In this document: one piece after another, positions 1 through 44,559 of the stretch | Numbering within the stretch: the first letter of the stretch is position 1 | Layout: every line of letters begins with the position of its first letter | Source of the DNA: Escherichia phage SM_A8 | Sequence record: PP920553.1 | DNA: 44,559 nt | Strand: one strand, 5' to 3' | The notes under the pieces: generated by a model | Databases searched by the model: none | Told to the model about the DNA's origin: nothing | The model's input: the letters and a program-made list of their open reading frames with translations, nothing else | Translations under genes and position numbers: made by a program

Positions 1-22
1 ATGTTGCCGATGGTCGGCGCAT

Positions 23-595
23 ATGAACAAAAGGGCTTATATCATGGCAGAAATCAAAGTTAAGGGCCGACGCGCCAAACTGGACGGACGAGTAGCAGTA
101 ACCCCGCGCCGTAAACCAGGCGAGCAAACCGAGCACACCAATCTCGGACCTGAAATCGAGTACGGCAAGCGCCGTAAAGGCGGAAAATGTGGACGCCCTA
201 CTGACTACCGATCCGTTTACTGCGACCAGCTTCGCCGCTATTTTGCCGATGCCGACGCCTGGCAGGTCAATTACTCCGATAAAGGCGCTGCGCAAGTAAT
301 CCCCCGCAACAAAATGCCAACCTTCGGTCGATTTGCCGCGGAAATCGGCGTGGGCGTAGCTTGCCTGTATCGCTGGGCGCGTGCGCATGAGGAGTTCGCC
401 GAGGCGATGGCGGACGCTATGGAGTTGCAGAAAACTTTCCTGATGGAAGCTGGCGGCGTAACCATCGCGGCAGGCTTCGCTACGTTCCTGCTTAAAGCAA
501 ACCACGGCGTCCGCGACGATGTGCCGCTGGATGACGACGAAGATGATAACGGCGACGTCGTAGTGGAACCTACCGGCAAAGGCCAGGGTGAATAA
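23..595 (+). CDS. terminase small subunit (TerS)
   Basis: 190-aa ORF; basic N-terminal region with GRPT motif, TerS-like segment FLLKANHG, acidic C-terminus; stop overlaps TerL start (TAATG at 593-597); alternative start ATG 44. Confidence 0.65.
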   Translation: MNKRAYIMAEIKVKGRRAKLDGRVAVTPRRKPGEQTEHTNLGPEIEYGKRRKGGKCGRPTDYRSVYCDQLRRYFADADAWQVNYSDKGAAQVIPRNKMPTFGRFAAEIGVGVACLYRWARAHEEFAEAMADAMELQKTFLMEAGGVTIAAGFATFLLKANHGVRDDVPLDDDEDDNGDVVVEPTGKGQGE

Positions 596-1980
596 TGCGT
601 AACTATGCGGCAGAACACCGCGCACTGGAACGCGCGATCGCAAAGCGAAACCGACCACCGCGCCCGACACGCGTTGCGCAGGCCGTCCGCCTTTACCAGC
701 CCGATTGCCTTCCCCACCAGGTGGAACTACTGCGCGACACAAAGACCAAAATACTCGGCCTGTGTTCCGGCTTCGGTGGCGGAAAGTCATGGGTCGCGGC
801 GCGTAAGGTTATCCAGCTTCTAACACTGAACCCGGGTCATGACGGCATCGTGACCGAGCCGACTATTCCACTCCTGGTTAAGATCATGTACCCGGAATTG
901 GAAAAGGCTTTCGACGAGGCTGGCTTCCGGTGGAAGTTCAACAAGCAGGACAAGATCTATAGCGTTCTGGTGAAAGGAAAATGGACTCGCGTTATCTGTG
1001 AGTCGATGGAGAACTATACCCGCCTGATCGGGGTTAACGCCGCGTGGATTGTTGCCGATGAGTTCGACACCACGAAGCAAGACGTCGCAATGGCGGCGTA
1101 TCACAAATTGCTCGGTCGTCTGCGTGCGGGCGTGGTCCGTCAGTTTGTCATCGTGTCCACGCCGGAAGGCTTCCGGGCGATGTATCAAATTTTCGAGGTG
1201 GAGAAGGATAGCCAGAAACGTTTGATCCGGGCGAAGACCACGGACAACCACCATTTACCGGCAGACTTTATCGACACGCTTCGCAGTCAGTACCCGGCTA
1301 ACCTGATTGATGCGTACCTGAACGGCCTGTTTGTTAACCTTACGTCGGGCGCGGTGTACAAGATGTTTAATCGCGAGGAGAACGCCAGCACCGAAGAAGT
1401 GCAGCCGGACGACACGCTGATTATCGGTATGGACTTTAACGTCACGAAGATGGCAGCGGTCGTGTACGTCAGACGGCAGCGCATCACCGAAAACAAGGAG
1501 TTCCGCGACGAGATTCACGCAGTGGATGAATTCGTAGACCTGTTTGATACCCCGGCTATGATTGAGGCGATCGAGGAGCGCTACCCCGATCATTGTGCCG
1601 CCGGTCGGGTCGTCGTTTACCCGGATAGCAGCGGCAAGTCTCGCAAGACTGTTAACGCATCGTCGTCAGATATAGCACAACTGGAAGACGCGGGCTTCGA
1701 GGTGGAATACGACAGTGTTAACCCGCCTGTGAAAGACCGATTGATCGCGATGAATACTATGATGTGCAACTCGAAGGGTGTGCGCCAGTATTTTGTCAAC
1801 CTGGATAAATGCCCTACACTAGCGAAATGTCTGGAACAGCAGGTTTACGACCTGAAGAAAGGCGAGCCGGATAAAACCGCCGGTGTGGACCACATGAACG
1901 ATGCCGCGGGCTATCCAATTGCGCACCTGTTCCCAGTGATTCGCCCAATCGCCGTTGTTCCAACTGTAGACTTCTACTAA
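595..1980 (+). CDS. terminase large subunit (TerL)
   Basis: 461-aa ORF; Walker A-like GLCSGFGGGKS, Walker B-like WIVADEFD; directly follows TerS. Confidence 0.85.
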   Translation: MRNYAAEHRALERAIAKRNRPPRPTRVAQAVRLYQPDCLPHQVELLRDTKTKILGLCSGFGGGKSWVAARKVIQLLTLNPGHDGIVTEPTIPLLVKIMYPELEKAFDEAGFRWKFNKQDKIYSVLVKGKWTRVICESMENYTRLIGVNAAWIVADEFDTTKQDVAMAAYHKLLGRLRAGVVRQFVIVSTPEGFRAMYQIFEVEKDSQKRLIRAKTTDNHHLPADFIDTLRSQYPANLIDAYLNGLFVNLTSGAVYKMFNREENASTEEVQPDDTLIIGMDFNVTKMAAVVYVRRQRITENKEFRDEIHAVDEFVDLFDTPAMIEAIEERYPDHCAAGRVVVYPDSSGKSRKTVNASSSDIAQLEDAGFEVEYDSVNPPVKDRLIAMNTMMCNSKGVRQYFVNLDKCPTLAKCLEQQVYDLKKGEPDKTAGVDHMNDAAGYPIAHLFPVIRPIAVVPTVDFY

Positions 1981-1990
1981 GGAAACGACC

Positions 1991-3511
1991 ATGACCGTTA
2001 ACGTAGACAACCAGCACCCGCTCTATGCGCGCATCGCGCCAGAGTGGAAAATGATCCGTGACTGCGTAGCAGGGGAGCGCGCCGTGAAGGCGTGCGGCCC
2101 ATTATACCTGCCACACCCAGCAAGCGGCGACACCACCGACCCTAAATCGCGTGCGCGTTATAAGGCGTATAAGCAGCGCGCCGTCTTCCTGAACGCCACC
2201 GCCCGAACCCTTAACGCACTGTTAGGCGTGGCCTTCGCGAAGCCGGTGAGTATTGACCTTTCCGGGGCAATGGCTGACCTGATTGATGACGTAGACGGCA
2301 GCGGGATGCCACTGGCGCAACTCCTGCGCGGCGCTATGTCGGAAGTGCTGCAATCGGGCCGCGCTGGCTTTATGGTGGACTACGACCGCCAGGCGCATTT
2401 TGACGAACTGGGTAACGTAGTGCCGCAGACAGCCGCTGAAATGGCTGCACACCGCCCGCTTATCCGCCTGTATACGGCTGAGCAGATCATTAACTGGCGA
2501 CAGACCCACGGGGTCGACACGCTAATCGTGCTGAAGGAGACGGACGAAATCAGCACCGAAGATCCGGACGACTTCGCAAACCACGAAGTAACAATCTGGA
2601 CTGAGCTTCGCATGATTAACGGTGCGGCACACGCCCGCCGCTGGTATTACAACGCGGACACGTCCGAAGTGCAAATGGACTTGCCGCGTGGCTTCACCCG
2701 CACCGACCTTGTGCCGCTGGTGGATGCGGACGGTAATGCGCTTACGCAACTGCCATTTTGCTGGTGTGGTGCTGTGGACAACAACGCGACACCGGACGCC
2801 GCACCGCTGGCGGATATTGCGTCCATCAACATTAAGCACTACAACGCCGAAGCCGACGTCGCCGAGATTGCGCACATCGTGGGGCAACCTACCCTCGTTG
2901 CGACTGGTCTGACCCAATCATGGGCGGACAAGAACCTGAAAGGCGGCATCGCGCTTGGGGCAACTAAGGGCGTTATCCTGGGCCAGAACATGGACGCTAA
3001 ACTGATTCAGGCCGAGGAGCGCAACTTGTCTGTTGCGCTGTGTGAGCGACGCGAATTGCAAATGGCTAAACTGGGCGCGGCACTGGTTGAGAAGGGGACC
3101 GCACCTAAGACGGCAACCGAGGCGGCCTACGATGCGCAGACTGATAACAGTATCCTGTCGCTTATTGCCGGTAACGTTGAGAAGGCTTTCAACCGTGCGC
3201 TGCAAATCGTCCAGCTATTCACGGGCGACACCGCCGACCAGCGTGTGACGCTGAATAAGTTCTACACCGAAATCACGGTTGATGCGCAGCTTATGACCGC
3301 GATGATGTCGGGGGTGCAGACTGGCACGGTACGCCTGGCCGATTTCATCAAGTGGATGATGGCGCAGGGCGTCATCGACGACTCGCAAACCGTCGAGCAG
3401 GTGGAAGACGAATTGCGAAATCAGAATCCATTGCCTCAAATGTCCCCTGATGCGGTAGAATCTACCGAAGAAGACCCGGACAAGGTAGCGGACAATGGCG
3501 AAGACAATTAA
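1991..3511 (+). CDS. portal protein
   Basis: 506-aa ORF after TerL, RBS AAGGAAA upstream, acidic C-terminus; call by size and position. Confidence 0.7.
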   Translation: MTVNVDNQHPLYARIAPEWKMIRDCVAGERAVKACGPLYLPHPASGDTTDPKSRARYKAYKQRAVFLNATARTLNALLGVAFAKPVSIDLSGAMADLIDDVDGSGMPLAQLLRGAMSEVLQSGRAGFMVDYDRQAHFDELGNVVPQTAAEMAAHRPLIRLYTAEQIINWRQTHGVDTLIVLKETDEISTEDPDDFANHEVTIWTELRMINGAAHARRWYYNADTSEVQMDLPRGFTRTDLVPLVDADGNALTQLPFCWCGAVDNNATPDAAPLADIASINIKHYNAEADVAEIAHIVGQPTLVATGLTQSWADKNLKGGIALGATKGVILGQNMDAKLIQAEERNLSVALCERRELQMAKLGAALVEKGTAPKTATEAAYDAQTDNSILSLIAGNVEKAFNRALQIVQLFTGDTADQRVTLNKFYTEITVDAQLMTAMMSGVQTGTVRLADFIKWMMAQGVIDDSQTVEQVEDELRNQNPLPQMSPDAVESTEEDPDKVADNGEDN

Positions 3512-4598
3512 TCAACATTTGGCGGATCGCATGATCCGCCGTCACATCTTCACCCAGCGCCTGAGCAATGACCAGGCGCGGAGGGTGCTGGCTATGTGGG
3601 AGAAGTTCCGGCCTACATTACTGGGAAAGCTGACCGAGTTGCTTGATGGCAAATCGTCAATGAACAACAAGGCACTTACCACACTGTTAACGCAACTCGA
3701 CAAGACCGTCAAAACGGAACTGCGCACCGAGTTTAAGGCGTTGGCTGAAAGCCTTCAGGAGTTCGCCGACACCGAGGCTGATTATCTCGCCGACACATTA
3801 ACGGCAGCGATCCAGCCGGTAGTCGCCGTACCGGCGGTCGAGGTGGTTGGCGTAGTGACCGGCGCGCAGATCGCAGCAACGGCAATGAAAAACCCGTTCC
3901 AGGGCAATACCATGATGCAATGGCCTGACTCACTTTCTGAGTGGACCAGGACGCAGATCGGTAATCAGGTGCGGGCGGGATTCATCCAAGGCAAGCCAAC
4001 GATGGAAATTATCGCGGACGTGAGGCGCGCGCTAGGCGGTCGTAGTGCGCAAGCCATCTCAAGCGTTGTTAAGTCCGCAGTAAACCACTATGCGGCGACT
4101 GCCCGCGAACTAATGGTAAAAGCAAATGACGATATTCTCGAAGGTCGCCAATGGTTATCTACATTGGACACACATACTTCTCCCATGTGCCAGCTACGCG
4201 ATCGCCTGTTTTATCCGGTTGATGTTACTCCCGACACCAAAGGAAAGCGCGGCGGGAAAGTGGTGGCGGGGTCACAGTATGGCGCTGGCCCAGGCAAGCT
4301 GCATTATTGCTGCCGGTCGACGGAGACGTGGAAAGTCAAAGGCATGGAAGATTGGCCCAGTGGTAAGCGTCCGGCACTGAAGGCCGACGCGGGTCGATTG
4401 CTGAGTGAGCAGGTAGACGCGCAGACTGATTTCTTCTCATGGGTGCAGCGCCAGCCGCGCCATATCCTGGAAGAATTATATGGAGTGCAACGCGCCGACC
4501 AGATTATGCGCGGCATGAAAGTGCCGAAGATGTTCACCGATTCTGGCGAACTGATGACTATTGCACAGCTTAAAAACCGGGGGTTATGGCGTGATTAA
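3495..4598 (+). CDS. head morphogenesis protein (Mu F / SPP1 gp7-like)
   Basis: 367-aa ORF overlapping portal stop; position and composition typical of minor head morphogenesis proteins. Confidence 0.6.
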   Translation: MAKTINQHLADRMIRRHIFTQRLSNDQARRVLAMWEKFRPTLLGKLTELLDGKSSMNNKALTTLLTQLDKTVKTELRTEFKALAESLQEFADTEADYLADTLTAAIQPVVAVPAVEVVGVVTGAQIAATAMKNPFQGNTMMQWPDSLSEWTRTQIGNQVRAGFIQGKPTMEIIADVRRALGGRSAQAISSVVKSAVNHYAATARELMVKANDDILEGRQWLSTLDTHTSPMCQLRDRLFYPVDVTPDTKGKRGGKVVAGSQYGAGPGKLHYCCRSTETWKVKGMEDWPSGKRPALKADAGRLLSEQVDAQTDFFSWVQRQPRHILEELYGVQRADQIMRGMKVPKMFTDSGELMTIAQLKNRGLWRD

Positions 4599-4920
4599 AT
4601 ATGCAGCGATTGGACTGGTTATCGGTCTGGCGGTAGGATTCTGGCTAGGTGACTCCTATCGCGCTGGCGTAGTGGCGGAGGCGGCGCAAGAAGCGCAAGC
4701 CCAAGCCCAACGGCAGCAAACTAAAGTAATCGAGCGCTCCGTGCAGGCAGAACAAGCCCGCGACGTGGAATACCGGACTATCACAAAAGAGGTTGTTAAA
4801 TATGTTACGCGCCCTAACCGCCCTGATTGTAGTTTTGACGCTGAGCGCGTGCGGATCAAGCAGCGTGCCGTTGATGCCGCTAACGGAGTCGGCACTGCGA
4901 CCGCCGTGCAAGTTCGATAA
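4591..4920 (+). CDS. i-spanin (Rz-like)
   Basis: GTG start overlapping upstream stop; N-terminal TM segment IKYAAIGLVIGLAVGFW then charged Q/A/E-rich periplasmic region; contains an embedded +1 frame lipoprotein gene. Confidence 0.5.
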   Translation: MIKYAAIGLVIGLAVGFWLGDSYRAGVVAEAAQEAQAQAQRQQTKVIERSVQAEQARDVEYRTITKEVVKYVTRPNRPDCSFDAERVRIKQRAVDAANGVGTATAVQVR

Positions 4921-5032
4921 CCCGTCTGCGGACCCCGACGAAGATTTGATGATTGACGTGAAAAATATGGAATGCGGGGCGAAGCTGAGGGCGCAGGTGT
5001 TGGAGTTGCAGCAAATAATTAAGGGGCCGTAA
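4802..5032 (+). CDS. o-spanin (Rz1-like outer-membrane lipoprotein)
   Basis: RBS AAAGAGG 9 nt upstream; signal peptide with lipobox LSAC, proline-rich mature part; +1 frame overlap with Rz-like gene and extends past it. Confidence 0.55.
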   Translation: MLRALTALIVVLTLSACGSSSVPLMPLTESALRPPCKFDNPSADPDEDLMIDVKNMECGAKLRAQVLELQQIIKGP

Positions 5033-5044
5033 TGGCCCCTTTTC
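5022..5044. terminator. hairpin between convergent genes (bidirectional terminator candidate)
   Basis: AGGGGCC-gtaat-GGCCCCT followed by TTTT; sits between Rz1-like stop (5032) and leftward gene stop (5047). Confidence 0.5.
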
Positions 5045-5046
5045 CG

Positions 5047-5811
5047 TTAGCGAGGAATGCCGCAAATCTCGTTGAGTGTTTTCACATCCAGCGCCACCGC
5101 CGTGGATTTTGGCTTGTCCTGGTAAGGGATGAATTGCTCAACTTCGGGCCATGCCTTGATCAGCTTCTTATCGGTATTGTGTATATCCAGCACGCCGGTA
5201 ACAGTTAGTTTGAACGCGTCATACTTAGCCCGCAACTCACGGCGGGCCTTGTCGTTACGGTCCAGGCGCTTGCAGAAATCGTGGTCCGCAGGGTAGTCTA
5301 TGCGACCGCGCGGAAGATATATCGGCAGCGCTTTCCCGTCCTCGTCGACTTCGCACACTGACGCTAACAAAATTTCCTCATACCCTGGCACAATATCGCC
5401 GAGATCGGGAGACAGTTTATTCATGTATTTATACTCCCAGTATCCGCGATGTACTCGGAATCGGTGTCCGTCTCCGCTCAATGACACGGTACGGACGTTT
5501 CCGCCTGCGTTGATTTCGAAAGTGGCGTCGTAAACGCTGCCTATACCATATGGGTTGTCGGCGTCATGTCTATACGTCGCCTTATTGGTGTACACACAGA
5601 CGCCGTACATCTGCGACGGGTCATAGCCGATTGCTTCAATGCGCTCACGTAGCTCGGCGAACGAATGAATGCCTTCCGGCATACAGTCCAGCGTAATGGC
5701 GTACGCCAGATTTCGAGAGTCCATCATGATTGATTTGGCTTCAGTCGCGATTTCGTGGTCGCGCAGTATGTTAGCCAGAATCTGATTTTTAATGTCTTTC
5801 GTCAGTCTCAT
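5047..5811 (-). CDS. hypothetical protein (leftward insert in structural module)
   Basis: 254-aa ORF, ATG with GAGGA RBS; opposite strand to all flanking structural genes; no motif recognised. Confidence 0.6.
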   Translation of the reverse strand: MRLTKDIKNQILANILRDHEIATEAKSIMMDSRNLAYAITLDCMPEGIHSFAELRERIEAIGYDPSQMYGVCVYTNKATYRHDADNPYGIGSVYDATFEINAGGNVRTVSLSGDGHRFRVHRGYWEYKYMNKLSPDLGDIVPGYEEILLASVCEVDEDGKALPIYLPRGRIDYPADHDFCKRLDRNDKARRELRAKYDAFKLTVTGVLDIHNTDKKLIKAWPEVEQFIPYQDKPKSTAVALDVKTLNEICGIPR

Positions 5812-5851
5812 TTTTATGTCCTCATTTTAGGGGCTTTCGCCCCCGATTGGT

Positions 5852-6166
5852 TTAGTTGAATTTGATGTTGCCACCGGTGGAAGTTAAGCGGGCACATACA
5901 GCTTCAACGGCATCGACGCACATGAAATCGTTAAAGGCTTCGACCAGGGCGTTTATGAAAGATGCCGGAACCAGGCCGCAAGCCGGATTATCGAATGTTG
6001 CGGAGTTGATCGCCGCTTTTGCCGCTTCGGAAGCATTCATGCTCTGGCACAGATTCAGCGCTTCCGCGTTACGCATTGCGTGAAAGGTAAAGGTATTCGC
6101 TACGGTAGTTTTATTGAAACGGGCCATTGCGGCGTCTACTGGAGTTGCTACGGTCATGTTAGTCAT
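5852..6166 (-). CDS. hypothetical protein (leftward insert in structural module)
   Basis: ATG at 6166 with GAAGGAAA RBS (track ORF 5852..6226 starts at an upstream TTG); no motif recognised. Confidence 0.5.
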   Translation of the reverse strand: MTNMTVATPVDAAMARFNKTTVANTFTFHAMRNAEALNLCQSMNASEAAKAAINSATFDNPACGLVPASFINALVEAFNDFMCVDAVEAVCARLTSTGGNIKFN

Positions 6167-6201
6167 TTTGTTTTCCTTCATATCTCTGTTGGTGTGCAAC
6201 C

Positions 6202-6231
6202 AATATAATGCAACCAACATACGCAATGCAA
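6202..6231 (-). promoter_or_regulatory. sigma70-like promoter for leftward two-gene insert
   Basis: minus-sense TTGCAT-N18-TATATT; overlaps two GCAACCAA 8-mers; the 21 nt from the -10 onward are identical to the promoter at 39991-40011. Confidence 0.45.
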
Positions 6232-6238
6232 GCGAATT

Positions 6239-6266
6239 TTGCGATTATTTTTATCGCTGATAATAT
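6239..6266 (+). promoter_or_regulatory. sigma70-like promoter upstream of scaffold/capsid genes
   Basis: TTGCGA-N16-TAATAT about 55 nt upstream of scaffold start. Confidence 0.4.
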
Positions 6267-6320
6267 TAAGGCGTGAAGTCAAGCGGGTGGCCCGCTTTGC
6301 CACAATCCCAGGGGGATAGC

Positions 6321-7022
6321 ATGAAACTTACTAAAGCAGAATATGACGCGTTGCCAGAAGGTATGAAGGCGCTTTTTGTTGCCGATGGCGATGGGTATAA
6401 ATCAACCTTCATGACCGCAGAAGAAGTACAGGCGGAAATCAAGGGTCTGAAAGAAAACAACGCTAAGCTGGTGAGCGAGAAGAAAGCAGAAGCCGAACGC
6501 CGCGCCGAAGCTGAGCGCCTTGCGAAAGAGAAAGAGGAAGCCGCCGCGCGCAAAAATGGCGACCTCGAAGCGATCGACAAGTCCTGGAAAGATAAGTTTG
6601 CGAAACACGAAGCAGATACATCGGGAAAAATCGAAGCCTACCGCAAGCAGATCCACGATCTAACCATCGGCAGCGCTGCCAAAGACCTGGCGTCGAAGCT
6701 GTTCGGTAAGAATGCGGGAATCATGCAACGCCACGTAATGGACCGCCTGACGCTGGAAGACGGCGAAGACGGCAGCTTGAAAGTGCGTGTCTTGCAGGAT
6801 GGCAAACCGTCCGCGCTGACTATGGAAGAGCTTGAAAAAGAGTTCCGTAATAACGCCGATTTTGCATCAGTCCTGGCTGGCACGCCAGCCGGTGGCGCGC
6901 CTAGCAAACCGACGCAGGTTGTCGAAGATGTGAAGTCTAAAATTACGATGGGCCATAGCTTCGGTATCACCGATCTCACCAAACAGGCCGGTGAAATCAT
7001 CGCTAAAATGGGTGACGAGTAA
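6321..7022 (+). CDS. scaffolding protein
   Basis: ATG 6321 with GGGGGA RBS (track ORF 6273 has an N-terminal extension); K/E/A-rich coiled-coil-like sequence; immediately upstream of capsid gene. Confidence 0.6.
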   Translation: MKLTKAEYDALPEGMKALFVADGDGYKSTFMTAEEVQAEIKGLKENNAKLVSEKKAEAERRAEAERLAKEKEEAAARKNGDLEAIDKSWKDKFAKHEADTSGKIEAYRKQIHDLTIGSAAKDLASKLFGKNAGIMQRHVMDRLTLEDGEDGSLKVRVLQDGKPSALTMEELEKEFRNNADFASVLAGTPAGGAPSKPTQVVEDVKSKITMGHSFGITDLTKQAGEIIAKMGDE

Positions 7023-7119
7023 GCAGATTGCCCGCGAAAGCGGGCAATTTTGCGAGCGCGTAAAACTAAGGTAACATTAATGCCACTGGGCGAATGCTCA
7101 CAACTCAAAGGATTTCGAT

Positions 7120-8220
7120 ATGTCTTTAACAGTGTTCCAGCGTAAACTCGTTACCGCGGTTACGCAAATGATCCCCGACAACCTGAACGTTTTCAACGCC
7201 GCCGCCAATGGCGCTGTTGTTCTCGGTACTGGTGAAGTGCTGAAGGATGTTGTAGAAAAAATGTCCGTAGGCTTGATCGCCAACCTTGTTACCGACCGTA
7301 ACGCCTACGCCCCTGTCGGCACTCCGGCAACCGCTAAAGTGCTGGCGCGTATGCTGACCAACTCCGTTAACCTATCCGCGAAAGTGGGTCCGGTAGCAAT
7401 CACGAAGGCTATGATGGCTAAGATCGAAACCAACGTTAACAGCGTTGCGGCTGAGATTGCGGCGCAGGCCACTCAAGCGATTATGCTGCATTACCTGAAA
7501 GCGGGTATCGGCGCAAGTAAAGCGGCGATCGAAAGCAACGCAGCGGCAAAATACACCCAACCTGCGCGCGTTGATGGCGTTGGTGGTCGTACCTTCCCGA
7601 CCCTGGCGGACTTCCCGCTGGCGGCGTCTAAGTTCGGCGATCAGGCGTCTTTGATTAAGTCCTGGTTTATGGACGGTGTTACCTGGGCAAACTTCATCGC
7701 ATACCAGGCGCTCCCTTCCGCTGAACAGGTATTCGCAATTGGCGATCTTCAGGTAATGGGTGATGGCCTGGGCCGTCGTTTCATTATCTCCGATGCCGCT
7801 GCCGATGCTATGGGCACGGGTAACATGCTGGGTCTGGTCCCTGGCGCGGTTGCCGTTACCACCAACGGCCTCGATATGCTGGCGCAGGAGAAAGGCGGTA
7901 ACGAGAACATCGAACGCTGGTGGCAGGGCGAGTTCGACTTCAACGTGGCTGTTAAAGGCTACCGTCTGAAGGCGTCCGCTCGTACACCGATCGAAGGCGT
8001 CCGCTCGTTCAAACTGGACGATATTACCACTTCCGCTAACTGGGAACTGGATCAGGGCCAGGTAGACAACGAACCGGCAACCGTTCAGGATGTTGGCGCG
8101 GCGGGTGATGGCGATACTAAAGGTCGTCGTAAGACCCAGGCCGCACAGGCAGTGCCGACCCGTCACATCAAGGAAACCGCTGGCGTACTGGTTACGCTGA
8201 CGGCGACTACCGCGTCTTAA
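7120..8220 (+). CDS. major capsid protein
   Basis: 366-aa ORF after scaffold, RBS AAGGA, followed by a strong intrinsic terminator as is typical for capsid genes. Confidence 0.7.
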   Translation: MSLTVFQRKLVTAVTQMIPDNLNVFNAAANGAVVLGTGEVLKDVVEKMSVGLIANLVTDRNAYAPVGTPATAKVLARMLTNSVNLSAKVGPVAITKAMMAKIETNVNSVAAEIAAQATQAIMLHYLKAGIGASKAAIESNAAAKYTQPARVDGVGGRTFPTLADFPLAASKFGDQASLIKSWFMDGVTWANFIAYQALPSAEQVFAIGDLQVMGDGLGRRFIISDAAADAMGTGNMLGLVPGAVAVTTNGLDMLAQEKGGNENIERWWQGEFDFNVAVKGYRLKASARTPIEGVRSFKLDDITTSANWELDQGQVDNEPATVQDVGAAGDGDTKGRRKTQAAQAVPTRHIKETAGVLVTLTATTAS

Positions 8221-8238
8221 CGGGCGCACATCCCAAAT

Positions 8239-8263
8239 GGGCGGGCTTATGCCCGCCTTTTTT
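8239..8263 (+). terminator. rho-independent terminator after capsid gene
   Basis: GGCGGGC-ttat-GCCCGCC followed by T6. Confidence 0.65.
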
Positions 8264-8278
8264 ATAGGAGTGAATCTA

Positions 8279-8779
8279 ATGTATGGCGACCCGCAAACCT
8301 TTGTCGATTATGCCGCTGCGCGAGGCGTTGAAGTCACGTTGGGCGATGCAACGCGACACCTTACCATCGTTAATGACTTCCTTAACGGCATCACCTGGAT
8401 CGGCGAACAGGCGGACCAGACAGGAATAGACGCATGGCCCCGCATCAATTACCCATCGGACGGGAAGCCGGTGCGCGACACGCTAACCGAAGACGTGGCG
8501 GTAGTGCCTGTCGGGCAGATCGTAGATTTTGCATCAATCCCCATTGCCGTCGAGCAAGCCGCTTACAGGTTGGCGATGTTGGTGGCGGACGAGGTCGATA
8601 TTTCTCCTGTTGGCAGTGGTAAGGAGACTATCCGCGAAACTGTCGGCCCGATCACGATGGAATATGACCCTGCGACGATTGGTAGCGGTGTCTCGTTCCC
8701 GTGGTGGGATGGCTTGCTGGGCCACTGGATTGACTCAGACGGCAACGCAGCGGGTAATTTTGATGTATTCCGGGGGTAA
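8279..8779 (+). CDS. head-tail connector/adaptor protein (putative)
   Basis: ATG 8279 with AGGAG RBS; position between capsid and tail genes. Confidence 0.45.
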   Translation: MYGDPQTFVDYAAARGVEVTLGDATRHLTIVNDFLNGITWIGEQADQTGIDAWPRINYPSDGKPVRDTLTEDVAVVPVGQIVDFASIPIAVEQAAYRLAMLVADEVDISPVGSGKETIRETVGPITMEYDPATIGSGVSFPWWDGLLGHWIDSDGNAAGNFDVFRG

Positions 8780-8865
8780 TATGAATCCTGCATTACTGGC
8801 GGCTATTATCGCCGCAAATACTAAACGCCAACCAGAACCGGAACCACCGGTACAGGAGGATGATA

Positions 8866-9219
8866 ATGGCGGGCTTTAATTACGCGGGGTTAAAGCGGAA
8901 AGTCAATCCGCTGATTAAAAAGTTCGGCATGATGGCTACGGTGACGCGTCCGGGGTCGGTTGACCGCGTAGACGGCGACGAAGTGATAATCCCGCCAACG
9001 TCGTTCGACGTCATCGGTCTTCGAGAGGAGTACAAGCCGAGCGAGATCGACGGGACGCGTATCGTTGCCGGTGATGTGAAGTTTTTGTGTCAGGCCGTCA
9101 AGCAGGTAAAGGTCGGGGATTTGGTTAGCCTGAACAATACAGACTACCGGGTTATCAACCCCAACCCCCTGCAACCGGCGGGCCAGACCATGCTGTTTCA
9201 ACTACAGCTAAGGGGCTAA
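8866..9219 (+). CDS. head-tail joining protein (putative)
   Basis: ATG 8866 with AGGAGG RBS 6 nt upstream; position in neck gene block. Confidence 0.45.
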   Translation: MAGFNYAGLKRKVNPLIKKFGMMATVTRPGSVDRVDGDEVIIPPTSFDVIGLREEYKPSEIDGTRIVAGDVKFLCQAVKQVKVGDLVSLNNTDYRVINPNPLQPAGQTMLFQLQLRG

Positions 9220-9220
9220 C

Positions 9221-9814
9221 GTGGCTGAAGTCTACTCGTTCGCCGCCACTATTGCTACGTGGGTGGATAAGACGAAGGAGAACAACGACAAGGCGGTGCG
9301 GGCGTACGGTATGCAAATACTCGGACGCCTGATCGAGATCTCCCCAGTGGGCGACCCACGCCGGTGGAAAATTAACAGGGCTTACGCGCTTGCACGCGAA
9401 CACGCGAACAAGGTGAACGCCGCGCAGCGCCGCAAGAATGGCGGCAAACTGAAGCGCGGACAGAAGAAGCACGCCAGTGTGCTCATCTCATTCAAAACTA
9501 AAAACGGCAACGTCACGTTCCGCCAGCGTGGCTGGGCTGCGAAGAATTACACCGGCGGACGCTTCCGGGGAAACTGGCAGGTTACGTTCGACCGCCCGGC
9601 TGTCGGCGCTATTGACCGCGTGGACAAGGCAGGAACGGCAACATTAGCCGCAGGGCGTGAAGTGCTGGCGCATTACGATTCCGGTGAATACGGGTCTATC
9701 TGGTTTACTAACAATGTGCCGTATGCGCAGCGACTCGAGTATGGCTGGAGTAAACAAGCGCCAGCGGGGATTGTTCGCGTCGTAGCGGCAGAAATCAATT
9801 CGAAGGTGAAATAA
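9221..9814 (+). CDS. neck / tail completion protein (putative)
   Basis: GTG start with AAGGGG RBS; 197 aa; position before tail terminator-like gene. Confidence 0.45.
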   Translation: MAEVYSFAATIATWVDKTKENNDKAVRAYGMQILGRLIEISPVGDPRRWKINRAYALAREHANKVNAAQRRKNGGKLKRGQKKHASVLISFKTKNGNVTFRQRGWAAKNYTGGRFRGNWQVTFDRPAVGAIDRVDKAGTATLAAGREVLAHYDSGEYGSIWFTNNVPYAQRLEYGWSKQAPAGIVRVVAAEINSKVK

Positions 9815-10236
9815 TGAGCAATACTCTAATCCGCAAGGCGCTTAACAGCGTAGTAGAAGAGTTATCGGTAAGCCTGAGCACTAGCACGCGCCCGATTAGG
9901 GTTAACTGGGAGAACGTGAGCGGCGACCACGCAAACGGCATCGGTGTCTACCTGGAACCATATCTGCTTCCGGCCCCGACCCAGTTTGTGGGCTTACAGC
10001 AGAATGGTCGGATCTATGCTGGCGTATATCAGGTTGCCGTGGTGTTTCCCGCAGGAACTGGAACACAGTACGCGAGCGAACTGGCGGACGCCATCGCTAC
10101 GTCTGATAAGTGGCTGGCGGTGAAGATTTCCGGTGCGTCATTTCAGCTTCAGGACGCGCCATACACCAGTTCAGTGATTGAAGACGTTGATCGCGCCCGC
10201 ATCGTGGTTACAGTACCCTACACCTGTTGCGCCTGA
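9814..10236 (+). CDS. tail terminator protein (gpU-like, putative)
   Basis: 140 aa, start overlaps upstream stop, immediately upstream of major tail protein gene. Confidence 0.45.
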   Translation: MSNTLIRKALNSVVEELSVSLSTSTRPIRVNWENVSGDHANGIGVYLEPYLLPAPTQFVGLQQNGRIYAGVYQVAVVFPAGTGTQYASELADAIATSDKWLAVKISGASFQLQDAPYTSSVIEDVDRARIVVTVPYTCCA

Positions 10237-10297
10237 TTTGGCGCTATTCTGCGCGTGCTGTATCATTAAACCGTATATCTAAACAGGAGCGTTCATT

Positions 10298-11023
10298 ATG
10301 GGTTATCAACTTCCTAACGGGTCTAGCGTCCAGATTGGGTCCGTACTGGGCAACGGCATCGCTGTTACGGCAGCTACCAACGCCGCCGCGTCGATCTCCG
10401 ACCTTACGCAAGGTTGCGTAATTACCTGCGCGGAGTCTCACGGTCTGGCTGTTGGCGACGTTGTTATGTTCACTAAAACCCCGTGGGTCCGTGCGCTGAA
10501 CCGCGCGTTCATCGTTGGTAAAGTATCGGGGAACGACGTTACACTGGCGCGCTTCGATACTCAAGACGCCACCAAATACCCGACCGGTGCTTTCGGCGTA
10601 GGCACACCAGGCGAGGTGGTGAAGGTGTCGAGCTTTATCGACTTCCCGTTTATCACTAACGTCGCCGTGTCTGGTGGCGACCAGCAGACTACTACCTTCC
10701 AGCCGTTGCAGGTGAATACCGCGATTAGTCTGAATACCACGAAAAACCCGTTGGTCCAGACTTACACCTTCACCCATGACGAAGAAGACCCGATCCGCCC
10801 GATTCTGGAAGACCTGGACGACACACAGAAAACCACTGTGATTAAGTTCACTAACCCGGCAGCGGCAAGCGGCAAAGGTGAGATCCGCATTTACCCGGCT
10901 AAGGTGTCTTTCCGGAAGATTCCATCGGCTGAAGTAAACAACGTGGAGACGGTGGAGTCCACTCTGACCATGCAATCCGATATGGTTATTTACCGTAAGG
11001 ACCTGGTTGAAGCGCTGTCGTAA
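10298..11023 (+). CDS. major tail protein
   Basis: 241 aa, strong RBS CAGGAG; followed by terminator and G/GT chaperone pair as in lambda V-G-T-H order. Confidence 0.6.
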   Translation: MGYQLPNGSSVQIGSVLGNGIAVTAATNAAASISDLTQGCVITCAESHGLAVGDVVMFTKTPWVRALNRAFIVGKVSGNDVTLARFDTQDATKYPTGAFGVGTPGEVVKVSSFIDFPFITNVAVSGGDQQTTTFQPLQVNTAISLNTTKNPLVQTYTFTHDEEDPIRPILEDLDDTQKTTVIKFTNPAAASGKGEIRIYPAKVSFRKIPSAEVNNVETVESTLTMQSDMVIYRKDLVEALS

Positions 11024-11053
11024 TTTGGTCGCTTAAATAGCGGGTGTTAATAT

Positions 11054-11076
11054 GGGGCCAGTACGGCCCCTTTTTT
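11054..11076 (+). terminator. rho-independent terminator after major tail gene
   Basis: GGGGCC-agtac-GGCCCC followed by T6. Confidence 0.6.
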
Positions 11077-11092
11077 ATTGGAGAATACTACA

Positions 11093-11455
11093 ATGGCAAA
11101 AGCACCACTCTTCACACTTGACCCTAAGCCGACCTTTAAGCTGCCGATTGAGATCCCGCGCCCCGGTGAAAACGAACCGGGAAAAATGACGTTTACCGTG
11201 CGCCACCGCCCGATCGACGAATTTTCGCAGACCATGCAGGATACTGAGCGCAAGTTGTCGGAATATGACGACAATGATCCTGACGGCTTTAACGTTATGG
11301 TCGAGGCCATCATGCACGTCGCAGAAGGCTGGAATCTGTCGGACGAATTTAACGCGGAGAACGTCCGCCGCCTGGTGGTCAACTATCCGCGCGCGTTCGG
11401 CGTGTTCCACACGTCGTACTATCTCGAACTGATGGGGTTGCGTGAAAAAAACTAA
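11093..11455 (+). CDS. tail assembly chaperone (lambda G-like)
   Basis: ATG 11093 with GGAGA RBS; acidic ~120-aa protein directly upstream of tape measure region; ends in slippery heptamer. Confidence 0.65.
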   Translation: MAKAPLFTLDPKPTFKLPIEIPRPGENEPGKMTFTVRHRPIDEFSQTMQDTERKLSEYDDNDPDGFNVMVEAIMHVAEGWNLSDEFNAENVRRLVVNYPRAFGVFHTSYYLELMGLREKN

Positions 11456-11769
11456 TTGAGGCGGCGCGACGCTTTTATGGCCCGCCGCCACCCTCCGAAG
11501 ATTTAGCCGCAAGTTTATGGGGTGCGGCCCCCGAAGATGTTTGTCCGCCTGTTGCGCTATGGCCCGACAACGCGAAAGTGGTCGCAGTCTTCACAGATTG
11601 CTCCACGCAATGGCGCACCGGTTTTGGTGGCGCATACGGCATCGACTACGGCGTGCTGGAGTGGTTATTTAAGATGCACGGTATCGAAAACGAGCAGCGC
11701 GCGTTTAAAGATATCAAGCTAATGGAGCGAATCGCGCTTGATGAGATGGCGCAGCAGAACCCCGCATAA
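11093..11769 (+). CDS. tail assembly chaperone frameshift fusion (G-T-like), made by -1 ribosomal frameshift
   Basis: -1 frame is open from 11446 to stop at 11769 and overlaps the G stop; the shift site is A_AAA_AAC at 11446-11452. Confidence 0.55.
11446..11452 (+). promoter_or_regulatory. programmed -1 frameshift slippery heptamer A_AAA_AAC
   Basis: zero-frame codons GAA AAA AAC TAA; the -1 frame has TGA at 11443-11445 and is open from 11446. Confidence 0.6.
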
Positions 11770-11771
11770 TG

Positions 11772-12090
11772 AAGCGGGACAGGCGGGACGTCCCGTTTTG
11801 TCCCGCCTCTGTAAAACTGCATATCTACTCACTTCCACTGCATAAACTCAAAACGGGACAAGCGGGACGTCCCGTTTTGTCACGCCCTGTAAATATGCAT
11901 ACCTATGCAGATTTCGTGCATAAACCAAACGGGACAAAAAGCGGGACAAACAAGGGGCGGGACAAAGCGGGACAGCACCCCAGTCCCGCCAGTGCTGCCG
12001 CGGGGTTTAGCCGATCGGGACAGGCGGGACAAAGCCCAGTCTTTCAGACTAGACGGGGGTCAATGGCCCCCCTCGTCTGAGACTGAATAA
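11772..12090. repeat. GCGGGACA repeat array region, including 173-bp element copy A (11918-12090)
   Basis: at least 10 direct CGGGACA/CGGGACG copies plus inverted GTCCCGCC copies; two ~80-bp tandem units (11772-11917) then a 173-bp element ending in a GC-rich hairpin; colinear copy at 39640-39812. Confidence 0.7.
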
Positions 12091-12153
12091 GGTTTGTTTT
12101 GAAATCGCTGATACAATATCCATCGGCAACTGCATAAAAAAGGGGACTGCATA

Positions 12154-14796
12154 ATGGCAGATCAGGCAGCAGGCATCACGCTAAAGGCTGATGTTGCACA
12201 AATCAGAACGGCAAATACTGTGCTGGACACATTTGCGCAGAAATCAGAGAACACAGAACAGAAAGTAAAGAAATTAAACGACACACTAGGCAAGTCGAAA
12301 AAGGTTACTGGCGACGCCGCGGGTGGAATGGAAAAGTTAGCGACTGAATCGCAGCGCGCCGCCGACGGCATGACGAAACAGGAGCGACTCGCCAGCCGAT
12401 TAGGCATGTCGACCAAAAACCTGGGATTTGCTTCACGGAACGCTGCATTCCAGTTACAGGATATTGCAGTAACGCTTGAGATGGGTATGCCGGTGCACCG
12501 CGTTATGCTTCAGCAGTTACCTCAGCTTACTGGGGCGTTTGGCGGACTGGGTAACACGCTGCGATATGTTGCTGGCTTCCTCGGTCCAGTTGGGATCGGC
12601 CTTGCTGCGGTAACGGCAACGTTAGGCGTGGGCGTAGCAATTACGTCCCGCGCAGAGAACCAGGTCGCAGCGCTTAACAAGACGCTGGCGCTGTCAGGTA
12701 ACATTTCCGGCCTCACCGCTAACCAGATCCTTGTGCTGTCGGAGAACGCCGAGCGTATGGGCGGGTCATTCAGTAAGACGCGTGACACAATCCAGGCGCT
12801 GGCAGCAGCGGGTGTGAAAGCGGGCGCTGACTTCGGCGCGCTGGCGAAAGTGGTGAATGACTTTGCGAAGGCGTCTAATCAGCCGATCTCTGACGTGGTT
12901 GAATCCATCTCAAAATTGTCGAACGACCCGGTCGGGGGACTGCGTGCGCTGGCGGATAAGTATCATGTTGTAACCGAAGCGCAGATCCAGCAGGTGCAAT
13001 CGCTTGTAGATATGGGGCGTGAAACGGACGCGGTTGCTCTGGCTAACAAAACCGCAGCTGCGTCGTTCTCCAGCATGACCAGTGAGATCAAGTCCAACAT
13101 GGGTACGCTCGAGCGGTCGATGAACGTCGTCACATCGGCAGCCAAATCCATGTGGGACGCCATCCTGGATGTAGGACGCGCGCAGTCATCGAATGAGTCC
13201 GAGATGAAAGCGCGTGAGTCCTTGCAGCGCATGACCACGGCTTACTATGCCGAGATGAGAGCGGTAAACGCTGCCGGTGGGGTGATGACCGAAGCGCAGA
13301 AAGCGCGTATTAACATGCTTTACAGCGAACTGGTCGCCCAGGAAAAGGTAGTGGCGTCGCTCACCCTGCGCAACCGTGCCGAGCGAGACAGCGCCCGCGC
13401 CGCGGATGAAGCCGCAAAGGCGAACGAGGAGGCAAACCGCACCGCCCGCGACCGCGCCGCGTTTGAGAAGGAGTACGCAACCAACGCGAAGCGGCGAGCC
13501 GACGAGATAGCCCGCCTCAATTTGCTGAAGAAGCGCGGTGTTATTAACGAGAAAGAACTAGCCGAGGCGGTGAAGCAGGTCAACGAGCGCTACAAAGACC
13601 CCGCACCAAAAAAGGCGGCGGCAGTTCGAGTAGATGCCGGGCTGAAAATGCTGGAGGTCGCGCGAAGCGAACTGGCACAGCTGCGAGAATCAGGCAAGCA
13701 GATCGAAGCCAACGCGTCGACGCAGACCCGATCGCAACGCGCTCAATCAGCACTTAACAAGCTGATCGCAGATCATGAACAGTTAATCGCAGCAAGCAAA
13801 GAAAGAGCGCTAACGGCAGCGGAAAAGCAGCAAATTGCGGGTTTCGAGGAGGTTAAATCGGTACGCGAGCAGATCGTCGAAGAAGCCAAATTGCTGGACG
13901 CGAAAGAGAAGCAGATCAAGGCACATGCCCAGGTCGAGACATTCATCAAGAACCAGAACGCCGAGCTAAAAGCCACCGCGGCGGGCTATGCGCTTTCCAC
14001 TCGCGAAGCGGCTAACCTGCGCGAAGAATTGCAGCTAATTGACCGCCTTCAGCGTGTCGGTGCTAACGATACCGATATCGACAAGGCGGTGTCTAAGCTG
14101 CGCGAAGTGCAGGAAGCACAGACCGGTGCTAACGCCTCGCTATGGGATGGCTTCAGCCGCGGGCTTAAGGATAGCGTTGATGAAATGGGTAACGGCTATA
14201 CGCAGATGACGTCACTCACAAAATTCACGTTCGGCGCTATGCAGGACACGATGAACGAGTTTTTCGAGACTGGCAAGCTGAACGCAAAAGATATGGTTAA
14301 GTCCATTCTGAGCGAATTAATAAAGCTGGCTACCTCGCAGGCGTTCAAGTCCATCGTTAGCGCTTTCGGTGGCGACGGCGGCAAAAACGGATTGTTCGGC
14401 GCTATCTTTTCCGGCCTCACTAAGAATGCGGACGGCGGAGCGTACGCAGGGGGCAATCTTGCGGCCTATTCGGGGCAAGTGGTAAGCCAGCCCACCTTTT
14501 TCAGTTATGGCGTCCAGGCGTTCGCTAAGGGCGCAGGATTGATGGGCGAGGCTGGTCCCGAGGCCATCATGCCGCTGAAGCGCGGGCCGGACGGGAAACT
14601 GGGCGTTGCCGCGTCTGGCGCAGGCGGTGGTATGGTCGTGACGACTAACGTTTACACGGGGACCGGTAAAACGGATACCAGTGTCAGCGGGCCGGATCCC
14701 CGTACCGCGCAGGCGTTCGGCAAGCAAATCACCGAGGCGGTGAAGGCCGAGATCGTGAAGGCGACGAAACCGGGTGGTGTACTTTACAAACGATGA
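12154..14796 (+). CDS. tail tape measure protein
   Basis: 880 aa, long A/E/K/Q-rich helical regions, Gly-rich C-terminal part; sits between chaperone and tip genes. Confidence 0.85.
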   Translation: MADQAAGITLKADVAQIRTANTVLDTFAQKSENTEQKVKKLNDTLGKSKKVTGDAAGGMEKLATESQRAADGMTKQERLASRLGMSTKNLGFASRNAAFQLQDIAVTLEMGMPVHRVMLQQLPQLTGAFGGLGNTLRYVAGFLGPVGIGLAAVTATLGVGVAITSRAENQVAALNKTLALSGNISGLTANQILVLSENAERMGGSFSKTRDTIQALAAAGVKAGADFGALAKVVNDFAKASNQPISDVVESISKLSNDPVGGLRALADKYHVVTEAQIQQVQSLVDMGRETDAVALANKTAAASFSSMTSEIKSNMGTLERSMNVVTSAAKSMWDAILDVGRAQSSNESEMKARESLQRMTTAYYAEMRAVNAAGGVMTEAQKARINMLYSELVAQEKVVASLTLRNRAERDSARAADEAAKANEEANRTARDRAAFEKEYATNAKRRADEIARLNLLKKRGVINEKELAEAVKQVNERYKDPAPKKAAAVRVDAGLKMLEVARSELAQLRESGKQIEANASTQTRSQRAQSALNKLIADHEQLIAASKERALTAAEKQQIAGFEEVKSVREQIVEEAKLLDAKEKQIKAHAQVETFIKNQNAELKATAAGYALSTREAANLREELQLIDRLQRVGANDTDIDKAVSKLREVQEAQTGANASLWDGFSRGLKDSVDEMGNGYTQMTSLTKFTFGAMQDTMNEFFETGKLNAKDMVKSILSELIKLATSQAFKSIVSAFGGDGGKNGLFGAIFSGLTKNADGGAYAGGNLAAYSGQVVSQPTFFSYGVQAFAKGAGLMGEAGPEAIMPLKRGPDGKLGVAASGAGGGMVVTTNVYTGTGKTDTSVSGPDPRTAQAFGKQITEAVKAEIVKATKPGGVLYKR

Positions 14797-14803
14797 TAAA
14801 ATG

Positions 14804-14830
14804 GCCCTCACTACAACGTGGGGGCTTTTT
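14804..14830 (+). terminator. hairpin plus T5 abutting the next start codon (attenuator-type terminator candidate)
   Basis: GCCCTCAC-tacaac-GTGGGGGC (one GU pair) followed by TTTTT and then ATG 14831. Confidence 0.4.
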
Positions 14831-15430
14831 ATGTCACAAGGTACAATCACACTAACGAAAGGAAGTAAGACCGTCACGGGCGCGGGAACTGCATTCCTTA
14901 GCGAGATCGGGAAGGTACTCGTGTTCGCCCGCATCGACGGCAACGACTACACCGGCAAAATTGCGGCATTCAACTCGAACACGGTCATTACTCTGAAAGA
15001 TAACTGGGCTGGGCCAACGAAATCCGGTGCGACATATGAGCTAATCGAAGCACACGACCCGCGATCAAACGAATGGCCCTATTACTGGCACATGCAATTG
15101 CAGGGCGGTGGCGACGTGCAGTTAGCTTTCCGGTCGGAGGAATTGCAATTCGGTAATGGCTACGGACAGAACATCGCGGACGGCCCGAACGCCGAAACGA
15201 AACAGTTCCCCGTGCAATTCGTCGGGCTGACTACGGACAAGTGGTGCAACCCTAAACTGGTTTACAACTTCCTTCGCGGGCACTTCGTCAAGCCGTTTGT
15301 CGTCACCGCGCCGGATGGCGAAACAGGTTTATTCGTGGTCGAGCGTTCGAGCTTGTCGTACACGGACAACGGACACCTCACGGCAACCGTATCCGCCACC
15401 CTTAAGACTGCTATTGGATTCGTAAGATGA
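14831..15430 (+). CDS. minor tail protein (gpM position)
   Basis: ATG 14831; N-terminal motif GT-I-T-L-T-K-G-SKTVTG-A-GT-A-F shared with tail fiber N-terminus at 22317. Confidence 0.55.
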   Translation: MSQGTITLTKGSKTVTGAGTAFLSEIGKVLVFARIDGNDYTGKIAAFNSNTVITLKDNWAGPTKSGATYELIEAHDPRSNEWPYYWHMQLQGGGDVQLAFRSEELQFGNGYGQNIADGPNAETKQFPVQFVGLTTDKWCNPKLVYNFLRGHFVKPFVVTAPDGETGLFVVERSSLSYTDNGHLTATVSATLKTAIGFVR

Positions 15431-16215
15431 ATAAACTTTATCGCGAGGCGACGCGCTTTGACCCATCGGGTCGCGTTCGCCTGATTCACATTGACGCGCA
15501 GGACGTGGAACCAGGCGACGGTGCGATCGGCGCGGGCCATCACTATTTCCACTACTGCTTTATTCCGCACACTGCCGAGGATATTGCTGCCGCCGGTGGT
15601 GACGAGGATAAGCTAAAACCTAAATCAATCTTCTTCGGCGGGCAGGAGTTCGAATTTTGGCCCTTCGATTTGTCCGGCCTTAACTTCTCCACATCGACGG
15701 CGGCAGAACCGCAACTAACAATTGTCGATATTGGCGGCATAATAACCCGGCTGTCGCTGAACCACGACCAGCTACTTGGCGCGAAGGTTGAGATCATTGA
15801 TACGTTCGCGAAGTTCCTGGATAACGGGACAGATCCAGACCCGACGCAGAAACGAATTCAGGAGTATTACATCGACTCCCAGGTGGGCCGAAATCCGGGC
15901 AAGCAAATTACCTTCGCACTATCCTCGCCTGCGGATATGGAAGGGCAGGTCGTTCCCCGTCGCCAAATCATGAATATGTGCGAGTGGGCGCTCAACGGGA
16001 AGTACGCCAGCGGGGACGGGTGCACCTGGAACCTTGCGAAGCCTGGTATAAAGTATTATGACGAGCGAGGTAATGAAGTCATCGCGATGAACATGGACCG
16101 ATGCGGCGGCTGTTTGTCAGACTGTTATCTTCGATTTGGGCAAGGGCTTGCGGACCCTAAAGCGGCGGTGCTGGACTTCGGCGGCTTTCCGGGGTCCAGA
16201 TTAATTAAGGGGTAG
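15427..16215 (+). CDS. minor tail protein L-like (tail tip, Fe-S type)
   Basis: 262 aa; start overlaps upstream stop (ATGA); C-terminal cysteine cluster CEW...GDGC...DRCGGCLSDC. Confidence 0.6.
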   Translation: MNKLYREATRFDPSGRVRLIHIDAQDVEPGDGAIGAGHHYFHYCFIPHTAEDIAAAGGDEDKLKPKSIFFGGQEFEFWPFDLSGLNFSTSTAAEPQLTIVDIGGIITRLSLNHDQLLGAKVEIIDTFAKFLDNGTDPDPTQKRIQEYYIDSQVGRNPGKQITFALSSPADMEGQVVPRRQIMNMCEWALNGKYASGDGCTWNLAKPGIKYYDERGNEVIAMNMDRCGGCLSDCYLRFGQGLADPKAAVLDFGGFPGSRLIKG

Positions 16216-16217
16216 TT

Positions 16218-16958
16218 ATGTTAACGAAAAAGGTTAAAAGCGATATAGCCGCACACGTCGCGGCGTGTCTGCCGGAAGAAGCCTGTGGCCTGGTTGTCAT
16301 GGTGGGTCGTAAGCAAGTGTTCGTCCCATGTCTGAACGTATTCGAAGACCCGACCGGCGTGCGCTCCCGCAAAGACGCTTTTACGATTAGTGATATGGCC
16401 TGGATGGATGCCGAGGATATGGGCGACGTCGTGCGCGTAGTCCACTCACACCCGGGTCAGCGCGAGTTAACCCCCTCACTGGGCGACGTTAACGGATGCA
16501 ACGGCAGCGGCGTAGTGTGGACCATCACTAACGAATATGGCGACTTTATTGAGATTGACCCGGAAGACCCGCCGCTGGTAGGCCGCCGATTTGTTCTCGG
16601 GGTTACTGACTGTTACGGCCTCGTCATGGCATGGCACAAAAAGCAGGGCGTAAACCTGCCAGACTTCCGCGTGCCGTATAACTGGTGGGAGACAGGTGAA
16701 AATCTGTATATGGATAACTGGTACGGCGCGGGCTTCAGGGAATGCGAGGAGAATACGCCGGGGGCGATGGTTATCATGCAGATCAGCGCGCCAGTGCCTA
16801 ACCATGCTGGGATATTCCTTCCGGGCAACCAACTACTACACCATATCTACGGCAGCCTGTCGAGCGTGATACCCTTCCGATCAGGATTTTTCCGGGACAA
16901 TGTGGTTAAATGGGTACGTCATAAAGACCTACCAGGGAATATAACAGAATGGCAATGA
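16218..16958 (+). CDS. tail assembly protein K-like (MPN/JAB + NlpC/P60 domains)
   Basis: HSHPG...SLGD JAB-type metal site and C...H NlpC/P60-like motif (VTDCYGLVMAWH). Confidence 0.7.
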   Translation: MLTKKVKSDIAAHVAACLPEEACGLVVMVGRKQVFVPCLNVFEDPTGVRSRKDAFTISDMAWMDAEDMGDVVRVVHSHPGQRELTPSLGDVNGCNGSGVVWTITNEYGDFIEIDPEDPPLVGRRFVLGVTDCYGLVMAWHKKQGVNLPDFRVPYNWWETGENLYMDNWYGAGFRECEENTPGAMVIMQISAPVPNHAGIFLPGNQLLHHIYGSLSSVIPFRSGFFRDNVVKWVRHKDLPGNITEWQ

Positions 16959-17566
16959 CCACATTTAAATTATACGGCGTTTTAGGACGTCGATTCGGTA
17001 AAGTGCATAAGCTGGACTGCTTCACTCCTGGCGAGGGTATCACCGGCCTGTGCGTGAAGTTACCCGGCTTACAGGACTTTCTAATGTCGGCCCACCTGGA
17101 CAATATGATGTTCAAGGTGCGCAAAGGCGACCACACGATGACCGGCTATGATGAGCTGGGCGAGTTCCACGGCAACCGCGTAGTTACCATCGCGCCGGTT
17201 ATGACGGGCGCAAAAAGAGGGTTGGGACAATTGCTGGCGGGTGTCGCGATCGTAGTGGCGTCGTTCTATACGGGCGGACTTGCTACTGCCGCTTTCGGGG
17301 CTTCGGCTGCAACCGCTGCCGCTATCGGGACGGCGACGTTTTCGTTCGGGATGTCGATGGCGCTGGGTGGCGTTATGCAATTGCTGTCGCCACAACCGAA
17401 AGGATTGCAGACAAGGCAGGACGTGGATAACAAAGCGTCGTACGCGTTCGGCGGGCCAGTGAATACAACAGCGCAAGGCACGGCGCTTGGTGTATTATGG
17501 GGCGAGCGTGAGATCGGCGGCGCTATTATTTCAGCCGGAATAGTAACCGAGGACTTGAACGAATGA
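16949..17566 (+). CDS. tail assembly protein I-like
   Basis: 205 aa, Gly/Ala-rich hydrophobic C-terminal half; between K-like and J-like genes. Confidence 0.55.
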   Translation: MAMTTFKLYGVLGRRFGKVHKLDCFTPGEGITGLCVKLPGLQDFLMSAHLDNMMFKVRKGDHTMTGYDELGEFHGNRVVTIAPVMTGAKRGLGQLLAGVAIVVASFYTGGLATAAFGASAATAAAIGTATFSFGMSMALGGVMQLLSPQPKGLQTRQDVDNKASYAFGGPVNTTAQGTALGVLWGEREIGGAIISAGIVTEDLNE

Positions 17567-20500
17567 CGATTATCTACGACGTCACAGGGCATAAAGGCGG
17601 CGGCGGCAAACAGCACACCCCGCAGGAGACGCCAGATAGCCTGCATTCGCTGGCTAAAATCCGCATCTTGCTTGCGCTGGGGGAAGGGGAATTCGAAAGT
17701 ATTACCAGCGCCAGCGAATTGCGGCAGCGTGTTTACCTTGATGGAACGCCGATCCAGAACGCTGACTTGTCCGAAAACTTCCCTGGCGCGCGTGTGGAGT
17801 TCCGCCCCGGCACACAGCACCAGGATGTGATCCACGGATTTTCAGCGGTGGAAAGTGAGCAATCTGTCGGCGTAAAACTGGAAAACGGTACGCCGTGGGT
17901 ACGCCAGATTAACGATACCAGTCTGGACGCCGTTCGCATTCGCATCGGAATTCCGGCCCTGTACACTAACGAAGATAATGGCGACCTGGTTGGCGGACGC
18001 ATTGACTATAAGATCGTTGTGTATACGGATAACGCCGACCCGCGTGAGTTCAGATTCGCCGCCGTTGGTAAAACAATGTCGCTGTATGAGCGCGACCACC
18101 GCATCGAATTACCGCCGAACGTGAATACCGGCTGGCGCGTGGAGGTGCACCGCATAACGGCAGACTCCACATCGGCGAAAGTGGTTAATGATATCCGGGT
18201 GCAGTCCATCACTGAGATTATTGACGCCCGCCTGCGTTACCCGCTAACCGCGCTGTTGTTTGTGGAGTTCGACGCCAAAGCGTTCCAGAACATCCCGCGC
18301 GTGTCCATCAAGTGCAAAGGTCGCAAAGTTCTAATACCGAACAACTACGACCCGATCAATCATACCTATTCCGGGGACTGGGACGGCACGTTTAAACGCG
18401 CATGGACGGATAACCCTGCGTGGCACTGGTACGATATTTGTATTACTGAGCGCTTCGGCCTCGGTCGGCGTATCAAACCGCAAATGCTAAACCGATACGC
18501 GCTCTACCAGATTGCGCAGCGCTGCGATCAGTTGGTCAGCGACGGCAACGGTGGTAGAGAAATCCGCTTTAAGAATGATATGTACATTCAGTCACAGACG
18601 GATGCCTGGACCGTGCTTAAGGATTTAGCCGCCATCTTCGCCGGAATGACCTGGTGGGGCAACCAGATGTTGAATATCGTAAGTGACCAGCCGGTCGCAG
18701 CGGTATCGCACACTATCACCAACGCCTCGGTTATTGATGGCAGATTAGACTACGCGTCAGGGAGCCAGAAAACTCGCTATTCCACGTTCGCTGTAGCATA
18801 CGGCAACCCGAAGAACCACTATGAAGATGCTATAGCAACGGGGCAACGTGTCGAACTGGTACGCCGCCATAAGATTAACCGTCTTGATATTACGGCGATC
18901 GGCTGTACGCGTGAATCTGAAGCGCAACGTCGCGGGCACTGGGCGCTAATTTCCAACCAGCTTGACCAGCAAGTTAGCTTTAAAGTTGGCATGGAAGGGT
19001 TATTCTTTATTCCCGGTAGCGTAGTCGCGATCGCGGATACAAACATTTCTGGCGGTTTTGAGACGCGCGGCGGTCGACTGTTGTCGGACCCCGGAAATCG
19101 TACCGTGCTGAACACGGACAGCGAAATCACATTCCGCACTGGCGATAAGTTCCTGGTACGCACCGATAGCGGTAATGTGGAGACTCGCGAGATCGCCAGC
19201 GTCAACGGCAACAAGGTAACGCTAAAAACCGCACTGGACGCCAACCCTATTCCTGACCAGCCGTTTTGCGTTGATGGCGACGATATCCAGTTGCAGAAAT
19301 TCCGCATCACCGACCTGGAGTATGACGACTCTACGAGCACTTTCTCGGTGCGCGGGATTGAGTACAACGATAGCAAGTATGATGCCGTTGATAATGGCGC
19401 GCGCCTTGATCCGGGTATCTTTACGCAAGTGCCTGACGGGGTAATGAAGGGGCCGGAATCCGTGACCATTACCCCGTCGCAGATTTCATCGCAAGGCCAG
19501 CTAATCACCAACGTGGATATTGTGTTCCCGCCGGTGAAGGATGCCGTGGTGTATGAAATCCAGTGGAGGCGTACCAGCCTTCAGAATATGGAAATCCAGT
19601 GGGGTAACGACTGGGTGAATATCCCACGCACGGCGTCGAATGGGGCGCACATCCCTAACGTGTTCTCCGGTAACTACCAGGCACGCGTCCGCGCGATCGG
19701 TATGGGCGAGATTTCATCTCCGTGGGTGTCGTCCGCCATCACGCCGGTGGAAGGTCGTCTCGGTGGGCTTAACGCACCAATCATCACCAACGCTATTTCG
19801 GGCCTTCACCAGATCTTGTGGAAGTGGAACCACAACAACGCCGCTACTGATATCTCGTACACCGAGCTTGAAGTGCGCAAGACCGGTGAGACTGAATGGA
19901 AATTCCTTACCAACGTCCCATACCCGGGGTCGGAGTATGCGCAAACGTCGCTGGAGTTCGGCATCTATCAGCAGTTGCGCGCCCGTGTAGCGGATAAAAT
20001 CGGCAACCTGTCGGACTGGTCGGCCCCGTTTGAAGGGCAGGTGAGTGACAATGTTGACGAGTATATGAAGGGGCTGGACGACGAGTTCTTGACTTCTGAG
20101 GACGGTAAACGCTTCCAGGAAGCGATCGACACCATGCCGCAAGGCATTTATGAGGCTATGCTCACCGACGCACAGCAGTTGTTTAACGCCCGCGCCGAGT
20201 ACCAGGGGATTTACGCAGAAATCAAGGTGGCGTATAACGTGGCGGCAGATGCCCACCAGGCGGTAGCGCAACTGGAAACGTTGATCGGTACTCGCCTTGA
20301 CGATGCTGAAGCGGCAATCCACACGTTGCAGACAGCGCAGAGTACGCAGGAACAAGCGTTCGCCCAGTACCAGCAAACCGTCTCTGCTAAGTTTGGCGAA
20401 CAGGAAGCCGCAATCCAGCAGGTGCAAACGGCGACAAGTGACGTAGCAAGCGCGCTTGCGGAGTATAAGACACAGGTCGCGGCGCAGTTCGGTCAGCAGT

Positions 20501-20982
20501 CCGCAGCTATCGAGCAGAAGATGACGTCCTCGTTTAACCACTCCGGTGGTAGCGCAACTTACAGCCTTAAGGCTGGCGTGACGTATAACGGGACTTACTA
20601 CGATGCCGGTATGCAGCTTTCCGTTGTGACGTCTGGCAACGCGGTTAAATCGCGTATTGCGTTCAAGGCGGACCAGTTCTACATCATGCATCCGTCCAAT
20701 GGGACGCTGTCGTCTGCGTTTATTGTGGACGGTGGCGCGGTGTATATCGACACGGCACGCATCAAGAACGCGTCCATCAACTTCGCGCAGATAACAGACA
20801 CGCTGCAATCGAATAACTACGACGGCAGCACGCTAGGCTGGCGCTTAGGGAAAGATGGAACGTTTATCAACCTGGGCACCGGTAGCGGCGGCGGGATGAA
20901 ACAGACGAACACAAGAATCAGCGTGAAGGACGGAAACGGCGTTCTCCGCGTGCAAATTGGCGAGCTTACTGGTAGCTGGTAG
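17563..20982 (+). CDS. central tail fiber / host specificity protein J-like
   Basis: 1139 aa; position and size match lambda J; start overlaps upstream stop. Confidence 0.8.
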   Translation: MTIIYDVTGHKGGGGKQHTPQETPDSLHSLAKIRILLALGEGEFESITSASELRQRVYLDGTPIQNADLSENFPGARVEFRPGTQHQDVIHGFSAVESEQSVGVKLENGTPWVRQINDTSLDAVRIRIGIPALYTNEDNGDLVGGRIDYKIVVYTDNADPREFRFAAVGKTMSLYERDHRIELPPNVNTGWRVEVHRITADSTSAKVVNDIRVQSITEIIDARLRYPLTALLFVEFDAKAFQNIPRVSIKCKGRKVLIPNNYDPINHTYSGDWDGTFKRAWTDNPAWHWYDICITERFGLGRRIKPQMLNRYALYQIAQRCDQLVSDGNGGREIRFKNDMYIQSQTDAWTVLKDLAAIFAGMTWWGNQMLNIVSDQPVAAVSHTITNASVIDGRLDYASGSQKTRYSTFAVAYGNPKNHYEDAIATGQRVELVRRHKINRLDITAIGCTRESEAQRRGHWALISNQLDQQVSFKVGMEGLFFIPGSVVAIADTNISGGFETRGGRLLSDPGNRTVLNTDSEITFRTGDKFLVRTDSGNVETREIASVNGNKVTLKTALDANPIPDQPFCVDGDDIQLQKFRITDLEYDDSTSTFSVRGIEYNDSKYDAVDNGARLDPGIFTQVPDGVMKGPESVTITPSQISSQGQLITNVDIVFPPVKDAVVYEIQWRRTSLQNMEIQWGNDWVNIPRTASNGAHIPNVFSGNYQARVRAIGMGEISSPWVSSAITPVEGRLGGLNAPIITNAISGLHQILWKWNHNNAATDISYTELEVRKTGETEWKFLTNVPYPGSEYAQTSLEFGIYQQLRARVADKIGNLSDWSAPFEGQVSDNVDEYMKGLDDEFLTSEDGKRFQEAIDTMPQGIYEAMLTDAQQLFNARAEYQGIYAEIKVAYNVAADAHQAVAQLETLIGTRLDDAEAAIHTLQTAQSTQEQAFAQYQQTVSAKFGEQEAAIQQVQTATSDVASALAEYKTQVAAQFGQQSAAIEQKMTSSFNHSGGSATYSLKAGVTYNGTYYDAGMQLSVVTSGNAVKSRIAFKADQFYIMHPSNGTLSSAFIVDGGAVYIDTARIKNASINFAQITDTLQSNNYDGSTLGWRLGKDGTFINLGTGSGGGMKQTNTRISVKDGNGVLRVQIGELTGSW

Positions 20983-20986
20983 TATA

Positions 20987-21005
20987 GGGGCTTCGGCCCC
21001 TTTTT
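20987..21005 (+). terminator. rho-independent terminator after J-like gene
   Basis: GGGGC-ttcg-GCCCC followed by T5. Confidence 0.6.
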
Positions 21006-21018
21006 AACGAGGTTATTT

Positions 21019-21321
21019 ATGGCATTCGGTATCGCAACGTGGGACGCGCAAGGACGCCCAAACAACTACGGCATTAAACCGGTAAGCGTGATCGGAAGGA
21101 TTCATCTTGCGGAAGGACAAAAATCAGGCGCATGGTCATTCCCTGTACCGGCGGGGATGAAGGTCGGATACGTGGTCGCACTGGATAAAGGCGCGGTCGG
21201 GCCAGGCCGCAGAATAACCGCCAGCGGGAACACTATCACGGTTTCCGCGGCAAGTGCGGTAGGTGGCGGGGTTTACTCCGCATCTGAATGTGACGTTATT
21301 GTTTTTGTGGAGCGAGCATAA
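21019..21321 (+). CDS. hypothetical protein (tail-associated by position)
   Basis: 100-aa ORF downstream of J-like gene; start overlaps the next gene. Confidence 0.5.
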   Translation: MAFGIATWDAQGRPNNYGIKPVSVIGRIHLAEGQKSGAWSFPVPAGMKVGYVVALDKGAVGPGRRITASGNTITVSAASAVGGGVYSASECDVIVFVERA

Positions 21322-21995
21322 TGGCTAATTACGGCGCGTTGATTGACTTACCAAACGGCAACCCGTTTATCACACCAGAATCGACGCCGTTTTGTCTATT
21401 CCGCCGTGTGGTTGTTGGGTCTTCGGCTAACGGCACTGCGCAGTCGGCGGCTGCCGATATTAATTTGGGTGGTGACTACCCTGCAATAGCGTTTGTGAAA
21501 ACTACGCACACCGCCCAGCCGACCGTCGTAGGGTCTTCTCGCGTTGGTAATGTGGTGAAGGTGAGCGCCAGCAATCCATTCGGGCAAGGCTTCACGATGA
21601 CGGCTTACATCTTTGCCATATTCCCACAGACCCTTCCGCGGTGGGGCTTCGCTATTTGGGATAAGACGGGGAAGCTAGTGCTTACTAATGAGAGTCGCGT
21701 ACTAAGCGATTTAGTTACCGTCGGATCGCCAGGCGCTAACGGGGGGATTAACATTGACCAGACGCTAAATGGCAGCTACGCCGTCGCTCCGGGCATATTG
21801 GGGTCTACGCTGATCCGGTTTTTTGTGCAGGGCCAGCCGCAAGTAATATCGGTAACGGCGTACACGGGGGCCAGATTTGATGGGTCGCGAACGCGTATAT
21901 CGGCAGCGTCGTCGGGGAACGCCACGGGGGATGTGGTGGGGTATACTAACAACGGCAACGCGATTATGGCGATTAACACGGCCAATTATGATTGA
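21321..21995 (+). CDS. hypothetical protein (tail-associated by position)
   Basis: 224-aa ORF, Gly/Ser/Thr-rich; no motif recognised. Confidence 0.5.
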   Translation: MANYGALIDLPNGNPFITPESTPFCLFRRVVVGSSANGTAQSAAADINLGGDYPAIAFVKTTHTAQPTVVGSSRVGNVVKVSASNPFGQGFTMTAYIFAIFPQTLPRWGFAIWDKTGKLVLTNESRVLSDLVTVGSPGANGGINIDQTLNGSYAVAPGILGSTLIRFFVQGQPQVISVTAYTGARFDGSRTRISAASSGNATGDVVGYTNNGNAIMAINTANYD

Positions 21996-21999
21996 AGAA

Positions 22000-22020
22000 A
22001 GCCCCGAAAGGGGCTTATTT
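22000..22020. terminator. bidirectional terminator candidate
   Basis: AGCCCC-gaaa-GGGGCT then TATTTG; between convergent genes and overlapping the lipoprotein stop codon. Confidence 0.5.
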
Positions 22021-22236
22021 GCAGGTTGTGCTTTTGAAATGGTCTACAGACACGTACTGGAAGCTGAACGGATAGCCAGCCCTTAGCATTTTATGCCCGG
22101 AGAAGTCTGCAACACCATACACAGGGACCGCATAATCCATACCGCCAGTGTGGTATGTCGCCTCGCAGATCTTGCCAGGCATCGTGGAGCATCCTACCAG
22201 CACCGCAACTACACAGGCTAAAAGTAAAGTTTTCAT
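22015..22236 (-). CDS. small lipoprotein, putative receptor-blocking superinfection exclusion protein (Llp/Cor-like)
   Basis: 73 aa; signal peptide MKTLLLACVVAVLVGC with lipobox, two further Cys; RBS AGGGGA; own promoter; sits between host-specificity gene block and tail fiber on the opposite strand. Confidence 0.55.
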   Translation of the reverse strand: MKTLLLACVVAVLVGCSTMPGKICEATYHTGGMDYAVPVYGVADFSGHKMLRAGYPFSFQYVSVDHFKSTTCK

Positions 22237-22267
22237 GGTATCATCCCCTATATTTGGTTGAGTTTTA

Positions 22268-22295
22268 ATATTACACCACTCAACCAGGATTGCAA
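22268..22295 (-). promoter_or_regulatory. sigma70-like promoter for the lipoprotein gene
   Basis: minus-sense TTGCAA-N16-TAATAT; the -35 is part of an 8-mer copy (22292-22299). Confidence 0.4.
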
Positions 22296-22316
22296 CCAAT
22301 TTACGAGGATTTAGCT

Positions 22317-24032
22317 ATGGCAGCGGGTACGCTATCAGTAACGAACAACAGCAAGGCGGTAGTAGGGGTCGGCACGACGTTTACCGCGTTTAAAGCTGGC
22401 GACTTCTTAACGCTGGTGGTAGGACAAGTCCCATACACCGTGGCAATCGCGTCCATTGAAAGCGCAACCGCGCTCACGCTGGTGTTGCCGTTCGACGGCC
22501 CAACGGCAACCGGCCTTGCGTGGGATGGCGTTAAGCGCGACACCATGTCACTGGCGACGATGGGCGTTACCGTACAGGCACAAAAAGCATTGCGCTTGAT
22601 GATCGCAGATGAAAACAACTGGCGTGCAATCTTCGGCGACGCTGAAGAAATCACCGTGACGCTACCTAACGGGCAGGTTATGCAGGGAATGTCATGGGGC
22701 TATCTGTCGTCTTTGCTTAAGAACGTAGACCCAGTTGAGATGCGCGACCTGCAACAGCAAGCCGTAACAGCGAAAAACCAGGCAGTTACGGCTAATGGGC
22801 AAGCGGAAGCGGCACGCGACGCTGCCGTAACAGCGAAAAACCAGGCAGTTACGGCTAAGGGGCAAGCGGAAGCGGCACGCGACGCTGCGAACACGGCTAA
22901 GACTGGCGCGGAGGCGGCCCGCAATCAGGCCGAACAATTCGCTAATAGTGTTAATACTGAAAACCTACTTGCGAAGGCCAACAACTTAAGCGATGTTGCG
23001 GATATGGGTGTAACGCGCGAAAACATTGGCGTAGACCGCCTATCGCAAAACATAACCAGCGGCGAAACACAAATCAGGACTGCGGCGAAGAATAAATGGA
23101 TCTTCGTTAAGGAAAATGGCGACTGGGGCGGGTGGGATAATGCCAACAATAAAGCCATGCCGCTGCCGATTGCATTCGGTGGTACGGGGCGCGGCGATAA
23201 CGTCGCCGAGTTCCGCCAATTCAAATCAAACGGCGACACCCAAGATGGGTTAATCATTACGCAGAACGACAACGGATTCGGTGGTGTGGGCTGGGCCGAT
23301 TCCGCGGATAAAGTACGCTGGCGTATGGGCATCGACGAAGCCTCTGGCCATTTTAAAATATACTCATACGACTCCGCGGGAGCGTATCGAGACACCGTCC
23401 TCGAGATCACCGGAGTAGGAGTCGGTGGCATGGTGTGGTCCCGTGATATTACCGTGCGCCCGACGACGGCAGTTCCTGCGCGGTCTTTCGTTCTAAACAA
23501 CGGAAAAGCTACCGTCCCGGCTGGTAACTTCCGCACGATGTGGGATACGGTTAATATCAATAGTAACCAGATCTATAAATATTTTGAGAAGGGAGACGGC
23601 ACTGGCTTTACAGTCAATTGGCCCTCATCTGGTGGTGTTATTGCCCTCCAGGGTACATCAGGAAGGGACTTTAAGAAAGATATTACCGACGCGGACGTTA
23701 CCGAAGCGGTTGCACGCATTGAACAAATGCGCATGGTGCGCTACGTGTATAAGGACGATGTGAAGGAGCGCGTCCGCTTCGGCATCATTGCCGAAGAAGC
23801 AGAAGAGATTGCGCCTCAATACATCAAACACCGTGAGGAGACGTACGATGTGGAGGTGGACCCCGAGACTAACGCCATCGTCGGGGGTAAGACGCGCGAC
23901 CGTCCGTCGGTGGACGTTAACCCTATCGTGATGGACTTGATGGGGTGCGCACAATATGCGATCGCTGAGTGTAAACGCCTGGCGGCGGAAGTGGAGGATT
24001 TGAAAGCCGAGATCGCGGCGTTGAAGAAATAA
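22317..24032 (+). CDS. tail fiber protein with C-terminal intramolecular chaperone (peptidase S74-like) domain
   Basis: ATG 22317 with GAGGA RBS (track start 22290 is TTG); 63-bp tandem repeat at 22761-22886; C-terminus matches the S74 chaperone pattern (RFGIIAEEAEEIAPQYI ... LAAEVEDLKAEIAALKK). Confidence 0.7.
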   Translation: MAAGTLSVTNNSKAVVGVGTTFTAFKAGDFLTLVVGQVPYTVAIASIESATALTLVLPFDGPTATGLAWDGVKRDTMSLATMGVTVQAQKALRLMIADENNWRAIFGDAEEITVTLPNGQVMQGMSWGYLSSLLKNVDPVEMRDLQQQAVTAKNQAVTANGQAEAARDAAVTAKNQAVTAKGQAEAARDAANTAKTGAEAARNQAEQFANSVNTENLLAKANNLSDVADMGVTRENIGVDRLSQNITSGETQIRTAAKNKWIFVKENGDWGGWDNANNKAMPLPIAFGGTGRGDNVAEFRQFKSNGDTQDGLIITQNDNGFGGVGWADSADKVRWRMGIDEASGHFKIYSYDSAGAYRDTVLEITGVGVGGMVWSRDITVRPTTAVPARSFVLNNGKATVPAGNFRTMWDTVNINSNQIYKYFEKGDGTGFTVNWPSSGGVIALQGTSGRDFKKDITDADVTEAVARIEQMRMVRYVYKDDVKERVRFGIIAEEAEEIAPQYIKHREETYDVEVDPETNAIVGGKTRDRPSVDVNPIVMDLMGCAQYAIAECKRLAAEVEDLKAEIAALKK

Positions 24033-24038
24033 ATAGAA

Positions 24039-24060
24039 GGGGCCATGCGGCCCCTTTTTT
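24039..24060. terminator. terminator hairpin between convergent tail fiber and leftward operon
   Basis: GGGGCC-atgc-GGCCCC followed by T6. Confidence 0.6.
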
Positions 24061-24634
24061 AGTTTGAGTTTTCCCAGTCCATTTTGCGCCGCACCAGCGG
24101 GCTTTCGTAATATTCCTTTCCTTCCACTTCCACCAAAGGCCAGTCGTTCACAATCACGTACGGCTCCGCGATATCCTCAATCACGCCGTGCGCGCTTTGC
24201 GGCACTAACGACACACCAACCAGGATAACACCGGCAACACGACGGGCGAGATACTCGCGAGCGCAGCGTGCCTCTACCAGTCCGCGACGGATGCCGCTGG
24301 TGGCCTTAACTTCGTAGGTCCATACGGCATCGATCACATGCTCCCTGAAGTCTGGTCCTGATTTAACCTTGCGCTTTCCGACCATGATGATATCTCCGCG
24401 ATCAATGGTATTGGCGCTAAACAGGCCGGTACGCATGAGCAAGCCTTGAGGGATACAACTGCGCCCGCCCGCCTGCCCCTCAAGGTACATGCCTGCAAAC
24501 ATTTCGCCCAGCACACCGACCAGTCGGCTTTGCTTGCACGCGTCGGACTTTAAGCGCCATTGGTCAAACTCGATGCTTGCTATCATTGCCGCTAGGTGGA
24601 ATTGTTTACCAGATATTTCGTATTCGCCGTACAT
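24059..24634 (-). CDS. hypothetical protein, possible PD-(D/E)XK-type nuclease
   Basis: 191 aa; weak E ... GDIIMV ... YEVK pattern; last gene of leftward module. Confidence 0.45.
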   Translation of the reverse strand: MYGEYEISGKQFHLAAMIASIEFDQWRLKSDACKQSRLVGVLGEMFAGMYLEGQAGGRSCIPQGLLMRTGLFSANTIDRGDIIMVGKRKVKSGPDFREHVIDAVWTYEVKATSGIRRGLVEARCAREYLARRVAGVILVGVSLVPQSAHGVIEDIAEPYVIVNDWPLVEVEGKEYYESPLVRRKMDWENSN

Positions 24635-24676
24635 CGTGTGGTCCTCATTGATGCGGGCCGAAGCCCGCGATTAGAA

Positions 24677-25198
24677 TTATTTCAGTGCGCCAGTCACCAG
24701 TGTTTTTTCCATGTTGCGGAAGTCTTCCGGCGTCATGAGGATTTTAGACCCGTCTTCGCCAGTGAGCACAACCATAGGCTGGACGTCCTGGGCTACGACG
24801 CCGAAATTGGCGGCTTTGACAGTCTTGCCCGCAGATGCCGAAGGATGCCACGTTCCGCCGGTGGCGATGGGCCAGCCTTTAAGGCTGTCGTATTGCGCTG
24901 CCGTTGTATCGACCTGAATCTCATCATGCACGGTCATGTAAGACTCGCCCAGCAAGGCCGCATACGCCACCAGGTCGACGATATTGTCTTCCTGGTGCTT
25001 ACGGTGCTGGCGCACCAGCTTCAGGCAGATCAAGAAGGTCCAGGCTTCTTGCTCGGTAAGGTCGCGCCCGGTAAGCGCGTTAAACACGGCGGCGACCTGT
25101 TTAGCGCTGCGTTCTTCTTTCGCGTTGTCATAGCCGTTTTCTTTCCCGCGCTGTTCCATAGTGGTGGCGGCGTTTTTGCAGTATTCGTATGCTTTCAT
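24677..25198 (-). CDS. hypothetical protein
   Basis: 173-aa ORF downstream of the operator-bearing promoter at 25244-25273; no motif assigned with confidence. Confidence 0.55.
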   Translation of the reverse strand: MKAYEYCKNAATTMEQRGKENGYDNAKEERSAKQVAAVFNALTGRDLTEQEAWTFLICLKLVRQHRKHQEDNIVDLVAYAALLGESYMTVHDEIQVDTTAAQYDSLKGWPIATGGTWHPSASAGKTVKAANFGVVAQDVQPMVVLTGEDGSKILMTPEDFRNMEKTLVTGALK

Positions 25199-25243
25199 TA
25201 TGTGGTCCCTTTTAGCGTGTGGCCATATTGCCCCGACGCGTTA

Positions 25244-25273
25244 ACTATAGTGCAACCAACCTGTTGGTTGCAA
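25244..25273 (-). promoter_or_regulatory. sigma70-like promoter overlapped by 22-bp inverted repeat TGCAACCAA-cctg-TTGGTTGCA (operator candidate)
   Basis: minus-sense TTGCAA-N18-TATAGT; perfect 9-bp palindromic arms at 25251-25259 and 25264-25272. Confidence 0.45.
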
Positions 25274-25374
25274 GTGAATTTTGCAACGTTTATCGCATAT
25301 ATTTTCGGGACCAGATCGCTGCACGCCCGACGAATCGCCGCGATGTTCTTCTCGCAATCTTCAATGATGACCAG

Positions 25375-25731
25375 TTAAGACACGCCCGCGTAGCAGACCA
25401 TTTTGAACACGGCGCACGCCTTAAACTCTGGCGGCGGGGTGTCGTCCAGCATGTGGCGCATAAACAACCGGCCAACCGGGAAGACCTCCAATTGCTCGGC
25501 GGTGGTGTCCCAACATTCGCGCTGCCGGTTGGTCAGATACGCGATCTCGAAGCCTTGCTCTTTATACATGCGCAGTAGCGGCAGCATATCCATGTTCAGG
25601 TCTTCGCGGACGTGCGCTTTGTGCCACTTCGCCCAAAAGGTGGATTTCGTTTTTATCCCAGGCACCAGGTCGGCACGGGCATCGCTTGAACCGTTAATAA
25701 CGCCATCCAAATCGCAAATCAGTAATTTCAT
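25375..25731 (-). CDS. HAD-superfamily phosphatase-like protein (small)
   Basis: N-terminal MKLLICDLDGVI matches HAD motif I (DxDG); start overlaps upstream stop (ATGA). Confidence 0.5.
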   Translation of the reverse strand: MKLLICDLDGVINGSSDARADLVPGIKTKSTFWAKWHKAHVREDLNMDMLPLLRMYKEQGFEIAYLTNRQRECWDTTAEQLEVFPVGRLFMRHMLDDTPPPEFKACAVFKMVCYAGVS

Positions 25732-25952
25732 TTTAGGCTCTCAATAAGGGTTGCTCGGGCGCTACGCGCGGTGTAAGAGTTGCACACGAAATGACAACGT
25801 CGGGTCATGACAAGCCAACCGGTGAGGTCAAGGCCCAGGATGTATTCGGGGCGAGACGCGCGCACCACACGATTGCGTCGCGGATCAATACCGTAGTCTT
25901 TTTGCATTTGGTCTACTACCGCGGGGTCGCGGTCAACGATTAAGATATTCAA
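25728..25952 (-). CDS. hypothetical protein
   Basis: 74-aa ORF translationally coupled on both sides. Confidence 0.4.
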   Translation of the reverse strand: MNILIVDRDPAVVDQMQKDYGIDPRRNRVVRASRPEYILGLDLTGWLVMTRRCHFVCNSYTARSARATLIESLK

Positions 25953-26418
25953 GGAGTTCTCCTTCGCTCATTATTTCAATTTGTGCGCTGCCGATGGGAG
26001 GCGCTTCGTCAAATATTATCAATTGCTGGCATTTGTTATTGCTCGGCCCGACTTCACCGGTGACGGCGTGAATGAATCTAATCCGCCAGTCCAGAAGAAT
26101 TATCAGGTTTGCAGTCTTCCTGGCCAACTTCGCCCACTTCGTCGACGTGTCCTGATTCAGCAGCATGACAGTCCTGCGTCCGTGCGCTGCACACTCGACC
26201 CACGGCAGCGGATCGGAATACGGCGGGTTGCACCACTTCCACCCTTTCAACTCTGACCAGTCCGCATCTAGCGCGCTGTGCTCTGCCGTGAAGTAACGCG
26301 GTAGCAGATGGTTGGCGTCGCTTGCCGCCATATCGTAACGGAATCGGAACTTACGGCGCAGCGGTTTAAATAAAGCTGGCGGCGTGCGCCAGCTATCCTT
26401 CTGCTCATTCTTCGTCAT
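25933..26418 (-). CDS. DNA N6-adenine methyltransferase (phage Dam family)
   Basis: NPPY catalytic motif (WKWCNPPYSD) and N-terminal WRTPPALF motif typical of small phage Dam enzymes. Confidence 0.75.
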   Translation of the reverse strand: MTKNEQKDSWRTPPALFKPLRRKFRFRYDMAASDANHLLPRYFTAEHSALDADWSELKGWKWCNPPYSDPLPWVECAAHGRRTVMLLNQDTSTKWAKLARKTANLIILLDWRIRFIHAVTGEVGPSNNKCQQLIIFDEAPPIGSAQIEIMSEGELLEYLNR

Positions 26419-26523
26419 GGTCGGTGTCTATCGCATAAAGTGGGATCTTATCGCCTTTTCTGATGACGCGTTGCACGCGCTTTGATTCCTCGGCGCTAAG
26501 CGGGCGCCCAACCGGACACCCTC

Positions 26524-26552
26524 AATATAATGCAACCAATATGATTATGCAA
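26524..26552 (-). promoter_or_regulatory. sigma70-like promoter upstream of Dam gene
   Basis: minus-sense TTGCAT-N17-TATATT built from two GCAACCAA copies (26532-26539, 26549-26556). Confidence 0.4.
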
Positions 26553-26557
26553 CCAAT

Positions 26558-26881
26558 TTACGCATAAAAGTTCGTGTCGCGTGCAACGTCTACCAGGTAA
26601 AGGTTGCTTATGCGGTTGCCGTAGTGCCCTGGAGTGCGCTGGCGGCACACAACGGCGAAGCCTGGAGGGATTGTATTGCCCGTCGCAATAATCCACGCCA
26701 CGCGTGCGCCAGACAGCGTCTTGCCGTTGCATTCGATACGGGTTCCGCCATCGGCGGTGTTGATGTTGCCAATCTTGCATCCGGTGGACTTCAGACGGAT
26801 GACTCCGGTTTTGCTGTCGTATGTGAATAGCTGATTGGTCATTGCCACTGAAAAGTCGATTGCGTCGAATGCAGTATTCAT
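26558..26881 (-). CDS. small HNH-like endonuclease (degenerate, putative)
   Basis: 107 aa; GK...ARVAW...GNRISNLYLV pattern resembles HNH_3; start ATGA-coupled to upstream gene, GAGGA RBS. Confidence 0.35.
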   Translation of the reverse strand: MNTAFDAIDFSVAMTNQLFTYDSKTGVIRLKSTGCKIGNINTADGGTRIECNGKTLSGARVAWIIATGNTIPPGFAVVCRQRTPGHYGNRISNLYLVDVARDTNFYA

Positions 26882-27588
26882 TTTAAATTTTCCTCGTTAA
26901 CCGCTATCGCGAAGCCGCGCGGGGTGAGTGAGCGGATTAATTTTGTACGAGCGGATTTACCACCGAGGCGACTATACTGCTTCGAGTACCCTTTTTCAAC
27001 GAAAACAGGTTTCTTCTCGGGCATACGGAAGCCGTTTCCAGTCCATAAGCAGGTCAGCTTCGGATATGAATCGCGGGCGTTGATGTATTCAGGGAAGAGC
27101 GGGTGTACGTCATCCTCTGGCAGATATCCGCCATACTCCCACGGGTCAAACGAGTGGTCCGGCTTACGCCACTGGGTGGAAAGCACGCTGCGCGGATTCT
27201 CAATCATATATGGCACTTCGAAGAAATCACCCAGGTAAGCTGCGATCTTCGCGGTGCGCACCGCCTTAAGCTGGAAGGCAGGGTCGCGGGCGCGTTTGCG
27301 CGGGAAAGCTGGCGCACCGCTAACCGCCAGATCCGTACACGGCGGGAATGCGTAAATGATATCCGGCGTGCCGAAATCGCCATTCATCGCGCGATCCACG
27401 AAGTCCAGGTCGATAAACTCATTACGATAGCGAATGCCGCGGCCATAGATCCGGTAGTCCAGGTAAGACCCGTGATCGGCTTCGGAGTAGTTGAAGCAAT
27501 AACACTTATGCCCCATCTCGGCAGCACGCTCAATCATCAAGCCGCTGCCGTCAAACAATGACCAGATTGTCATTTTAGCAATAGTCAT
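26878..27588 (-). CDS. cytosine-C5 methyltransferase-like protein (short)
   Basis: motif I-like LFDGSGL, motif IV-like FPPCTDLAVSG (PC motif), motif VI-like ENP; only 236 aa so the target recognition region may be minimal. Confidence 0.5.
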   Translation of the reverse strand: MTIAKMTIWSLFDGSGLMIERAAEMGHKCYCFNYSEADHGSYLDYRIYGRGIRYRNEFIDLDFVDRAMNGDFGTPDIIYAFPPCTDLAVSGAPAFPRKRARDPAFQLKAVRTAKIAAYLGDFFEVPYMIENPRSVLSTQWRKPDHSFDPWEYGGYLPEDDVHPLFPEYINARDSYPKLTCLWTGNGFRMPEKKPVFVEKGYSKQYSRLGGKSARTKLIRSLTPRGFAIAVNEENLK

Positions 27589-29009
27589 TTGCGCGCCTTT
27601 TTAGCTTTCATGTATTCCATTAAATCGTCCTGTATATCTCGCTTACTGTCGCGACGTTCGGCGACCAGTTCATCCAGTGTGCCGCGCGCCTGGATAATGT
27701 AGACGAATACCGGACGAGGGTGCCCAGCTTGCATCTGGCGGACAGGCCCGATACGTTCCACGATCTGCGCAAAGTGCTCATAGTTCCAGGTGTCGGAAAA
27801 GATAGCAAGGTGGTGTCCCCCATCCTGCAAGTTAAGGCCGTGACCCGCCGATGCCGGGTGCGCGAACATGATGGGGATCTCGCCCCTGTTCCACGCTTCC
27901 ATATCCTTATTGCCCTGCTTTCCTTTACCCAACGCGACGCCGTGCGGGAATTTCTTCTTAAGACGTGCTAAGTCATGCTTGTACTGGTATGCGACGAGCA
28001 ACGGCGCGCCGTTCAACTCCTCCACGATACTTTCCAGCGCGTCCAGTTTAGCGTCGTGGATTTTAACCCATTCGTCGGTGCGCTCGCCGTCTTCGTCGAC
28101 CTTATACACGGCCCCGGAAGCAAGCTGAAGGCACTTAATAGTCTTCGAAGCAGCGTTCGCCGCCTCCACCGTTCCGCTTTCCAGTTCGGCAAATAGCTCC
28201 GCCTCAAACTGGTCATAAATCTTGCGGGCTTTCTTCGGCAGGTCCACAACAACCGGCGTATAGATTGGCTTGTCACACCCGAAGTATTCAGCCGCATCAA
28301 CGGTGAGCGACACGTCGGACAGGCGTTGTTGTATTTCCTTCTCGGAGTTTTTTAGCGGGGCGTGCTGCATAGTGAAGCTGCCAGGCTTAACCGGCTTGCT
28401 AATAAACCAGCGGTCTGTGAATGCCTTATAACTACTGCCGAGGCGTTCGCCACCGTCGACAAACCACGTCTGACCCCACAGGTCTTTCAGTCCGTTTGGT
28501 GCGGGTGTGCCGGTTAGGTTAATCCAGCGCTTGACGTGCTTATGTGCAATAGCCGCCAGTGCGCGAGCGCGCTTGCTGCCTTGCTTGCTGCGGTAGCCTT
28601 TCAGCTTAGTGGATTCATCGGCAACAACGACCGTAAAGGGCCACTCGTCGCCGCAATACTCTACAAGCCACTCAACCACATCATAGTTAACGCAAACCAC
28701 GTTAGCGTCGCTCTCCAGCGCTGCAATGCGGTCCTTCTCTGGACCAGTGCCGTCTACTACCAGCAGGGCTGGGAAGCGCCATTTCTCCTGCTCCGGGGGC
28801 CAGGTGCCGGACGCAACGCGCAGCGGGGCCAGCACCAGTACGCGGTCCTCCTGGTTGGACAGGATACCCGTCTGGAACATTTTATTCAGCGCCCACATAG
28901 TCGCGCCGGTTTTACCCGACCCCATTGTCGCCCATATATTGCATCGCTTATGCTTGAGGATGAACGCGGTTATCAACTTCTGATATTCGCGACGTCGGAA
29001 ACGTGCCAT
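27585..29009 (-). CDS. SNF2-family (superfamily 2) DNA helicase
   Basis: start at MARFRRR (ATG 29009, RBS AAGGCGGAA); Walker A ATMGSGKTG, DExx box VVADEST, SNF2 motif LTGTPAPNG. Confidence 0.75.
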   Translation of the reverse strand: MARFRRREYQKLITAFILKHKRCNIWATMGSGKTGATMWALNKMFQTGILSNQEDRVLVLAPLRVASGTWPPEQEKWRFPALLVVDGTGPEKDRIAALESDANVVCVNYDVVEWLVEYCGDEWPFTVVVADESTKLKGYRSKQGSKRARALAAIAHKHVKRWINLTGTPAPNGLKDLWGQTWFVDGGERLGSSYKAFTDRWFISKPVKPGSFTMQHAPLKNSEKEIQQRLSDVSLTVDAAEYFGCDKPIYTPVVVDLPKKARKIYDQFEAELFAELESGTVEAANAASKTIKCLQLASGAVYKVDEDGERTDEWVKIHDAKLDALESIVEELNGAPLLVAYQYKHDLARLKKKFPHGVALGKGKQGNKDMEAWNRGEIPIMFAHPASAGHGLNLQDGGHHLAIFSDTWNYEHFAQIVERIGPVRQMQAGHPRPVFVYIIQARGTLDELVAERRDSKRDIQDDLMEYMKAKKARK

Positions 29010-29013
29010 TTCT

Positions 29014-29232
29014 TTATTCCGCCTTTTTCCAGACTTCGGTTTCACTGTTCCAGTTCCTTTTTGTGGCGTCGTAGTTGGTGCGGTGACCGATGTGCACACC
29101 CGTCGCCCGGAAGCTCTTAAATTTTTGCCAGCATACCGTCAACGGCAGCGGGTCATTCAGTCCCGCAATAAACCATACGCGATCGCCTGGTTTACATTCG
29201 CCCAGCTTGGTGAGTCGGTAATGTTCTTTCAT
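29014..29232 (-). CDS. hypothetical protein
   Basis: ATG 29232 with GGGAG RBS; stop 4 nt upstream of helicase start. Confidence 0.45.
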   Translation of the reverse strand: MKEHYRLTKLGECKPGDRVWFIAGLNDPLPLTVCWQKFKSFRATGVHIGHRTNYDATKRNWNSETEVWKKAE

Positions 29233-29275
29233 CGTCATGTCTCCCAAAAATGGCGGGACAAGCCCGCCGTATTGA

Positions 29276-29449
29276 TTATTCTTGTTCTGCGCGATAGCGG
29301 CGCTGCCGTTCGCGCTCTTTCTTATTGCGGCACGATTTGCACTCAGCCCGATGACCGTCTGGACTTCGCGCAGTCTTACCGGTGTATTTGTGGAACTGGG
29401 ACAGCGGCTTGATGCAGCCGCAATTACTACAACGTTTTTCTTCAATCAT
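29276..29449 (-). CDS. small zinc-ribbon protein
   Basis: 57 aa with CxxC ... CxxC (CSNCGC ... CKSC); GAGGA RBS. Confidence 0.45.
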   Translation of the reverse strand: MIEEKRCSNCGCIKPLSQFHKYTGKTARSPDGHRAECKSCRNKKERERQRRYRAEQE

Positions 29450-29489
29450 TTCTAAAATCCTCGGTAGTGCTATCCGGCACACTATACCG

Positions 29490-29768
29490 CTACGCGACCA
29501 ATTCAGCAACCAATAAATCACAGTCGGCTATGTTGTCGATAACGCGAACGTCAGCACCGCGGCGGGCCATTCGCTCGTGCTCACGTACCTGGTGCGGCTT
29601 CGGTTTTCCTCCGGGGCGCTTCACTTCGACGAACACTATTTTGCCGTTGATGATAATAATCAGGTCGGGCGCACCTGCGCGCCCCTCCCATGCCAGTTTT
29701 CGGCAGAATCCGCCTACCTCTTTCACCCGTCGCATCAGGTGATTTTGCACCTTGCCTTCTGGTGTCAT
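29490..29768 (-). CDS. VRR-NUC domain nuclease
   Basis: PD-(D/E)XK pattern: GAPDLIIII ... EVKRPGGK ... Q; ATGA-coupled to upstream HNH gene. Confidence 0.6.
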   Translation of the reverse strand: MTPEGKVQNHLMRRVKEVGGFCRKLAWEGRAGAPDLIIIINGKIVFVEVKRPGGKPKPHQVREHERMARRGADVRVIDNIADCDLLVAELVA

Positions 29769-30367
29769 TGTCGGCTTTTCCTTACGGCAGCGATGGCAGG
29801 TCCGATAAACTTCTTCATTTCGTCCGGGGTAAACCGGTCCCCGCGGGCTATGTTGCACTCTACGCAGCACGGCACGCAGTTATCTTTCGTATGGCCTACT
29901 GCGTTGTCGAGTCGGTCCGCGCCATTGTCGCCGGTGAATCCGCAGTATGCGCATGGTTGAGAAGTAAGGCGTAGCACGTCCTCGGTGGTTAGGTCGGTGT
30001 TTAACCCCTTCCTTTCGTCCGCCTTACGGTACTGAAAGAGCTTATAGTAAGCTCGGATCTCTGGTGTCCGGCGGTTGTACTCACGGCGGGACTTATTAGA
30101 GCACGACCGGCATTCTTTACAAATGTGTGACTGGCTTGCCCTGTTTCCGGGCCGGAAGTTTTCCGGCGTAAGCGGCTTGCGTTCCCCGCACTGACGGCAC
30201 GTTACGATCTCCCCGGTATACTCTCGCCATACTTCGCGCGGCGGCGCTCCTCTTTCCTTATCTCGTCTCTCTTTCTTATACGACGCCATGCATTTGGCGC
30301 ACCACGACTGACCCTTGTTGAAAGCGGACTCGTCTTTATCCGTATTACAACGCCCACAATGTTTCAT
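29765..30367 (-). CDS. HNH endonuclease with N-terminal zinc-ribbon repeats
   Basis: several CxxC pairs, then C-terminal HNH motif DRLDNAVGHTKDNCVPCCVECNIARG. Confidence 0.6.
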   Translation of the reverse strand: MKHCGRCNTDKDESAFNKGQSWCAKCMASYKKERRDKERGAPPREVWREYTGEIVTCRQCGERKPLTPENFRPGNRASQSHICKECRSCSNKSRREYNRRTPEIRAYYKLFQYRKADERKGLNTDLTTEDVLRLTSQPCAYCGFTGDNGADRLDNAVGHTKDNCVPCCVECNIARGDRFTPDEMKKFIGPAIAAVRKSRQ

Positions 30368-30434
30368 ATACACCCCCGAAAAAGAAAACGCCAGACAATA
30401 TTGCCCGACGTTTCCGCTAAAAGCAACATTTCCG

Positions 30435-32726
30435 CTACTTGCGGTATCGATACATACAATCACCTTCGGCGGCAAGTGGGAAGCCTTTCGCCCAAATAGG
30501 CAGGTCGCACATCAGCGCGCAAAGCTCCTCTGTCGTGTAGTCGTCGGTGTCCGGCACTTCTGTGATCAATTCATCATGCACCGATAGAACGATTTCATAG
30601 CCCGCAGCTTCAACGCCAGGCATTGACCAGGCGAGAATATCACGGCACAACGCCTGTACTATGTTCTCCGTCAGTTTGCCGCCGTAGGTATACTGGAAGC
30701 CCCACTGGCGCGTCGTCTGATTCTCGCCCTGATATTTAATGCGTGTGCTGGTGCGCTTCTTGCCGGTGTCTTCGTCAATCTCGGTCGTGACAGACAGCGC
30801 GATGCCCGGGTAGCTCATGATGCGCCCCGACGGCAACTCAATTTTCAACCACCACCCCGCGGCGTTCGGGTCGTCGCGCTCCTCGTCAAAGGTTGGGTCG
30901 TGCTTCGCCTTCGTACGGACAATCTTGAGCGCTTTTCTACCGTCCGGGCGAACGTTCGCACCAGCCCAGTATGCTTTGCCCGGATTGCGGATTGCACACA
31001 ACACCGCGTCCTCAAGCTCGGCCCAAAATGCTACCGTCTTCGGGTGAGCCTCACGCCACATACGTTTGATCGCGTCACAAGTCAGCCATACGTTTTTCGG
31101 CAGTATGTATGTTGGACGCTCGTCTTTCTTGCCTGGCTTCGGCGGGCGTTTCGCTTCGTTAATACGAGCGTATTCATAACCGCGTTTCGCCGCCGCCCAA
31201 ATGTGATCGGGGAATGTGCCCTTCATCACGTCCGCCATAGTGTAAAGGTCGAGGCCCAGGTTTTTAGCGAACTGCAAGAACGCCGCGACTCCGCCACCAT
31301 AGCCCAGTCCCAATTCGCACGCCTTACCGATCTGGCGTAAGTCCTTGCGGTTGGCTTTAATGTAGTCCGGGTCCAGGCCGAACATCTTACCGGCAGTCTC
31401 ACAATAGATATCGCGACCGGCCATAAACACCATTAGCGCGGTTTTCTCGCCCGCGATCCAGGCAAGTCCACGCCCTTCCACGTTGGAGAAGTCCGCTACG
31501 ACAAACTTCTTACCCTTAGCCGGAATAATGCACCCGCGAACGGTCGAGGCCGTTAACTTCGATATGTCATACGCCCAGTGTGCAGTCCCGCGTAACAGGG
31601 AGTTGATGCCGTTGGTGAGCATGTGCGACCGCACCCAATAAGAAACGTCGCTCTCGCCATCACGGCGCTTAATCTTCCCTTCGTGGTCGTCGCTATACTC
31701 GCCGCGTGCCAGGTTTTGCGGCTGGAAGCCCTTACCGGCCCAGCGTAGCGTGCGCTTTGCCCCACCATACTGAAGACAACCACGGCGGCGACCATCGGCG
31801 GACAGGCCATTGACAAGCGGATTGTATTTAGTAGATGCCGTTGATGACGCACCGAGGCGCATTTCGATAAGCGCTTTGCCTTCGTCGGGGAAATCCGGGT
31901 CTTCAAGCAGGTCGTTAAGTGTGGATTTCTGCGCGTTGTGGATCGTGAACGCCGGGGCGATATCACGCAGGATTGGCAGGAAGTCATTGCCGGTCAGCTT
32001 ACCGCCAAATCGCTCCCAGGCTTCTTCCTTCAATTCTTCCTTATGCGCCTGCACCGCTTTGATCGCGGCGTTCGCCAGGTCAACGTCCACATAGAAGCCG
32101 CGGTCGTTGATCAACTGGTCGATAAGCAGGATTTCATCTTCCTTCGGAGTATTACCCCAGTCCGGTATGCGCCAGTAGACTTCACGCATTGCGATAATAT
32201 CCAGCGCGGCATAGCGCAGAAATTTGGCCCACTCTTCTGGGTGAGTCTCGCGAGTGTAGCGGCGGATTTTGTAGGTCTTAGGGGTAGGCTTACAGAATCG
32301 TTTAATCAGCGCCTTGCCTGCCTTATCCTTCGCGTGCTCTGCGTCAACGCCCAGCACCTGGCACTGCATATCGAGGCTGCCGGGGAGAGCGTGGCGAAAG
32401 GCCATAATCATGGTGTCTTCGATCTGGCTTACCGGCAGGTCAATACCCCACTTCTCGCGAATGACCAGGCGGTCAAACAGGAGGCCGTTAGCCATCACTA
32501 TTTTTGCTTTCTTGCGGGATACCCTGCGGAGCGCCTTGCGCAGTTCACGCGGCATTGTTGGGGACTCGGTGCAATCCCATGTCTGCACGCGGCCCTCATC
32601 GATGGCGTAGGTGCAAATCATAATCTCGGTGGTTGGGTGCTCTGCGTAGGCATATGCGCCCACTTTCTTCAGATCCACCCCGCTAAATGTCTCGGTATCG
32701 AGAAAAAGTCGTTCGAAGTCTTTCAT
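30435..32726 (-). CDS. family A DNA polymerase (Pol I-like) with 3-5 exonuclease domain
   Basis: Exo I motif FLDTETFSG, O-helix-like RQIGKACELGLGYGGG, motif C SVHDE; 763 aa. Confidence 0.85.
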   Translation of the reverse strand: MKDFERLFLDTETFSGVDLKKVGAYAYAEHPTTEIMICTYAIDEGRVQTWDCTESPTMPRELRKALRRVSRKKAKIVMANGLLFDRLVIREKWGIDLPVSQIEDTMIMAFRHALPGSLDMQCQVLGVDAEHAKDKAGKALIKRFCKPTPKTYKIRRYTRETHPEEWAKFLRYAALDIIAMREVYWRIPDWGNTPKEDEILLIDQLINDRGFYVDVDLANAAIKAVQAHKEELKEEAWERFGGKLTGNDFLPILRDIAPAFTIHNAQKSTLNDLLEDPDFPDEGKALIEMRLGASSTASTKYNPLVNGLSADGRRRGCLQYGGAKRTLRWAGKGFQPQNLARGEYSDDHEGKIKRRDGESDVSYWVRSHMLTNGINSLLRGTAHWAYDISKLTASTVRGCIIPAKGKKFVVADFSNVEGRGLAWIAGEKTALMVFMAGRDIYCETAGKMFGLDPDYIKANRKDLRQIGKACELGLGYGGGVAAFLQFAKNLGLDLYTMADVMKGTFPDHIWAAAKRGYEYARINEAKRPPKPGKKDERPTYILPKNVWLTCDAIKRMWREAHPKTVAFWAELEDAVLCAIRNPGKAYWAGANVRPDGRKALKIVRTKAKHDPTFDEERDDPNAAGWWLKIELPSGRIMSYPGIALSVTTEIDEDTGKKRTSTRIKYQGENQTTRQWGFQYTYGGKLTENIVQALCRDILAWSMPGVEAAGYEIVLSVHDELITEVPDTDDYTTEELCALMCDLPIWAKGFPLAAEGDCMYRYRK

Positions 32727-32893
32727 TGCTTTATCCTCACTACGGCGTCAGCGCTGCCGATCATGGAGAAGATACCGTCGGAAAGGGTTATCTCCTCGCC
32801 GTTGTTACGAACCTCGGCAACGGTGAAATACTCGCCCAGCAGTTTAGACCATACCTGCATTCCGACTTTTACTTCGCTGGCTTTAATGCGCAT
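32723..32893 (-). CDS. small hypothetical protein coupled to DNA polymerase
   Basis: 56-aa ORF (MRIKASEVKVGMQVWSKLLGEY...) not in the ORF track; its stop overlaps the polymerase ATG (ATGA). Confidence 0.4.
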   Translation of the reverse strand: MRIKASEVKVGMQVWSKLLGEYFTVAEVRNNGEEITLSDGIFSMIGSADAVVRIKQ

Positions 32894-32951
32894 TTTTCAT
32901 TGTCCTATTAAAAAGCCCGCATTAAGCGGGCTTGAATAGTGGGCTTTGCCC

Positions 32952-33734
32952 TTAACGGCGGCGACGTTTACGTGGTGCTTCGTCTTCGTCGTCGTCCTCA
33001 TCTTCGTCATCGCGTGGCTTACGACGTTTGCGAGGTTTTTCATCTTCCTCATCGTCGTCGTCATCGCGGCGCTTGGATTTCTTGGACTTGCGCGGCTTGT
33101 CATCTTCATCATCGTCATCACGACGTTTTGACTTTTTGGACTTGCGCGGTGCTTCGTCTTCGTCGTCGTTGTCCAGGTCTTCATCGGAGCAAGAAGACCC
33201 GCCACCTCCGAAGGCTTCGCCGTCTTCACGGAATCGCAGACCCAGCAAGCCAGCACCGAGTCCCTTGCCGTTGGTATTGTTCCACGCCCAAATATCCAGG
33301 GACACATTGCAATAACAACCGGAGTAGATCTCCTGGCCTTCAATCTCGTCGCCGTCGATGGTCAGACCTTGTTCAGTCTGCTTCTCGCCGAGTGACGTTT
33401 GAATGATTGGTTGTTTGAACGATTTGGCGTTGATGTACAACATGCCTTCAAATTCTTCGGTTACTTCGTCACGCTCGTCACCGTCGCGAACTGCGCATTC
33501 CTTAGAATCCTGGGCGTAGTGGCGGTCCATCCACTTATCAGCATTCTTCTCGGATTTCAGCTTGTCGGTGAGCACTGCGCGCGCTGCCGCTTCCACTTTG
33601 TCCACCTGCGGATCTTCTTTATCAAGAAGAATCACTGCACGGTATGCCGGTTTTTGTCCATCCTGTTTAGGGGTATCACGTTCCCAAATTTTAAGGAAAC
33701 ATACGCGCACATTTTTCAGGTTGACTTTAGCCAT
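32952..33734 (-). CDS. hypothetical protein with repetitive charged C-terminal tail (possible ssDNA-binding protein)
   Basis: ATG 33734 with GAGGA RBS; N-terminus MAKVNLKNVRVCF; C-terminal alternating poly-D/E and PRKSKKSKRR blocks from tandem DNA repeats. Confidence 0.5.
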   Translation of the reverse strand: MAKVNLKNVRVCFLKIWERDTPKQDGQKPAYRAVILLDKEDPQVDKVEAAARAVLTDKLKSEKNADKWMDRHYAQDSKECAVRDGDERDEVTEEFEGMLYINAKSFKQPIIQTSLGEKQTEQGLTIDGDEIEGQEIYSGCYCNVSLDIWAWNNTNGKGLGAGLLGLRFREDGEAFGGGGSSCSDEDLDNDDEDEAPRKSKKSKRRDDDDEDDKPRKSKKSKRRDDDDDEEDEKPRKRRKPRDDEDEDDDEDEAPRKRRRR

Positions 33735-33798
33735 TTTCCAATTCCTCATTTTCACATATATCGGGGTTATTATGAGCCACCCCGTTCGGCTTGGTTGC

Positions 33799-33827
33799 TA
33801 ATCTACTTGGTTGCGCCTGATCGGTCA
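33799..33827 (-). promoter_or_regulatory. sigma70-like promoter for SSB-like gene
   Basis: minus-sense TTGACC-N17-TAGATT with GCAACCAA copies in the spacer and just after the -10. Confidence 0.45.
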
Positions 33828-34067
33828 AGCATTTTCATTAAAAAGATTTCTGGTCACGTAGTTGGTAGCGTTCTCGATCCAGCTTAACGGCGGGCGGTCG
33901 ATGTTCTTCTCCACCCAGTCGACGGCAGCGTCACTATATCCGTTGTCAAGCCAGCGGGTCGGATGGCGAATCATCCACGCCACCATTAACACGCCTTGCA
34001 CGCAATGCAGGATAAAGCCCAGCGCTCCGAGCAAAAACATCAATAAGATTGCGAATACTTTATTCAT
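33825..34067 (-). CDS. small membrane protein
   Basis: 80 aa with N-terminal hydrophobic segment AILLMFLLGALGFILHCVQGVLMVAWM. Confidence 0.45.
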   Translation of the reverse strand: MNKVFAILLMFLLGALGFILHCVQGVLMVAWMIRHPTRWLDNGYSDAAVDWVEKNIDRPPLSWIENATNYVTRNLFNENA

Positions 34068-35490
34068 TGCTTAAGTCCTCGTCAGTAGCTACAGACCACG
34101 CAGGGCGCGGGTCGTCAATTGGTGCTAATACCGGTTTAGCCGGTGCGCGCGTGATTTTATCACACAGCTTCGCCCACACTTTCGGCTTCTCGTCCTTCAG
34201 TACCTTCTCGGCATCCGTAGGACTGAGCAATGTTTCTTTGTACATCACATCGCGCTTGATCCGGGCCTTCGTGAAGATTTCTATCACTTCTCTCTCGTCC
34301 GCCCACTTCCGGATCCCTTCCTTACCGGCAACCATCTTGAGGCCCAGCGATTCGCCATCCCCCGCCATTACCGCTTTGAATACCGCGGACTCGATAGCTT
34401 TGATGTGCTGGCGCATTGCGTCCAGGCCTTCATAAGCCTTGCGCAGTTCTGCGGCGGTCATAGCGCCGGGGGCCGCTTCTTTCTTGCCACGCTTCGCACG
34501 TCGGGCCGCCTTCCGGGCTTCGCGGGCCATATTGCGGTCGTGATTGGCGCATTCTTCCTCGGTCGCCACGCTCACGTCGTCGCCCAGGTCTTCGTCGGTT
34601 GCCGTTGGAGGTGTCATCGTGTCGATTGCGGCCTTAGCGCGGGCACTACACTGATCCGCAAATCGACACCACTGGCACGCATCAACGCTGGGCCGGAAGT
34701 CTGCGCGGGTGAGTCCCTTCTTGCCTCGGGAATACGCCTCCAGTGCGGCAATAGCGCGCTTGGATGCAAACTTCGCGAATATCTCCAGCGCTTCTACCGA
34801 AATATCCCACTCCGACGCCCCGCCGCAATACGGCTGGAAGATAACCAGGCGAACGGTCGTAATGTCGTACATAGTTTGCAGCTTGCGTAGCAGGCCGAGC
34901 GCGTACAACATAAGCTGTTTGTTTTCTTTCGCCTCGACCTTATGCCGCCCGGTCTTCAGGTCGCCAACAATCAGCATGTACGTTCCATCGGTCTTTTTCA
35001 TGACCATGACCATATCGGCGGTACCGAACGTTTTAATCCTGTTGCCGTCGATCTCGTAGCCTGAGTGAAGGACGCGGGTCAGATCGGCGCGCATCTCAAG
35101 CTGGACAAACTCTGCCACTTCGAGGAGCGGTCGCCAGTGGTCGATGTACGCGTCGCACTGTTTCACCATATCGTCGTTGACAAGTACGCCGCCTTTCGGT
35201 GCTTTCGGGTGTGCCTTTACTGGCCCCTTTCCTTCGTTCTCGACGTAACACCCTTTATACGTCTTTGCGGTTATCAGCTTTTCACCGGCGATAATGCGGT
35301 TTAGCACGACTTCAGATACGGTGTGCATACTCGTACCGTTAATCGCGGCTTGCCCGGATTCGTTCGGGATACCTTGTTCTACCACCAGGGCGGCGGGGCA
35401 ACCCATCCATTTTTTAGCACCGGACGGGCCGAGTAATGAGTGTTCCGTGTTGCTACCGGATTGCGTTTTACGTTTTGGTTTAATCGCCAT
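34060..35490 (-). CDS. RecB/Cas4-like exonuclease (PD-(D/E)XK nuclease with Cys cluster)
   Basis: 476 aa; cysteine cluster CQWCRFADQC typical of Cas4/AddB-type nucleases; charged C-terminal region. Confidence 0.6.
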   Translation of the reverse strand: MAIKPKRKTQSGSNTEHSLLGPSGAKKWMGCPAALVVEQGIPNESGQAAINGTSMHTVSEVVLNRIIAGEKLITAKTYKGCYVENEGKGPVKAHPKAPKGGVLVNDDMVKQCDAYIDHWRPLLEVAEFVQLEMRADLTRVLHSGYEIDGNRIKTFGTADMVMVMKKTDGTYMLIVGDLKTGRHKVEAKENKQLMLYALGLLRKLQTMYDITTVRLVIFQPYCGGASEWDISVEALEIFAKFASKRAIAALEAYSRGKKGLTRADFRPSVDACQWCRFADQCSARAKAAIDTMTPPTATDEDLGDDVSVATEEECANHDRNMAREARKAARRAKRGKKEAAPGAMTAAELRKAYEGLDAMRQHIKAIESAVFKAVMAGDGESLGLKMVAGKEGIRKWADEREVIEIFTKARIKRDVMYKETLLSPTDAEKVLKDEKPKVWAKLCDKITRAPAKPVLAPIDDPRPAWSVATDEDLSNE

Positions 35491-35669
35491 TATTCCACCC
35501 GTGTAAACTGGACAATTACATATTTCACATTAGCCAGGCCCGCTTTTTCGACTCGGCGCTTAACTTCATTTTGCGCGTCCACAAAGCAATTGCTTGCGTT
35601 GGTGTTTTCAACAATAAAAGAAGTGTGATCGTTTAATTCGTGGCAAGTTGCCATGACGAAGAATTTCAT
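35490..35669 (-). CDS. hypothetical protein
   Basis: 59-aa product from ATG 35669 within track ORF 35490..35750. Confidence 0.4.
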   Translation of the reverse strand: MKFFVMATCHELNDHTSFIVENTNASNCFVDAQNEVKRRVEKAGLANVKYVIVQFTRVE

Positions 35670-35920
35670 TATTTTGTCTCCCAGCGGTCGATTGTTTTTG
35701 CTTCGGATGCAACTGCGAAGCGAACATATTCCAGATTTGAATCCGCCCAAATATAAAAGTCGGGATTAATAAAGGTGGTGCGCTTGATTTGCGCGGGGGT
35801 GTTGCGGCGTTTGTCTATTACGGCAACGCGCGATTGAAAGCTGCCGATGCGTTCGAATAGCCAATAATAAGGGCGTTGGTCGCGTGAATCCACCGCCTCG
35901 ATTAGCGTGAAGCGTGCCAT
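35669..35920 (-). CDS. hypothetical protein
   Basis: 83-aa ORF; no motif recognised. Confidence 0.45.
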   Translation of the reverse strand: MARFTLIEAVDSRDQRPYYWLFERIGSFQSRVAVIDKRRNTPAQIKRTTFINPDFYIWADSNLEYVRFAVASEAKTIDRWETK

Positions 35921-35930
35921 TGTCTCGTCC

Positions 35931-35960
35931 TCTAAAAAGAGGCCCGCTAATCTGCGGGCC
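35931..35960 (-). terminator. intrinsic terminator after first leftward early gene
   Basis: minus-sense GGCCCGCAGATTAGCGGGCC followed by TCTTTTT. Confidence 0.5.
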
Positions 35961-35968
35961 GGAATATA

Positions 35969-36484
35969 TTAATCTTCCAGTTCGAAATAGGTTTCGACGA
36001 TTTCTTTTAGCTCTTTGTGGAAGTCTTCGACGTCGTCATCTTCCAGCTTGGCGATTGATTTGATCTCGAACGATTCCAGCAGGTCGTCGAATTCGTCGTT
36101 CGCGTCATCATCATCACCGCCTGCAATAATAGCGGCATACTGCTTGATTTCGTCGCGCATTTCGACCAGCGGATCGGCATCTTTCTTACCTTTGCCTTTC
36201 GCCGGTGCTTTCTTAGCCTTAGCCGGTTTTTCGTCTTCGGCATCGTCGTCGTCATCTTCTACGACTTCTTTTTTAGCCTTACCTTTCGCCGGTGCTTTTT
36301 TAGATTTAGCCGGTTTTTCGTCTTCAGCTTCATCGTCGTCATCTTCGACAACTTCTTTTTTGGCCTTAGACGGCTTCTTGTCTTCCTGCTTACCAACGGC
36401 AGCGCCAACGGTTTCATAATGCTTTGCAATGGTTTCCAGTGCTACTACGCCGCGAGTGATCAGGTTTACGATTTGCTCAAACAT
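35969..36484 (-). CDS. acidic/lysine-rich repeat protein (first gene of leftward early operon)
   Basis: ATG 36484 with GGAGAT RBS; two 29-aa repeats (KKEVVEDDDDEAEDEKPAKSKKAPAKGKA) from an 87-bp tandem DNA repeat; poly-D C-terminal region. Confidence 0.55.
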   Translation of the reverse strand: MFEQIVNLITRGVVALETIAKHYETVGAAVGKQEDKKPSKAKKEVVEDDDDEAEDEKPAKSKKAPAKGKAKKEVVEDDDDDAEDEKPAKAKKAPAKGKGKKDADPLVEMRDEIKQYAAIIAGGDDDDANDEFDDLLESFEIKSIAKLEDDDVEDFHKELKEIVETYFELED

Positions 36485-36679
36485 GGTATATCTCCGATTG
36501 GTTAAGTTTAGGTGTCGGCAGTTAACTTCGTCGGTGGCCTTAACATATTGCCAGGTTACGCGTTCTCCCGTTCGGGTAGTGGACCTGGTTATATAATCAC
36601 GGTTGGGAATCCTGACACTTCGATCCGGCCCCTGCGTTGCCCCTCTCCAGTTTGCGTCCTGCATCCTGTCGACGGAGTG

Positions 36680-36708
36680 AATATTAGATTGGTTGCAGAA
36701 GGGAGTCA
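36680..36708 (-). promoter_or_regulatory. leftward early promoter (P2)
   Basis: minus-sense TTGACT-N17-TAATAT with a GCAACCAA copy in the spacer; about 190 nt upstream of first leftward gene. Confidence 0.5.
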
Positions 36709-36719
36709 ACAACTAATTT

Positions 36720-36754
36720 CAAAAAAAAAGCGCCGAGGCAAAATGCACCGGCGC
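36720..36754 (-). terminator. rho-independent terminator on minus strand
   Basis: minus-sense GCGCCG-13 nt loop-CGGCGC followed by T10 (plus strand A10 at 36720-36729). Confidence 0.55.
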
Positions 36755-36778
36755 TAACCAATAAGAGACAATGAGACG
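36720..36778 (-). ncRNA. candidate small RNA (~55 nt) from P1 to the terminator
   Basis: predicted transcript starts ~7 nt after the -10 and ends at the T10 tract; no ORF or RBS inside. Confidence 0.25.
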
Positions 36779-36784
36779 GGAATT

Positions 36785-36813
36785 ATTATTACACGCGTGC
36801 GCGCCCGTTTCAA
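36785..36813 (-). promoter_or_regulatory. leftward promoter (P1) directly upstream of the minus-strand terminator
   Basis: minus-sense TTGAAA-N17-AATAAT. Confidence 0.45.
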
Positions 36814-36825
36814 TATCCAAAGGAC

Positions 36826-36854
36826 TTGACACCTTGTGGTTTTAGGTGTAGTTT
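36826..36854 (+). promoter_or_regulatory. rightward promoter for HTH gene and primase
   Basis: TTGACA-N17-TAGTTT about 30 nt upstream of ATG 36886; divergent from P1. Confidence 0.45.
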
Positions 36855-36885
36855 CATTGGTCATTAACCAACAGGAGACTGAATT

Positions 36886-37215
36886 ATGAATATCAAAGAA
36901 GCAATTGAAGTGTTATCTAATGCAATCCGCGGCGAAGCGGGTAAATCCTGGTATTACACAAATGCGGTGGATACTCTGTTATTTGAAGTGTCCAGATTAT
37001 CGCGTGCTGAGAAGGAGCTTACCGCGAAGCTAGAATTGCTCAACGGCACGGCAGCAAGCAAGCTGCAAAAACACAATGAAGAAATGGAAGAATACAAAAA
37101 ACAGGTTATCCGTCTACGTGAGGAAGGTAAATCCTGGGCGATGATCGCCGAGTTGACCGGAATTAATCAGAGCACAGTGCGCTCCTGGGTACGCAATAAT
37201 AAAACTTCAAAGTAA
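36886..37215 (+). CDS. HTH DNA-binding protein (putative transcriptional regulator)
   Basis: 109 aa; C-terminal helix-turn-helix KSWAMIAELTGINQSTVRSWVRN; first gene of rightward operon. Confidence 0.6.
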   Translation: MNIKEAIEVLSNAIRGEAGKSWYYTNAVDTLLFEVSRLSRAEKELTAKLELLNGTAASKLQKHNEEMEEYKKQVIRLREEGKSWAMIAELTGINQSTVRSWVRNNKTSK

Positions 37216-37225
37216 GGCAACGGCA

Positions 37226-39490
37226 ATGAGCTTGATTAAATTCGCTGTAACACGACCCGCTAAAAAAGGCGAAAAAGCCAGGGCGGAAAACTTCCAGATG
37301 ACGACCGAAGAGTTTTTCGAATTTATCAATGATGCGAAAGAAATCTCCTCGGTGCATATCAACAAAACGGAAGATAAAGCGGAGTATGCGCGCCGCAAGC
37401 GTAAGGCTGATGGGATTGTGGCTTATACCAGTGACGGCTTACGCCGCAAGACCAGTGCGGTGGACCGCTCGATCCTGTTCTTCGATATTGACCGTACCGA
37501 CACCCGCACCCTACGCCGCTGCCGTAAGGCTTTCATCGACGCGGGGCTGGAGCACGTATTTCACACCACAACCGGCGACCGCCACCCGCTGAAAGGCGGC
37601 ACGCGTTGCGCTCGTTTCCTGGTGCTCACTGACAAGCCTGTACCGGCGGAAGACCTGGGCCGCGTCCAGTATGCACTATTACACCAACTGGGCCTGTCAG
37701 ATGTGGACTTCGACGATTGCACGAAAGACACAAACCGCCTTATGTACCTGCCTCACCAGCAATCGGTTGTTAAGTGTCACTACGGCAAACGTGCCCGCGT
37801 CCGTCGTCTGCTTCGCCTGGCTGATAAGCTGGGGGTGGAAAAAGAGGAAGTACGCCGCGAGCTTACCCAGGGCGACGACGCAGTGGCAGACGGCATTCTG
37901 GACTGGTGCTTCCAGGCAGGATTCGAACCGCTGTCGTCCGGTCGTGGTTATGAAGTGCCATGCCCGAACGAACACCTGCACAGTGGTGAAGGGTCCACCG
38001 CTATCATGGTTAAGGATGGCGAGATCCGTTTCAAGTGTATGCACACCGGCAACGAGTGTTGCTCGGAACTGAACAGACACCAGCACCTGGCGCTACGTCT
38101 CATCGGGATACCGGACCACCTGAACGTCGAGCCGCACAACATGTCCCGTAAGCAAATCGCCGCCATCCTCCCAGGGCTGGACGACGAGGAAGTCGAATCC
38201 TTATATGAACATATTGTGGATGCGGTTGGCGACGGCGAAGAATACGGCGTGTGCACCGATGCGGATCTGGATAACGAGCCGGTTGCGCTGTTCAGTAAGC
38301 ACGACCCGATCATAGAAGGCCTGGTCAACTTCAAATCGACCTGGTATATGGCTGGCGAGTCGAACATCGGTAAATCGTTCTACGTGCTTGGGCAGATGGG
38401 CGCGGTTGCCGCTGGTATTCCGTTCGGCGGTGCGAAGGTCGTCCAGTCTCATTGCTTCTATTTCGACGCGGAAGGTGGCGAAGCCTCTAACCAGCGCAAA
38501 GAAGCATTGCAGATTAAATATGAGCACGACCTGGACAAGCTGCACATTATAGACCTGCAGTCACGCGGCTGGGATATCACCAGCAAATCAGGCTTGCGCG
38601 AAGTTATCAGCTTTATCAACCGCACCGCTAACGGCGAACCGGTTGGCCTGGTGGCGTTCGACTCACTCAACCAGACTGTTGCGTTGCGGTCCGCGGATGC
38701 TAAACCGTTCGACGAGAACAACGCCAGCGATATGGGTGAAGTGGTCAAAGCGCTGAAGGCCATCGCGGAAAATACAGGTGGCAGTGCGGGCGTCATTCAC
38801 CACCCGGCGAAAGGTGCAAACGGCAGCAGATCCCCCCGCGGGTCCGGCGCGCTGCATGGTGCTGTCGATTCCGCGTTCTTCCTGGAGCAACCGGACGACA
38901 ACCAGCCCGGACAATTGAACCTGTATCATGAGAAGGCACGTAACGGCATTAAGCAAGCGCCGCGCGGCTTCGTCCTGCTCAAGTGCAAGGTTAAGGTGGA
39001 TCTCCGCAAGTCCGAAGCGTTCGAAGCCCACCAGTCCACCAGCACCGGGCCGGACTTCGGCGATGTGGTTGCCGGTTGGGACGTCAAGCCAATTGCCTCC
39101 ACGCCACGCGACGAGACTCTTTACCTCGTACCGGTCGCCCTGGCACCGTTCGCCATCGAACAGGCGAAGGCTGCGGGCAAGGCCGCAGTTAAGGAGGAGA
39201 ACGCCGCAGGCCCGCGCAACGAAAAAGAGAAAGTGCTTTATGCGGCGCTGGAAAAACTGATGGAAGATAACCCGGACCATACCGGATTCAGTAAATCGGC
39301 AATTGTCCGCCAGGCTGGACTAGCGAAAGGTGGCACATCGACGAAGGCAATCGACGATATGGTCGAGCGCGGCGTACTAGGTTTTTACACAGACCCACAC
39401 ACCGGGGCCATCTATGGGTCGTCTAATATCGTCATCAAAACGAATATACCCATCACGCTTTCGGCGACCGATGACGACCTGAAAGATTAA
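37226..39490 (+). CDS. DNA primase / RepA-DnaB-like helicase fusion protein
   Basis: 754 aa; zinc-binding cluster CPNEHLHSGE...CMHTGNECC; Walker A GESNIGKS, Walker B-like LVAFDSLNQ, VIHHPAKG motif. Confidence 0.7.
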   Translation: MSLIKFAVTRPAKKGEKARAENFQMTTEEFFEFINDAKEISSVHINKTEDKAEYARRKRKADGIVAYTSDGLRRKTSAVDRSILFFDIDRTDTRTLRRCRKAFIDAGLEHVFHTTTGDRHPLKGGTRCARFLVLTDKPVPAEDLGRVQYALLHQLGLSDVDFDDCTKDTNRLMYLPHQQSVVKCHYGKRARVRRLLRLADKLGVEKEEVRRELTQGDDAVADGILDWCFQAGFEPLSSGRGYEVPCPNEHLHSGEGSTAIMVKDGEIRFKCMHTGNECCSELNRHQHLALRLIGIPDHLNVEPHNMSRKQIAAILPGLDDEEVESLYEHIVDAVGDGEEYGVCTDADLDNEPVALFSKHDPIIEGLVNFKSTWYMAGESNIGKSFYVLGQMGAVAAGIPFGGAKVVQSHCFYFDAEGGEASNQRKEALQIKYEHDLDKLHIIDLQSRGWDITSKSGLREVISFINRTANGEPVGLVAFDSLNQTVALRSADAKPFDENNASDMGEVVKALKAIAENTGGSAGVIHHPAKGANGSRSPRGSGALHGAVDSAFFLEQPDDNQPGQLNLYHEKARNGIKQAPRGFVLLKCKVKVDLRKSEAFEAHQSTSTGPDFGDVVAGWDVKPIASTPRDETLYLVPVALAPFAIEQAKAAGKAAVKEENAAGPRNEKEKVLYAALEKLMEDNPDHTGFSKSAIVRQAGLAKGGTSTKAIDDMVERGVLGFYTDPHTGAIYGSSNIVIKTNIPITLSATDDDLKD

Positions 39491-39600
39491 TTTGTGCGCG
39501 CATTGGTTGCCGATATGGGAATTCCCATATCGCTAAAAGATTAAATTTTGCGCGCATTGGTTGCCATTTAGGGTGTTTTTATCCCGCCGCATTGGTTGCC
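39484..39600. repeat. iteron-like repeats and perfect 20-bp palindrome downstream of primase (origin-like region)
   Basis: three CGCATTGGTTGCC copies (39499-39511, 39553-39565, 39588-39600), inverted copy at 39872-39884; palindrome GATATGGGAATTCCCATATC at 39512-39531; AT-rich stretch 39601-39650. Confidence 0.5.
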
Positions 39601-39639
39601 GTGTAGTGTAAATATATTGAATAGTTATGCAGTTTTATT

Positions 39640-39812
39640 GCATAAAGTAAGCGGGACAAAAAGCGGGACAAACAAGGGGCGGGACAAAGCGGGACAGCAC
39701 CCCTGTCCCGCCACGGATGGCGCGGCTTCCAGAGGAGCGGGACAGGCGGGACAAACCCCAGTCTTTCAGACTAGACGGGGGTCAGTGGCCCCCCTCGTCT
39801 GAGACTGAATAA
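39640..39812. repeat. 173-bp repeat element copy B with GCGGGACA array and GC-rich hairpin
   Basis: colinear with 11918-12090, no indels; CGGGACA copies at identical offsets (12, 24, 40, 50, 98, 107); central ~26 nt diverged. Confidence 0.7.
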
Positions 39813-39967
39813 AATCCGGGGATTGCAAAATACACGGCAGCATGATGCTAAGTGCGGTCGTCGATGAACTAGGCAACCAATGCGGGTTGTATTATGCTGA
39901 GTGAAAAATGCGGTTTGCAGTTGCAGCAGATAGCGATCAACTTTTTCATGCGCGTGATTAATATTGG

Positions 39968-39996
39968 TTGCGTTCACCCCGGCACCATGCTATATT
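39968..39996 (+). promoter_or_regulatory. rightward early promoter
   Basis: TTGCGT-N17-TATATT; TTGGTTGC copies overlap the -35 and follow the -10; 21-mer TATATTGGTTGCACACCAACA matches the minus strand at 6187-6207. Confidence 0.5.
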
Positions 39997-40024
39997 GGTT
40001 GCACACCAACATGAGGACTGAACA

Positions 40025-40330
40025 ATGAGAGCACTAATCTGGAATTACACAATGGCGGTGGCAAAGCTGTACGAAGCGAAGCACACAAACGGCAACGCAG
40101 ACGACGCGCGCCAGGTTGTCATCCTGGCCCAGCAGGGAATCCTGGACGCGTTCGACGATATGTTTGCCAGCCTGGACGAACTGGAACCGCTGCGCGTGGC
40201 AATCTGCGAATATGCGATGGCATTTGCCCGTGAACGCCTGGCGTATCGCTTCGGGATCGGCGAGACGGCAGTGACAAACGTTGCCCGGATTAAAGCCCAG
40301 CGTGAGCTATTCGCCCAGCTTGCGAAATAA
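40025..40330 (+). CDS. hypothetical early protein
   Basis: 101-aa ORF with GAGGA RBS downstream of promoter. Confidence 0.5.
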   Translation: MRALIWNYTMAVAKLYEAKHTNGNADDARQVVILAQQGILDAFDDMFASLDELEPLRVAICEYAMAFARERLAYRFGIGETAVTNVARIKAQRELFAQLAK

Positions 40331-40339
40331 GAGGCCAAA

Positions 40340-40615
40340 ATGACCCGTAGGCGCGCAAAACAGCTTTCGTGGCATATTCCCCTGCATTGCATACGAATAT
40401 GGGCGGAGAATGCGGTTGAGGGTGAATCGGTATTCTGGTGCTATCGCGACGACGTAAAGCCGTTGACGCAGACTCGCTACTTGCACCAGTTCGCAGCGCA
40501 ACACGATTTCAGGGTGCGGACTTCCTTGCAACCAATGGGAATACGTATTACATTACGCCGGAAGCCCGCCGTTGAGCGGGTAGGCAAACACTGGAGACTG
40601 AGCAAATGTTCTTAG
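40340..40615 (+). CDS. hypothetical early protein
   Basis: 91-aa ORF. Confidence 0.45.
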   Translation: MTRRRAKQLSWHIPLHCIRIWAENAVEGESVFWCYRDDVKPLTQTRYLHQFAAQHDFRVRTSLQPMGIRITLRRKPAVERVGKHWRLSKCS

Positions 40616-40740
40616 ACGGAATATCGCAGGTGTTTATCGACCTGCATATGTGCGTACTTGACTACGAACAAAACGGCATCGCTACGGTATGCGATGGCGA
40701 CTATAAGACTGTTGACGAGATTGAGGAGACTGAGCAATGA
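40606..40740 (+). CDS. small acidic hypothetical protein
   Basis: 44-aa ORF with GGAG RBS, stop overlaps the next ATG (ATGA); not in ORF track. Confidence 0.35.
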   Translation: MFLDGISQVFIDLHMCVLDYEQNGIATVCDGDYKTVDEIEETEQ

Positions 40741-41291
40741 GATTACTATTCCGCCGCAAATCAGACGGGCGCATACTGAAGCCGATCCAGACCCTGGATT
40801 CCTACGTCCGCTTGCACCACGCGGCAAGCGATCGGGTATTCCGCGCATCGAAGGGCACATTGCCGCAGTTCTTCGAAGTCCTCACACACGATATTGAGCG
40901 CGGCGATGTGTTGCGTGATATTCGCGACGGGCAATTGTGGGTCGTGGAGCACACCTCCCAGCACGGCTTGCGGTTGAAGTCCGGTATCTTGTTGAAGGGG
41001 ATGACGTACTTCGGCCTCGTAAATTACGAGCGAGTGGGTCGCAAATACAGCCTTCGGGACCGCCAGCCTCATGAGCGCGTGGAGTTCCGCAAGTCGCAGC
41101 CCGCGTATGCCACTTACGACGCGAGCAAAGTGATGGAGCCGATCCGCCAGGCCACGCGAGAGATAGTCAATCGCTTTGATGCCGTGACGAATGCACAGCG
41201 CCATGCGCAGGAATACGGCGTTGGATTCATCCGGGTAGAACGAGACGGCAGCATGAAAGCCATCGACCCGCGCTCGGTGATTCTGAAATGA
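40737..41291 (+). CDS. hypothetical early protein
   Basis: 184-aa ORF, ATGA-coupled upstream and downstream. Confidence 0.5.
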   Translation: MRLLFRRKSDGRILKPIQTLDSYVRLHHAASDRVFRASKGTLPQFFEVLTHDIERGDVLRDIRDGQLWVVEHTSQHGLRLKSGILLKGMTYFGLVNYERVGRKYSLRDRQPHERVEFRKSQPAYATYDASKVMEPIRQATREIVNRFDAVTNAQRHAQEYGVGFIRVERDGSMKAIDPRSVILK

Positions 41292-41428
41292 GTGCGACGA
41301 TCCGTGATATGCTGATGCATAACCGCTTCGAGATAGGCGGTCGGGTATCTCGCAATTACTTCGTGGCGCGTGCATGGGCGCGCCATATTGGCAAACCGGA
41401 AGGGGCAATTCGATGCTACACGAAATGA
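41288..41428 (+). CDS. small hypothetical protein
   Basis: 46-aa ORF, ATGA-coupled on both sides; not in ORF track. Confidence 0.3.
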   Translation: MSATIRDMLMHNRFEIGGRVSRNYFVARAWARHIGKPEGAIRCYTK

Positions 41429-41700
41429 TATATTGGTTTGGTATGGCCAGCATGTTATGCCTGGTTACGGGAGTGCTTGGCGCAATATGGGTATTCCTGG
41501 TATGGCCCGCCGTGGAAGCCGCCAGCATTACCCGCATGACGTTAGAGATATACAAGCGCCGTGGAATCACGGAGCACCCGACCAGGGTGCGCATGTGGTG
41601 GCTGTGGTATCGCGATATGATAGGCGGGCGAACATTCGAAGCCATCCGGTCGGGTGGATGGGAGTGGAACGGCGTCGGCAAGTGGTCCATTTTCGATTAA
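41425..41700 (+). CDS. small membrane protein
   Basis: 91 aa; hydrophobic segment MLCLVTGVLGAIWVFLVWPAV; Trp-rich C-terminus. Confidence 0.4.
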   Translation: MIYWFGMASMLCLVTGVLGAIWVFLVWPAVEAASITRMTLEIYKRRGITEHPTRVRMWWLWYRDMIGGRTFEAIRSGGWEWNGVGKWSIFD

Positions 41701-41718
41701 TTATGCAAGCGTGATATA

Positions 41719-41752
41719 GTCCCAGTGAGATAAAACTTACTGGGACTTTTTT
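41719..41752 (+). terminator. intrinsic terminator abutting the holin start codon
   Basis: 8-bp stem GTCCCAGT / ACTGGGAC, 12-nt loop, T6, then ATG 41753. Confidence 0.55.
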
Positions 41753-42043
41753 ATGGATAAGCTAAACGAGTGGTTATTCGCCCTTGCGTGTCTTGCTGGC
41801 GGCTTCGTAGGCGCACGCATTCATGGCGAGGCAACGAAAGGGCCGTTGAACTTCGTTTTATATGTCGTAGTTGGCTTCCTGTGTGCCATATTTGGCGCAC
41901 CGGCTATTGCCGAGTGGGCTGGTTTGTCGGGGGAGCGCACTGTCGCCGGTTTTGGCTTCGTAACCGCAATCTTCTGGATGCCAATCGCCGACCGGATCAG
42001 GGAGACTATTGAGTCGTTCCGACTTCCGGGGGGTGCAAAATGA
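41753..42043 (+). CDS. holin-like membrane protein (three predicted TM segments)
   Basis: 96 aa with three hydrophobic segments and charged C-terminus; upstream of endolysin with overlapping starts. Confidence 0.45.
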   Translation: MDKLNEWLFALACLAGGFVGARIHGEATKGPLNFVLYVVVGFLCAIFGAPAIAEWAGLSGERTVAGFGFVTAIFWMPIADRIRETIESFRLPGGAK

Positions 42044-42285
42044 TTATCTCCGTCCTGTTGTTTGTTATCATCGGGGCTTCGTCCCTGTTTAACGTGTATG
42101 CGCCGTCCGTCCGGGATGGCATTTTCGGTCGGGTGCTGTATCTGTTAACGGCAATGGTCTGTATTATCGGATTGCTGCAAACAGGCGACGTATCGGATAC
42201 CACCTGGACCGCGTTAATCTGGCTGTTTGCATTGCGCACCCTGCGTAATGCTGTTTTGAATGGGGTAAAACATGCGATTCAGTGA
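42040..42285 (+). CDS. membrane protein (second holin or antiholin candidate)
   Basis: 81 aa, three hydrophobic segments; ATGA-coupled between holin-like gene and endolysin. Confidence 0.4.
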   Translation: MIISVLLFVIIGASSLFNVYAPSVRDGIFGRVLYLLTAMVCIIGLLQTGDVSDTTWTALIWLFALRTLRNAVLNGVKHAIQ

Positions 42286-42763
42286 CAACGGTCTACGATT
42301 TACGGCAGCATGGGAGCAATTCAGCCCAGTGCCGTATTTTGCGACTAAGAAAGAGCAGGCCCGCGGCCTGTATACCTGGGGCTATGGTCACACCGGCACT
42401 AATCCGCCGCGGAGCATTACCCGTGCGGAAGCACTGGAGCTACTCAAGCGCGACGTGGCGTATGCCGAGAACTGGGTAAACAAGTACGCACACCCGAGCA
42501 TCAACCAGGCGCAATTCGACGCGCTGGTGGACCTGGTTATCAATGCCGGTCCTGGTCCGATCATGCCGGACGACGTCGCCGGAGACTTCGACGATGCGAT
42601 CCGCCTGGGTGACTGGGCAAAGGTCCGTGCTACGCTGCCACAATTCCGCAAGCAAGGCGGGGCAGTGCTCAAGGGGCTTGTCCGTCGTGCAATCGGCAGG
42701 CAGGCACTATTTGATGGTAAGCAGTGGGACGTTGCCGAGAAAATCGGGCGAAACGCCGCATAA
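42272..42763 (+). CDS. endolysin (GH24 lysozyme-like)
   Basis: catalytic Glu context AAWEQF, GYGHTG, ITRAEALELLKRD, INQAQFDALVDLVINAG, GLVRRAIGRQALF match the P22/lambda lysozyme pattern. Confidence 0.8.
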   Translation: MRFSDNGLRFTAAWEQFSPVPYFATKKEQARGLYTWGYGHTGTNPPRSITRAEALELLKRDVAYAENWVNKYAHPSINQAQFDALVDLVINAGPGPIMPDDVAGDFDDAIRLGDWAKVRATLPQFRKQGGAVLKGLVRRAIGRQALFDGKQWDVAEKIGRNAA

Positions 42764-42779
42764 TACGAGGAGACACAGT

Positions 42780-43092
42780 ATGTTAAAAAGCATTCTTGAT
42801 CATAACGCCGACGCGCTCGCCGCGCTGGCTAAAACCGAAGACCCAGGCGCTCGCCGCGCTGGCTAAAACCGAAGACCCAGGCGCTCGCGCCATTATCGCG
42901 GACACTATCAGTCATGCTGGCGTATTTGACGCGAAGCTGCCTAGCCCGCCGCCACAGGCGCTCGCCGCGCTGGCTAAAACCGAAGACCCAGGCGCTCGCG
43001 CCATTATCGCGGACACTATCAGTCATGCTGGCGTATTTGACGCGAAGCTGCCTAGCCCGCCGCCACAGGAAGAATCTGACCCAGTGACGTAA
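42780..43092 (+). pseudogene. repeat-protein gene with apparent frameshift inside tandem repeats
   Basis: ATG 42780 with GAGGAG RBS reads 28 codons to TAA 42864-42866; the rest (two 111-bp repeat units ending at TAA 43090-43092) continues in the +1 frame; one 36-bp sub-repeat copy is 2 nt short. Confidence 0.4.
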
Positions 43093-43100
43093 ACAATCAA

Positions 43101-43123
43101 GCCCGGTTAATTCCGGGCTTTTT
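43101..43123 (+). terminator. rho-independent terminator
   Basis: GCCCGG-ttaatt-CCGGGC followed by T5. Confidence 0.6.
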
Positions 43124-43187
43124 ATTGCTTGACTCGCAACCAACACAGGGGCCATACTGCAACCAATCAACTGGAGGAGTAATCAAG

Positions 43188-43268
43188 ATGGCACGTAAAG
43201 ATATTTGGGTATTAGCGATCTGGACCACCGCGGCTTTTATCGGCATGGTTATTTGCGAATTGATATAG
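43188..43268 (+). CDS. small hydrophobic peptide (26 aa)
   Basis: strong RBS GGAGGAG 8 nt upstream; MARKDIWVLAIWTTAAFIGMVICELI; promoter-like TTGACT-N18-CATACT with 8-mer copies upstream. Confidence 0.3.
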   Translation: MARKDIWVLAIWTTAAFIGMVICELI

Positions 43269-43329
43269 CCCGCCGCCATATGGACCGTGGTATATTGTCC
43301 ACGGTCAACTAATCAGGAATTAATTAAAT

Positions 43330-44472
43330 ATGCACCCGCAAACTAAAATTACCGATGAGCAATTGATCGCAGAAATTCAGGCCGGAACTACGGTTAAAGA
43401 GATTGCGAAGAAGTACGGCATTGCACTTCGAAATGTCTACATGCGCAAAGCCCGCCTGTCGAAAAAAGGCATTGGACACGGCAACGATGCCGTAATACGC
43501 AAGCGCGTTGCCGATGGGTTTGGGGTTAAGCGCGTATCGGCCCTGGTGCGCGGCAATGGCGAAGAGGTCATGTCGTGGGTCATCACTGAGCAGGACAAAG
43601 AGCGCCAACTCGAAGCCATGCGCGCGGTTGTCGAGGGTATGAACAGCGAAATCACACCGGCAGCGCCAGTAAAAGCCCCGCCAGTACCGATCCAGGCGCT
43701 CGACTTGCTCAACCTGTACACCGTGTCAGACTTCCACCTGGGCATGTTGGCATGGGGCGAGGAGACTGGCGAAGATTGGGATATGGCGATCGCCGAAGAC
43801 CTGTTCTACCGCTGGTTTGTCGAAGCCTTCGCCCGCGCCCCGGACGCAGGCACTGCCGTAATTAATATTCTCGGGGATATGGCGCACTTTGATAGCCTCG
43901 ATGCTGTCACTCCGGCAAGTGGTCACATACTGGACGCTGACACCCGCTACCAGAAACTGGTCCGATACATGATTCGCATGGTGCGCAACGTCGTCGAACT
44001 GGCGCTGCAAAAACACCACAAAGTCAAACTGCTAATCGTCCAGGGAAATCATGACGAGACGGGTATGATTTGGCTGGCGGAGATGTTCAATACTATGTAC
44101 GAGAACGAGCCGCGCGTCGATGTGGATACGTCCCCGGACGTCTACAAAATGGTGCAGCACGGTAAGACCACGCTATTCTTCCACCATGGGCACAAAGCGC
44201 GCTTTGACGCTATCGAAACCGTCATGATTTCTAAATTCAGACAGGCTTTCGGATCCAGTGAGTACAGCTACGCGCACATAGGCCACCTGCACCACCAGAA
44301 GATTGTAGAATCCCGCAACATGATTGTTGAACAGCACCGGACGCTCGCAGCGAAAGACGCCTACGCCAGTCGTGGCGGTTGGATGTCCGGTCGCAGCGCA
44401 AACGTCATTACCTACAGCGCCAACTACGGCGAAGTAGCGCGCTTAACCATTAGCCCGGAAATGTTGAAGTAA
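43330..44472 (+). CDS. HTH domain fused to calcineurin-like metallophosphoesterase (Mre11/SbcD-like motifs)
   Basis: N-terminal HTH-like TVKEIAKKYGIALRNVYMRKARL; phosphoesterase motifs SDFHLG, GDMAHFD, GNHDE, HHGH, GHLHH. Confidence 0.65.
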   Translation: MHPQTKITDEQLIAEIQAGTTVKEIAKKYGIALRNVYMRKARLSKKGIGHGNDAVIRKRVADGFGVKRVSALVRGNGEEVMSWVITEQDKERQLEAMRAVVEGMNSEITPAAPVKAPPVPIQALDLLNLYTVSDFHLGMLAWGEETGEDWDMAIAEDLFYRWFVEAFARAPDAGTAVINILGDMAHFDSLDAVTPASGHILDADTRYQKLVRYMIRMVRNVVELALQKHHKVKLLIVQGNHDETGMIWLAEMFNTMYENEPRVDVDTSPDVYKMVQHGKTTLFFHHGHKARFDAIETVMISKFRQAFGSSEYSYAHIGHLHHQKIVESRNMIVEQHRTLAAKDAYASRGGWMSGRSANVITYSANYGEVARLTISPEMLK

Positions 44473-44559
44473 CGGCAGCCAGTAATCCTCCCAGCCTGCC
44501 GATTTGGTGGGCTTTTTTGTGCCTGTTATAATCCCACTTAGATGGCAGGGCCGTCTCCT

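What the first reader, a model, noticed from the sequence alone, without database searches (positions are those of the whole stretch)
4591..5032. Spanin pair is located ~37 kb from the holin-endolysin cassette
The Rz/Rz1-like overlapped pair sits after the head morphogenesis gene, while the holin-like genes and endolysin are at 41753-42763. Even on a circular map they are separated by the packaging genes. The spanins end at the bidirectional terminator shared with the leftward insert, so their transcriptional context differs from the rest of the lysis genes.
Basis: partly seen in the sequence, partly recalled or inferred. Interest (0 to 1): 0.45.

Follow-up and report, generated by a model that had tools for sequence, protein, structure and literature searches.

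The report
Spanin genes apart from lysis cassette
This E. coli phage keeps its two outer-membrane-breaking "spanin" genes at the end of its DNA-packaging genes rather than beside its other lysis genes; this is real, but it is the normal and already published layout for this phage group.

Summary
The window is a complete Dhillonvirus (HK578-like E. coli siphophage) genome. An i-spanin (GTG 4591..4920, 109 aa, N-terminal membrane helix) overlaps by 119 bp an o-spanin (ATG 4802..5032, 76 aa, lipobox LSA|C). Both match PHROG "Rz-like spanin" families. Both are conserved, with lipobox and periplasmic cysteines, across Dhillonvirus and Guernseyvirinae.

The holin-holin-endolysin cassette lies at 41753..42763. 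That is 36.7 kb away on the linear map but only 6.4 kb on the circular map. A six-frame scan found no second spanin. The only other lipoprotein is a Cor superinfection-exclusion homologue.

The pair ends in a hairpin (5021-5041) whose 5' arm encodes the last o-spanin codons and which also faces the convergent leftward Nmad5 gene. Two terminator-like hairpins and a conserved extended -10 promoter lie between the lysis cassette and terS. I therefore infer a separate terS-terL-portal-head morphogenesis-spanin transcription unit.

None of this is new. HK578 and its relatives are in the "Jersey" overlapped spanin family of Kongari et al. 2018. BASEL Dhillonvirus records annotate the pair at this position. 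The split layout is stated in print for the Guernseyvirinae phage Schulenberg and is classic for T4. Verdict: confirmed, ordinary, low interest.

The parts
4591..4920 (+). i-spanin gene (Rz-like), 109 aa. It has a GTG start with GGGGG 7 nt upstream, and it overlaps the head-morphogenesis stop codon (4596-4598) by 8 nt.
   Evidence: phrog_2536 E 3.5e-36. There is a single hydrophobic segment at residues 1-22 and one periplasmic Cys, C80. The GTG start is conserved in 7/7 Dhillonvirus loci and the protein is alignable to the K1H, f18SE and Bas72 i-spanins. Bas14 and Bas15 annotate it as i-spanin.
4802..5032 (+). o-spanin gene (Rz1-like), 76 aa. The signal peptide is MLRALTALIVVLTLSA|C, with Gly at +2 of the mature protein. 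AAGAGG lies 9 nt upstream of the ATG.
   Evidence: phrog_5672 E 2.5e-26 and phrog_1267 E 2.4e-11. The lipobox scan picks it up. The lipobox Cys and two further Cys (C36, C58) are invariant across Dhillonvirus and Guernseyvirinae. The mature protein is 60 aa with 7 Pro.
4802..4920 (+). The 119-bp dual-coding overlap: the variable i-spanin C-terminal tail and the o-spanin signal peptide plus N-terminal linker.
   Evidence: The overlap is 119 bp in 5 Dhillonvirus loci, 98 bp in 2, and 155 bp in Guernseyvirinae. Substitutions in the overlap are split evenly between the two frames.
5021..5041 (.). Two-way terminator-like hairpin, AAGGGGCC-GTAAT-GGCCCCTT. Its 5' arm encodes the last o-spanin residues (K-G-P) and the stop codon sits in the loop.
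   Evidence: It is conserved in 7/7 Dhillonvirus loci whatever the leftward gene is, and is absent in K1H, f18SE and Bas72. The HK578 RefSeq record annotates terminators on both strands here.
3495..4598 (+). Head morphogenesis (Mu F / SPP1 gp7-like) gene immediately upstream. Its end overlaps the i-spanin start.
   Evidence: phrog_241 E 2.6e-118.
5047..5811 (-). Convergent leftward Nmad5 gene, the first gene of the 'leftward insert'.
   Evidence: PF18757 E 2.8e-55. It is the homologue of the Dhillonvirus nmad5 gene implicated in sensing by the Tmn defence system (PMC11846954).
41753..42043 (+). Holin with three hydrophobic segments (class I-like).
   Evidence: phrog_2359 E 2.6e-31.
42040..42285 (+). 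Second holin or antiholin candidate with two hydrophobic segments (class II-like).
   Evidence: phrog_2508 E 1.9e-27.
42272..42763 (+). Soluble lysozyme-type endolysin with no N-terminal hydrophobic (SAR) segment.
   Evidence: PF00959 E 2.5e-20; phrog_7; no hydrophobic window found.
43099..43120 (.). Two-way terminator-like hairpin that closes the lysis cassette region.
   Evidence: Folds at -16.4 and -19.0 kcal/mol on the two strands, z -4.6 on each, with a U-rich tail on the + strand.
44493..44513 (+). Terminator-like hairpin with a U6 tail, after the exonuclease gene.
   Evidence: -12.3 kcal/mol, z -1.7, so weak on energy alone. It is conserved in HK578 and Bas14 although the upstream gene content differs.
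44524..44532 (+). Extended -10 promoter-like element TGTTATAAT, about 50 nt upstream of terS (ATG at 23, across the map junction).
   Evidence: Read from the sequence. It is identical in the window, HK578 and Bas14. No activity data exist.

Best explanation
The locus is a functional two-component spanin of the 'Jersey' family in overlapped architecture.

Proposed mechanism, by analogy with lambda Rz/Rz1 (established knowledge, not tested here). The i-spanin is a type II inner-membrane protein. Its mostly helical periplasmic domain binds the mature o-spanin, an outer-membrane lipoprotein acylated at Cys17. The complex spans the periplasm and is held in check by the peptidoglycan mesh. Once the holins at 41753-42285 release the soluble endolysin (42272-42763) and the wall is degraded, the spanin complexes fuse or disrupt the outer membrane.

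Proposed expression (inferred). The pair is the last cistron pair of a packaging/early-head unit: an extended -10 promoter near 44524-44532, then terS, terL, portal, head morphogenesis, i-spanin and o-spanin, ending at the hairpin 5021-5041. The i-spanin is translationally coupled to the head morphogenesis gene through an 8-nt overlap. The holin-endolysin cassette is a separate unit bracketed by hairpins at 41718-41747 and 43099-43120.

Why separation is tolerated. Spanins only need to have accumulated by the time of holin triggering and play no part in timing, so genetic separation has no functional cost.

Origin of the layout. The position between head morphogenesis and scaffold genes is inherited. 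It is shared by Dhillonvirus and Guernseyvirinae. The terminator and the leftward cargo slot are Dhillonvirus-specific additions.
For: Identity of the genome: 93-96% nucleotide identity to Dhillonvirus genomes, with collinear head morphogenesis-spanin-leftward gene in at least 135 records and a collinear lysis region in 149 records.

Family matches: PHROG spanin, holin and endolysin families.

Spanin features: lipobox LSA|C with Gly at +2, a single N-terminal TMD in the i-spanin, conserved periplasmic cysteines (1 in the i-spanin, 2 in the o-spanin), and purifying selection in both frames.

Fold: a single-sequence AF2 model gives helix 3-72, a break at 73-83 and helix 84-97. This fits the two-helix-plus-linker description of the HK578 subfamily, but confidence is low (pLDDT 59).

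Literature: HK578, JL1, SSL-2009a, EK99P-1, EP23 and SO-1 are listed in the Jersey i- and o-spanin families (PMC6139136).

Same split layout elsewhere: K1H, f18SE, Bas72, Tsm2, Bas14 and Bas15 and HK578. It is stated in print for Schulenberg (PMC6763661).

Transcription signals.

Timing in a relative: in the Kagunavirus K1B4 time course, the Mu-F-like head gene, the capsid gene and the lysozyme fall in the same 'middle' expression class (PMC12645636). The spanins are not named in that study.
Against: There are no functional data for this pair or for any Dhillonvirus spanin. Lipidation, complex formation and lysis phenotype are all inferred. Pfam has no model that matches either protein. The transcription unit rests only on sequence motifs: the hairpin at 44493-44513 is weak (z -1.7), the + strand tail of the 5021-5041 hairpin has only four U, and the generic promoter scan did not flag the extended -10 element because its -35 is poor. 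Read-through from the lysis cassette cannot be excluded.
Confidence: 0.9

Rival explanations
1. The pair are spanins but are not in a separate transcriptional context. On the circular or concatemeric replicating template, one long late rightward transcript runs from the lysis cassette (or further upstream) through the exonuclease and packaging genes to the spanins. The intervening hairpins would be leaky or antiterminated, so the 'split' is only a 6.4-kb insertion inside one operon.
For: Every annotated gene from the holin round to the o-spanin is on the + strand, and the interval is only 6,386 bp. The holin itself sits immediately after a strong terminator-like hairpin (41718-41747), which implies that read-through or antitermination already operates in this region. 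The hairpin at 44493-44513 is weak (z -1.7).
Against: Two terminator-like hairpins with U tails lie in between. The one at 43099-43120 has z -4.6. A perfectly conserved TGTTATAAT element follows the second hairpin, which is the arrangement expected for a terminator-promoter boundary.
Confidence: 0.2
2. The two ORFs are not lysis proteins. They would be a small membrane protein plus a lipoprotein with another role, for example superinfection exclusion or virion assembly, that happen to resemble spanins in topology.
For: There is no experimental test in this phage group. Their location among head genes would suit an assembly role. Phage lipoproteins with other roles do exist, such as the Cor homologue in this same genome.
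Against: Both match spanin PHROGs and the curated Jersey spanin families. The overlapped i-then-o gene order, conserved periplasmic cysteines and helical i-spanin domain are the spanin signature. No other outer-membrane disruption candidate was found in the genome, although the host is Gram-negative and the genome has a canonical holin and a soluble endolysin. A distant i-spanin homologue sits in a contiguous endolysin-holin-spanin cassette in Klebsiella phage VLCpiS13d.
Confidence: 0.04
3. A second, unrecognised outer-membrane disruption function lies next to the endolysin, making the distal pair redundant. Candidates are a unimolecular spanin, a disruptin-like peptide, or the TMD protein at 41374-41700.
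For: Small membrane-protein ORFs flank the cassette: a 95-108 aa protein with an N-terminal hydrophobic segment at 41374-41700 (phrog_2531, function unknown) and a short TMD peptide ORF near 43189-43268.
Against: No lipobox ORF exists anywhere between 39.5 and 44.6 kb. The 41374 product has no lipoprotein partner and a Trp-rich soluble part (sequence); coiled-coil propensity was not computed. Neither ORF matches a lysis PHROG.
Confidence: 0.04

Closest known systems
'Jersey' overlapped i-spanin/o-spanin families of Kongari et al. 2018 (PMC6139136), short subfamily EP23 / HK578 / JL1 / SSL-2009a / EK99P-1 / SO-1
   Same: The phage genus is the same and the proteins are near-identical (95% identity to the HK578 i-spanin). 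The architecture is overlapped, the i-spanin has two helices plus a linker, and the o-spanin cysteines are conserved.
   Different: Nothing substantive differs. This isolate differs by a few substitutions. Several GenBank relatives mis-annotate the o-spanin as a 52-aa fragment or omit it.
E. coli siphophage Schulenberg (Guernseyvirinae), PMC6763661
   Same: The paper explicitly reports that the holin/antiholin pair and the endolysin are genetically separate from a partially overlapping i-/o-spanin pair.
   Different: It belongs to a different subfamily. I did not examine Schulenberg's own locus. In the Guernseyvirinae genomes I did examine (K1H, f18SE, Bas72, Tsm2), the pair follows a Hoc-like decoration gene and is followed directly by the scaffold gene, with no terminator and no leftward cargo.
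Phage lambda Rz/Rz1
   Same: The component topology and the presumed mechanism are the same: a type II inner-membrane protein plus an outer-membrane lipoprotein, with Cys-dependent complexes.
   Different: In lambda, Rz1 is fully embedded in Rz and the pair is the last part of the S-R-Rz/Rz1 cassette. There is no detectable sequence similarity here, and no Pfam Rz/Rz1 hit.
Phage T4 PseT.3/PseT.2
   Same: This is a two-component spanin encoded far from the holin (t) and the endolysin (e). PMC6139136 cites it as unlike the traditional cassette.
   Different: The T4 genes are in the non-overlapping 'separated' architecture, belong to an unrelated sequence family, and lie among early/middle genes rather than at the end of a packaging operon.
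Klebsiella phage VLCpiS13d lysis cassette
   Same: It has a distant homologue of this i-spanin (37% identity over residues 44-100).
   Different: There the spanin is contiguous with the endolysin and holin, in the order endolysin-holin-spanin. The same spanin lineage therefore occurs in both contiguous and split layouts.

Membership tests
Two-component spanin, i-spanin component | A single N-terminal transmembrane domain with N-in/C-out topology | tested here: met
   The only hydrophobic segment is residues 1-22 (KD17 maximum 1.95), with Lys3 on the N-terminal side and the remaining 88 residues 30% charged. Topology itself is inferred.
Two-component spanin, i-spanin component | A largely alpha-helical (coiled-coil) periplasmic domain with a linker | tested here: inconclusive
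   The single-sequence AF2 model gives helix 3-72, a break at 73-83 and helix 84-97, but mean pLDDT is only 59. This agrees with the description of the subfamily in PMC6139136.
Two-component spanin, o-spanin component | A signal peptidase II signal with a lipobox Cys, and no Asp at +2 (outer-membrane sorting) | tested here: met
   The signal is MLRALTALIVVLT-LSA|C-G. The lipobox is conserved as LSAC or LSGC in 10/10 loci from 3 genera. Processing itself was not tested.
Two-component spanin, o-spanin component | A short, proline-rich mature periplasmic domain | tested here: met
   The mature protein is 60 aa with 7 Pro.
Two-component spanin, gene pair | The o-spanin gene is embedded in, overlapping, or immediately downstream of the i-spanin gene, in a different frame if overlapping | tested here: met
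   The overlap is 119 bp in the +1 frame. The same arrangement is seen in all relatives, with overlaps of 98-155 bp.
Two-component spanin, gene pair | Periplasmic cysteines available for intermolecular disulfides | tested here: met
   i-spanin C80 and o-spanin C36 and C58 are invariant in the alignment. Disulfide formation was not tested.
Two-component spanin, gene pair | Required for outer-membrane disruption: spherical-cell arrest when absent, and complementation of lambda Rzam Rz1am | not testable with these tools
   This needs genetics and microscopy.
Jersey spanin family (Kongari 2018) | Sequence homology to listed members in both components | tested here: met
   tblastn gives 95.4% identity to HK578 and 97.2% to JL1 for the i-spanin, with weaker matches to SETP3 and K1H. 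The o-spanin aligns with K1H and f18SE, sharing the motifs PPCK, DEDL, DV-N-EC and LR-V-LQ.
Unimolecular spanin (T1 gp11 type), considered for the rest of the genome | A lipoprotein signal plus a C-terminal TMD in one protein | tested here: not met
   The only other lipobox protein (22015-22236, minus strand) has no C-terminal hydrophobic segment and matches Cor, phrog_1119, E 2.4e-24.
Canonical lambda-type lysis cassette (holin-endolysin-spanin contiguous) | All lysis genes adjacent in one cluster | tested here: not met
   The spanins lie 6.4 kb (circular map) or 36.7 kb (linear map) from the endolysin, with six or more genes in between.

The most novel reading that the evidence does not exclude
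The most novel reading not excluded has two linked parts.

(1) The site just 3' of the spanins is a dedicated cargo slot in Dhillonvirus. A terminator is built into the last three o-spanin codons and is conserved in 7/7 genomes, while the convergent leftward gene is swapped: Nmad5, a DNA pol III beta-like ORF, or a 140-aa unknown protein.

(2) The split lysis layout arose when an ancestral contiguous endolysin-holin-spanin cassette, as still seen in Klebsiella phage VLCpiS13d, lost its holin-endolysin part to another position. The spanins would then be a relic marking the old cassette site.
Probability: 0.25. Interest if true: 0.25.

Novelty: already known. Interest (0 to 1): 0.1.

Why it matters
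It matters little beyond correct annotation. It illustrates that spanins, unlike holins, play no part in the timing of lysis and can sit anywhere in late-expressed DNA, which is already accepted from T4 and many genome announcements.

It has two practical uses. First, many GenBank Dhillonvirus records truncate or omit the o-spanin, and these could be corrected to the 76-aa lipoprotein. Second, anyone engineering Dhillonvirus phages, for example at the adjacent nmad5 locus used for escape from the Tmn defence system, should know that the terminator hairpin overlaps the o-spanin stop codon.

Tried and rejected
- **Second spanin or u-spanin near the endolysin.** I scanned all six frames with every start codon for a signal peptide plus lipobox. 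Only the o-spanin and a Cor homologue are credible. The other three hits lie in the 22700-22924 repeat region and at 31623, with poor signals and in non-genic frames.
- **Pfam.** No model matched either spanin or either holin. Only PHROGs recognise them.
- **Alternative starts.** TTG 4561 for the i-spanin lies inside the head gene, has no Shine-Dalgarno sequence and is not used in annotations. TTG 4793 for the o-spanin would add only three residues. I preferred GTG 4591 and ATG 4802 because of their Shine-Dalgarno spacing and conservation.
- **Generic sigma-70 scan.** It found nothing above shuffle expectation. I found the extended -10 element upstream of terS by reading the sequence, and it is supported only by conservation.
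- **AF2 on the i-spanin alone.** The model had low confidence, so I did not run fold searches.
- **Transcript data.** I looked for transcriptomic data on this phage group. Only a Kagunavirus time course exists, and it does not name the spanins.
- **Not run.** I did not run the large protein-database searches because the family assignment was already unambiguous.
Full report
**What the window is.** A 2.5-kb query spanning the finding matches 157 phage records, almost all Escherichia phages of the genus Dhillonvirus. The best matches are 96% identical (Zumzum, JLBYU60), and 135 records are collinear over at least 80% of the query. The lysis region behaves the same way, with 149 collinear records. 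At 44,559 bp the window is therefore a complete HK578-like siphophage genome opened, by convention, at terS.

**Check of the observation.** The coordinates are exact.
- The i-spanin ORF in frame with GTG 4591 ends at 4920 and gives 109 aa.
- The o-spanin ORF from ATG 4802 ends at 5032 and gives 76 aa. The overlap is 119 bp.
- GTG 4591 overlaps the TAA stop (4596-4598) of the head-morphogenesis gene by 8 nt and is preceded by GGGGG. ATG 4802 is preceded by AAGAGG at a 9-nt spacing.
- Holin-like genes at 41753-42043 and 42040-42285 and an endolysin at 42272-42763 are present as stated.
- PHROG profiles assign both spanin ORFs to 'Rz-like spanin' families (E 3.5e-36; 2.5e-26 and 2.4e-11). Both holins match holin families and the endolysin matches endolysin families. 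The endolysin also matches Pfam Phage_lysozyme.

**Are they real spanins?**
- The i-spanin has one hydrophobic segment (residues 1-22), a charged and Ala/Gln/Glu-rich periplasmic part, and one Cys (C80).
- The o-spanin has a textbook lipoprotein signal (MLRALTALIVVLT-LSA|C) with Gly at +2. Its mature part is 60 aa, proline-rich, with two further Cys.
- I aligned ten loci from three genera: Dhillonvirus (window, JLBYU60, BMA1, Bas14, Bas15, Gluttony, HK578), Kagunavirus (K1H, Bas72) and Jerseyvirus (f18SE). The lipobox Cys, both periplasmic o-spanin Cys, the i-spanin Cys and several motifs (VVKY, C-F--ERV; PPC, DEDL, DV-N-EC) are invariant, although overall identity between genera is only about 40%.
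- Among the seven Dhillonvirus loci, substitutions are 30 synonymous to 15 non-synonymous in the i-only part and 22 to 7 in the o-only part. Both frames are therefore under purifying selection.
- A single-sequence AF2 model is of low confidence (pLDDT 59). It gives helix 3-72, a break at 73-83 around the Cys, and helix 84-97. This fits the published description of the subfamily.

**Is there another spanin near the endolysin?** A six-frame scan using every start codon, looking for signal peptide plus lipobox, returned only two credible lipoproteins in the genome. One is the o-spanin. The other is a 73-aa protein at 22015-22236 on the minus strand, between tail genes. It has no C-terminal TMD and matches Cor superinfection exclusion (phrog_1119, E 2.4e-24). 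Nothing with a lipobox lies between 39.5 and 44.6 kb. The endolysin has no hydrophobic N-terminus, so this is a canonical holin plus soluble endolysin system that needs a spanin.

**Distance and context.**
- On the linear map the gap from the o-spanin stop to the holin start is 36,721 bp. On the circular map the gap from the endolysin stop to the i-spanin start is 6,386 bp.
- That interval contains, all on the + strand, a repeat-bearing ORF, a DNA-repair exonuclease/phosphoesterase (phrog_704), terS, terL, portal and the head-morphogenesis gene.
- It also holds two terminator-like hairpins. The first is at 43099-43120 (two-way, z -4.6, U-rich tail). The second is at 44493-44513 (U6 tail, weaker at z -1.7).
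- Directly after the second hairpin lies TGTTATAAT (44524-44532), a perfect extended -10 element about 50 nt upstream of terS. The hairpin-promoter module is identical in HK578 and Bas14 even though HK578 has an extra gene upstream.
- The lysis cassette is itself preceded by a very stable hairpin with a U6 tail (41718-41747, -24 kcal/mol, z -7.1).
- From this I infer, but have not shown, that the spanins close a unit running terS, terL, portal, head morphogenesis, spanins, distinct from the holin-endolysin unit.

**The terminator at the spanin end.** AAGGGGCC-GTAAT-GGCCCCTT (5021-5041) folds on both strands, at -18.2 and -17.1 kcal/mol. Its 5' arm encodes the last o-spanin residues (K-G-P) and the TAA stop is in the loop. 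The convergent Nmad5 gene ends at 5047. The hairpin is present in all seven Dhillonvirus loci, whether the leftward gene is Nmad5, a 'DNA pol III beta'-like ORF (Bas14) or a 140-aa hypothetical protein (HK578). The HK578 RefSeq record already annotates it as terminators on both strands. It is absent in K1H, f18SE and Bas72. There the o-spanin is followed within 28-85 bp by the scaffold gene, and in K1H the terminator-like hairpins lie upstream of the i-spanin instead. The map position is therefore ancestral, but the operon boundaries differ between the genera.

**How it most likely works.** By analogy with lambda Rz/Rz1 (established knowledge, not tested here), the i-spanin anchors in the inner membrane and the lipidated o-spanin in the outer membrane. 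They form a Cys-stabilised, periplasm-spanning complex that is held inactive by the peptidoglycan mesh. After holin triggering and endolysin action, the complex fuses or disrupts the outer membrane. Spanins do not set lysis time and only need to be present late, so encoding them at the end of a morphogenesis operon works. In the related Kagunavirus K1B4 the Mu-F-like head gene, the capsid gene and the lysozyme fall in the same temporal class (PMC12645636), although the spanins are not named in that study.

**Comparison with what is known.**
- Kongari et al. 2018 list HK578, JL1, SSL-2009a, EK99P-1, EP23 and SO-1 in the 'Jersey' overlapped i- and o-spanin families. They describe the shorter HK578-type subfamily and its conserved cysteines (PMC6139136).
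- The BASEL phages Bas14 and Bas15 annotate i-spanin and o-spanin at this exact position, with holin-holin-endolysin near the right end.
- The vB_EcoS_P78 paper lists the Dhillonvirus lysis genes as ORFs 31-33 plus spanin ORF 40 (PMC12677095).
- Separated spanins are also noted for Serratia phage Scapp and are classic for T4.
- A distant homologue of this i-spanin lies in a contiguous endolysin-holin-spanin cassette in Klebsiella phage VLCpiS13d. The same spanin lineage therefore occurs in both layouts.

**Verdict.** However, the feature is the ordinary, already catalogued arrangement of this phage group. Novelty: already known. Interest: low (0.1). The only mildly new points are two. First, the terminator is embedded in the o-spanin's last codons and marks a variable leftward cargo slot. 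Second, the pair belongs to different inferred transcription units in Dhillonvirus and Kagunavirus. Both points are inferences from sequence.

Noticed in passing
window 41718-41760 (+): A perfect 12-bp hairpin (-24 kcal/mol, z -7.1) with a U6 tail ends 5 nt before the first holin's ATG (41753), which follows the U run directly (UUUUUUAUGG). The only Shine-Dalgarno-like purines (GGGA) lie in the 3' arm of the stem. The hairpin is conserved in HK578 and Bas14. Kagunavirus K1H has a different hairpin that buries a GGAGGA 6 nt before its holin start. This could be a terminator that gates the lysis cassette, or occlusion of the holin ribosome-binding site, or both.
   Followed up: partly
window 5047-5811 (-) and 5852-6226 (-): The 'leftward insert' next to the spanins encodes an Nmad5 protein (PF18757, E 2.8e-55) and a phrog_24635 protein of unknown function. 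Dhillonvirus nmad5 is the gene in which a single Lys-to-Glu change lets phages escape the Tmn defence system (PMC11846954). The slot is variable: Bas14 has a DNA pol III beta-like ORF, HK578 has a 140-aa hypothetical protein, and Guernseyvirinae have nothing.
   Followed up: partly
window 22015-22236 (-): A 73-aa lipoprotein (MKTLLLACVVAVLVG|C) lies on the opposite strand between tail genes. It matches Cor superinfection exclusion protein (phrog_1119, E 2.4e-24). It is the only other credible lipobox ORF in the genome.
   Followed up: yes
window 42781-43092 (+): The ORF region just after the endolysin carries perfect tandem repeats: a 34-bp unit x2.2 at 42813-42888 and a 111-bp unit x2.0 at 42844-43069. 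The ATG at 42781, which has a good Shine-Dalgarno sequence, opens a frame that stops at 42866, while the repeat-encoded 98-aa ORF (phrog_11068) is in another frame. Bas14 has an in-frame stop here and HK578 has an Ig-domain (Big_2) protein instead. The gene slot looks unstable or decaying.
   Followed up: partly
window 44493-44532 (+), continuing to terS at 23: A terminator-like hairpin is followed immediately by a perfect extended -10 element (TGTTATAAT). The module is identical in the window, HK578 and Bas14 despite different upstream genes. It is a likely promoter for the packaging genes, and the generic scan missed it.
   Followed up: partly
window 41374-41700 (+): A conserved 95-108 aa protein with an N-terminal hydrophobic segment and a Trp-rich C-terminal part (phrog_2531, function unknown) lies immediately upstream of the holin hairpin. 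Genes annotated only as hypothetical occupy the same position in HK578 (gp54) and K1H (gp45); I did not compare their sequences. It may be an unrecognised lysis-associated membrane protein.
   Followed up: no
L002 2975-3133 (BMA1), L008 1784-1942 (Gluttony), L010 (HK578): Public annotations of the o-spanin are inconsistent. BMA1 and Gluttony call a 52-aa fragment that starts at an internal Met and lacks the signal peptide, which is probably why phrog_5672 is only 47 positions long. The HK578 RefSeq record does not annotate the o-spanin at all.
   Followed up: yes
window 6239-6266 and 6281-6298 (+): The divergent gap between the leftward insert and the scaffold gene (ATG 6321) contains a TTGCGA-N16-TAATAT element with an upstream TG, which resembles an extended -10 promoter. 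It also contains a small hairpin, AAGCGGG-TGG-CCCGCTT. This may be the restart promoter for the scaffold-capsid operon.
   Followed up: no

What the first reader, a model, noticed from the sequence alone, without database searches (positions are those of the whole stretch)
5022..6231. Two-gene leftward insert inside the head morphogenesis module
Genes at 5047-5811 (254 aa) and 5852-6166 (104 aa) are on the opposite strand to all flanking structural genes. They have their own promoter (6202-6231) sharing the early-promoter core, are separated by a stem-loop (5829-5846), and end at a bidirectional terminator. Neither product shows a motif I recognise. The arrangement is typical of an accessory moron (defence, anti-defence or host takeover), and is the best candidate in this window for an undescribed two-component cassette.
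Basis: inference. Interest (0 to 1): 0.6.

Follow-up and report, generated by a model that had tools for sequence, protein, structure and literature searches.

The report
Early nmad5 gene plus swappable moron
The two backward-facing genes are real but are not a two-part system: one is nmad5, a published, widespread phage early gene of unknown biochemistry, and the other is one of several small genes that related phages swap in and out of the slot in front of it.

Summary
The window is a Dhillonvirus (E. coli siphophage, 96% identical to JLBYU60). The described anatomy is real: a leftward unit with a sigma-70 promoter (6202-6231), a 104-aa ORF (5852-6166), a GC hairpin, a 254-aa ORF (5047-5811) and a convergent terminator hairpin (5021-5041).

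The 254-aa protein is a full-length Pfam Nmad5 member (E 3e-55). It is present in about 149 of 158 related records and naturally lost in HK578 and JL1. It is already published as the Dhillonvirus gene where K216E lets phage escape Tmn defence.

The 104-aa gene is a separate orphan moron. It occupies a polymorphic slot between the promoter and nmad5, which is empty or holds 53-, 104-, 135- or 170-aa cargo. It occurs elsewhere without nmad5, so there is no two-component cassette.

I found no support for Nmad5 being a base-modifying enzyme here. It has no known fold and no invariant Asp/His/Cys/Lys/Ser. The window has no detectable homologues of the M6 thymidine-modification enzymes. In 22 of 35 other phage loci it sits beside exonuclease/annealase genes.

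Most likely it is a non-catalytic early binding protein of DNA metabolism, and its conserved C-terminal patch is what Tmn reads. Interest is modest.

The parts
5021..5041 (.). Convergent terminator hairpin shared by Rz1 (rightward) and nmad5 (leftward)
   Evidence: 8-bp stem with 6 GC pairs. Energy is -17.1 kcal/mol (minus strand) and -18.2 kcal/mol (plus strand), z about -3.3. HK578 annotates terminators at the same place.
5047..5811 (-). nmad5, 254 aa, Pfam PF18757 / phrog_1965
5143..5175 (-). Codons 213-223 (T-D-K-K-L-I-K-A-W-P-E): the most conserved Nmad5 patch, containing K216 (codon 5164-5166)
   Evidence: T213, L217, W221, P222 and E223 are 82-100% conserved in 28 non-redundant family members; K216 is K in 68%. 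K216E is the Tmn-escape substitution in PhiSMA8 (PMC11846954).
5050..5100 (-). Codons 238-254: C-terminal peptide A-V-A-L-D-V-K-T-L-N-E-I-C-G-I-P-R, following a low-confidence linker
   Evidence: L246 and N247 are invariant, G251 96%, P253 89%. pLDDT is below 50 for residues 232-241 and 250-254. This is the only part that tblastn detects in distant phages.
5818..5823 (-). Shine-Dalgarno sequence (GAGGAC) of nmad5
   Evidence: Read directly from the sequence. The same AACGAGGACACAAAAATG junction is present in phages with an empty slot.
5829..5844 (-). GC hairpin GGGGGCGAAAGCCCCU: the 3' boundary of the cargo slot, not a canonical terminator
   Evidence: -12.4 kcal/mol with no U-tract. It is shared by the 104-, 135- and 170-aa cargos and absent from empty slots. 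Similar hairpins follow homologues of the small gene in L007 and L008.
5852..6166 (-). 104-aa orphan ORF (phrog_24635): the facultative moron cargo
   Evidence: No Pfam, PADLOC, NCBIfam or PDB match. Only 4 clusters at 50% identity among 1.84 billion proteins. dN/dS 0.07-0.11. Present in about 60 Dhillonvirus records out of about 149 that carry nmad5.
6167..6201 (-). Leader with the Shine-Dalgarno sequence (AAGGAA, 6174-6179): the 5' boundary of the cargo slot
   Evidence: The same leader CACCAACAGAGATATGAAGGAAAACAAAATG precedes the unrelated 135-aa cargo.
6195..6231 (-). Sigma-70-type promoter: -35 TTGCAT (6226-6231), -10 TATATT (6202-6207), with TTGGTTGCA repeats at 6209-6217 and 6195-6203
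   Evidence: Conserved in all Dhillonvirus relatives aligned, including Ioannina, whose Nmad5 is 62% identical. Motif enrichment. The block TATATTGGTTGCACACCAAC is shared with the promoter at 39964-40010.
4561..5032 (+). Context: Rz / Rz1 spanin genes (Rz1 4803-5032 overlaps Rz, one frame over), the left neighbours
   Evidence: phrog_2536 at E 2.6e-36 and phrog_5672 at E 2.7e-26. BASEL annotates them as i-spanin and o-spanin.
6322..7022 (+). Context: head scaffolding gene, the right neighbour
   Evidence: phrog_206 at E 9e-51; annotations.

Best explanation
The region is one leftward, host-RNA-polymerase (sigma-70) early-type transcription unit. It sits in a non-structural gap of the head module, between the spanin genes and the scaffold gene. 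It holds two unrelated and independently dispensable genes.

(1) nmad5 is the resident gene of the locus in almost all Dhillonviruses. Sequence and published data show that it belongs to the Nmad5 family, is non-essential, is toxic when cloned, and is the site of the K216E Tmn-escape substitution.

I infer that it is not a base-modifying enzyme in this phage. I think it is a non-catalytic early protein: a helical bundle plus a small beta sheet, then a flexible linker and a conserved C-terminal peptide. It would work by binding a conserved partner in DNA replication, recombination or repair. The patch T213-K216-L217-W221-P222-E223 would be the surface that Tmn's sensor arms read. Because deleting nmad5 does not give escape, K216E is best read as a gain of function. 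One possibility is binding to Tmn that no longer activates it, as reported for T2 RIIB-D219S.

(2) The 104-aa ORF is an orphan moron. It is inserted between the promoter and nmad5, bounded by a conserved leader and a GC hairpin and flanked by a CCAAC repeat. It is one of at least five alternative states of that slot. Related phages probably exchange these by recombination through the shared boundaries. Its own function is unknown. My best guess is a small early binder of a host or defence protein, possibly metal-stabilised through invariant H29, C63, C83 and C91.

Approximate confidence for each step:
- architecture and independence of the two genes: 0.9
- Nmad5 is non-enzymatic here: 0.6
- Nmad5 acts in replication or recombination: 0.35
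- the decoy reading of K216E: 0.3
For: Identity and distribution:
- The window is 93-96% identical to Dhillonviruses over the region.
- Pfam Nmad5 at E 2.8e-55, full length.
- Nmad5 is at 60% identity or more in about 149 phage records; the small gene is in about 60 of them.

Independence of the two genes:
- GeorgBuechner (Nmad5 96.8% identical) and Ioannina have the promoter directly in front of nmad5.
- L005 has nmad5 next to the scaffold gene without the small gene.
- HK578 keeps a cargo gene but has no nmad5; JL1 has a truncated nmad5.
- Homologues of the small gene sit without nmad5 in Dibbivirus, Ackermannviridae and two metagenomic phages. One of these has its own TTGACA-N17-TATAAT promoter and a following hairpin.

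Slot alleles and shared boundaries.

Against an enzymatic role:
- Foldseek against viral models finds only other Nmad5 proteins.
- The residues conserved family-wide are R2, L3, N14, G104, G113, P167, L208, T213, L217, W221, P222, E223, P229, A240, L246, N247, G251 and P253. No Asp, His, Cys, Lys or Ser is invariant.
- No M6 hypermodification enzyme has a counterpart in the window (E above 0.1), whereas M6 Nmad5 hits at E 2e-11.
- The annotated close relative has only Dam and Dcm methyltransferases.
- The BASEL study describes Dhillonviruses as less restriction-resistant than the modified Nonagvirus and Seuratvirus phages.

Context elsewhere:
- Of 35 non-Dhillonvirus loci, 22 carry a RecT or Enc34 ssDNA-binding gene and/or a YqaJ or DUF2800 exonuclease on the same strand within 8 ORFs. 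Only 2 carry a 5-hmdU kinase.
- In HK542 the homologue directly follows N in the PL operon.

Link to Tmn: PMC11846954; separable binding and activation of Tmn by RIIB, PMC13001434.

Early-type promoter.
Against: - No experiment or computation here identifies a binding partner, and no complex prediction could be run.
- The absence of a known fold or catalytic constellation does not exclude a new enzyme. The family does sit inside genuine thymidine-hypermodification clusters in M6/Yua-type phages.
- The gene-neighbourhood counts come from phylogenetically related loci and a crude ORF caller, so they are not independent observations.
- Early expression is inferred from promoter sequence only; no transcript data were available.
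- The K216E decoy model rests on analogy with a different Tmn variant and a different phage protein. Nmad5 shows no similarity to RIIB.
- The metal-site idea for the small protein rests only on four invariant residues. Only one of the five AF2 models of that protein was confident.
Confidence: 0.7

Rival explanations
1. Nmad5 is what its name says: an enzyme or enzyme subunit that modifies bases in the phage DNA. Tmn would sense that modification, which is the reading offered by Yamashita et al.
For: The Pfam and PGAP names. In M6/SN1-type Pseudomonas phages the gene lies among 5-hmdU kinase, aGPT-Pplase, radical-SAM and PLP genes. The authors assume this in PMC11846954.
Against: - The window has no homologue of any M6 pathway enzyme.
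- No enzyme fold was found and no invariant Asp, His, Cys, Lys or Ser.
- Most family contexts are recombination or early-left operons of phages with ordinary DNA, including lambdoid prophages in at least 211 of 5426 complete E. coli genomes.
- Deleting nmad5 does not relieve Tmn sensitivity. That is hard to reconcile with Tmn sensing an Nmad5-made mark.
- The BASEL study describes Dhillonviruses as less restriction-resistant than phages with modified DNA.
Confidence: 0.1
2. Nmad5 is an anti-defence or host-takeover inhibitor, for example of a host nuclease or repair enzyme, rather than a helper of phage DNA metabolism. The small ORF would be a second, independent counter-defence gene.
For: - It is early, non-essential and toxic when cloned.
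- In lambdoid phages it occupies the N-proximal PL region. From general knowledge, lambda and P22 keep ral, kil, gam and abc2 there; Abc2 lies nearby in HK542.
- A point mutation changes the outcome against a defence system.
- The slot in front of it holds fast-changing cargo, as counter-defence hot-spots do.
Against: - No match to known anti-defence proteins was available to test; PADLOC covers defence proteins only.
- The wild-type protein does not protect against Tmn.
- The phage already carries a Gam-like gene elsewhere.
- PhiSMA2 carries the 104-aa gene (H78) yet is Tmn-sensitive.
Confidence: 0.25
3. One reading: the two genes form one undescribed two-component cassette whose products act together.
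For: In this window they are adjacent, co-oriented and probably co-transcribed from one promoter.
Against: - Each gene occurs without the other many times.
- The nearest Nmad5 allele (96.8% identical) lacks the small gene.
- The same slot carries unrelated cargos.
- The ORFs upstream of distant Nmad5 genes are unrelated to the small protein.
Confidence: 0.04
4. Because of their position, the genes have a head-assembly or virion role.
For: Their location between the portal/minor-capsid genes and the scaffold/major-capsid genes.
Against: - Opposite strand and an early-type promoter.
- Natural and engineered deletions are viable.
- In other phages Nmad5 lies in replication or recombination operons.
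- No protein of 254 or 104 aa is among the 24 phage proteins detected in a Dhillonvirus lysate.
Confidence: 0.03

Closest known systems
Nmad5 family (Pfam PF18757, 'nucleotide modification associated domain 5'; to my recollection named computationally by Iyer, Aravind and colleagues in 2013; PGAP name 'Nmad5 family putative nucleotide modification protein')
   Same: Full-length, high-scoring match. It shares the family's N-terminal RL(T/N) motif, the central GG, the T..KL...WPE patch and the C-terminal LN..(C/L/I)G(L/I)P peptide.
   Different: It carries a roughly 50-residue central insertion (about 114-165) that is absent from the 230-aa C130_2-type members. It sits in the head module rather than a replication, recombination or modification cluster. 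No modification enzymes accompany it.
Dhillonvirus nmad5 of PhiSMA8 / PhiSMS22 (Yamashita et al. 2025, Commun Biol, PMC11846954)
   Same: Same genus, same locus 'near the capsid gene', and the same 254-aa form with K at position 216. I take it to be the same gene.
   Different: That paper treats it as a DNA-modification enzyme and a Tmn trigger. My analysis finds no support for enzymatic modification. It also places K216 inside the family's most conserved surface motif.
Morons of lambdoid and other tailed phages (the Hendrix/Juhala concept, from general knowledge): extra genes with their own transcription signals inserted between conserved genes
   Same: The 104-aa gene is present or absent among near-identical genomes. 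It is flanked by short repeats, followed by a hairpin, and found in unrelated phages. In L007 it has its own consensus promoter.
   Different: In Dhillonvirus it borrows the resident nmad5 promoter. Its hairpin lacks a U-tract, so it does not insulate the downstream gene. The phage is virulent, so there is no lysogenic-conversion role.
T2 RIIB as the direct trigger of Tmn (PMC13001434)
   Same: Both are early phage proteins in which a single surface substitution abolishes Tmn-mediated defence.
   Different: There is no sequence relationship (hhalign probability 0.4%). Nonsense mutations in RIIB give escape, whereas deleting nmad5 does not. A different Tmn allele was used.
Thymidine-hypermodification clusters of Pseudomonas phages M6 / Yua / SN1
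   Same: They contain an Nmad5 homologue, 38% identical over the C-terminal 82 residues.
   Different: Their 5-hmdU kinase, aGPT-Pplase, radical-SAM, PLP enzyme and hydroxymethylase have no detectable counterpart in this window.

Membership tests
Nmad5 (PF18757) | Full-length match to the family HMM above the gathering score | tested here: met
   188 bits against a cut-off of 27, residues 1-253 on profile positions 1-206 of 206. Also phrog_1965 at E 2.6e-59.
Nmad5 (PF18757) | Family-wide conserved residues (R2, L3, G104, T213, L217, W221, P222, L246, N247, G251, P253) | tested here: met
   All are present in the window protein. Conservation was measured over 28 non-redundant members.
Nmad5 (PF18757) | Genomic association with enzymes that make modified DNA bases (the basis of the family's name) | tested here: not met
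   tblastn of the M6 cluster proteins against the window finds only Nmad5. The annotation of the 96%-identical JLBYU60 lists no such enzymes. Only 2 of 35 other loci had a 5-hmdU kinase nearby.
Nmad5 (PF18757) | Biochemical activity on nucleotides or DNA | not testable with these tools
   I found no report of a demonstrated activity in the papers searched. There is no fold relative in the PDB.
Moron (accessory gene inserted in a conserved module) | Present in some and absent from other closely related genomes at the same site | tested here: met
   The slot is empty, or filled with 53-, 104-, 135- or 170-aa ORFs.
Moron (accessory gene inserted in a conserved module) | Own promoter and terminator | tested here: inconclusive
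   In this window the small gene uses the resident nmad5 promoter, and its hairpin has no U-tract. A homologue in L007 has TTGACA-N17-TATAAT and a following hairpin.
Moron (accessory gene inserted in a conserved module) | Horizontal spread to unrelated phages | tested here: met
   Homologues at 57-73% identity in Dibbivirus, Ackermannviridae and two metagenomic phages.
Two-gene functional system (toxin-antitoxin, defence or anti-defence pair) | Conserved co-occurrence and adjacency of the two genes across lineages | tested here: not met
   Each gene is found without the other. No PADLOC hit for either.
Determinant of Tmn sensitivity (Dhillonvirus nmad5, K216) | Lysine at the position equivalent to PhiSMA8 K216 | tested here: met
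   Codon AAG at 5164-5166 on the minus strand; residues 215-217 are K-K-L.
Determinant of Tmn sensitivity (Dhillonvirus nmad5, K216) | K216E confers escape from Tmn in this particular phage | not testable with these tools
   This needs phage genetics. It is published only for PhiSMA8 and PhiSMS22.
Virion structural or assembly protein | Detected in virions or essential for assembly | tested here: not met
   Literature only. No protein of 254 or 104 aa is among the 24 phage proteins detected in an EE09 lysate. Deletion is viable. HK578 lacks nmad5.

The most novel reading that the evidence does not exclude
Nmad5 is mis-named. It would be a widespread non-enzymatic early phage protein, found in lytic siphophages, lambdoid and Stx prophages, and Pseudomonas and Vibrio phages. 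Its conserved T..KL...WPE patch and C-terminal LN..CG(L/I)P peptide would dock onto a conserved bacterial replication or repair hub. That same surface would be a molecular pattern read by Tmn-type immune sensors. The site in front of it in Dhillonvirus would be a dedicated exchange slot, with a shared leader and hairpin as boundaries, through which co-infecting phages trade small early genes.
Probability: 0.2. Interest if true: 0.6.

Novelty: new member of a known kind. Interest (0 to 1): 0.35.

Why it matters
- Annotation. Nmad5 is carried by many coliphages and prophages. One lambdoid allele alone is in 211 of 5426 complete E. coli genomes, and homologues turn up in Stx-converting phages. 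It is routinely labelled a nucleotide-modification protein without biochemical evidence. Showing that it usually travels with recombination genes, and lacks enzyme hallmarks, redirects how it should be tested and annotated.
- Tmn immunity. It is one of very few phage determinants linked to Tmn, so knowing which surface matters helps explain how that sensor reads infection.
- Phage engineering. The polymorphic slot offers a natural, tolerated insertion site with a defined promoter and boundaries in a therapeutically used genus.
- The orphan gene. The 104-aa gene is a clean candidate for screens of small early phage proteins.

Tried and rejected
- Sequence searches against the PDB found nothing significant for either protein.
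- PADLOC and NCBIfam gave no hits.
- Is the small gene the published anti-Tmn? No. Anti-Tmn is ORF35, elsewhere in the genome. PhiSMA2 carries the small gene and is still Tmn-sensitive.
- Is there a conserved 'DnaN-like plus Nmad5' pair? The 170-aa DnaN-like slot cargo of EP23 is unrelated to the ORF upstream of Nmad5 in C130_2-like phages. Rejected.
- Is the ORF upstream of the 42%-identical Nmad5 in L009 a diverged small gene? There is no similarity; it belongs to phrog_2510.
- Is Nmad5 related to RIIB, the other Tmn trigger? hhalign probability is 0.4%. Rejected.
- A structured RNA in the region? No Rfam match in 4900-6400.
- Scan of bacterial genome contigs: the first pattern was too specific and confirmed nothing.
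- Base composition shows only a slight GC dip and the expected sign change in AT skew, so it gives no strong signal of foreign origin.
- I considered a beta-clamp-binding motif for the C-terminal peptide. It does not fit the QL[SD]LF / QLxLxL consensus that I recall, so I do not claim it.
Full report
**What the window is.** A megablast of 4500-7200 against phage genomes finds 158 records, nearly all Escherichia Dhillonvirus. 134 of them cover at least 80% of the query at 80-96% identity; JLBYU60 is best at 96%. The annotations of JLBYU60, Zumzum and the BASEL phage GeorgBuechner, together with PHROG scans, give the local gene order:
- terminase, portal, and the minor-capsid / 'head morphogenesis' gene (3495-4598)
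- Rz and Rz1 spanins (4561-4920 and 4803-5032)
- the two leftward ORFs
- scaffold (6322-7022) and major capsid protein (7120-8220)

**Checking the observation.**
- The 104-aa start at 6166 has an AAGGA ribosome-binding site. It matches the conserved N-terminus M-x-x-M-T-V-x-T-P-V-D of all homologues.
- Both genes evolve under purifying selection: dN/dS is 0.09-0.14 for the large gene and 0.07-0.11 for the small one.
- The promoter is TTGCAT-N18-TATATT at 6202-6231 on the minus strand. That pattern occurs twice in the window against 0.02 expected by chance.
- The promoter contains two copies of TTGGTTGCA. This 9-mer occurs 11 times exactly against 0.45 expected, mostly in promoter-like intergenic sites.
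- The block TATATTGGTTGCACACCAAC is shared with the promoter-like site at 39964-40010. The arrangement TTGGTTGCAT...TTGGTTGCATTATATT recurs at 26524-26556. The claim that the promoter shares a core with the phage's other promoters is therefore supported at the sequence level. Timing of expression has not been measured.
- The hairpin between the genes (5829-5844) folds at -12.4 kcal/mol and has no U-tract.
- The hairpin at 5021-5041 folds at -17 to -18 kcal/mol on either strand and lies between the convergent Rz1 and nmad5 stop codons.

**The large gene is nmad5.** The 254-aa protein matches Pfam PF18757 (Nmad5) over its whole length at E 2.8e-55, and phrog_1965. A literature search for Nmad5 leads directly to Yamashita et al. 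2025 (PMC11846954), who report the following for Dhillonvirus phages PhiSMA8 and PhiSMS22:
- The nmad5 gene 'near the capsid gene' acquires K216E (254-aa form) or K296E (longer annotation) in mutants that escape the Tmn defence system.
- Reverting the mutation restores sensitivity.
- Deleting nmad5 gives viable phage that is still Tmn-sensitive.
- The gene could not be cloned because of toxicity.

The window protein has K215-K216-L217, with codon AAG at 5164-5166. The larger half of the finding is therefore an already described gene, although its biochemical function remains unknown.

**The two genes are not a unit.**
- tblastn finds the Nmad5 protein at 60% identity or more in about 149 phage records. 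The 104-aa protein is in only about 60 Dhillonvirus records.
- GeorgBuechner has the closest Nmad5 (96.8% identical) and no small gene. The same is true of Ioannina (62%) and a metagenomic relative (L005, 63%).
- An alignment of the upstream regions shows the same promoter block in all of them. In GeorgBuechner and Ioannina it directly precedes nmad5. In EK99P-1 a 53-aa ORF intervenes, and in the window the 104-aa ORF plus hairpin.
- Across twelve Dhillonvirus-like loci the distance from the scaffold start to the nmad5 start takes discrete values:
  - 149-150 bp: empty slot
  - 326 bp: 53-aa ORF
  - 509-510 bp: the 104-aa ORF
  - 605-608 bp: an unrelated 135-aa ORF
  - 743 bp: a 170-aa DnaN-like ORF, as in Shigella phage EP23
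  - 485 bp, in a distant relative: a phrog_2510 ORF
- The 104- and 135-aa cargos share an identical leader, CACCAACAGAGATATGAAGGAAAACAAAATG.
- The three larger cargos share the 3' end AACTAAACCAA-CGGGGCGAAAGCCCC-AACAACGAGGACACAAAAATG.
- The empty site reads CACCAAC|AACGAGGAC, so the insert is flanked by a CCAAC repeat.
- The EP23-type slot still carries the last codons (…GGGIKFN) of the 104-aa gene.
- Conversely, HK578, the type species, has only the 135-aa cargo and no nmad5. JL1 has the 104-aa gene plus a 74-codon remnant of nmad5.
- Outside the genus, homologues of the small protein (57-73% identical) sit in unrelated early regions without Nmad5. These are in Pantoea phage AAM37, Ackermannviridae and two metagenomic phages. 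One has its own perfect TTGACA-N17-TATAAT promoter, and all three sequences that I read are followed by a GC hairpin.
- The ORF in front of a 42%-identical Nmad5 (L009) is unrelated to the small protein.

So the small gene is a classic moron sitting in a polymorphic slot. Nmad5 is the near-universal but dispensable resident of the locus.

**What Nmad5 is likely to be.** The name rests on guilt by association with base-modification genes. That association is real in M6/Yua/SN1-type Pseudomonas phages. There the homologue lies among a 5-hmdU kinase, aGPT-Pplases, a radical-SAM enzyme, a PLP enzyme and a hydroxymethylase. It does not hold here or in most other contexts.
- None of the M6 pathway proteins has a counterpart in the window (all E above 0.1), while M6 Nmad5 hits at E 2e-11.
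- The near-identical JLBYU60 encodes only Dam and Dcm methylases as modification functions.
- The BASEL study describes Dhillonviruses as less restriction-resistant than the 7-deazaguanine-modified Nonagvirus and Seuratvirus phages.

I scanned IMG/VR with the family alignment (50 loci), clustered the neighbouring ORFs and annotated cluster representatives.
- Of 35 non-Dhillonvirus loci, 22 have a RecT or Enc34-type ssDNA-binding gene and/or a YqaJ or DUF2800 exonuclease on the same strand within eight ORFs.
- 18 are lambdoid early-left operons with the order CI, small ORFs, Nmad5, DUF1482, phrog_1376, RecT, YqaJ.
- Six are C130_2-like, with the order Nmad5, phrog_4965, DUF2800 exonuclease, Enc34 ssDNA-binding protein, PolA. 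L004 shows the same arrangement.
- Only two have the 5-hmdU kinase.
- In HK542 the homologue immediately follows N in the PL operon, ahead of cIII, Erf and Abc2. This allele alone is in 211 of 5426 complete E. coli genomes.
- These loci are related to one another and my ORF calling was crude, so the counts show a tendency, not a statistic.

**Structure and conservation.**
- The AF2 model (pLDDT 80, pTM 0.77) has an N-terminal helical hairpin, a small beta sheet and a long helix (178-210) followed by short helices. A low-confidence linker (232-241) and a short C-terminal helix come last.
- Across 28 non-redundant family members, no Asp, His, Cys, Lys or Ser is invariant. The conserved positions are:
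  - R2, L3 and N14
  - G104, G113, P167 and L208
  - T213, L217, W221, P222, E223 and P229
  - A240, L246, N247, G251 and P253
- Conservation is therefore concentrated in the extreme N-terminus, the T..KL...WPE patch and the terminal LN..(C/L/I)G(L/I)P peptide. The last 80 residues are the only part that tblastn detects in distant phages.
- This pattern fits a binding protein with a tethered peptide motif better than an enzyme.
- K216, the Tmn-escape position, lies inside the conserved patch and is K in 68% of members.
- The model shows isolated beta-bridge residues at positions 2 and 213. This suggests that the conserved N-terminus packs against the patch; that is my inference.

**Link to Tmn.** A 2026 preprint (PMC13001434) reports that another Tmn allele binds the early T2 protein RIIB through its cytosolic arms. 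It also reports that RIIB-D219S still binds but no longer activates. Nmad5 and RIIB are unrelated in sequence. Because deleting nmad5 does not give escape while K216E does, K216E behaves as a gain of function. My inferred reading is that Nmad5 is one of the proteins Tmn's arms contact. K216E would then turn a productive contact into a non-productive, competing one. The small gene is not the published anti-Tmn, which is ORF35 elsewhere in the genome. PhiSMA2 carries the small gene and is still Tmn-sensitive.

**The small protein.**
- It has no Pfam, NCBIfam, PADLOC or PDB match.
- A full HMMER scan of 1.84 billion representative proteins finds only four clusters.
- Invariant residues include H29, C63, C83 and C91, and the loop F-D-N-P-A-C-G-L-V-P. 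A structural metal site is possible but untested.
- Its function is unknown. Position, promoter and mobility suggest an early accessory protein that binds a host or defence factor.

**Virion role.** Lysate proteomics of Dhillonvirus EE09 detected 24 phage proteins, none of 254 or 104 aa (PMC10673088). Together with the viable natural and engineered deletions, this argues against a structural role.

**Verdict.** It is not supported in its main point of an undescribed two-component cassette. The main gene belongs to a known, already studied family. What this analysis adds is threefold: the polymorphic cargo slot with conserved boundaries; evidence that Nmad5 is probably not a modification enzyme and mostly travels with recombination genes; and the placement of the Tmn-escape residue in the family's conserved patch. 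Interest is modest (0.35).

Noticed in passing
window 4561-5032: The Rz/Rz1 spanin pair sits in the head module, about 37 kb from the holin and endolysin genes (around 42.3-43.3 kb by homology with JLBYU60). Rz1 overlaps Rz, one frame over, and has a lipobox (LTLSAC). The lysis cassette is therefore split.
   Followed up: partly
window 6195-6217, 22291-22299, 25251-25272, 26531-26556, 36689-36697, 39995-40003, 40527-40535, 43158-43166: TTGGTTGCA occurs 11 times exactly (0.45 expected). It acts as an extended -35 element and/or follows the -10 element in promoter-like sites, and it forms a palindromic pair at 25251-25272. It could be a binding site for a phage regulator rather than only part of the promoters.
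   Followed up: partly
window 22015-22299 (minus strand): There is a second leftward single-gene insert among the rightward tail genes. It is a small lipoprotein-like ORF (MKTLLLACVVAVLVGCS...), annotated in JLBYU60 as a superinfection-exclusion protein. It is preceded by TTGGTTGCA-N17-TAATAT, the same promoter type as the nmad5 unit.
   Followed up: partly
window 6232-6321: The spacer between the nmad5 promoter and the scaffold start holds a possible divergent rightward promoter (TTGCGA-N16-TAATAT). It also holds a small inverted repeat (GCGAT-N7-ATCGC) and a hairpin (AAGCGGGTGGCCCGCTT, about 6281-6297) in the presumed scaffold leader. All are conserved in GeorgBuechner and EK99P-1.
   Followed up: no
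L019 (IMG/VR copy of Shigella phage EP23), 5359-5919: The slot cargo here is a 170-aa protein with the beta-clamp signature (weak PF02767 hit; phrog_3007 / phrog_947). This family has 287 tblastn hits in phages and is variously annotated as 'DNA polymerase III beta subunit' or 'RusA-like resolvase'. The remnant 3' end of the 104-aa gene lies behind it.
   Followed up: partly
L067 (HK578) 1593-2101; L068 (JL1) 1632-2225: The type species HK578 lacks nmad5 altogether, and JL1 keeps only a 74-codon stub. These are natural knock-outs that could be compared phenotypically with their relatives.
   Followed up: partly
L007 1344-3287 and 5930-6330: This metagenomic phage carries a homologue of the small gene behind a perfect consensus promoter. 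It also encodes an adenylosuccinate-synthetase-like protein and an HD phosphohydrolase next to PolA and a methyltransferase. That combination is reminiscent of 2-aminoadenine (Z-base) genome phages.
   Followed up: no
lambdoid loci L033-L056, ORFs +1 to +3 after Nmad5: In 18 loci, Nmad5 and RecT are separated by a conserved ~323-aa protein of unknown function (phrog_1376, no Pfam match). A DUF1482 protein is often there too. Either could be a functional partner of Nmad5 in temperate phages.
   Followed up: no
proteins P0041 (299 aa) and P0036-P0038 (225-227 aa); PhiSMS22 nmad5 as described in PMC11846954: Longer and shorter Nmad5 forms exist, such as the 80-residue N-terminal extension that gives K296 instead of K216. 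These may reflect in-frame fusion with slot sequence or differences in annotation.
   Followed up: no

What the first reader, a model, noticed from the sequence alone, without database searches (positions are those of the whole stretch)
6196..43166. Over-represented 8-mer TTGGTTGC/GCAACCAA concentrated at promoter-like sites
By eye, GCAACCAA starts at 6196, 6210, 22292, 25252, 26532, 26549, 29516, 39873, 40528, 43136, 43159, and TTGGTTGC at 25264, 33790, 33806, 36688, 39503, 39557, 39592, 39964, 39995. That is at least 20 copies against ~1.4 expected for an 8-mer on both strands of 44.6 kb. Most copies are intergenic, often paired, and overlap -35-like hexamers (TTGCAA, TTGCAT, TTGCGT), sit in the spacer, or lie just after the -10. 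This points to a phage promoter consensus or a binding site for a phage regulator; the HTH protein at 36886-37215 is one candidate.
Basis: seen in the sequence. Interest (0 to 1): 0.7.

Follow-up and report, generated by a model that had tools for sequence, protein, structure and literature searches.

The report
Operator motif of a phage regulator
An exact 8-base word, GCAACCAA, sits on nearly every early and middle promoter of this E. coli phage (genus Dhillonvirus) and is most likely the docking site of a small phage DNA-binding protein that switches those promoters off; this is an ordinary kind of control, but it has not been described for this phage group.

Summary
GCAACCAA/TTGGTTGC occurs 22 times against about 1.9 expected, and none of 100 shuffles exceeded 6. 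The word is strict: one-mismatch variants and sub-words are not enriched.

The window is a Dhillonvirus (HK578/SO-1-like E. coli siphovirus). Twenty copies keep their positions in JLBYU60, SO-1 and HK578 while the flanks drift. The exact word persists at higher density in diverged metagenomic relatives. It is absent from the sister groups Kagunavirus and Cornellvirus.

About 16 copies lie inside ten sigma-70-like promoters. They sit over the -35, in the spacer next to the -10, or across the start site, in either orientation. This fits an operator that blocks RNA polymerase, not a promoter element. Four more copies flank a repeat-rich, origin-like region just after the primase-helicase gene.

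The best candidate binder is the 109-aa protein at 36886-37215. Its HTH half is nearly invariant, its N-terminus is hypervariable, and the family is confined to motif-bearing phages. Databases label it "transposase", "Gam" or "resolvase".

Binding and repression are inferred, not shown. I rate this a new member of a known kind, of moderate interest.

The parts
36886..37215 (+). Gene for the candidate regulator, 109 aa. It has a variable N-terminal helix, one long helix (residues 22-79) and a C-terminal helix-turn-helix (residues 84-108).
   Evidence: Pfam HTH_23 scores 29.3 bits (cut-off 24.6) and Sigma70_r4_2 scores 29.1 bits (cut-off 25.7). It matches phrog_9366. The AF2 model has pLDDT 84. 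Residues 49-106 are nearly invariant and residues 1-45 hypervariable (A1). The family is found only in Dhillonvirus records. K1G and VSiP have no homolog.
36826..36871 (+). The HTH gene's own promoter, TTGACA-17-TAGTTT (36826-36854), followed by the palindrome TTGGT-cattA-ACCAA (36857-36871). This is a degenerate site (TTAACCAA) at the place where diverged relatives carry a full GCAACCAA.
   Evidence: Sequence read. TTGGT-N5-ACCAA occurs 3 times against 0.04 expected. L006, L008 and L009 have GCAACCAA between the -10 and the ribosome-binding site of this gene.
36681..36709 (-). Main leftward early promoter, TTGACT-17-TAATAT, with GCAACCAA (36689-36696) in the spacer. It heads the replication/recombination operon.
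   Evidence: The HK578 record annotates the orthologous stretch as a promoter. Relatives carry two tandem copies here, 9 bp apart.
33791..33828 (-). Promoter TTGACC-17-TAGATT, with GCAACCAA in the spacer (33807-33814) and across the start site (33791-33798). It lies upstream of the ssDNA-binding protein and DNA polymerase genes.
   Evidence: Conserved in L001, L002 and L005 with changed flanks.
29481..29513 (-). Promoter TTGCTG-17-TATAGT. Its -35 is made by TTGGTTGC (29506-29513). A near-copy, GCGACCAA, lies at 29494. The promoter sits in the last codons of the VRR-NUC gene.
   Evidence: The same GCGACCAA plus GCAACCAA pair is present in L006.
26524..26556 (-). Promoter TTGCAT-17-TATATT upstream of the Dam methylase gene. 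Two copies (26532-26539, 26549-26556) lie over the -35 and next to the -10.
25244..25273 (-). Promoter TTGCAA-18-TATAGT, with an inverted pair (25252-25259 on +, 25264-25271 on -) covering the -35 and the spacer.
   Evidence: In JLBYU60 the same place holds two direct copies instead, so the word is kept and the hairpin is not.
22267..22299 (-). Promoter TTGCAA-17-AATATT (read by eye as TTGCAA-16-TAATAT) for the leftward lipoprotein / superinfection-exclusion-like gene. TTGGTTGC (22292-22299) makes the -35.
   Evidence: Gene annotation taken from JLBYU60.
6196..6231 (-). Promoter scored as TTGCAT-18-TATATT (read by eye as TTGCAT-17-TTATAT) for the leftward genes 5852-6226 and 5047-5811 (Nmad5). 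Copies lie next to the -10 (6210-6217) and across the start site (6196-6203). A TATAAT also reads rightward, towards the scaffold gene.
39964..40002 (+). Promoter TTGCGT-17-TATATT for the rightward small genes starting at 40025. Copies lie over the -35 (39964-39971) and over the -10 and start site (39995-40002).
40526..40554 (+). Possible internal promoter TTGCAA-17-TACATT, with GCAACCAA (40528-40535) over the -35, inside ORF 40340-40615. Coding constraint could explain its conservation equally well.
43129..43166 (+). Promoter TTGACT-18-CATACT directly after a terminator (43099-43120) and upstream of the phosphoesterase gene. Copies lie in the spacer (43136-43143) and across the start site (43159-43166).
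   Evidence: Kept in SO-1. HK578 keeps the first copy only (the second is GCGACCAA). The whole stretch is replaced in JLBYU60.
39499..39885 (.). Four copies in the extended form GGCAACCAATGCG: 39503, 39557 and 39592 in one orientation and 39873 inverted. They flank an AT-rich stretch and the GCGGGACA repeat array, directly after the primase-helicase stop codon (39490). No convincing promoter is present.
   Evidence: SO-1 annotates this stretch as repeat_region B. Relatives also have 2-4 copies right after the primase-helicase gene.
13477..13484 (+). Chance copy inside the tape-measure gene. Not part of the system.
   Evidence: It reads GCCACCAA in JLBYU60 and HK578.
16825..16832 (+). Copy inside a tail assembly gene with no promoter nearby. 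Probably a chance copy held by coding constraint.

Best explanation
GCAACCAA, with a weak preference for T after it and against A before it, is the operator of a Dhillonvirus-specific global transcription regulator. The regulator is most likely the 109-aa helix-turn-helix protein encoded at 36886-37215. This is the first gene of the rightward early operon, just ahead of the primase-helicase gene.

Proposed course of events:
1. Host sigma-70 RNA polymerase fires the phage's near-consensus promoters on entry, including the regulator's own.
2. The regulator accumulates.
3. It binds single 8-10 bp asymmetric sites that lie on the -35, in the spacer next to the -10, or across the start site of about ten promoters.
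This covers the leftward replication block, the rightward small-gene block, the phosphoesterase gene and two leftward accessory-gene units inside the structural region.

In diverged relatives the regulator's own gene also carries a full site, so it would regulate itself. In this window that site has decayed to a TTGGT-N5-ACCAA palindrome. A further cluster of sites beside the origin-like repeats after the primase-helicase gene may block read-through into that region or tie regulation to replication.

What is shown: the enrichment, the strictness of the word, its conservation, its placement in promoters, and its co-occurrence with the HTH family. What is inferred: that the HTH protein is the binder, that the effect is repression, and the role of the cluster near the origin-like region.
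For: Enrichment and strictness:
- 22 copies against 1.9 expected.
- One-mismatch variants and sub-words are not enriched.

The selection acts on the DNA word:
- Across the window's 22 sites, motif columns are 94-100% identical in JLBYU60, SO-1 and HK578. Flanking columns are typically 80-95% identical.
- At 25252/25264 the pair is inverted in three genomes and direct in JLBYU60, yet both words are kept.
- Metagenomic relatives whose HTH protein is only 61-72% identical keep the exact word: 13 copies in 20 kb, 9 in 6.1 kb and 13 in 10.9 kb. These include tandem copies 9 bp apart, as in TTGAC-GCAACCAA-c-GCAACCAA-tc-TAGTAT.
- Fifteen further HTH-bearing viral contigs carry 0.32-0.86 sites per kb, against 0.043 per kb by chance.

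Promoter placement:
- 16 of 22 copies overlap a sigma-70-like promoter scoring at least 7.5 of 12. The mean best score is 7.6 near sites and 5.0 at random positions.
- Four of these promoters are also found by the independent scan. One is annotated as a promoter in the HK578 record.
- Offsets from the -35 start cluster at -4/+2, +13/14 and +27 to +30, in both orientations. This is what a steric repressor would give, not an activator or a polymerase recognition element.

Candidate binder:
- It is the only protein among the 20 small ORF products scanned that has a DNA-binding domain.
- Its C-terminal 58 residues are nearly invariant while the N-terminus is hypervariable.
- A second allele class (HK578 type, about 44% identical overall) keeps the core SW..IAE.TGIN.ST[VI]R.W, and its genomes keep the same sites.
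- The family occurs only in Dhillonvirus: 154 phage records and 24 protein clusters.
- K1G and VSiP lack both the protein and the motif (3 and 0 copies).
- It is the only early-region protein present in HK578, L006, L008 and L009 and absent from both outgroups.
- It has its own TTGACA-17-TAGTTT promoter.
Against: - There are no binding, footprint or transcript data, so the link between protein and site rests on co-occurrence. That co-occurrence is confounded by phylogeny: everything specific to Dhillonvirus co-occurs.
- No relative was found in which the recognition helix and the motif change together, so there is no true covariation test.
- Several small proteins of unknown fold are not excluded as binders, for example the very basic product of 40340-40615.
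- In five promoters the word itself supplies the -35-like TTGCNN in one fixed register. An activator or -35-substitute role would also produce this.
- The promoter assignments are consensus matches. Part of each score comes from the motif itself, and the window as a whole has no excess of promoter-like sites over shuffles.
- The four copies at 39503-39873 have no promoter, so simple occlusion does not explain them.
- In this window and in HK578 the regulator's own promoter lacks a full site.
Confidence: 0.55

Rival explanations
1. The site recruits polymerase instead of blocking it. The HTH protein is weakly similar to sigma region 4. It would bind TTGGTTGC where that word replaces the -35 hexamer and activate middle promoters, in the manner of T4 MotA at MotA boxes. 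The copies near the -10 and start site would then be secondary or autoregulatory.
For: Five promoters carry TTGGTTGC in one register, so that TTGCNN is the -35 with a 16-18 bp spacer to a good -10: 22292, 26549, 29506, 39964 and, more weakly, 39592. Pfam Sigma70_r4_2 is above its cut-off. NCBIfam gives sub-threshold ECF sigma hits over the same residues.
Against: The same word also lies in the spacer of promoters that already have a near-consensus TTGACx -35 (36689, 33807, 43136). It also lies across the start site (6196, 33791, 39995, 43159). It occurs in both orientations at the same offsets. A bound protein at those positions should hinder polymerase. TTGCNN with TATAxT is already a usable sigma-70 promoter. 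The protein has no sigma region 2 or 3, nor any recognisable polymerase-binding part.
Confidence: 0.12
2. The word is bound by a host (Enterobacterales) DNA-binding protein that the phage exploits, not by a phage protein.
For: The word is invariant across phages of E. coli, Shigella and Sodalis and in metagenomic relatives. A conserved host factor would explain this. No direct evidence ties the phage HTH protein to the site.
Against: I know of no E. coli factor with this site (from memory; not tested). Kagunavirus K1G (E. coli) and Cornellvirus VSiP (Salmonella) have related replication modules but do not carry the word. The invariance is matched by the near-invariant DNA-binding half of the phage protein. 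A full-text search for the word returned only unrelated papers among those listed, mostly primers and constructs.
Confidence: 0.1
3. The word is primarily a replication iteron. The HTH protein would be an origin-binding initiator that loads the adjacent primase-helicase at the repeat region after its gene, and the promoter copies would be secondary autoregulatory sites, as with plasmid Rep proteins.
For: The HTH gene is 10 bp upstream of the primase-helicase gene. Every relative has 2-4 copies, in the extended form GGCAACCAAT, directly after the primase-helicase stop codon and next to an AT-rich stretch and other repeats. SO-1 annotates that stretch as a repeat region.
Against: Only 4 of the 20 functional-looking copies are there. 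Their number and spacing vary (54 and 35 bp; two copies in SO-1 and HK578). Sixteen copies lie on promoters spread over 37 kb. The denser GCGGGACA array is a better iteron candidate for the same region. This reading is compatible with the main explanation as a second function.
Confidence: 0.1
4. The word is not a protein-binding site. It would be a compositional, coding or RNA-structure by-product, or a Chi-like recombination signal.
For: Elsewhere the same word is common as the Gly-Asn-Gln codon triplet GGC-AAC-CAA in collagen-like phage genes. The pair at 25251-25272 can form a perfect hairpin.
Against: Here 18 of 22 copies are non-coding. The hairpin is not conserved in JLBYU60, where the two words are direct repeats. 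The copies show no bias in orientation relative to transcription (8 versus 12), unlike Chi-type signals. Shuffles never reach the observed count. There are no Rfam matches.
Confidence: 0.03

Closest known systems
Phage P1 C1 repressor and its dispersed asymmetric 17-bp operators (from my own knowledge)
   Same: One phage-encoded repressor, many asymmetric operators scattered over the genome, single or paired, overlapping promoters of unrelated operons.
   Different: P1 is temperate and C1 is its immunity repressor. Here there is no integrase or lysogeny module, and the genus is described as lytic (abstracts listed). The site is 8-10 bp rather than 17. The proteins are unrelated.
Mycobacteriophage L5 gp71 and its 13-bp asymmetric 'stoperators' (from my own knowledge)
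   Same: A strict asymmetric word, about 20-30 copies per genome, concentrated in short intergenic regions, bound by a small HTH protein. One copy sits at the main early promoter.
   Different: L5 stoperators are oriented with transcription and act on elongation. Here the orientation is mixed (8 versus 12) and most copies lie inside core promoters. L5 is temperate.
KorA and KorB global regulons of IncP plasmid RK2 (from my own knowledge)
   Same: Small HTH proteins from the element's own backbone bind one operator word at many promoters and coordinate replication, maintenance and transfer genes. KorA, of about 100 aa, sits at the -10.
   Different: Kor operators are palindromes bound by dimers. 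Here the sites are asymmetric with variable spacing. The setting is a plasmid, not a lytic phage.
Lambda Cro (from my own knowledge)
   Same: An early-made small HTH protein that turns down the early promoters during lytic growth.
   Different: Cro binds three or so palindromic operators at two promoters. Here about 20 asymmetric sites lie at about ten promoters. There is no sequence similarity.
T4 MotA boxes at middle promoters (from my own knowledge)
   Same: A phage-specific word replaces or overlaps the -35 region of many phage promoters.
   Different: MotA boxes have a fixed position (about -30) and orientation, and they activate. Here position and orientation vary, and many host promoters already have a good -35.

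Membership tests
Dispersed operator regulon of a phage-encoded HTH regulator (P1 C1 / L5 gp71 type) | One short word strongly over-represented in the genome and concentrated in non-coding DNA | tested here: met
   22 copies against 1.9 expected. 18 of 22 are intergenic by my reading. 10 of 19 fall in the 6.3% unannotated DNA of JLBYU60, P = 5e-8.
Dispersed operator regulon of a phage-encoded HTH regulator (P1 C1 / L5 gp71 type) | Sites overlap promoters | tested here: met
   16 of 22 copies overlap sigma-70-like promoters, by consensus matching only. One is annotated as a promoter in the HK578 record. No transcript data.
Dispersed operator regulon of a phage-encoded HTH regulator (P1 C1 / L5 gp71 type) | Sites conserved as a word while surrounding DNA diverges | tested here: met
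   including a change of pair orientation with both words kept.
Dispersed operator regulon of a phage-encoded HTH regulator (P1 C1 / L5 gp71 type) | A cognate phage-encoded DNA-binding protein binds the word | not testable with these tools
   Only co-occurrence and conservation of the HTH are available. Needs EMSA, footprinting or ChIP.
Dispersed operator regulon of a phage-encoded HTH regulator (P1 C1 / L5 gp71 type) | The regulator is the immunity repressor of a temperate phage | tested here: not met
   No integrase or lysogeny module in the window or in annotated relatives. The genus is reported as lytic (abstracts). The system therefore works like these regulons but is not a lysogeny system.
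L5-type stoperators | Sites uniformly oriented with the direction of transcription | tested here: not met
   8 copies read GCAACCAA and 12 read TTGGTTGC in the local direction of transcription.
Core promoter element (part of a phage promoter consensus) | Fixed position and orientation relative to the -10 and -35 | tested here: not met
   Offsets of -4, +2, +7, +13/14 and +27 to +30 from the -35 start, in both orientations. Four copies have no promoter.
Replication-origin iterons | Copies clustered at one locus next to the initiator gene and an AT-rich stretch | tested here: inconclusive
   Four copies fit this, at 39503-39880 after the primase-helicase gene. The other 16 are dispersed on promoters.
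Chi-like recombination octamer | Strand-biased copies spread through coding DNA | tested here: not met
   Mixed orientation, almost all non-coding.
Pfam HTH_23 / Sigma70_r4_2 helix-turn-helix (for the protein at 36886-37215) | Score above the curated gathering cut-off | tested here: met
   29.3 bits against 24.6, and 29.1 bits against 25.7. The AF2 model shows the HTH at residues 84-108.
Transposase / resolvase / Gam nuclease inhibitor (database names for the protein) | A catalytic (DDE or serine recombinase) domain, or similarity to Gam | tested here: not met
   The protein is 109 aa and only the HTH matches transposase or resolvase models, all below their cut-offs. Foldseek aligns only the HTH, or a long helix plus HTH, at E values of 0.4 or worse. 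No Gam family hit.
Full sigma factor | Regions 2 and 4 both present | tested here: not met
   Only residues 41-103 match region-4 parts of ECF sigma models, far below cut-off. The model has no region-2-like domain.

The most novel reading that the evidence does not exclude
The small HTH protein is not a plain repressor but a sigma-region-4-like switch with two jobs. At promoters where TTGGTTGC stands in for the -35 it would recruit or redirect host polymerase. At consensus early promoters it would block polymerase. Through the site cluster beside the origin-like repeats it would also tie this switch to loading of the neighbouring primase-helicase. Its hypervariable N-terminus would be the part that contacts changing partners, either polymerase or host defences.
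Probability: 0.1. Interest if true: 0.7.

Novelty: new member of a known kind. Interest (0 to 1): 0.45.

Why it matters
Dhillonviruses are common, easily grown E. coli phages. More than 150 genomes are deposited, they are part of the BASEL reference collection, and they are used in defence-system and therapy work. Their gene regulation has not been described.

This analysis gives a concrete, testable regulatory map: about ten promoters, one 8-bp operator and one candidate regulator. It corrects a widespread misannotation of that protein as 'transposase', 'resolvase' or 'Gam-like nuclease inhibitor'. A strict 8-bp operator with a 109-aa binder would also be a compact, orthogonal repressor-operator pair for phage engineering. 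Conceptually it is a familiar kind of circuit, so the gain is in annotation and tractability, not a new principle.

Tried and rejected
- Scan of viral contigs for the tandem form GCAACCAANGCAACCAA. It returned 120 loci, of which only one (L023) carries the HTH protein. The seven highest-count loci I read are coding repeats, six of them collagen-like Gly-Asn-Gln (GGC-AAC-CAA) repeats. The scan was uninformative for this question.
- Search for diverged HTH relatives with a changed recognition helix, to test covariation. The search for related loci returned only close relatives. The HK578-type allele keeps the HTH core and the same motif. No covariation test was possible.
- Looked for an analogous dispersed word in K1G and VSiP. 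None was found; there are only local iterons and a few ACTATAATAG palindromes.
- RNA explanations. There are no Rfam hits and no tRNAs, and the hairpin at 25251-25272 is not conserved.
- Structure and sequence searches for a characterised homolog of the HTH protein. PDB sequence search found nothing relevant. Foldseek against PDB and BFVD gave only generic HTH matches. NCBIfam hits were all below cut-off.
- Literature. Searches for the word itself, for Dhillonvirus with promoter or transcriptome, and for genome papers on HK578, SSL-2009a, YD-2008.s, EE09 and vB_EcoS-B2 found no description of the motif or of the protein's function.
- PdhR/GntR-type boxes (ATTGGT-N3-ACCAAT), considered from memory. 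No such palindromes are present.

Full report
**What the window is.** The 44.6-kb window is a near-complete genome of a Dhillonvirus, an HK578/SO-1-like E. coli siphovirus. Its right-hand 14 kb is 92-94% identical to more than 100 deposited phages. The gene order matches the annotated relatives JLBYU60, SO-1 and HK578:
- a rightward structural block (23-24032);
- a leftward replication/recombination block (24059-36712);
- a rightward block (36886-44472) with a small HTH gene, the primase-helicase gene, small genes, lysis genes and a phosphoesterase gene.

No integrase or lysogeny genes are annotated. The genus is described as lytic (abstracts listed).

**The observation.** GCAACCAA/TTGGTTGC occurs 22 times. 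Dinucleotide-preserving shuffles give 1.89 (maximum 6), and a second-order Markov model gives 2.2.

The signal belongs to the whole 8-mer:
- One-mismatch variants are at background: 38 against about 42.
- 22 of the 24 CAACCAA and 22 of the 25 GCAACCA are inside the motif.
- The cores AACCAA and ACCAA are not enriched outside it.

The flanks add only a preference for T after the word and against A before it. It is among the most over-represented 8-mers of the genome. The other top words (ACGGCAAC and similar) are also frequent in sister-group phages and look like coding-sequence words.

**Conservation.** JLBYU60, SO-1 and HK578 carry 19, 21 and 19 copies at the same places. I aligned the window's 22 sites to these genomes without requiring a match. 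The eight motif columns are 94-100% identical, while flanking columns are typically 80-95% identical.
- The copy at 13477 is not conserved, so it is a chance copy. Two chance copies are what the background predicts.
- At 25252/25264 three genomes have an inverted pair and JLBYU60 has a direct pair. The word is kept and the arrangement, including a possible hairpin, is not. This points to selection on a DNA word read by a protein, not on an RNA structure.
- Three metagenomic relatives have an HTH protein only 61-72% identical and replication proteins 65-85% identical to the window's. They keep the exact word at higher density: 13 copies in 20 kb, 9 in 6.1 kb and 13 in 10.9 kb.
- Fifteen further viral contigs that encode the HTH protein have 0.32-0.86 copies per kb, against 0.043 per kb by chance.
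- The sister groups with related replication genes do not carry it: Kagunavirus K1G has 3 copies and Cornellvirus VSiP has 0. I found no analogous dispersed word in them.

**Where the copies sit.** By my reading of the gene map, 18 of 22 copies are intergenic. In JLBYU60's independent and rather generous annotation, 10 of 19 copies fall in the 6.3% of DNA that is unannotated (P = 5e-8).

Sixteen copies overlap ten sigma-70-like promoters that point at the neighbouring genes. Four of these promoters are also picked up by the tool's stricter scan. The HK578 record annotates the ortholog of one of them as a promoter. The ten promoters are:

| Promoter | Strand | Hexamers |
|---|---|---|
| 36709-36681 | - | TTGACT-17-TAATAT |
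| 33828-33800 | - | TTGACC-17-TAGATT |
| 29509-29481 | - | TTGCTG-17-TATAGT |
| 26552-26524 | - | TTGCAT-17-TATATT |
| 25273-25244 | - | TTGCAA-18-TATAGT |
| 22295-22267 | - | TTGCAA-17-AATATT |
| 6231-6202 | - | TTGCAT-18-TATATT |
| 39968-39996 | + | TTGCGT-17-TATATT |
| 40526-40554 | + | TTGCAA-17-TACATT |
| 43129-43158 | + | TTGACT-18-CATACT |

Measured from the first base of the -35 hexamer, the motif starts at one of these offsets:
- -4 or +2, on the -35 (seven copies);
- +7, just past the -35 (one copy, 43136);
- +13/14, in the spacer abutting the -10 (five copies);
- +27 to +30, across the discriminator and start site (four copies).

Each of the three multi-copy classes includes copies in both orientations. 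The best promoter score near motif copies averages 7.6 of 12, against 5.0 at random positions.

Three caveats apply. Part of each score comes from the motif itself, since TTGC is -35-like. The promoters are consensus matches without transcript evidence. The window as a whole has no excess of promoter-like sites over shuffles.

**What this placement implies.** A polymerase recognition element or an activator site would hold one position and one orientation. This word does neither. It is found in the spacer and on the start site even of promoters that already have a near-consensus TTGACx -35. In relatives, two copies 9 bp apart fill the whole spacer of the main leftward promoter. These are positions from which a bound protein excludes polymerase. 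I therefore read the word as a repressor operator. That is inference from geometry.

The units under this control are:
- the whole leftward replication block, in at least five segments;
- the rightward small-gene block;
- the phosphoesterase gene;
- two leftward accessory units embedded in the structural region: the Nmad5-domain gene pair at 5047-6226, and the lipoprotein / superinfection-exclusion-like gene at 22015-22233.

No copy precedes the terminase or the other structural operons in the rightward direction. The possible exception is the ambiguous, symmetric -10 at 6202-6209.

**The copies without a promoter.** Four copies share the longer form GGCAACCAATGCG: 39503, 39557 and 39592 in one orientation and 39873 inverted. 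They bracket an AT-rich stretch and a second, unrelated repeat array directly after the primase-helicase stop codon. SO-1's record calls this stretch 'repeat region B'. Every relative has 2-4 copies at this spot. They may stop read-through from the primase-helicase gene, or link the regulator to an origin. I could not decide between these.

**The candidate binder.** I scanned 20 small ORF products against Pfam. Only the product of 36886-37215 has a DNA-binding domain. HTH_23 and Sigma70_r4_2 both score above their cut-offs, over residues 65-105. The AF2 model (pLDDT 84) shows a short helix, one long helix (residues 22-79) and a C-terminal helix-turn-helix. Structure and sequence searches return only generic HTH matches: resolvase, IS21/IS630 transposase and LuxR/GerE-type DNA-binding domains, all weak.

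The database names 'transposase', 'resolvase' and 'Gam-like nuclease inhibitor' rest on that HTH alone. No catalytic domain is present.

Several observations link the protein to the motif:
- Residues 49-106 are almost invariant across 13 family members, while residues 1-45 are hypervariable.
- A second allele class (HK578 type, 142-169 aa, about 44% identical overall) still keeps SW..IAE.TGIN.ST[VI]R.W. Its genomes keep the same sites.
- The family is confined to Dhillonvirus-like genomes: 154 phage records and 24 protein clusters.
- K1G and VSiP lack it.
- It is the only early-region protein present in HK578 and all three diverged relatives and absent from both outgroups.
- It has a consensus early promoter of its own, TTGACA-17-TAGTTT.
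- In the diverged relatives a full GCAACCAA lies between that promoter's -10 and the ribosome-binding site. In this window the same place holds TTGGT-cattA-ACCAA. The arrangement TTGGT-N5-ACCAA occurs three times in the window against 0.04 expected.

All of this is co-occurrence, and it is confounded by shared descent. No relative with a changed helix and a changed word was found, so there is no covariation test.

**Rivals.**
- An activating or -35-substituting role is suggested by the fixed register of TTGGTTGC at five -35 positions and by the sigma-region-4 similarity. It does not explain the spacer and start-site copies.
- A host factor cannot be excluded. None is known to me, and related phages of the same hosts lack the word.
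- A primary iteron role fits only four copies.
- Compositional, coding, RNA-structure or Chi-like explanations fail on location, orientation and conservation.

**Comparison with known systems.** In the way it seems to work, this resembles the dispersed asymmetric operators of P1 C1 and L5 gp71, the KorA/KorB regulons of IncP plasmids and, in timing, lambda Cro. It is not a member of any of those families:
- The protein is unrelated to theirs.
- The phage is not temperate.
- The orientation rule of L5 stoperators is not met.
- The sites are not palindromes.

I found no paper describing the motif or the protein's function.

**Verdict.** The 'regulator binding site' reading is well supported by comparative evidence, and the 'promoter consensus' reading is not. 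The HTH protein is the best candidate binder, and repression is the most likely effect; both are untested. This is a new member of a known kind of system, of moderate interest, and easy to test.

Noticed in passing
window 11770-12035 and 39644-39755 (hairpins at 12038-12090 and 39760-39812): A second, independent repeat system. GCGGGACA, often as (A/G)GCGGGACAA, occurs 14 times against 2.1 expected. Thirteen of the copies lie in two non-coding blocks 28 kb apart, and each block ends in the same long GC-rich hairpin. The remaining copy (29253) is in a terminator-like hairpin. SO-1 annotates the blocks as repeat regions A and B. The arrays are present in the E. coli Dhillonviruses and in L008, but absent from L006 and L009 (which keep GCAACCAA) and from K1G and VSiP. 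The layout resembles the ori/crr octamer arrays bound by the P4 alpha primase-helicase (from memory), so these may be origins or binding arrays for the primase-helicase.
   Followed up: partly
window 36886-37020 (residues 1-45 of the HTH protein): The N-terminal 45 residues are hypervariable between otherwise 92-99% identical phages. There are at least two unalignable allele classes (window/SO-1 type of 109 aa, HK578 type of 142-169 aa), while the C-terminal half is nearly invariant. This suggests module swapping or diversifying selection on a partner-contacting part.
   Followed up: partly
window 39479-39565: A 54-bp tandem duplication (33 nt aligned at 91%) begins inside the last codons of the primase-helicase gene and carries one GCAACCAA copy with it. 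The window and JLBYU60 therefore have three copies here, and SO-1 and HK578 have two.
   Followed up: partly
window 44493-44530: A strong terminator (44493-44513) is followed at once by TTATAAT with no recognisable -35 and no GCAACCAA, just upstream of the small terminase gene across the window's ends. This may be a -35-less late promoter that needs a different factor.
   Followed up: no
window 26419-26557: The window and HK578 lack a gene of about 150 aa (JLBYU60 gp33, labelled 'DNA ligase' in SO-1). In those phages it sits between the operator-bearing promoter and the Dam methylase gene. This is a simple gene presence/absence difference next to a regulated promoter.
   Followed up: no
JLBYU60 (L001) region orthologous to window 43125-43170: JLBYU60 has replaced the promoter stretch upstream of the phosphoesterase gene and lost both GCAACCAA copies there. 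HK578 keeps only the first copy (the second reads GCGACCAA). Control of this unit appears to be dispensable.
   Followed up: partly
whole window: The words ACGGCAAC, ACGGCAGC and CGCTGCCG occur 25-29 times each and are equally frequent in K1G and VSiP. They look like codon-pair words of coding DNA, not signals. The cores ACCAA and AACCAA are less frequent outside the motif than a Markov model expects (62 against about 100, and 11 against about 26). This may reflect avoidance of partial sites or just codon usage.
   Followed up: no
window 40340-40615: This ORF encodes a very basic 91-aa protein with no family match beyond a function-unknown PHROG family, and it contains one conserved GCAACCAA (40528) in its coding sequence. 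It is an unexcluded alternative DNA-binding candidate.
   Followed up: no
window 5047-5811: A leftward gene inside the structural block encodes an Nmad5 (nucleotide modification associated domain 5) protein (Pfam E = 2.8e-55). It is absent from HK578, K1G and VSiP. It is an accessory gene under one of the operator-bearing promoters.
   Followed up: no

What the first reader, a model, noticed from the sequence alone, without database searches (positions are those of the whole stretch)
6187..6231. Identical 21-nt promoter core shared by two distant, opposite-strand promoters
The 21-mer TATATTGGTTGCACACCAACA occurs on the minus strand at 6187-6207 (promoter of the leftward insert) and on the plus strand at 39991-40011 (rightward early promoter). 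It covers the -10 hexamer and the first ~15 transcribed nucleotides. Identity of that length suggests a shared regulatory or initial-transcript element, and co-regulation of the insert with early genes.
Basis: seen in the sequence. Interest (0 to 1): 0.45.

Follow-up and report, generated by a model that had tools for sequence, protein, structure and literature searches.

The report
Shared operator-promoter core of a phage regulon
The identical 21 bases at two promoters of this lytic E. coli phage (a Dhillonvirus) are a -10 box fused to a 15-bp palindromic protein-binding site, the strongest form of a short motif at about a dozen of the phage's promoters; it is probably read by a small phage-encoded DNA-binding protein, so this is an ordinary kind of gene switch that has not been described for this phage group.

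Summary
TATATTGGTTGCACACCAACA occurs exactly twice, at 6187-6207(-) and 39991-40011(+), and chance does not explain this. The window is a complete Dhillonvirus (HK578-like) genome.

The 21-mer is not a private feature of two promoters. It holds the genome's most over-represented word, (A)TTGGTTGC(A): 22 copies against about 1.3 expected. Most copies lie in promoter regions, in both orientations: at -35, in the spacer, or across -10/+1.

In the 21-mer this word forms a perfect dyad, TTGGT-N5-ACCAA. That dyad occurs only three times in the genome. The third copy (36857-36871) lies just after the -10 of the gene for a 109-aa helix-turn-helix protein found only in Dhillonviruses.

In related genomes sampled without reference to the motif, the element is invariant or nearly so. 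Spacers, leaders and downstream genes vary around it.

Best reading: a sigma-70 -10 box fused to an operator covering about -8 to +7. It belongs to a genus-wide regulon, probably bound by the HTH protein, which likely represses and autoregulates. Binding is inferred, not shown. An RNA-level "initial transcript" role is not supported.

This is a new member of a known kind, of moderate interest.

The parts
6187..6207 (-). 21-mer copy 1: -10 box TATATT (6202-6207) fused to the dyad TTGGTTGCACACCAA (6189-6203), then CA
   Evidence: exact in 12/12 genomes sampled without reference to the motif
39991..40011 (+). 21-mer copy 2: -10 box TATATT (39991-39996) fused to the dyad TTGGTTGCACACCAA (39995-40009), then CA
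   Evidence: full dyad in 11/12 genomes, left half in 12/12
36857..36871 (+). Third copy of the dyad TTGGT-N5-ACCAA (TTGGTCATTAACCAA), 2 nt after the -10 of the HTH gene's promoter; proposed autoregulatory operator
   Evidence: exact in 13/14 loci selected by protein
6210..6231 (-). Upstream part of the leftward promoter: -35 TTGCAT (6226-6231, within the degenerate motif copy TTCGCTTGCAT) and a full motif copy TTGGTTGC (6210-6217) in the spacer next to the -10
39963..39973 (+). Motif copy ATTGGTTGC whose TTGCGT serves as the -35 of the rightward promoter, 17 nt from TATATT
36826..36854 (+). Promoter of the HTH gene: TTGACA - 17 nt - TAGTTT
   Evidence: conserved; HK578 record annotates a promoter at the equivalent place
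36886..37215 (+). Candidate regulator: 109-aa protein with a hypervariable N-terminus, a long helix and an invariant C-terminal helix-turn-helix; first gene of the operon with the helicase-primase
   Evidence: Pfam HTH_23, Sigma70_r4_2 and HTH_28 above cut-off; alignments; AF2 model pLDDT 88.9; Foldseek; found only in Dhillonviruses
5047..6166 (-). Cargo of the leftward promoter: a 104-aa unknown protein (5852-6166) and an Nmad5-domain protein (5047-5811), ending at terminator-like hairpin 5021-5041
   Evidence: cargo differs in SO-1, bob, HK578 and CHD5UKE2
40025..40330 (+). First gene downstream of the rightward promoter (101 aa, unknown function); replaced by other genes in SO-1, HK578 and jat
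22268..22299 (-). Promoter of the leftward lipoprotein / superinfection-exclusion gene: motif supplies the -35 (TTGCAA - 16 nt - TAATAT)
25244..25273 (-). Promoter TTGCAA - 18 nt - TATAGT containing the inverted motif pair GCAACCAAcaggTTGGTTGC
26524..26557 (-). Promoter with two direct motif copies: the first is the -35 (TTGCAT - 17 nt - TATATT), the second lies next to the -10
29481..29514 (-). Promoter with the motif as -35 (TTGCTG - 17 nt - TATAGT) plus a degenerate copy TTGGTCGC
33791..33828 (-). Promoter TTGACC - 17 nt - TAGATT with reverse-oriented motif copies in the spacer and just after the -10
36681..36709 (-). Leftward promoter TTGACT - 17 nt - TAATAT with a reverse-oriented motif copy (36689-36696) in the spacer
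   Evidence: HK578 record annotates the equivalent promoter
43129..43166 (+). Promoter TTGACT - 18 nt - CATACT with reverse-oriented motif copies right after the -35 and right after the -10
39499..39600 (+). Three direct copies of the longer motif form CGCATTGGTTGCC (39499, 39553, 39588) downstream of the helicase-primase gene
39872..39885 (-). Inverted copy of CCGCATTGGTTGCC; together with the three direct copies it brackets the GCGGGACA repeat cluster

Best explanation
Each 21-mer is a sigma-70 -10 hexamer (TATATT) fused to a 15-bp dyad operator, TTGGT-TGCAC-ACCAA. The operator spans roughly -8 to +7 of its promoter.

The dyad is the strongest, two-half-site form of an asymmetric 8-10 bp site, A-TTGGTTGC-a. 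That site marks about a dozen non-late promoters and control regions of Dhillonviruses. It also brackets an origin-like repeat region.

The most likely reader is the 109-aa helix-turn-helix protein encoded at 36886-37215. It is made from a consensus-like promoter. I propose that it binds the dyads as a dimer through its long helix. At the three dyad promoters (its own, the Nmad5 cassette, and the 40025 operon) it would block RNA polymerase. It would also occupy the single sites in other promoters, at the -35, in the spacer or at +1, and so turn those transcription units down together. Where the site coincides with a weak -35 it might instead help them.

Shown here: the sequence anatomy, the statistical enrichment, the conservation, and the existence and genus-restriction of the HTH protein. 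Inferred: that this protein binds the site, and the sign of regulation.
For: - Enrichment: TTGGTTGC occurs 22 times against about 1.3 expected, and it is the top 8-, 9- and 10-mer in the genome. The same holds in HK578 and CHD5UKE2, with 19-22 copies per genome at conserved positions.
- Location: in JLBYU60 as annotated, 10/19 copies lie in the 6% of the genome that is intergenic (P = 5e-8).
- Not merely a -35 element: only 4-6 of 22 copies have a good -10 at 16-18 nt. Other copies lie in spacers or at +1 of promoters that have canonical TTGACx -35 boxes, in reverse orientation.
- The exact dyad TTGGT-N5-ACCAA occurs 3 times against about 0.04 expected. Each copy is at or just after a -10 and 14-23 nt before a start codon.
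- Conservation in samples taken without reference to the motif: leftward 21-mer 12/12; rightward dyad 11/12, with left half 12/12; spacers, leaders and downstream genes vary. The dyad at the HTH gene's promoter is exact in 13/14 loci.
- A third N-terminal variant of the HTH gene (L059) has a different promoter, but it again carries a motif copy just downstream of the -10.
- The HTH protein passes Pfam cut-offs for three HTH families. Its recognition helix is invariant across all variants while the N-terminus is hypervariable.
- The AF2 model is a long helix plus a tri-helical HTH. The HTH superposes at 0.6-1.6 A on DNA-bound HTH domains of resolvases, LuxR/NarL and DeoR.
- The protein and the motif are both restricted to Dhillonviruses. 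A Kagunavirus that shares the replication genes lacks the HTH-109 protein and shows no enrichment of the motif (2 copies).
Against: - No binding or transcription data exist, and no transcription start has been mapped.
- The HTH domain and the motif are both invariant, so no covariation test is possible. Co-restriction to the genus would hold equally for any other Dhillonvirus-specific protein.
- HK578-type genomes keep all motif sites but have no motif copy at their HTH gene's promoter.
- Site spacing and orientation are irregular: direct repeats 12-54 bp apart, one tail-to-tail pair, and three head-to-head dyads. A single rigid dimer geometry cannot explain this.
- One genome (Pubbukkers) has lost the right half of the rightward dyad, so the dyad is not indispensable.
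- A second protein with a weak N-terminal HTH signal exists at 43330-44472.
- The sign of regulation is a guess from site positions alone.
Confidence: 0.5

Rival explanations
1. Promoter-family element read by host RNA polymerase alone. ATTGGTTGCA would be an extended -35 and TTGGTTGCAC a discriminator / initial region selected for promoter strength. The 21-mer identity would then reflect convergent or copied strong promoters, with no dedicated phage factor.
For: Four to six copies sit exactly as a -35 (TTGCnn) 16-18 nt before a good -10, above the 3.7% background. The promoters look workable for sigma-70 on their own.
Against: Sixteen of 22 copies are not in -35 position. Reverse-oriented copies sit in the spacer or at +1 of promoters that already have TTGACx -35 boxes. 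Four copies bracket a non-promoter repeat region. The right half of the dyad (ACCAACA) is conserved without any known RNA polymerase contact.
Confidence: 0.15
2. Replication-related binding sites. The motif would be the recognition site of an origin-binding or helicase-loading protein, possibly the same HTH protein, which is co-transcribed with the helicase-primase. Promoter overlap would be secondary, as with iteron-plasmid Rep proteins that bind direct repeats at the origin and an inverted repeat at their own promoter.
For: Site density is highest (6 copies in about 500 bp) right after the helicase-primase gene. Three direct copies and one inverted copy of CGCATTGGTTGCC bracket an AT-rich stretch plus GCGGGACA repeats. 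The SO-1 record flags this as a special repeat region. There is a dyad at the HTH gene's own promoter.
Against: Most copies are dispersed at promoters across 37 kb, including two antisense cassettes inside the late region. The second GCGGGACA cluster (11774-12031) has no TTGGTTGC copies. No origin has been mapped.
Confidence: 0.12
3. A host transcription factor or nucleoid protein binds the motif, and the phage exploits it.
For: None directly. It is not excluded because host genomes could not be scanned for so short a site with these tools.
Against: From memory, no E. coli regulator has this consensus (not tested). A related E. coli phage, the Kagunavirus fFiEco03, shows no enrichment.
Confidence: 0.06
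4. RNA-level element in the 5' leader: a shared leader sequence or hairpin controlling stability or translation.
For: ACCAACA precedes the Shine-Dalgarno sequence at all three dyad promoters.
Against: Leader folds are -1.9 kcal/mol with z about 0. There is no Rfam family. The left arm lies upstream of the predicted +1. The stem sequence is identical in the third dyad while its loop differs, so there is no covariation.
Confidence: 0.04
5. A recent duplication or gene conversion with no selected function.
For: Identical repeats can arise by recombination between promoters.
Against: The flanks are unrelated. The element is invariant across genomes that differ by 5-15% around it and carry different downstream genes.
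Confidence: 0.02

Closest known systems
Phage P1 C1 repressor and its dispersed asymmetric operators (from established knowledge, not tested here)
   Same: A short asymmetric site is scattered over the genome at many promoters, in either orientation. Some copies are paired into incomplete palindromes that overlap core promoters, and the regulator's own expression is under the same control.
   Different: P1 is temperate and C1 is its immunity repressor. This phage has no integrase or lysogeny module in the annotated relatives. The site is 8-10 bp rather than 17 bp. The protein is a small long-helix + HTH protein with no detected homology to C1.
Mycobacteriophage L5 gp71 'stoperators' (from established knowledge)
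   Same: About 20-30 copies of an asymmetric site, mostly intergenic, recognised by one small HTH protein.
   Different: Stoperators are oriented with transcription and block elongation. Here orientation is mixed and most copies overlap core promoter elements. This phage is a lytic type.
Lambda/P22/434-type dyad operators overlapping promoters
   Same: A dyad with half-sites about 10 bp centre to centre covers -10/+1, and there is a copy at the regulator's own promoter.
   Different: There is no tandem OR1-3 arrangement or divergent switch. Most sites are single half-sites. There is no Cro/cI-like protein family match.
T4 MotA box / middle promoters (sigma appropriation)
   Same: At 4-6 promoters the motif replaces a canonical -35 in front of a good -10. 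The candidate protein's HTH scores as sigma-70 region-4-like.
   Different: The site is centred at about -35.5 rather than -30. Most copies are elsewhere in the promoter or in reverse orientation. No AsiA-like partner was identified, and there is no homology to MotA.
Iteron-plasmid Rep proteins (direct repeats at the origin, inverted repeat at the rep promoter)
   Same: Both direct and inverted arrangements of one site occur. The regulator gene is adjacent to the replicative helicase-primase. Sites flank an origin-like repeat region.
   Different: Sites occur at many unrelated promoters. No winged-helix Rep fold is present. The GCGGGACA repeats, not TTGGTTGC, are the tandem iteron-like units.

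Membership tests
Sigma-70 promoter | -35-like and -10-like hexamers 16-18 nt apart, upstream of a gene | tested here: met
   6226-6231 TTGCAT - 18 nt - 6202-6207 TATATT; 39968-39973 TTGCGT - 17 nt - 39991-39996 TATATT with TG
Sigma-70 promoter | Mapped transcription start downstream of the -10 | not testable with these tools
   No TSS or RNA-seq data for Dhillonviruses were found
Dyad operator of a dimeric HTH regulator | Inverted repeat with half-sites about one helical turn apart | tested here: met
   TTGGT-N5-ACCAA, centre to centre 10 bp; 3 exact copies against about 0.04 expected
Dyad operator of a dimeric HTH regulator | Overlap with core promoter elements | tested here: met
   All three dyads overlap or directly follow a -10
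Dyad operator of a dimeric HTH regulator | Cognate DNA-binding protein encoded by the same genome, with a site at its own promoter | tested here: inconclusive
   The HTH protein at 36886-37215 has a dyad at its promoter in 13/14 loci and a motif copy in a third promoter variant, but none in HK578-type genomes. No binding data exist.
Dyad operator of a dimeric HTH regulator | Demonstrated protein-DNA binding | not testable with these tools
   Needs EMSA, footprinting or ChIP
Dispersed asymmetric operators (P1 C1 type) | Many copies of an asymmetric site at promoters across the genome, in either orientation | tested here: met
   22 copies, information content confined to about 10 bp, both orientations
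Dispersed asymmetric operators (P1 C1 type) | Belongs to the immunity system of a temperate phage | tested here: not met
   No integrase or lysogeny genes in the annotated relatives; the genus is described as lytic in the literature seen
L5-type stoperators | Site orientation correlated with the direction of transcription | tested here: not met
   Forward and reverse copies are mixed relative to local transcription
T4 MotA-type middle promoter | Activator box replaces the -35 at a fixed distance from the -10 in all members | tested here: not met
   Only 4-6 of 22 copies are in -35 position
Known RNA family or structured leader | Rfam match or a fold better than shuffled sequence | tested here: not met
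   No Rfam hits; z about 0 and +1.3 for the two 21-mer leaders
Sigma factor (for the 109-aa protein) | Regions 2 and 4 both present | tested here: not met
   Only a region-4-like HTH matches (Pfam Sigma70_r4_2 residues 65-103; NCBIfam hits far below cut-off). The rest of the model is one long helix.
Gam / transposase / resolvase (database names of the 109-aa protein) | Gam domain, or a catalytic recombinase/transposase domain | tested here: not met
   Only HTH families match. Foldseek superposes only the HTH on the resolvase/IstA DNA-binding domains.

The most novel reading that the evidence does not exclude
One small protein with a sigma-region-4-like HTH acts as the master timer of a strictly lytic siphovirus. 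In this reading it binds as a monomer to about 20 asymmetric sites and as a dimer to three dyads. It would then do three jobs at once: shut off its own and two other transcription units at +1, substitute for or compete with sigma region 4 at TTGCAx -35 sites, and organise the origin-like region next to the helicase-primase gene. That combines the monomer/dimer logic of iteron-plasmid Rep proteins with global transcription control. Its hypervariable N-terminus would reflect an arms race with the host.
Probability: 0.12. Interest if true: 0.7.

Novelty: new member of a known kind. Interest (0 to 1): 0.38.

Why it matters
Dhillonviruses are widely used as models. BASEL collection members and SECphi18 appeared among the relatives found here, and the genus features in anti-defence and phage-engineering work. 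I found no description of their transcriptional programme.

A single 8-10 bp site shared by about a dozen promoters, together with a candidate regulator, gives a testable map of the non-late regulon. It also explains why accessory cassettes with different cargo keep the same promoter. One such cassette carries nmad5, which has been reported as the trigger of the Tmn defence system (PMC11846954). Finally, the conserved promoter/operator could serve as a ready-made part for engineering these phages.

The work also corrects a database annotation: the regulator candidate is labelled Gam, transposase or resolvase in public records without domain support.

Tried and rejected
- Literature searches for the sequence words TTGGTTGC and GCAACCAA returned only primer lists. 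Searches on Dhillonvirus, HK578 or SO-1 with promoter, regulator or repeat terms found no description of the motif.
- RNA explanations were rejected: no Rfam hits and no significant leader folding.
- The '-35 element only' idea was rejected by geometry.
- The 380-aa protein at 43330-44472 (weak N-terminal HTH plus metallophosphoesterase) was considered as the binder. It was put aside because a 74%-identical homologue exists in the Kagunavirus fFiEco03, whose genome shows no motif enrichment.
- I looked for an analogous promoter-linked word in that Kagunavirus. Its enriched words are in coding sequence.
- Sigma-54 (-24/-12) geometry and the consensus sites of CytR, NtrC, MarA, FNR/CRP and PhoB were compared by eye from memory. 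None fits; this was not a formal test.
- Searches for distant homologues with a diverged recognition helix, which would have allowed a covariation test, found only Dhillonvirus contigs with the same helix.
- IMG/VR loci L006-L031 were fetched by exact match to the 18-mer, so they are biased for conservation. They were not used for the conservation counts. L009 and L012 are chance matches in coding sequence of unrelated contigs.

Full report
**What the window is**

The window is a complete genome of a Dhillonvirus, an HK578-like lytic siphovirus of E. coli. It is collinear with, and about 92-96% identical to, phage JLBYU60 and more than 150 other records.

The gene order is: terminase to tail genes rightward (23-24032), a leftward replication/modification block (36664 down to 24059), and a rightward block. 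The rightward block starts with a small gene and the helicase-primase (36886-39490). It continues with small unknown genes, the lysis genes and a phosphoesterase (40025-44472).

**Check of the observation**

TATATTGGTTGCACACCAACA is present exactly at 6187-6207(-) and 39991-40011(+). There are no other matches even with three mismatches, and no shuffle reaches two matches.

Both copies sit in promoter-like settings:
- Leftward: TTGCAT - 18 nt - TATATT, then a start codon at 6166.
- Rightward: TTGCGT - 17 nt - TG-n-TATATT, then a start codon at 40025.

With +1 about 7 nt after the -10 (about A6195 and A40003), the 21-mer covers the -10, the discriminator and about 9 transcribed bases. Outside the 21-mer and the TTGC of the -35, the two promoters are unrelated.

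**What the 21-mer contains**

The 21-mer contains TTGGTTGC. This is the most over-represented 8-mer of the genome, with 22 copies against about 1.3 expected. ATTGGTTGC and ATTGGTTGCA are the top 9- and 10-mers. Information content is confined to about 10 bp: A at -1, the 8-bp core, and a preference for A after it.

Nineteen of the 22 copies lie in control regions. The other three (13484, 16832, 40535) are inside genes. In JLBYU60 as annotated, 10 of 19 copies fall in the 6% of the genome that is intergenic (P = 5e-8). Several 'coding' copies there lie only within over-extended or doubtful small ORF calls.

HK578, SO-1, bob, JLBYU60 and CHD5UKE2 each have 19-22 copies at the same map positions.

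**Where the motif sits in promoters**

In four promoters the motif supplies the -35 hexamer (TTGCnn) 16-17 nt before a good -10. These are at 22299, 26556, 29513 and 39964. Two further cases are weaker.

In other promoters the motif lies elsewhere:
- Next to the -10, inside the spacer: 6217, 26539, 25259.
- Across -10/+1: the two 21-mers.

Three promoters already have canonical -35 boxes:
- TTGACT - 17 nt - TAATAT at 36709(-).
- TTGACC - 17 nt - TAGATT at 33828(-).
- TTGACT - 18 nt - CATACT at 43129(+).

In these three the motif occurs in reverse orientation, in the spacer. In the promoters at 33828 and 43129 there is a second reverse copy just after the -10.

The opposite strand of the reverse copies offers no usable -10. 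A site found at several positions and in both orientations inside core promoters behaves like an operator, not like a polymerase recognition element.

**The dyad**

In the 21-mer the motif is part of a perfect dyad, TTGGT-TGCAC-ACCAA. The exact pattern TTGGT-N5-ACCAA occurs three times in the genome and at no other spacing from 0 to 15. One tail-to-tail pair, ACCAA-N4-TTGGT, occurs at 25255. From base composition I expect about 0.04 copies.

The third copy, TTGGTCATTAACCAA at 36857-36871, lies 2 nt after the -10 of a consensus-like promoter (TTGACA - 17 nt - TAGTTT). It ends 14 nt before the ATG of the gene at 36886-37215. In the window, all three dyads are followed by CA, a Shine-Dalgarno sequence and a start codon.

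**Conservation**

Loci L006-L031 were fetched by exact match to the 18-mer, so they are biased. I therefore used only genomes fetched by flanking similarity or by protein.

- The leftward 21-mer is exact in 12/12 genomes. The spacer between the -35 and the middle motif varies. The leader and first gene differ in SO-1, bob and HK578.
- The rightward dyad is exact in 11/12 and its left half in 12/12. Pubbukkers has lost the right half together with a replaced leader.
- At the rightward promoter the -10 alternates between TATATT and TAGATT, and 10 or more of the 17 spacer columns vary.
- The dyad at the 36886 gene is exact in 13/14 loci selected by protein, including its CATTA centre. Its flanks vary.
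- In IMG/VR the 18-mer occurs only in contigs of about 42-45 kb, apart from two matches consistent with chance.

The result goes the other way: the element is kept.

**The candidate reader**

Of the roughly 30 small or unknown proteins scanned, only the 109-aa product of 36886-37215 passes Pfam cut-offs for DNA-binding domains. It matches HTH_23, Sigma70_r4_2 and HTH_28 over residues 65-106.

Public records call this protein Gam, transposase or resolvase. No such domain is present.

The AF2 model (pLDDT 88.9) has a short helix, one 59-residue helix and a C-terminal HTH. Foldseek superposes only the HTH, at 0.6-1.6 A, on DNA-bound domains of Sin/Tn3 resolvase, LuxR/NarL-type regulators, DeoR and IstA.

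Across all variants the N-terminal 45 residues are hypervariable. The central LELLNGTAA segment and the recognition helix (INxSTxRxW) are invariant. This fits the invariance of the DNA motif.

The protein family is found only in Dhillonviruses.

The Kagunavirus fFiEco03 shares the replication genes and has a 74%-identical copy of the other HTH-like protein (43330-44472). It lacks the 109-aa protein and has only 2 copies of TTGGTTGC.

A third N-terminal variant of the gene (L059) has a different promoter (TTGCAC - 17 nt - TATATT), but it again carries a motif copy just downstream. HK578-type genomes have no motif at this promoter. That weakens a strict autoregulation model.

**Mechanism proposed**

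The 21-mer is a -10 box fused to an operator spanning about -8 to +7. Occupancy there would exclude RNA polymerase or block open-complex formation.

The HTH protein would be made early from its strong promoter. It would then repress its own operon and turn down the Nmad5 cassette and the 40025 operon. It would also occupy the single sites in about nine further promoters. Where the site coincides with a weak -35, activation cannot be excluded.

Repression late in infection would make sense for the two antisense cassettes embedded in the late region (6200 and 22299), because it would avoid head-on transcription.

Established here: the anatomy, enrichment, conservation, and the existence and distribution of the protein. 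Inferred: the protein-site pairing (about 50% confidence) and the sign of regulation.

**Rival explanations**

- A polymerase-only promoter element does not explain the reverse copies or the copies outside the -35.
- A replication role is suggested by three direct copies and one inverted copy of the longer form CGCATTGGTTGCC. These bracket an AT-rich stretch and a cluster of GCGGGACA repeats right after the helicase-primase gene. This may be an additional role rather than an alternative.
- A host factor cannot be excluded, but nothing points to one.
- An RNA leader element is not supported.
- A neutral duplication is contradicted by the conservation.

**Context of the cargo**

The leftward unit carries a 104-aa unknown protein and an Nmad5-domain protein (Pfam 2.8e-55). 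It ends at a terminator-like hairpin.

In other Dhillonviruses the same promoter drives different genes. It therefore behaves as a fixed expression socket for accessory genes. nmad5 of Dhillonviruses has been reported as the trigger of the Tmn defence system (PMC11846954).

**Novelty and score**

Operators overlapping promoters and dispersed asymmetric operator sets are well known (lambda, P1 C1, L5 gp71). I found no description of this motif, its regulon or the regulator candidate for Dhillonviruses. The HK578 record annotates only three consensus promoters. The SO-1 record annotates only repeat regions A and B.

I rate it a new member of a known kind, with interest 0.38.

Noticed in passing
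window 11774-12031 and 39651-39753: Two clusters of an iteron-like repeat, GCGGGACA(A/G): 14 exact copies in the genome, 13 of them in these two clusters, plus one-mismatch copies. They correspond to 'region A' and 'region B' of the SO-1 record. One cluster lies between the tail chaperone and tape-measure genes, the other after the helicase-primase gene. They could be an origin, a late-activator site or a packaging signal; this is unresolved.
   Followed up: partly
window 39482-39600 and 39872-39885: A longer form of the motif, CGCATTGGTTGCC. The first two copies sit in a 30-nt repeat, AAAGATTAA(A/T)TT(T/G)TGCGCGCATTGGTTGCC. It occurs three times in direct orientation and once inverted, bracketing the iteron cluster.
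   Followed up: partly
window 36886-37215: The 109-aa HTH protein is named 'DNA recombination nuclease inhibitor gamma', 'transposase' or 'resolvase' in public records, but only an HTH domain is detectable. Its N-terminal 45 residues come in at least three unrelated versions on an invariant C-terminus.
   Followed up: yes
window 5047-5811 (-): The second gene of the leftward cassette is an Nmad5-domain protein (Pfam PF18757, 2.8e-55). The Dhillonvirus nmad5 gene has been reported as the trigger of the Tmn defence system.
   Followed up: partly
window 42844-43069: A perfect 111-bp tandem duplication (2.0 copies, 100% identical) lies just after the endolysin gene. It creates a 98-aa ORF with an exactly repeated 37-residue block. 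This could be a recent duplication or an assembly artefact.
   Followed up: no
window 43330-44472: The 380-aa metallophosphoesterase has an N-terminal stretch with weak, sub-threshold HTH matches (GerE, HTH_28). Homologues are widespread in Kagunavirus, Jerseyvirus, T1-like and Webervirus phages, and the SO-1 record notes 'putative transcriptional regulator'.
   Followed up: partly
whole window; also L032 (Kagunavirus): The words ACGGCAAC/GTTGCCGT and ACGGCAGC/GCTGCCGT are 14-18-fold over-represented (24-29 copies) in both the Dhillonviruses and the Kagunavirus, apparently within coding sequence. The cause was not examined; it could be codon or peptide bias, or a Chi-like signal.
   Followed up: no
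window 22761-22888, 33044-33169, 36180-36368: Further tandem repeats lie inside genes: 63 bp x2 in the tail fibre gene, 54 bp x2.3 in the ssDNA-binding-like gene, and 87 bp x2.2 in the first leftward gene, 35969-36664.
   Followed up: no
window 40528-40536 (-), 13477-13485 (-), 16825-16833 (-): Three motif copies lie inside genes on the antisense strand and are conserved in other genomes. Whether they are functional (roadblock or antisense control) or are kept only by coding constraint is unknown.
   Followed up: no

What the first reader, a model, noticed from the sequence alone, without database searches (positions are those of the whole stretch)
11441..11769. Programmed -1 frameshift site A_AAA_AAC in the tail assembly chaperone pair
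The G-like chaperone ORF ends GAA AAA AAC TAA (11444-11455). The -1 frame has TGA at 11443-11445 and is then open from 11446 to 11769, so slippage on the heptamer A_AAA_AAC (11446-11452) would fuse ~107 extra residues. This copies the conserved G/GT arrangement upstream of tape measure genes and independently supports the tail-module assignment.
Basis: partly seen in the sequence, partly recalled or inferred. Interest (0 to 1): 0.5.

Follow-up and report, generated by a model that had tools for sequence, protein, structure and literature searches.

The report
Tail chaperone G/GT frameshift site
This is the ordinary, well-known ribosomal "-1 slip" that lets a tailed phage make a short and a long version of its tail-assembly chaperone from one gene pair; it is real and strongly conserved here, but not new.

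Summary
The window is an E. coli Dhillonvirus (HK578-like siphophage). The 120-aa chaperone gene (11093-11455, Pfam Phage_TAC_4) ends CGT GAA AAA AAC TAA. The -1 frame is closed by TGA 11443-11445 and then open to TAA 11767-11769. It encodes a complete DUF1799 domain and has no start codon for 42 codons.

In 46 of 46 related loci, down to 28% protein identity and including T1-like phages, the last seven bases before the chaperone stop are a phased X_XXA_AAC heptamer. [quoted passage not shown]

Substitutions among 18 Dhillonvirus sequences fall on third positions of the -1 frame from the junction onward. Synonymous variation is almost absent across the heptamer, stop, 7-nt spacer and a GC hairpin (11460-11489).

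Best reading: tandem -1 ribosomal slippage producing a 225-aa GT fusion at a low ratio, as in lambda G/GT. The stimulatory role of the hairpin is only suggested. Transcriptional slippage and independent initiation are unlikely. This is a known kind of feature, and it is not annotated as a fusion in the six Dhillonvirus records whose feature tables were read. Low interest.

The parts
10298..11023 (+). Major tail (tube) protein gene, the upstream neighbour
   Evidence: PF08813 Phage_tail_3 at 1.3e-32; phrog_584 major tail protein at 3.3e-74
11093..11455 (+). G-like tail assembly chaperone ORF (120 aa, zero frame), preceded by Shine-Dalgarno GGAG at 11080-11083
   Evidence: PF08748 Phage_TAC_4 matched over its full length, E=1.9e-23; translation; Shine-Dalgarno duplex -6.4 kcal/mol
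11443..11445 (+). TGA that closes the -1 frame just upstream of the slip site. The only overlap between the two frames is therefore the heptamer itself.
11446..11452 (+). Slippery heptamer A_AAA_AAC, with P-site codon AAA and A-site codon AAC
   Evidence: A phased X_XXA_AAC heptamer is conserved in 46 of 46 related loci, in three different forms. No variable site occurs here among 18 Dhillonvirus sequences.
11453..11455 (+). Zero-frame stop TAA directly abutting the heptamer. Bases 11452-11454 (CTA) form the first -1-frame codon, Leu.
   Evidence: A stop (TAA, TGA or TAG) directly follows the heptamer in all 46 loci
11460..11489 (+). Predicted hairpin 7 nt after the heptamer. The outer stem pairs GGCGGCG (11460-11466) with CGCCGCC (11483-11489). 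It is a candidate frameshift stimulator.
   Evidence: MFE -17.1 kcal/mol for the first 60 nt after the heptamer, in which this hairpin is the only structure; the same hairpin is predicted. Only 1 of 15 third-codon positions varies in 11446-11489, against 143 of 225 overall, P=3.6e-6. However, it is not more stable than shuffles (z=-0.6) or synonymous recodings (11.5% are as stable), and there is no family-wide consensus structure.
11452..11769 (+). T-like extension in the -1 frame (105 codons plus TAA at 11767-11769), expressed only as the C-terminal part of the 225-aa GT fusion
   Evidence: PF08809 DUF1799, E=2.8e-21, covering extension residues 25-101. phrog_17368 matches G at profile positions 1-107 and T at 147-212. 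Variable sites in 11455-11577 number 8/3/25 by codon position in this frame.
12154..14796 (+). Tape measure protein gene, the downstream neighbour
   Evidence: PF06791 TMP_2 at 5.8e-44, PF09718 at 7.6e-14, phrog_24 at 7.6e-182

Best explanation
This is a programmed -1 ribosomal frameshift of the lambda G/GT type. Most ribosomes translate the chaperone gene to Asn120 and terminate at TAA 11453, which gives the 120-aa G-like chaperone. A minority slip. With tRNA-Lys on AAA (11447-11449) in the P site and tRNA-Asn on AAC (11450-11452) in the A site, both tRNAs move back one base to AAA AAA (11446-11451). The ribosome then reads CTA ATT GAG... in the -1 frame and makes a 225-aa fusion (...GLREKN-LIEAARRFYGPPPP...) whose C-terminal part is a DUF1799 'T' domain.

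By analogy with lambda (inferred, not shown here), the G part of both proteins coats the tape measure protein and the rare T domain recruits the tail tube protein. A low, fixed GT:G ratio would therefore be built into the mRNA.

The heptamer class X_XXA_AAC is a weak slipper in E. coli, which suits a low ratio. The abutting stop codon and, in the Dhillonvirus lineage, a GC hairpin 7 nt downstream (11460-11489) are candidate modulators.

Shown here: the anatomy, the protein families, conservation of the phased heptamer, protein-level selection in the -1 frame from the junction onward, and the absence of an initiation signal. Inferred: that slippage actually occurs, its efficiency, the role of the hairpin and stop codon, and the protein-binding roles.
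For: 1. **Anatomy.** The anatomy is exact.
2. **Gene order.** The order is tube protein, TAC_4 chaperone, DUF1799 in the -1 frame, then tape measure.
3. **Heptamer conservation.** In 46 of 46 loci the last 7 nt before the chaperone stop form a phased X_XXY_YYZ heptamer: A_AAA_AAC in 42, G_GGA_AAC in 3 (L023, L029, L045) and T_TTA_AAC in 1 (L030). Each is followed by a -1 extension of 101-118 codons (L025 is cut by the contig end). The loci comprise the window, 15 Dhillonvirus contigs, relatives at 28-59% G identity from viral contigs, metagenome assemblies and MAG contigs, two T1-like phages and Cronobacter phiES15.
4. **First heptamer base.** The codon that supplies the first heptamer base varies in amino acid: GAA, GCA, AGA, CTA, ACA and GTA for A; CTG and TTG for G; CGT for T. 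Its third base always equals X. This is what P-site re-pairing requires and what coding does not.
5. **Protein conservation.** T-frame protein sequence is conserved from the first codon after the junction (L-x-x-A...Y..PP..E), before any start codon.
6. **Substitution pattern.** Among 18 distinct Dhillonvirus sequences, variable sites in 11455-11577 number 8/3/25 by T-frame codon position. The G ORF gives 11/6/75 in its own frame.
7. **No initiation signal.** The first start codon in the T frame wanders from codon 4 to codon 74 between loci. GTG 11578 and GTG 11653 lack a Shine-Dalgarno sequence.
8. **Gene-called T homologues.** T homologues have 1113 representatives at 50% identity. The best 150 are all 38-150 aa, and their called N-termini are scattered from -42 to +68 relative to the junction. 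None is an in-frame G-T fusion.
9. **Suppressed synonymous variation.** The heptamer-stop-spacer-hairpin stretch has the lowest synonymous variation in the whole G-T region: 1 of 15 third positions varies, P=3.6e-6.
10. **Literature.** Lambda G/GT has a 30:1 ratio (PMC5009743). A_AAA_AAC is the proven, low-efficiency IS1 site in E. coli (PMC4066793). [quoted passage not shown] AAAAAAC adjacent to the chaperone stop has been reported in phage Loki (PMC5313236).
Against: There is no direct evidence of the fusion protein: no proteomics or reporter data exist for this genus, and a literature search found none.

The stimulator is unproven. The hairpin is no more stable than dinucleotide shuffles (z=-0.61) or synonymous recodings of the same peptide (11.5% are as stable). 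No consensus structure is shared across the diverged family. There is no conserved upstream Shine-Dalgarno-like element: positions 11437-11438 vary.

The low synonymous variation could also reflect a locally shared history, since the sequences are related and recombine.
Confidence: 0.9

Rival explanations
1. Transcriptional slippage. RNA polymerase stutters on the run of seven A (11445-11451) and inserts one extra A into some transcripts. Standard translation of those mRNAs then gives a G-T fusion (...REKK-LIEA...).
For: The window has an uninterrupted A7 run. One inserted A would put the T frame in phase. Transcriptional slippage is a known route to fusion proteins in IS elements and some viruses (PMC5009743).
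Against: Four relatives keep the same architecture with GGGAAAC or TTTAAAC. These have no homopolymer run longer than 3 but still obey the tandem-slippage rule. What is conserved family-wide is X_XXY_YYZ in phase, not run length. From my own knowledge rather than a test here, A7 is shorter than the runs of about 9 or more usually needed for appreciable slippage by E. coli RNA polymerase. A minor contribution in this particular phage is not excluded.
Confidence: 0.05
2. Independent initiation. The downstream ORF is a separate small gene translated from an internal start (GTG 11578, GTG 11653 or ATG 11674), as GenBank records annotate it, and no fusion is made.
For: Public records call separate CDSs of 39 to 104 aa here. 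ATG 11674 has a GGAG-like sequence upstream (-6.0 kcal/mol).
Against: The DUF1799 match and the cross-family protein conservation begin at or near the junction, far upstream of these starts. Third-position bias of substitutions already holds in 11455-11577. The first start codon is at a different place in nearly every lineage. GTG 11578 and GTG 11653 have no Shine-Dalgarno sequence. ATG 11674 would give only 31 aa, a fragment of the domain.
Confidence: 0.03
3. Same product by a different kinetic route ('shifty stop'). The slip happens one codon later, when peptidyl-tRNA-Asn sits on AAC in the P site and the slowly decoded stop codon is in the A site. Only that tRNA moves back to AAA, and CTA is then read.
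For: The zero-frame stop directly abuts the heptamer in 46 of 46 loci, using TAA, TGA or TAG. Stop codons next to slip sites are known stimulators ('shifty stop', PMC5009743).
Against: The first base of the heptamer is conserved as X in every locus, even though the amino acid encoded by its codon varies. This is expected for two-tRNA slippage and is not needed for a one-tRNA slip on A_AAC. In addition, stop adjacency follows partly from the conserved -1-frame Leu (CTR) plus a purine-initial next codon.
Confidence: 0.1

Closest known systems
Phage lambda G/GT tail assembly chaperones (Levin, Hendrix & Casjens 1993; Xu, Hendrix & Duda 2004, 2013, 2014)
   Same: The two overlapping ORFs lie between the tail tube and tape measure genes. 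The second ORF is in the -1 frame without its own start. A slippery heptamer sits at the 3' end of the first ORF. The products are a short abundant chaperone and a rare C-terminally extended fusion, at about 30:1 in lambda.
   Different: The Pfam scan here returned PF08748 and PF08809 only. That lambda's own G and T belong to other Pfam families is my recollection and was not tested here. The heptamer is A_AAA_AAC rather than lambda's G_GGA_AAG. Here the zero-frame stop abuts the heptamer. Nothing has been shown experimentally for this phage group.
T1-like (Drexlerviridae) 'tape measure chaperone' pair
   Same: These are true homologues, with T at 35-39% identity by tblastn. SRT8 and JLBYU07 have the same A_AAA_AAC plus TAA and a 106-codon -1 extension. 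The pair is described in the literature as carrying the conserved translational frameshift (phage Stevie, PMC4319613).
   Different: They belong to a different phage family. The downstream RNA sequence is different (GGGCGGUUU...AAACCGCCC in SRT8), and no structure shared with the Dhillonvirus hairpin was found.
IS1 insA-insB' frameshift in E. coli
   Same: It uses the identical heptamer A_AAA_AAC in the same host. It is a proven -1 frameshift of low efficiency with no established stimulator, used to make a small amount of a fusion protein (PMC4066793).
   Different: It makes a transposase, not a virion assembly factor, and the proteins are unrelated.
Acinetobacter phage Loki gp12/gp13
   Same: [quoted passage not shown] This is the same site architecture.
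   Different: It is also only a prediction. Homology to the proteins here was not tested.
E. coli dnaX A_AAA_AAG frameshift cassette
   Same: It has an A-rich heptamer followed after a short spacer by a stem-loop.
   Different: dnaX uses the highly efficient AAG A-site codon, an upstream Shine-Dalgarno-like stimulator and a proven hairpin, and its frameshift product is shorter. Here the motif is weak, no conserved Shine-Dalgarno-like element exists and the hairpin is unproven.

Membership tests
G/GT-type tail assembly chaperone -1 frameshift (Xu, Hendrix & Duda 2004) | The gene pair lies between the major tail (tube) gene and the tape measure gene | tested here: met
   PF08813 at 10298-11023; the pair at 11093-11769; PF06791/PF09718 at 12154-14796
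G/GT-type tail assembly chaperone -1 frameshift (Xu, Hendrix & Duda 2004) | The second ORF is in the -1 frame, overlaps the end of the first, and lacks its own start codon and ribosome-binding site | tested here: met
   The -1 frame is open from 11446. The first start codon is GTG 11578 and has no Shine-Dalgarno sequence. The start position is not conserved in relatives.
G/GT-type tail assembly chaperone -1 frameshift (Xu, Hendrix & Duda 2004) | A canonical slippery sequence (X_XXY_YYZ), phased with the first ORF, lies inside the overlap | tested here: met
   A_AAA_AAC at 11446-11452 in phase
G/GT-type tail assembly chaperone -1 frameshift (Xu, Hendrix & Duda 2004) | The slip site and two-frame arrangement are conserved in diverged relatives | tested here: met
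   Found in 46 of 46 loci, with three different heptamers that all obey the rule
G/GT-type tail assembly chaperone -1 frameshift (Xu, Hendrix & Duda 2004) | The extension is under protein-level selection from the junction onward | tested here: met
   Variable sites number 8/3/25 by codon position in 11455-11577. Residues are conserved from position 1 of T. DUF1799 begins upstream of any start codon.
G/GT-type tail assembly chaperone -1 frameshift (Xu, Hendrix & Duda 2004) | Both G and the GT fusion are actually synthesised at a fixed low ratio, and both are required for tail assembly | not testable with these tools
   This needs a reporter assay, a western blot or mass spectrometry, and phage genetics
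G/GT-type tail assembly chaperone -1 frameshift (Xu, Hendrix & Duda 2004) | G binds the tape measure protein and T binds the tail tube protein | not testable with these tools
   Inferred from lambda only (PMC5009743)
Pfam PF08748 Phage_TAC_4 | Score above the gathering threshold over the whole domain | tested here: met
   83.5 bits against a cut-off of 21.1; residues 1-120 match profile positions 1-124 of 124
Pfam PF08809 DUF1799 | Score above the gathering threshold over the whole domain | tested here: met
   76 bits against a cut-off of 26; extension residues 25-101 match profile positions 1-80 of 80
Tail assembly chaperone fold (solved TAC structures) | The predicted structure matches a solved TAC | tested here: inconclusive
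   The AlphaFold2 model of G came from a 3-sequence alignment (pLDDT 64, pTM 0.54). No Foldseek PDB hit had E below 1, and there was no PDB sequence hit. The model is too weak to judge.
3' RNA-structure-stimulated -1 frameshift cassette (dnaX / IS3 type) | A stable, conserved stem-loop or pseudoknot lies 5-9 nt downstream of the heptamer | tested here: inconclusive
   A hairpin is predicted at a 7-nt spacer, -17.1 kcal/mol, and synonymous variation is suppressed over it (P=3.6e-6). It is kept in the 59%-identity relative L003 with a C-to-U change that preserves pairing. However, it is not more stable than shuffles or recodings, and RNAalifold finds no shared structure across 24 diverged sequences.
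Transcriptional slippage site | A long homopolymer run is the conserved element | tested here: not met
   The run here is A7. Relatives L023, L029 and L045 (GGGAAAC) and L030 (TTTAAAC) keep the architecture without any long run.

The most novel reading that the evidence does not exclude
The whole Phage_TAC_4/DUF1799 chaperone family, from Dhillonvirus and T1-like phages to MAG contigs assigned to Pseudomonadaceae, Rhodanobacter and Betaproteobacteria, may use one fixed cassette. That cassette is an X_XXA_AAC heptamer, the class that works best on eukaryotic ribosomes and poorly in E. coli reporters, always abutting the zero-frame stop codon. This could define a mechanistic subclass in which termination kinetics at the adjacent stop, together with lineage-specific hairpins, set the G:GT ratio rather than heptamer strength. 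The conserved Ala-Ala...Pro-Pro codons of the T N-terminus may be partly kept for RNA pairing.
Probability: 0.25. Interest if true: 0.35.

Novelty: already known. Interest (0 to 1): 0.15.

Why it matters
The main value is for annotation. The six Dhillonvirus records whose feature tables were read (JLBYU60, EE09, Opt212, HK578) or whose features were listed in the search output (KarlBarth, Zumzum) call the T region as unrelated fragments of 39 to 104 aa, or label the chaperones 'tail length tape measure protein'. None shows a joined GT product. Recognising the site gives the correct 225-aa GT protein and confirms the tail module.

For people who study recoding, the family-wide table is a tidy natural data set: 46 of 46 X_XXA_AAC heptamers abutting a stop, three heptamer variants, and a varying codon that supplies X1. 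It supports the tandem-slippage rule and the use of weak heptamers when a low ratio is wanted. It opens no new question.

Tried and rejected
- **Heptamer enrichment.** This was not informative: 5 copies against 8 expected.
- **Long -1 extension as a criterion.** It is not specific on its own, because 26 of 147 ORFs have one through ordinary ATGA overlaps. The only other site with an extension of at least 100 codons plus a heptamer (26878-27588, minus strand) is a normal ATGA overlap with its own Shine-Dalgarno sequence and ATG.
- **Word-indexed protein search with the fused GT sequence.** It returned only 3 hits and none of the close relatives. Their contigs were still useful.
- **Locus search with the T alignment.** The G alignment (motif DEFNAEN) worked.
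- **Representative search with the fused sequence.** T alone was used instead.
- **Family-wide consensus RNA structure.** None was found.
- **Hairpin stability.** It is not significant against dinucleotide shuffles or synonymous recodings.
- **Rfam.** Nothing relevant in 10900-12300.
- **Structure of G.** The model has low confidence, and there are no PDB fold or sequence matches.
- **Literature on a frameshift in Dhillonvirus specifically.** None was found.
- **Upstream Shine-Dalgarno-like stimulator (GGGG 11434-11437).** Rejected, because 11437-11438 vary among close relatives.

Full report
**What the window is.** A 1.9-kb query around the finding matches 158 phage records at 90-99% identity. 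Almost all are Escherichia phages of the genus Dhillonvirus (HK578-like siphophages), and the best match is JLBYU60 at 99.0%. The local gene order is:
- major tail protein, 10298-11023 (PF08813; phrog_584);
- a 120-aa ORF, 11093-11455;
- the region in question;
- the tape measure gene, 12154-14796 (PF06791, PF09718; phrog_24).

**The observation.** Bases 11441-11455 read CGT GAA AAA AAC TAA. The ORF starts at ATG 11093, nine bases after GGAG 11080-11083 (anti-Shine-Dalgarno duplex -6.4 kcal/mol), and encodes 120 aa. A_AAA_AAC occupies 11446-11452 in X_XXY_YYZ phase. In the -1 frame, TGA lies at 11443-11445. That frame is then open to TAA 11767-11769. After a tandem slip the next codon read is CTA 11452-11454, so 105 residues are added and the fusion is 225 aa. 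The first ATG/GTG/TTG in that frame is GTG 11578, 42 codons after the junction.

**Is it more than chance?** The heptamer alone is not: there are 5 copies in the window against 8.0 +/- 2.5 expected. A long open -1 frame past a stop is also common, seen in 26 of 147 ORFs of at least 80 aa, because neighbouring genes often overlap as ATGA. The one other site with a phased heptamer and more than 100 codons beyond the stop (minus strand, 26878-27588) is exactly such an overlap, with its own Shine-Dalgarno sequence and ATG. What sets 11446 apart is what follows.

**The proteins.** The 120-aa product matches Pfam Phage_TAC_4 end to end (83.5 bits, cut-off 21.1). The -1 extension matches DUF1799 end to end (76 bits, cut-off 26) over extension residues 25-101. 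The match therefore starts 20 codons before the first possible start codon. One PHROG profile of 213 positions (phrog_17368) matches G at positions 1-107 and T at 147-212, so that family contains the two parts joined.

**Relatives.** I collected the chaperone locus from:
- 15 Dhillonvirus viral contigs;
- 20 more distant viral contigs (28-46% identity over a full-length G match);
- three contigs from metagenome-assembled genomes assigned to Pseudomonadaceae, Rhodanobacter and a betaproteobacterium;
- two metagenome contigs at 59% identity;
- one contig whose G-like ORF has no Pfam family on record but whose T is DUF1799;
- two T1-like phages (SRT8, JLBYU07) and Cronobacter phage phiES15.

In all 46 loci the seven bases before the chaperone stop form a phased slippery heptamer: A_AAA_AAC in 42, G_GGA_AAC in 3 and T_TTA_AAC in 1. 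The stop (TAA, TGA or TAG) always abuts it. The -1 frame then runs 101-118 codons, except in one contig that is cut short.

The codon contributing the first heptamer base encodes Glu, Ala, Arg, Leu, Thr or Val in different lineages, yet its third base always equals the next two bases. That is the signature of selection for P-site re-pairing, not for an amino acid.

The T-frame peptide is conserved from its very first residue (L-x-x-A-...-Y-..PP..E-..). The first start codon in that frame lies anywhere from codon 4 to codon 74, and varies even within the genus (29, 42, 67 or 74).

A profile-free scan of 1.84 billion representatives found 1113 T homologues. The best 150 are all 38-150 aa, and their gene-called N-termini are scattered from -42 to +68 relative to the junction. 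None is an in-frame fusion.

**Substitution pattern.** Among 18 distinct Dhillonvirus sequences, variable sites in 11455-11577 (no start codon upstream) number 8/3/25 by codon position in the -1 frame. The same sites give 3/25/8 in the G frame. The G ORF shows 11/6/75 in its own frame. The stretch is therefore translated in the -1 frame right from the G stop.

**The RNA downstream.** Seven bases after the heptamer, GGCGGCG (11460-11466) can pair with CGCCGCC (11483-11489). With inner pairs the hairpin is -17.1 kcal/mol.
- *For a role.* The 45 bases from the heptamer through the 3' arm are the least variable synonymous stretch of the whole G-T region. Only 1 of 15 third positions varies, against 143 of 225 overall (hypergeometric P=3.6e-6), and the five lowest sliding windows all fall here. 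The 59%-identity relative L003 keeps the hairpin, with a C-to-U change that preserves pairing.
- *Against a role.* The fold is no better than dinucleotide shuffles (z=-0.61). It is only modestly better than synonymous recodings of the same peptide (z=-1.27; 11.5% are as stable). RNAalifold finds no structure shared by 24 diverged family members, although most have some stem starting 4-8 nt after the heptamer.

I therefore rate the hairpin as a plausible, lineage-specific stimulator, at about even odds. No conserved upstream Shine-Dalgarno-like element exists.

**Mechanism.** The best-supported mechanism is canonical two-tRNA -1 slippage on A_AAA_AAC, giving G (120 aa) and a minor GT (225 aa).
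- X_XXA_AAC motifs are weak in E. coli because tRNA-Asn re-pairs poorly on AAA (PMC4066793; PMC5009743). They are nonetheless used where a small amount of fusion protein is wanted, as in IS1. This fits the roughly 30:1 G:GT ratio needed in lambda.
- Transcriptional slippage on the A7 run would give a similar fusion, but it cannot explain the GGGAAAC and TTTAAAC relatives.
- Independent initiation is contradicted by the conservation upstream of all start codons and by the lack of a Shine-Dalgarno sequence.
- A one-tRNA 'shifty stop' slip is possible given the invariant adjacent stop, but it does not explain the conserved first heptamer base.

**Comparison with what is known.** This is the G/GT arrangement first shown for lambda and generalised to tailed phages by Xu, Hendrix and Duda (cited). 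The homologous T1-like chaperone pair has been described as carrying the conserved frameshift. [quoted passage not shown] The HK578 reference record annotates gp16 (DUF1799) from the last base of the G stop, a non-canonical ATT start, so its annotators evidently saw the whole -1 ORF. The other Dhillonvirus records I inspected annotate only fragments of 39-51 aa or mislabel the genes. I found no paper on the frameshift in this genus. The kind is known, the homologous family is known to do it, and this instance simply lacks a correct annotation and an experiment.

**What failed.** A structure model of G from three sequences was weak (pLDDT 64), and no PDB fold or sequence match was found. Fold-level membership in the tail assembly chaperone family therefore remains untested.

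**Verdict.** The site is a -1 programmed frameshift with high confidence (0.9). The stimulatory elements are unresolved. Novelty and interest are low.

Noticed in passing
window 11770-12153: The 385 bases between the T stop and the tape measure start are not an ordinary short intergenic gap. They hold 13 copies of CGGGACR in both orientations, a roughly 78-nt tandem duplication (11772-11847 and 11851-11925), and two perfect palindromes CGGGACGTCCCG followed by TTTT (11784-11799, 11863-11878). The HK578 record annotates the first palindrome as a rho-independent terminator. The motifs are conserved among Dhillonviruses while the spacers vary. This looks like a regulator-binding array or terminator placed between the chaperones and the tape measure gene.
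   Followed up: partly
window 39640-39812 compared with 11927-12090: A second, near-identical copy of the 3' part of that element lies about 28 kb away. It comprises the CGGGACA repeats plus 'cagtctttcagactagacgggggtca.tggcccccctcgtctgagactgaataa', preceded by a similar 'tgcataaa' motif. Twenty of the 28 CGGGACR copies in the window sit in these two clusters, and the window total is 28 against 15.8 +/- 3.7 expected. This would also account for the 2-3 matching places per record. Its function is unknown, and Rfam found nothing for the first copy.
   Followed up: partly
window 11769-12080 (+): This 103-aa ORF starts at an ATG overlapping the T stop and is annotated as a hypothetical protein in phage EE09. 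It is probably not a gene. It has no Pfam or PHROG hit. Variable sites are evenly spread over codon positions (42/48/40, against 8/6/31 in the adjacent tape measure gene). The frame is interrupted in at least one relative.
   Followed up: yes
window 11054-11076: A terminator-like hairpin, GGGGCC-AGTAC-GGCCCC followed by TTTTTT, lies between the major tail gene and the chaperone gene. Together with the annotated terminator at 11784-11801, it means the G/GT pair is bracketed by terminator-like sites. This may step down expression from tube protein to chaperones to tape measure.
   Followed up: no
public records matching 11093-11769: Annotation of this pair is inconsistent. T is called as 39 aa (JLBYU60, Opt212), as 51 plus 38 aa (EE09) and as 104 aa from an ATT codon (HK578). 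PHROG families phrog_569, phrog_680 and phrog_17368, which are chaperone G/T families, carry the label 'tail length tape measure protein'. That label reappears on these genes in several records, for example Zumzum, Envy and HK578 gp15.
   Followed up: partly
public records: Several records named 'Campylobacter phage' (A144, A123, A136, A139) match this E. coli phage module. A144 is 96.6% identical at the DNA level to the Dhillonvirus query, while A123, A136 and A139 match T at only 34-36% protein identity, among the T1-like hits. The A144 host label looks doubtful (contaminant or mislabelled).
   Followed up: no
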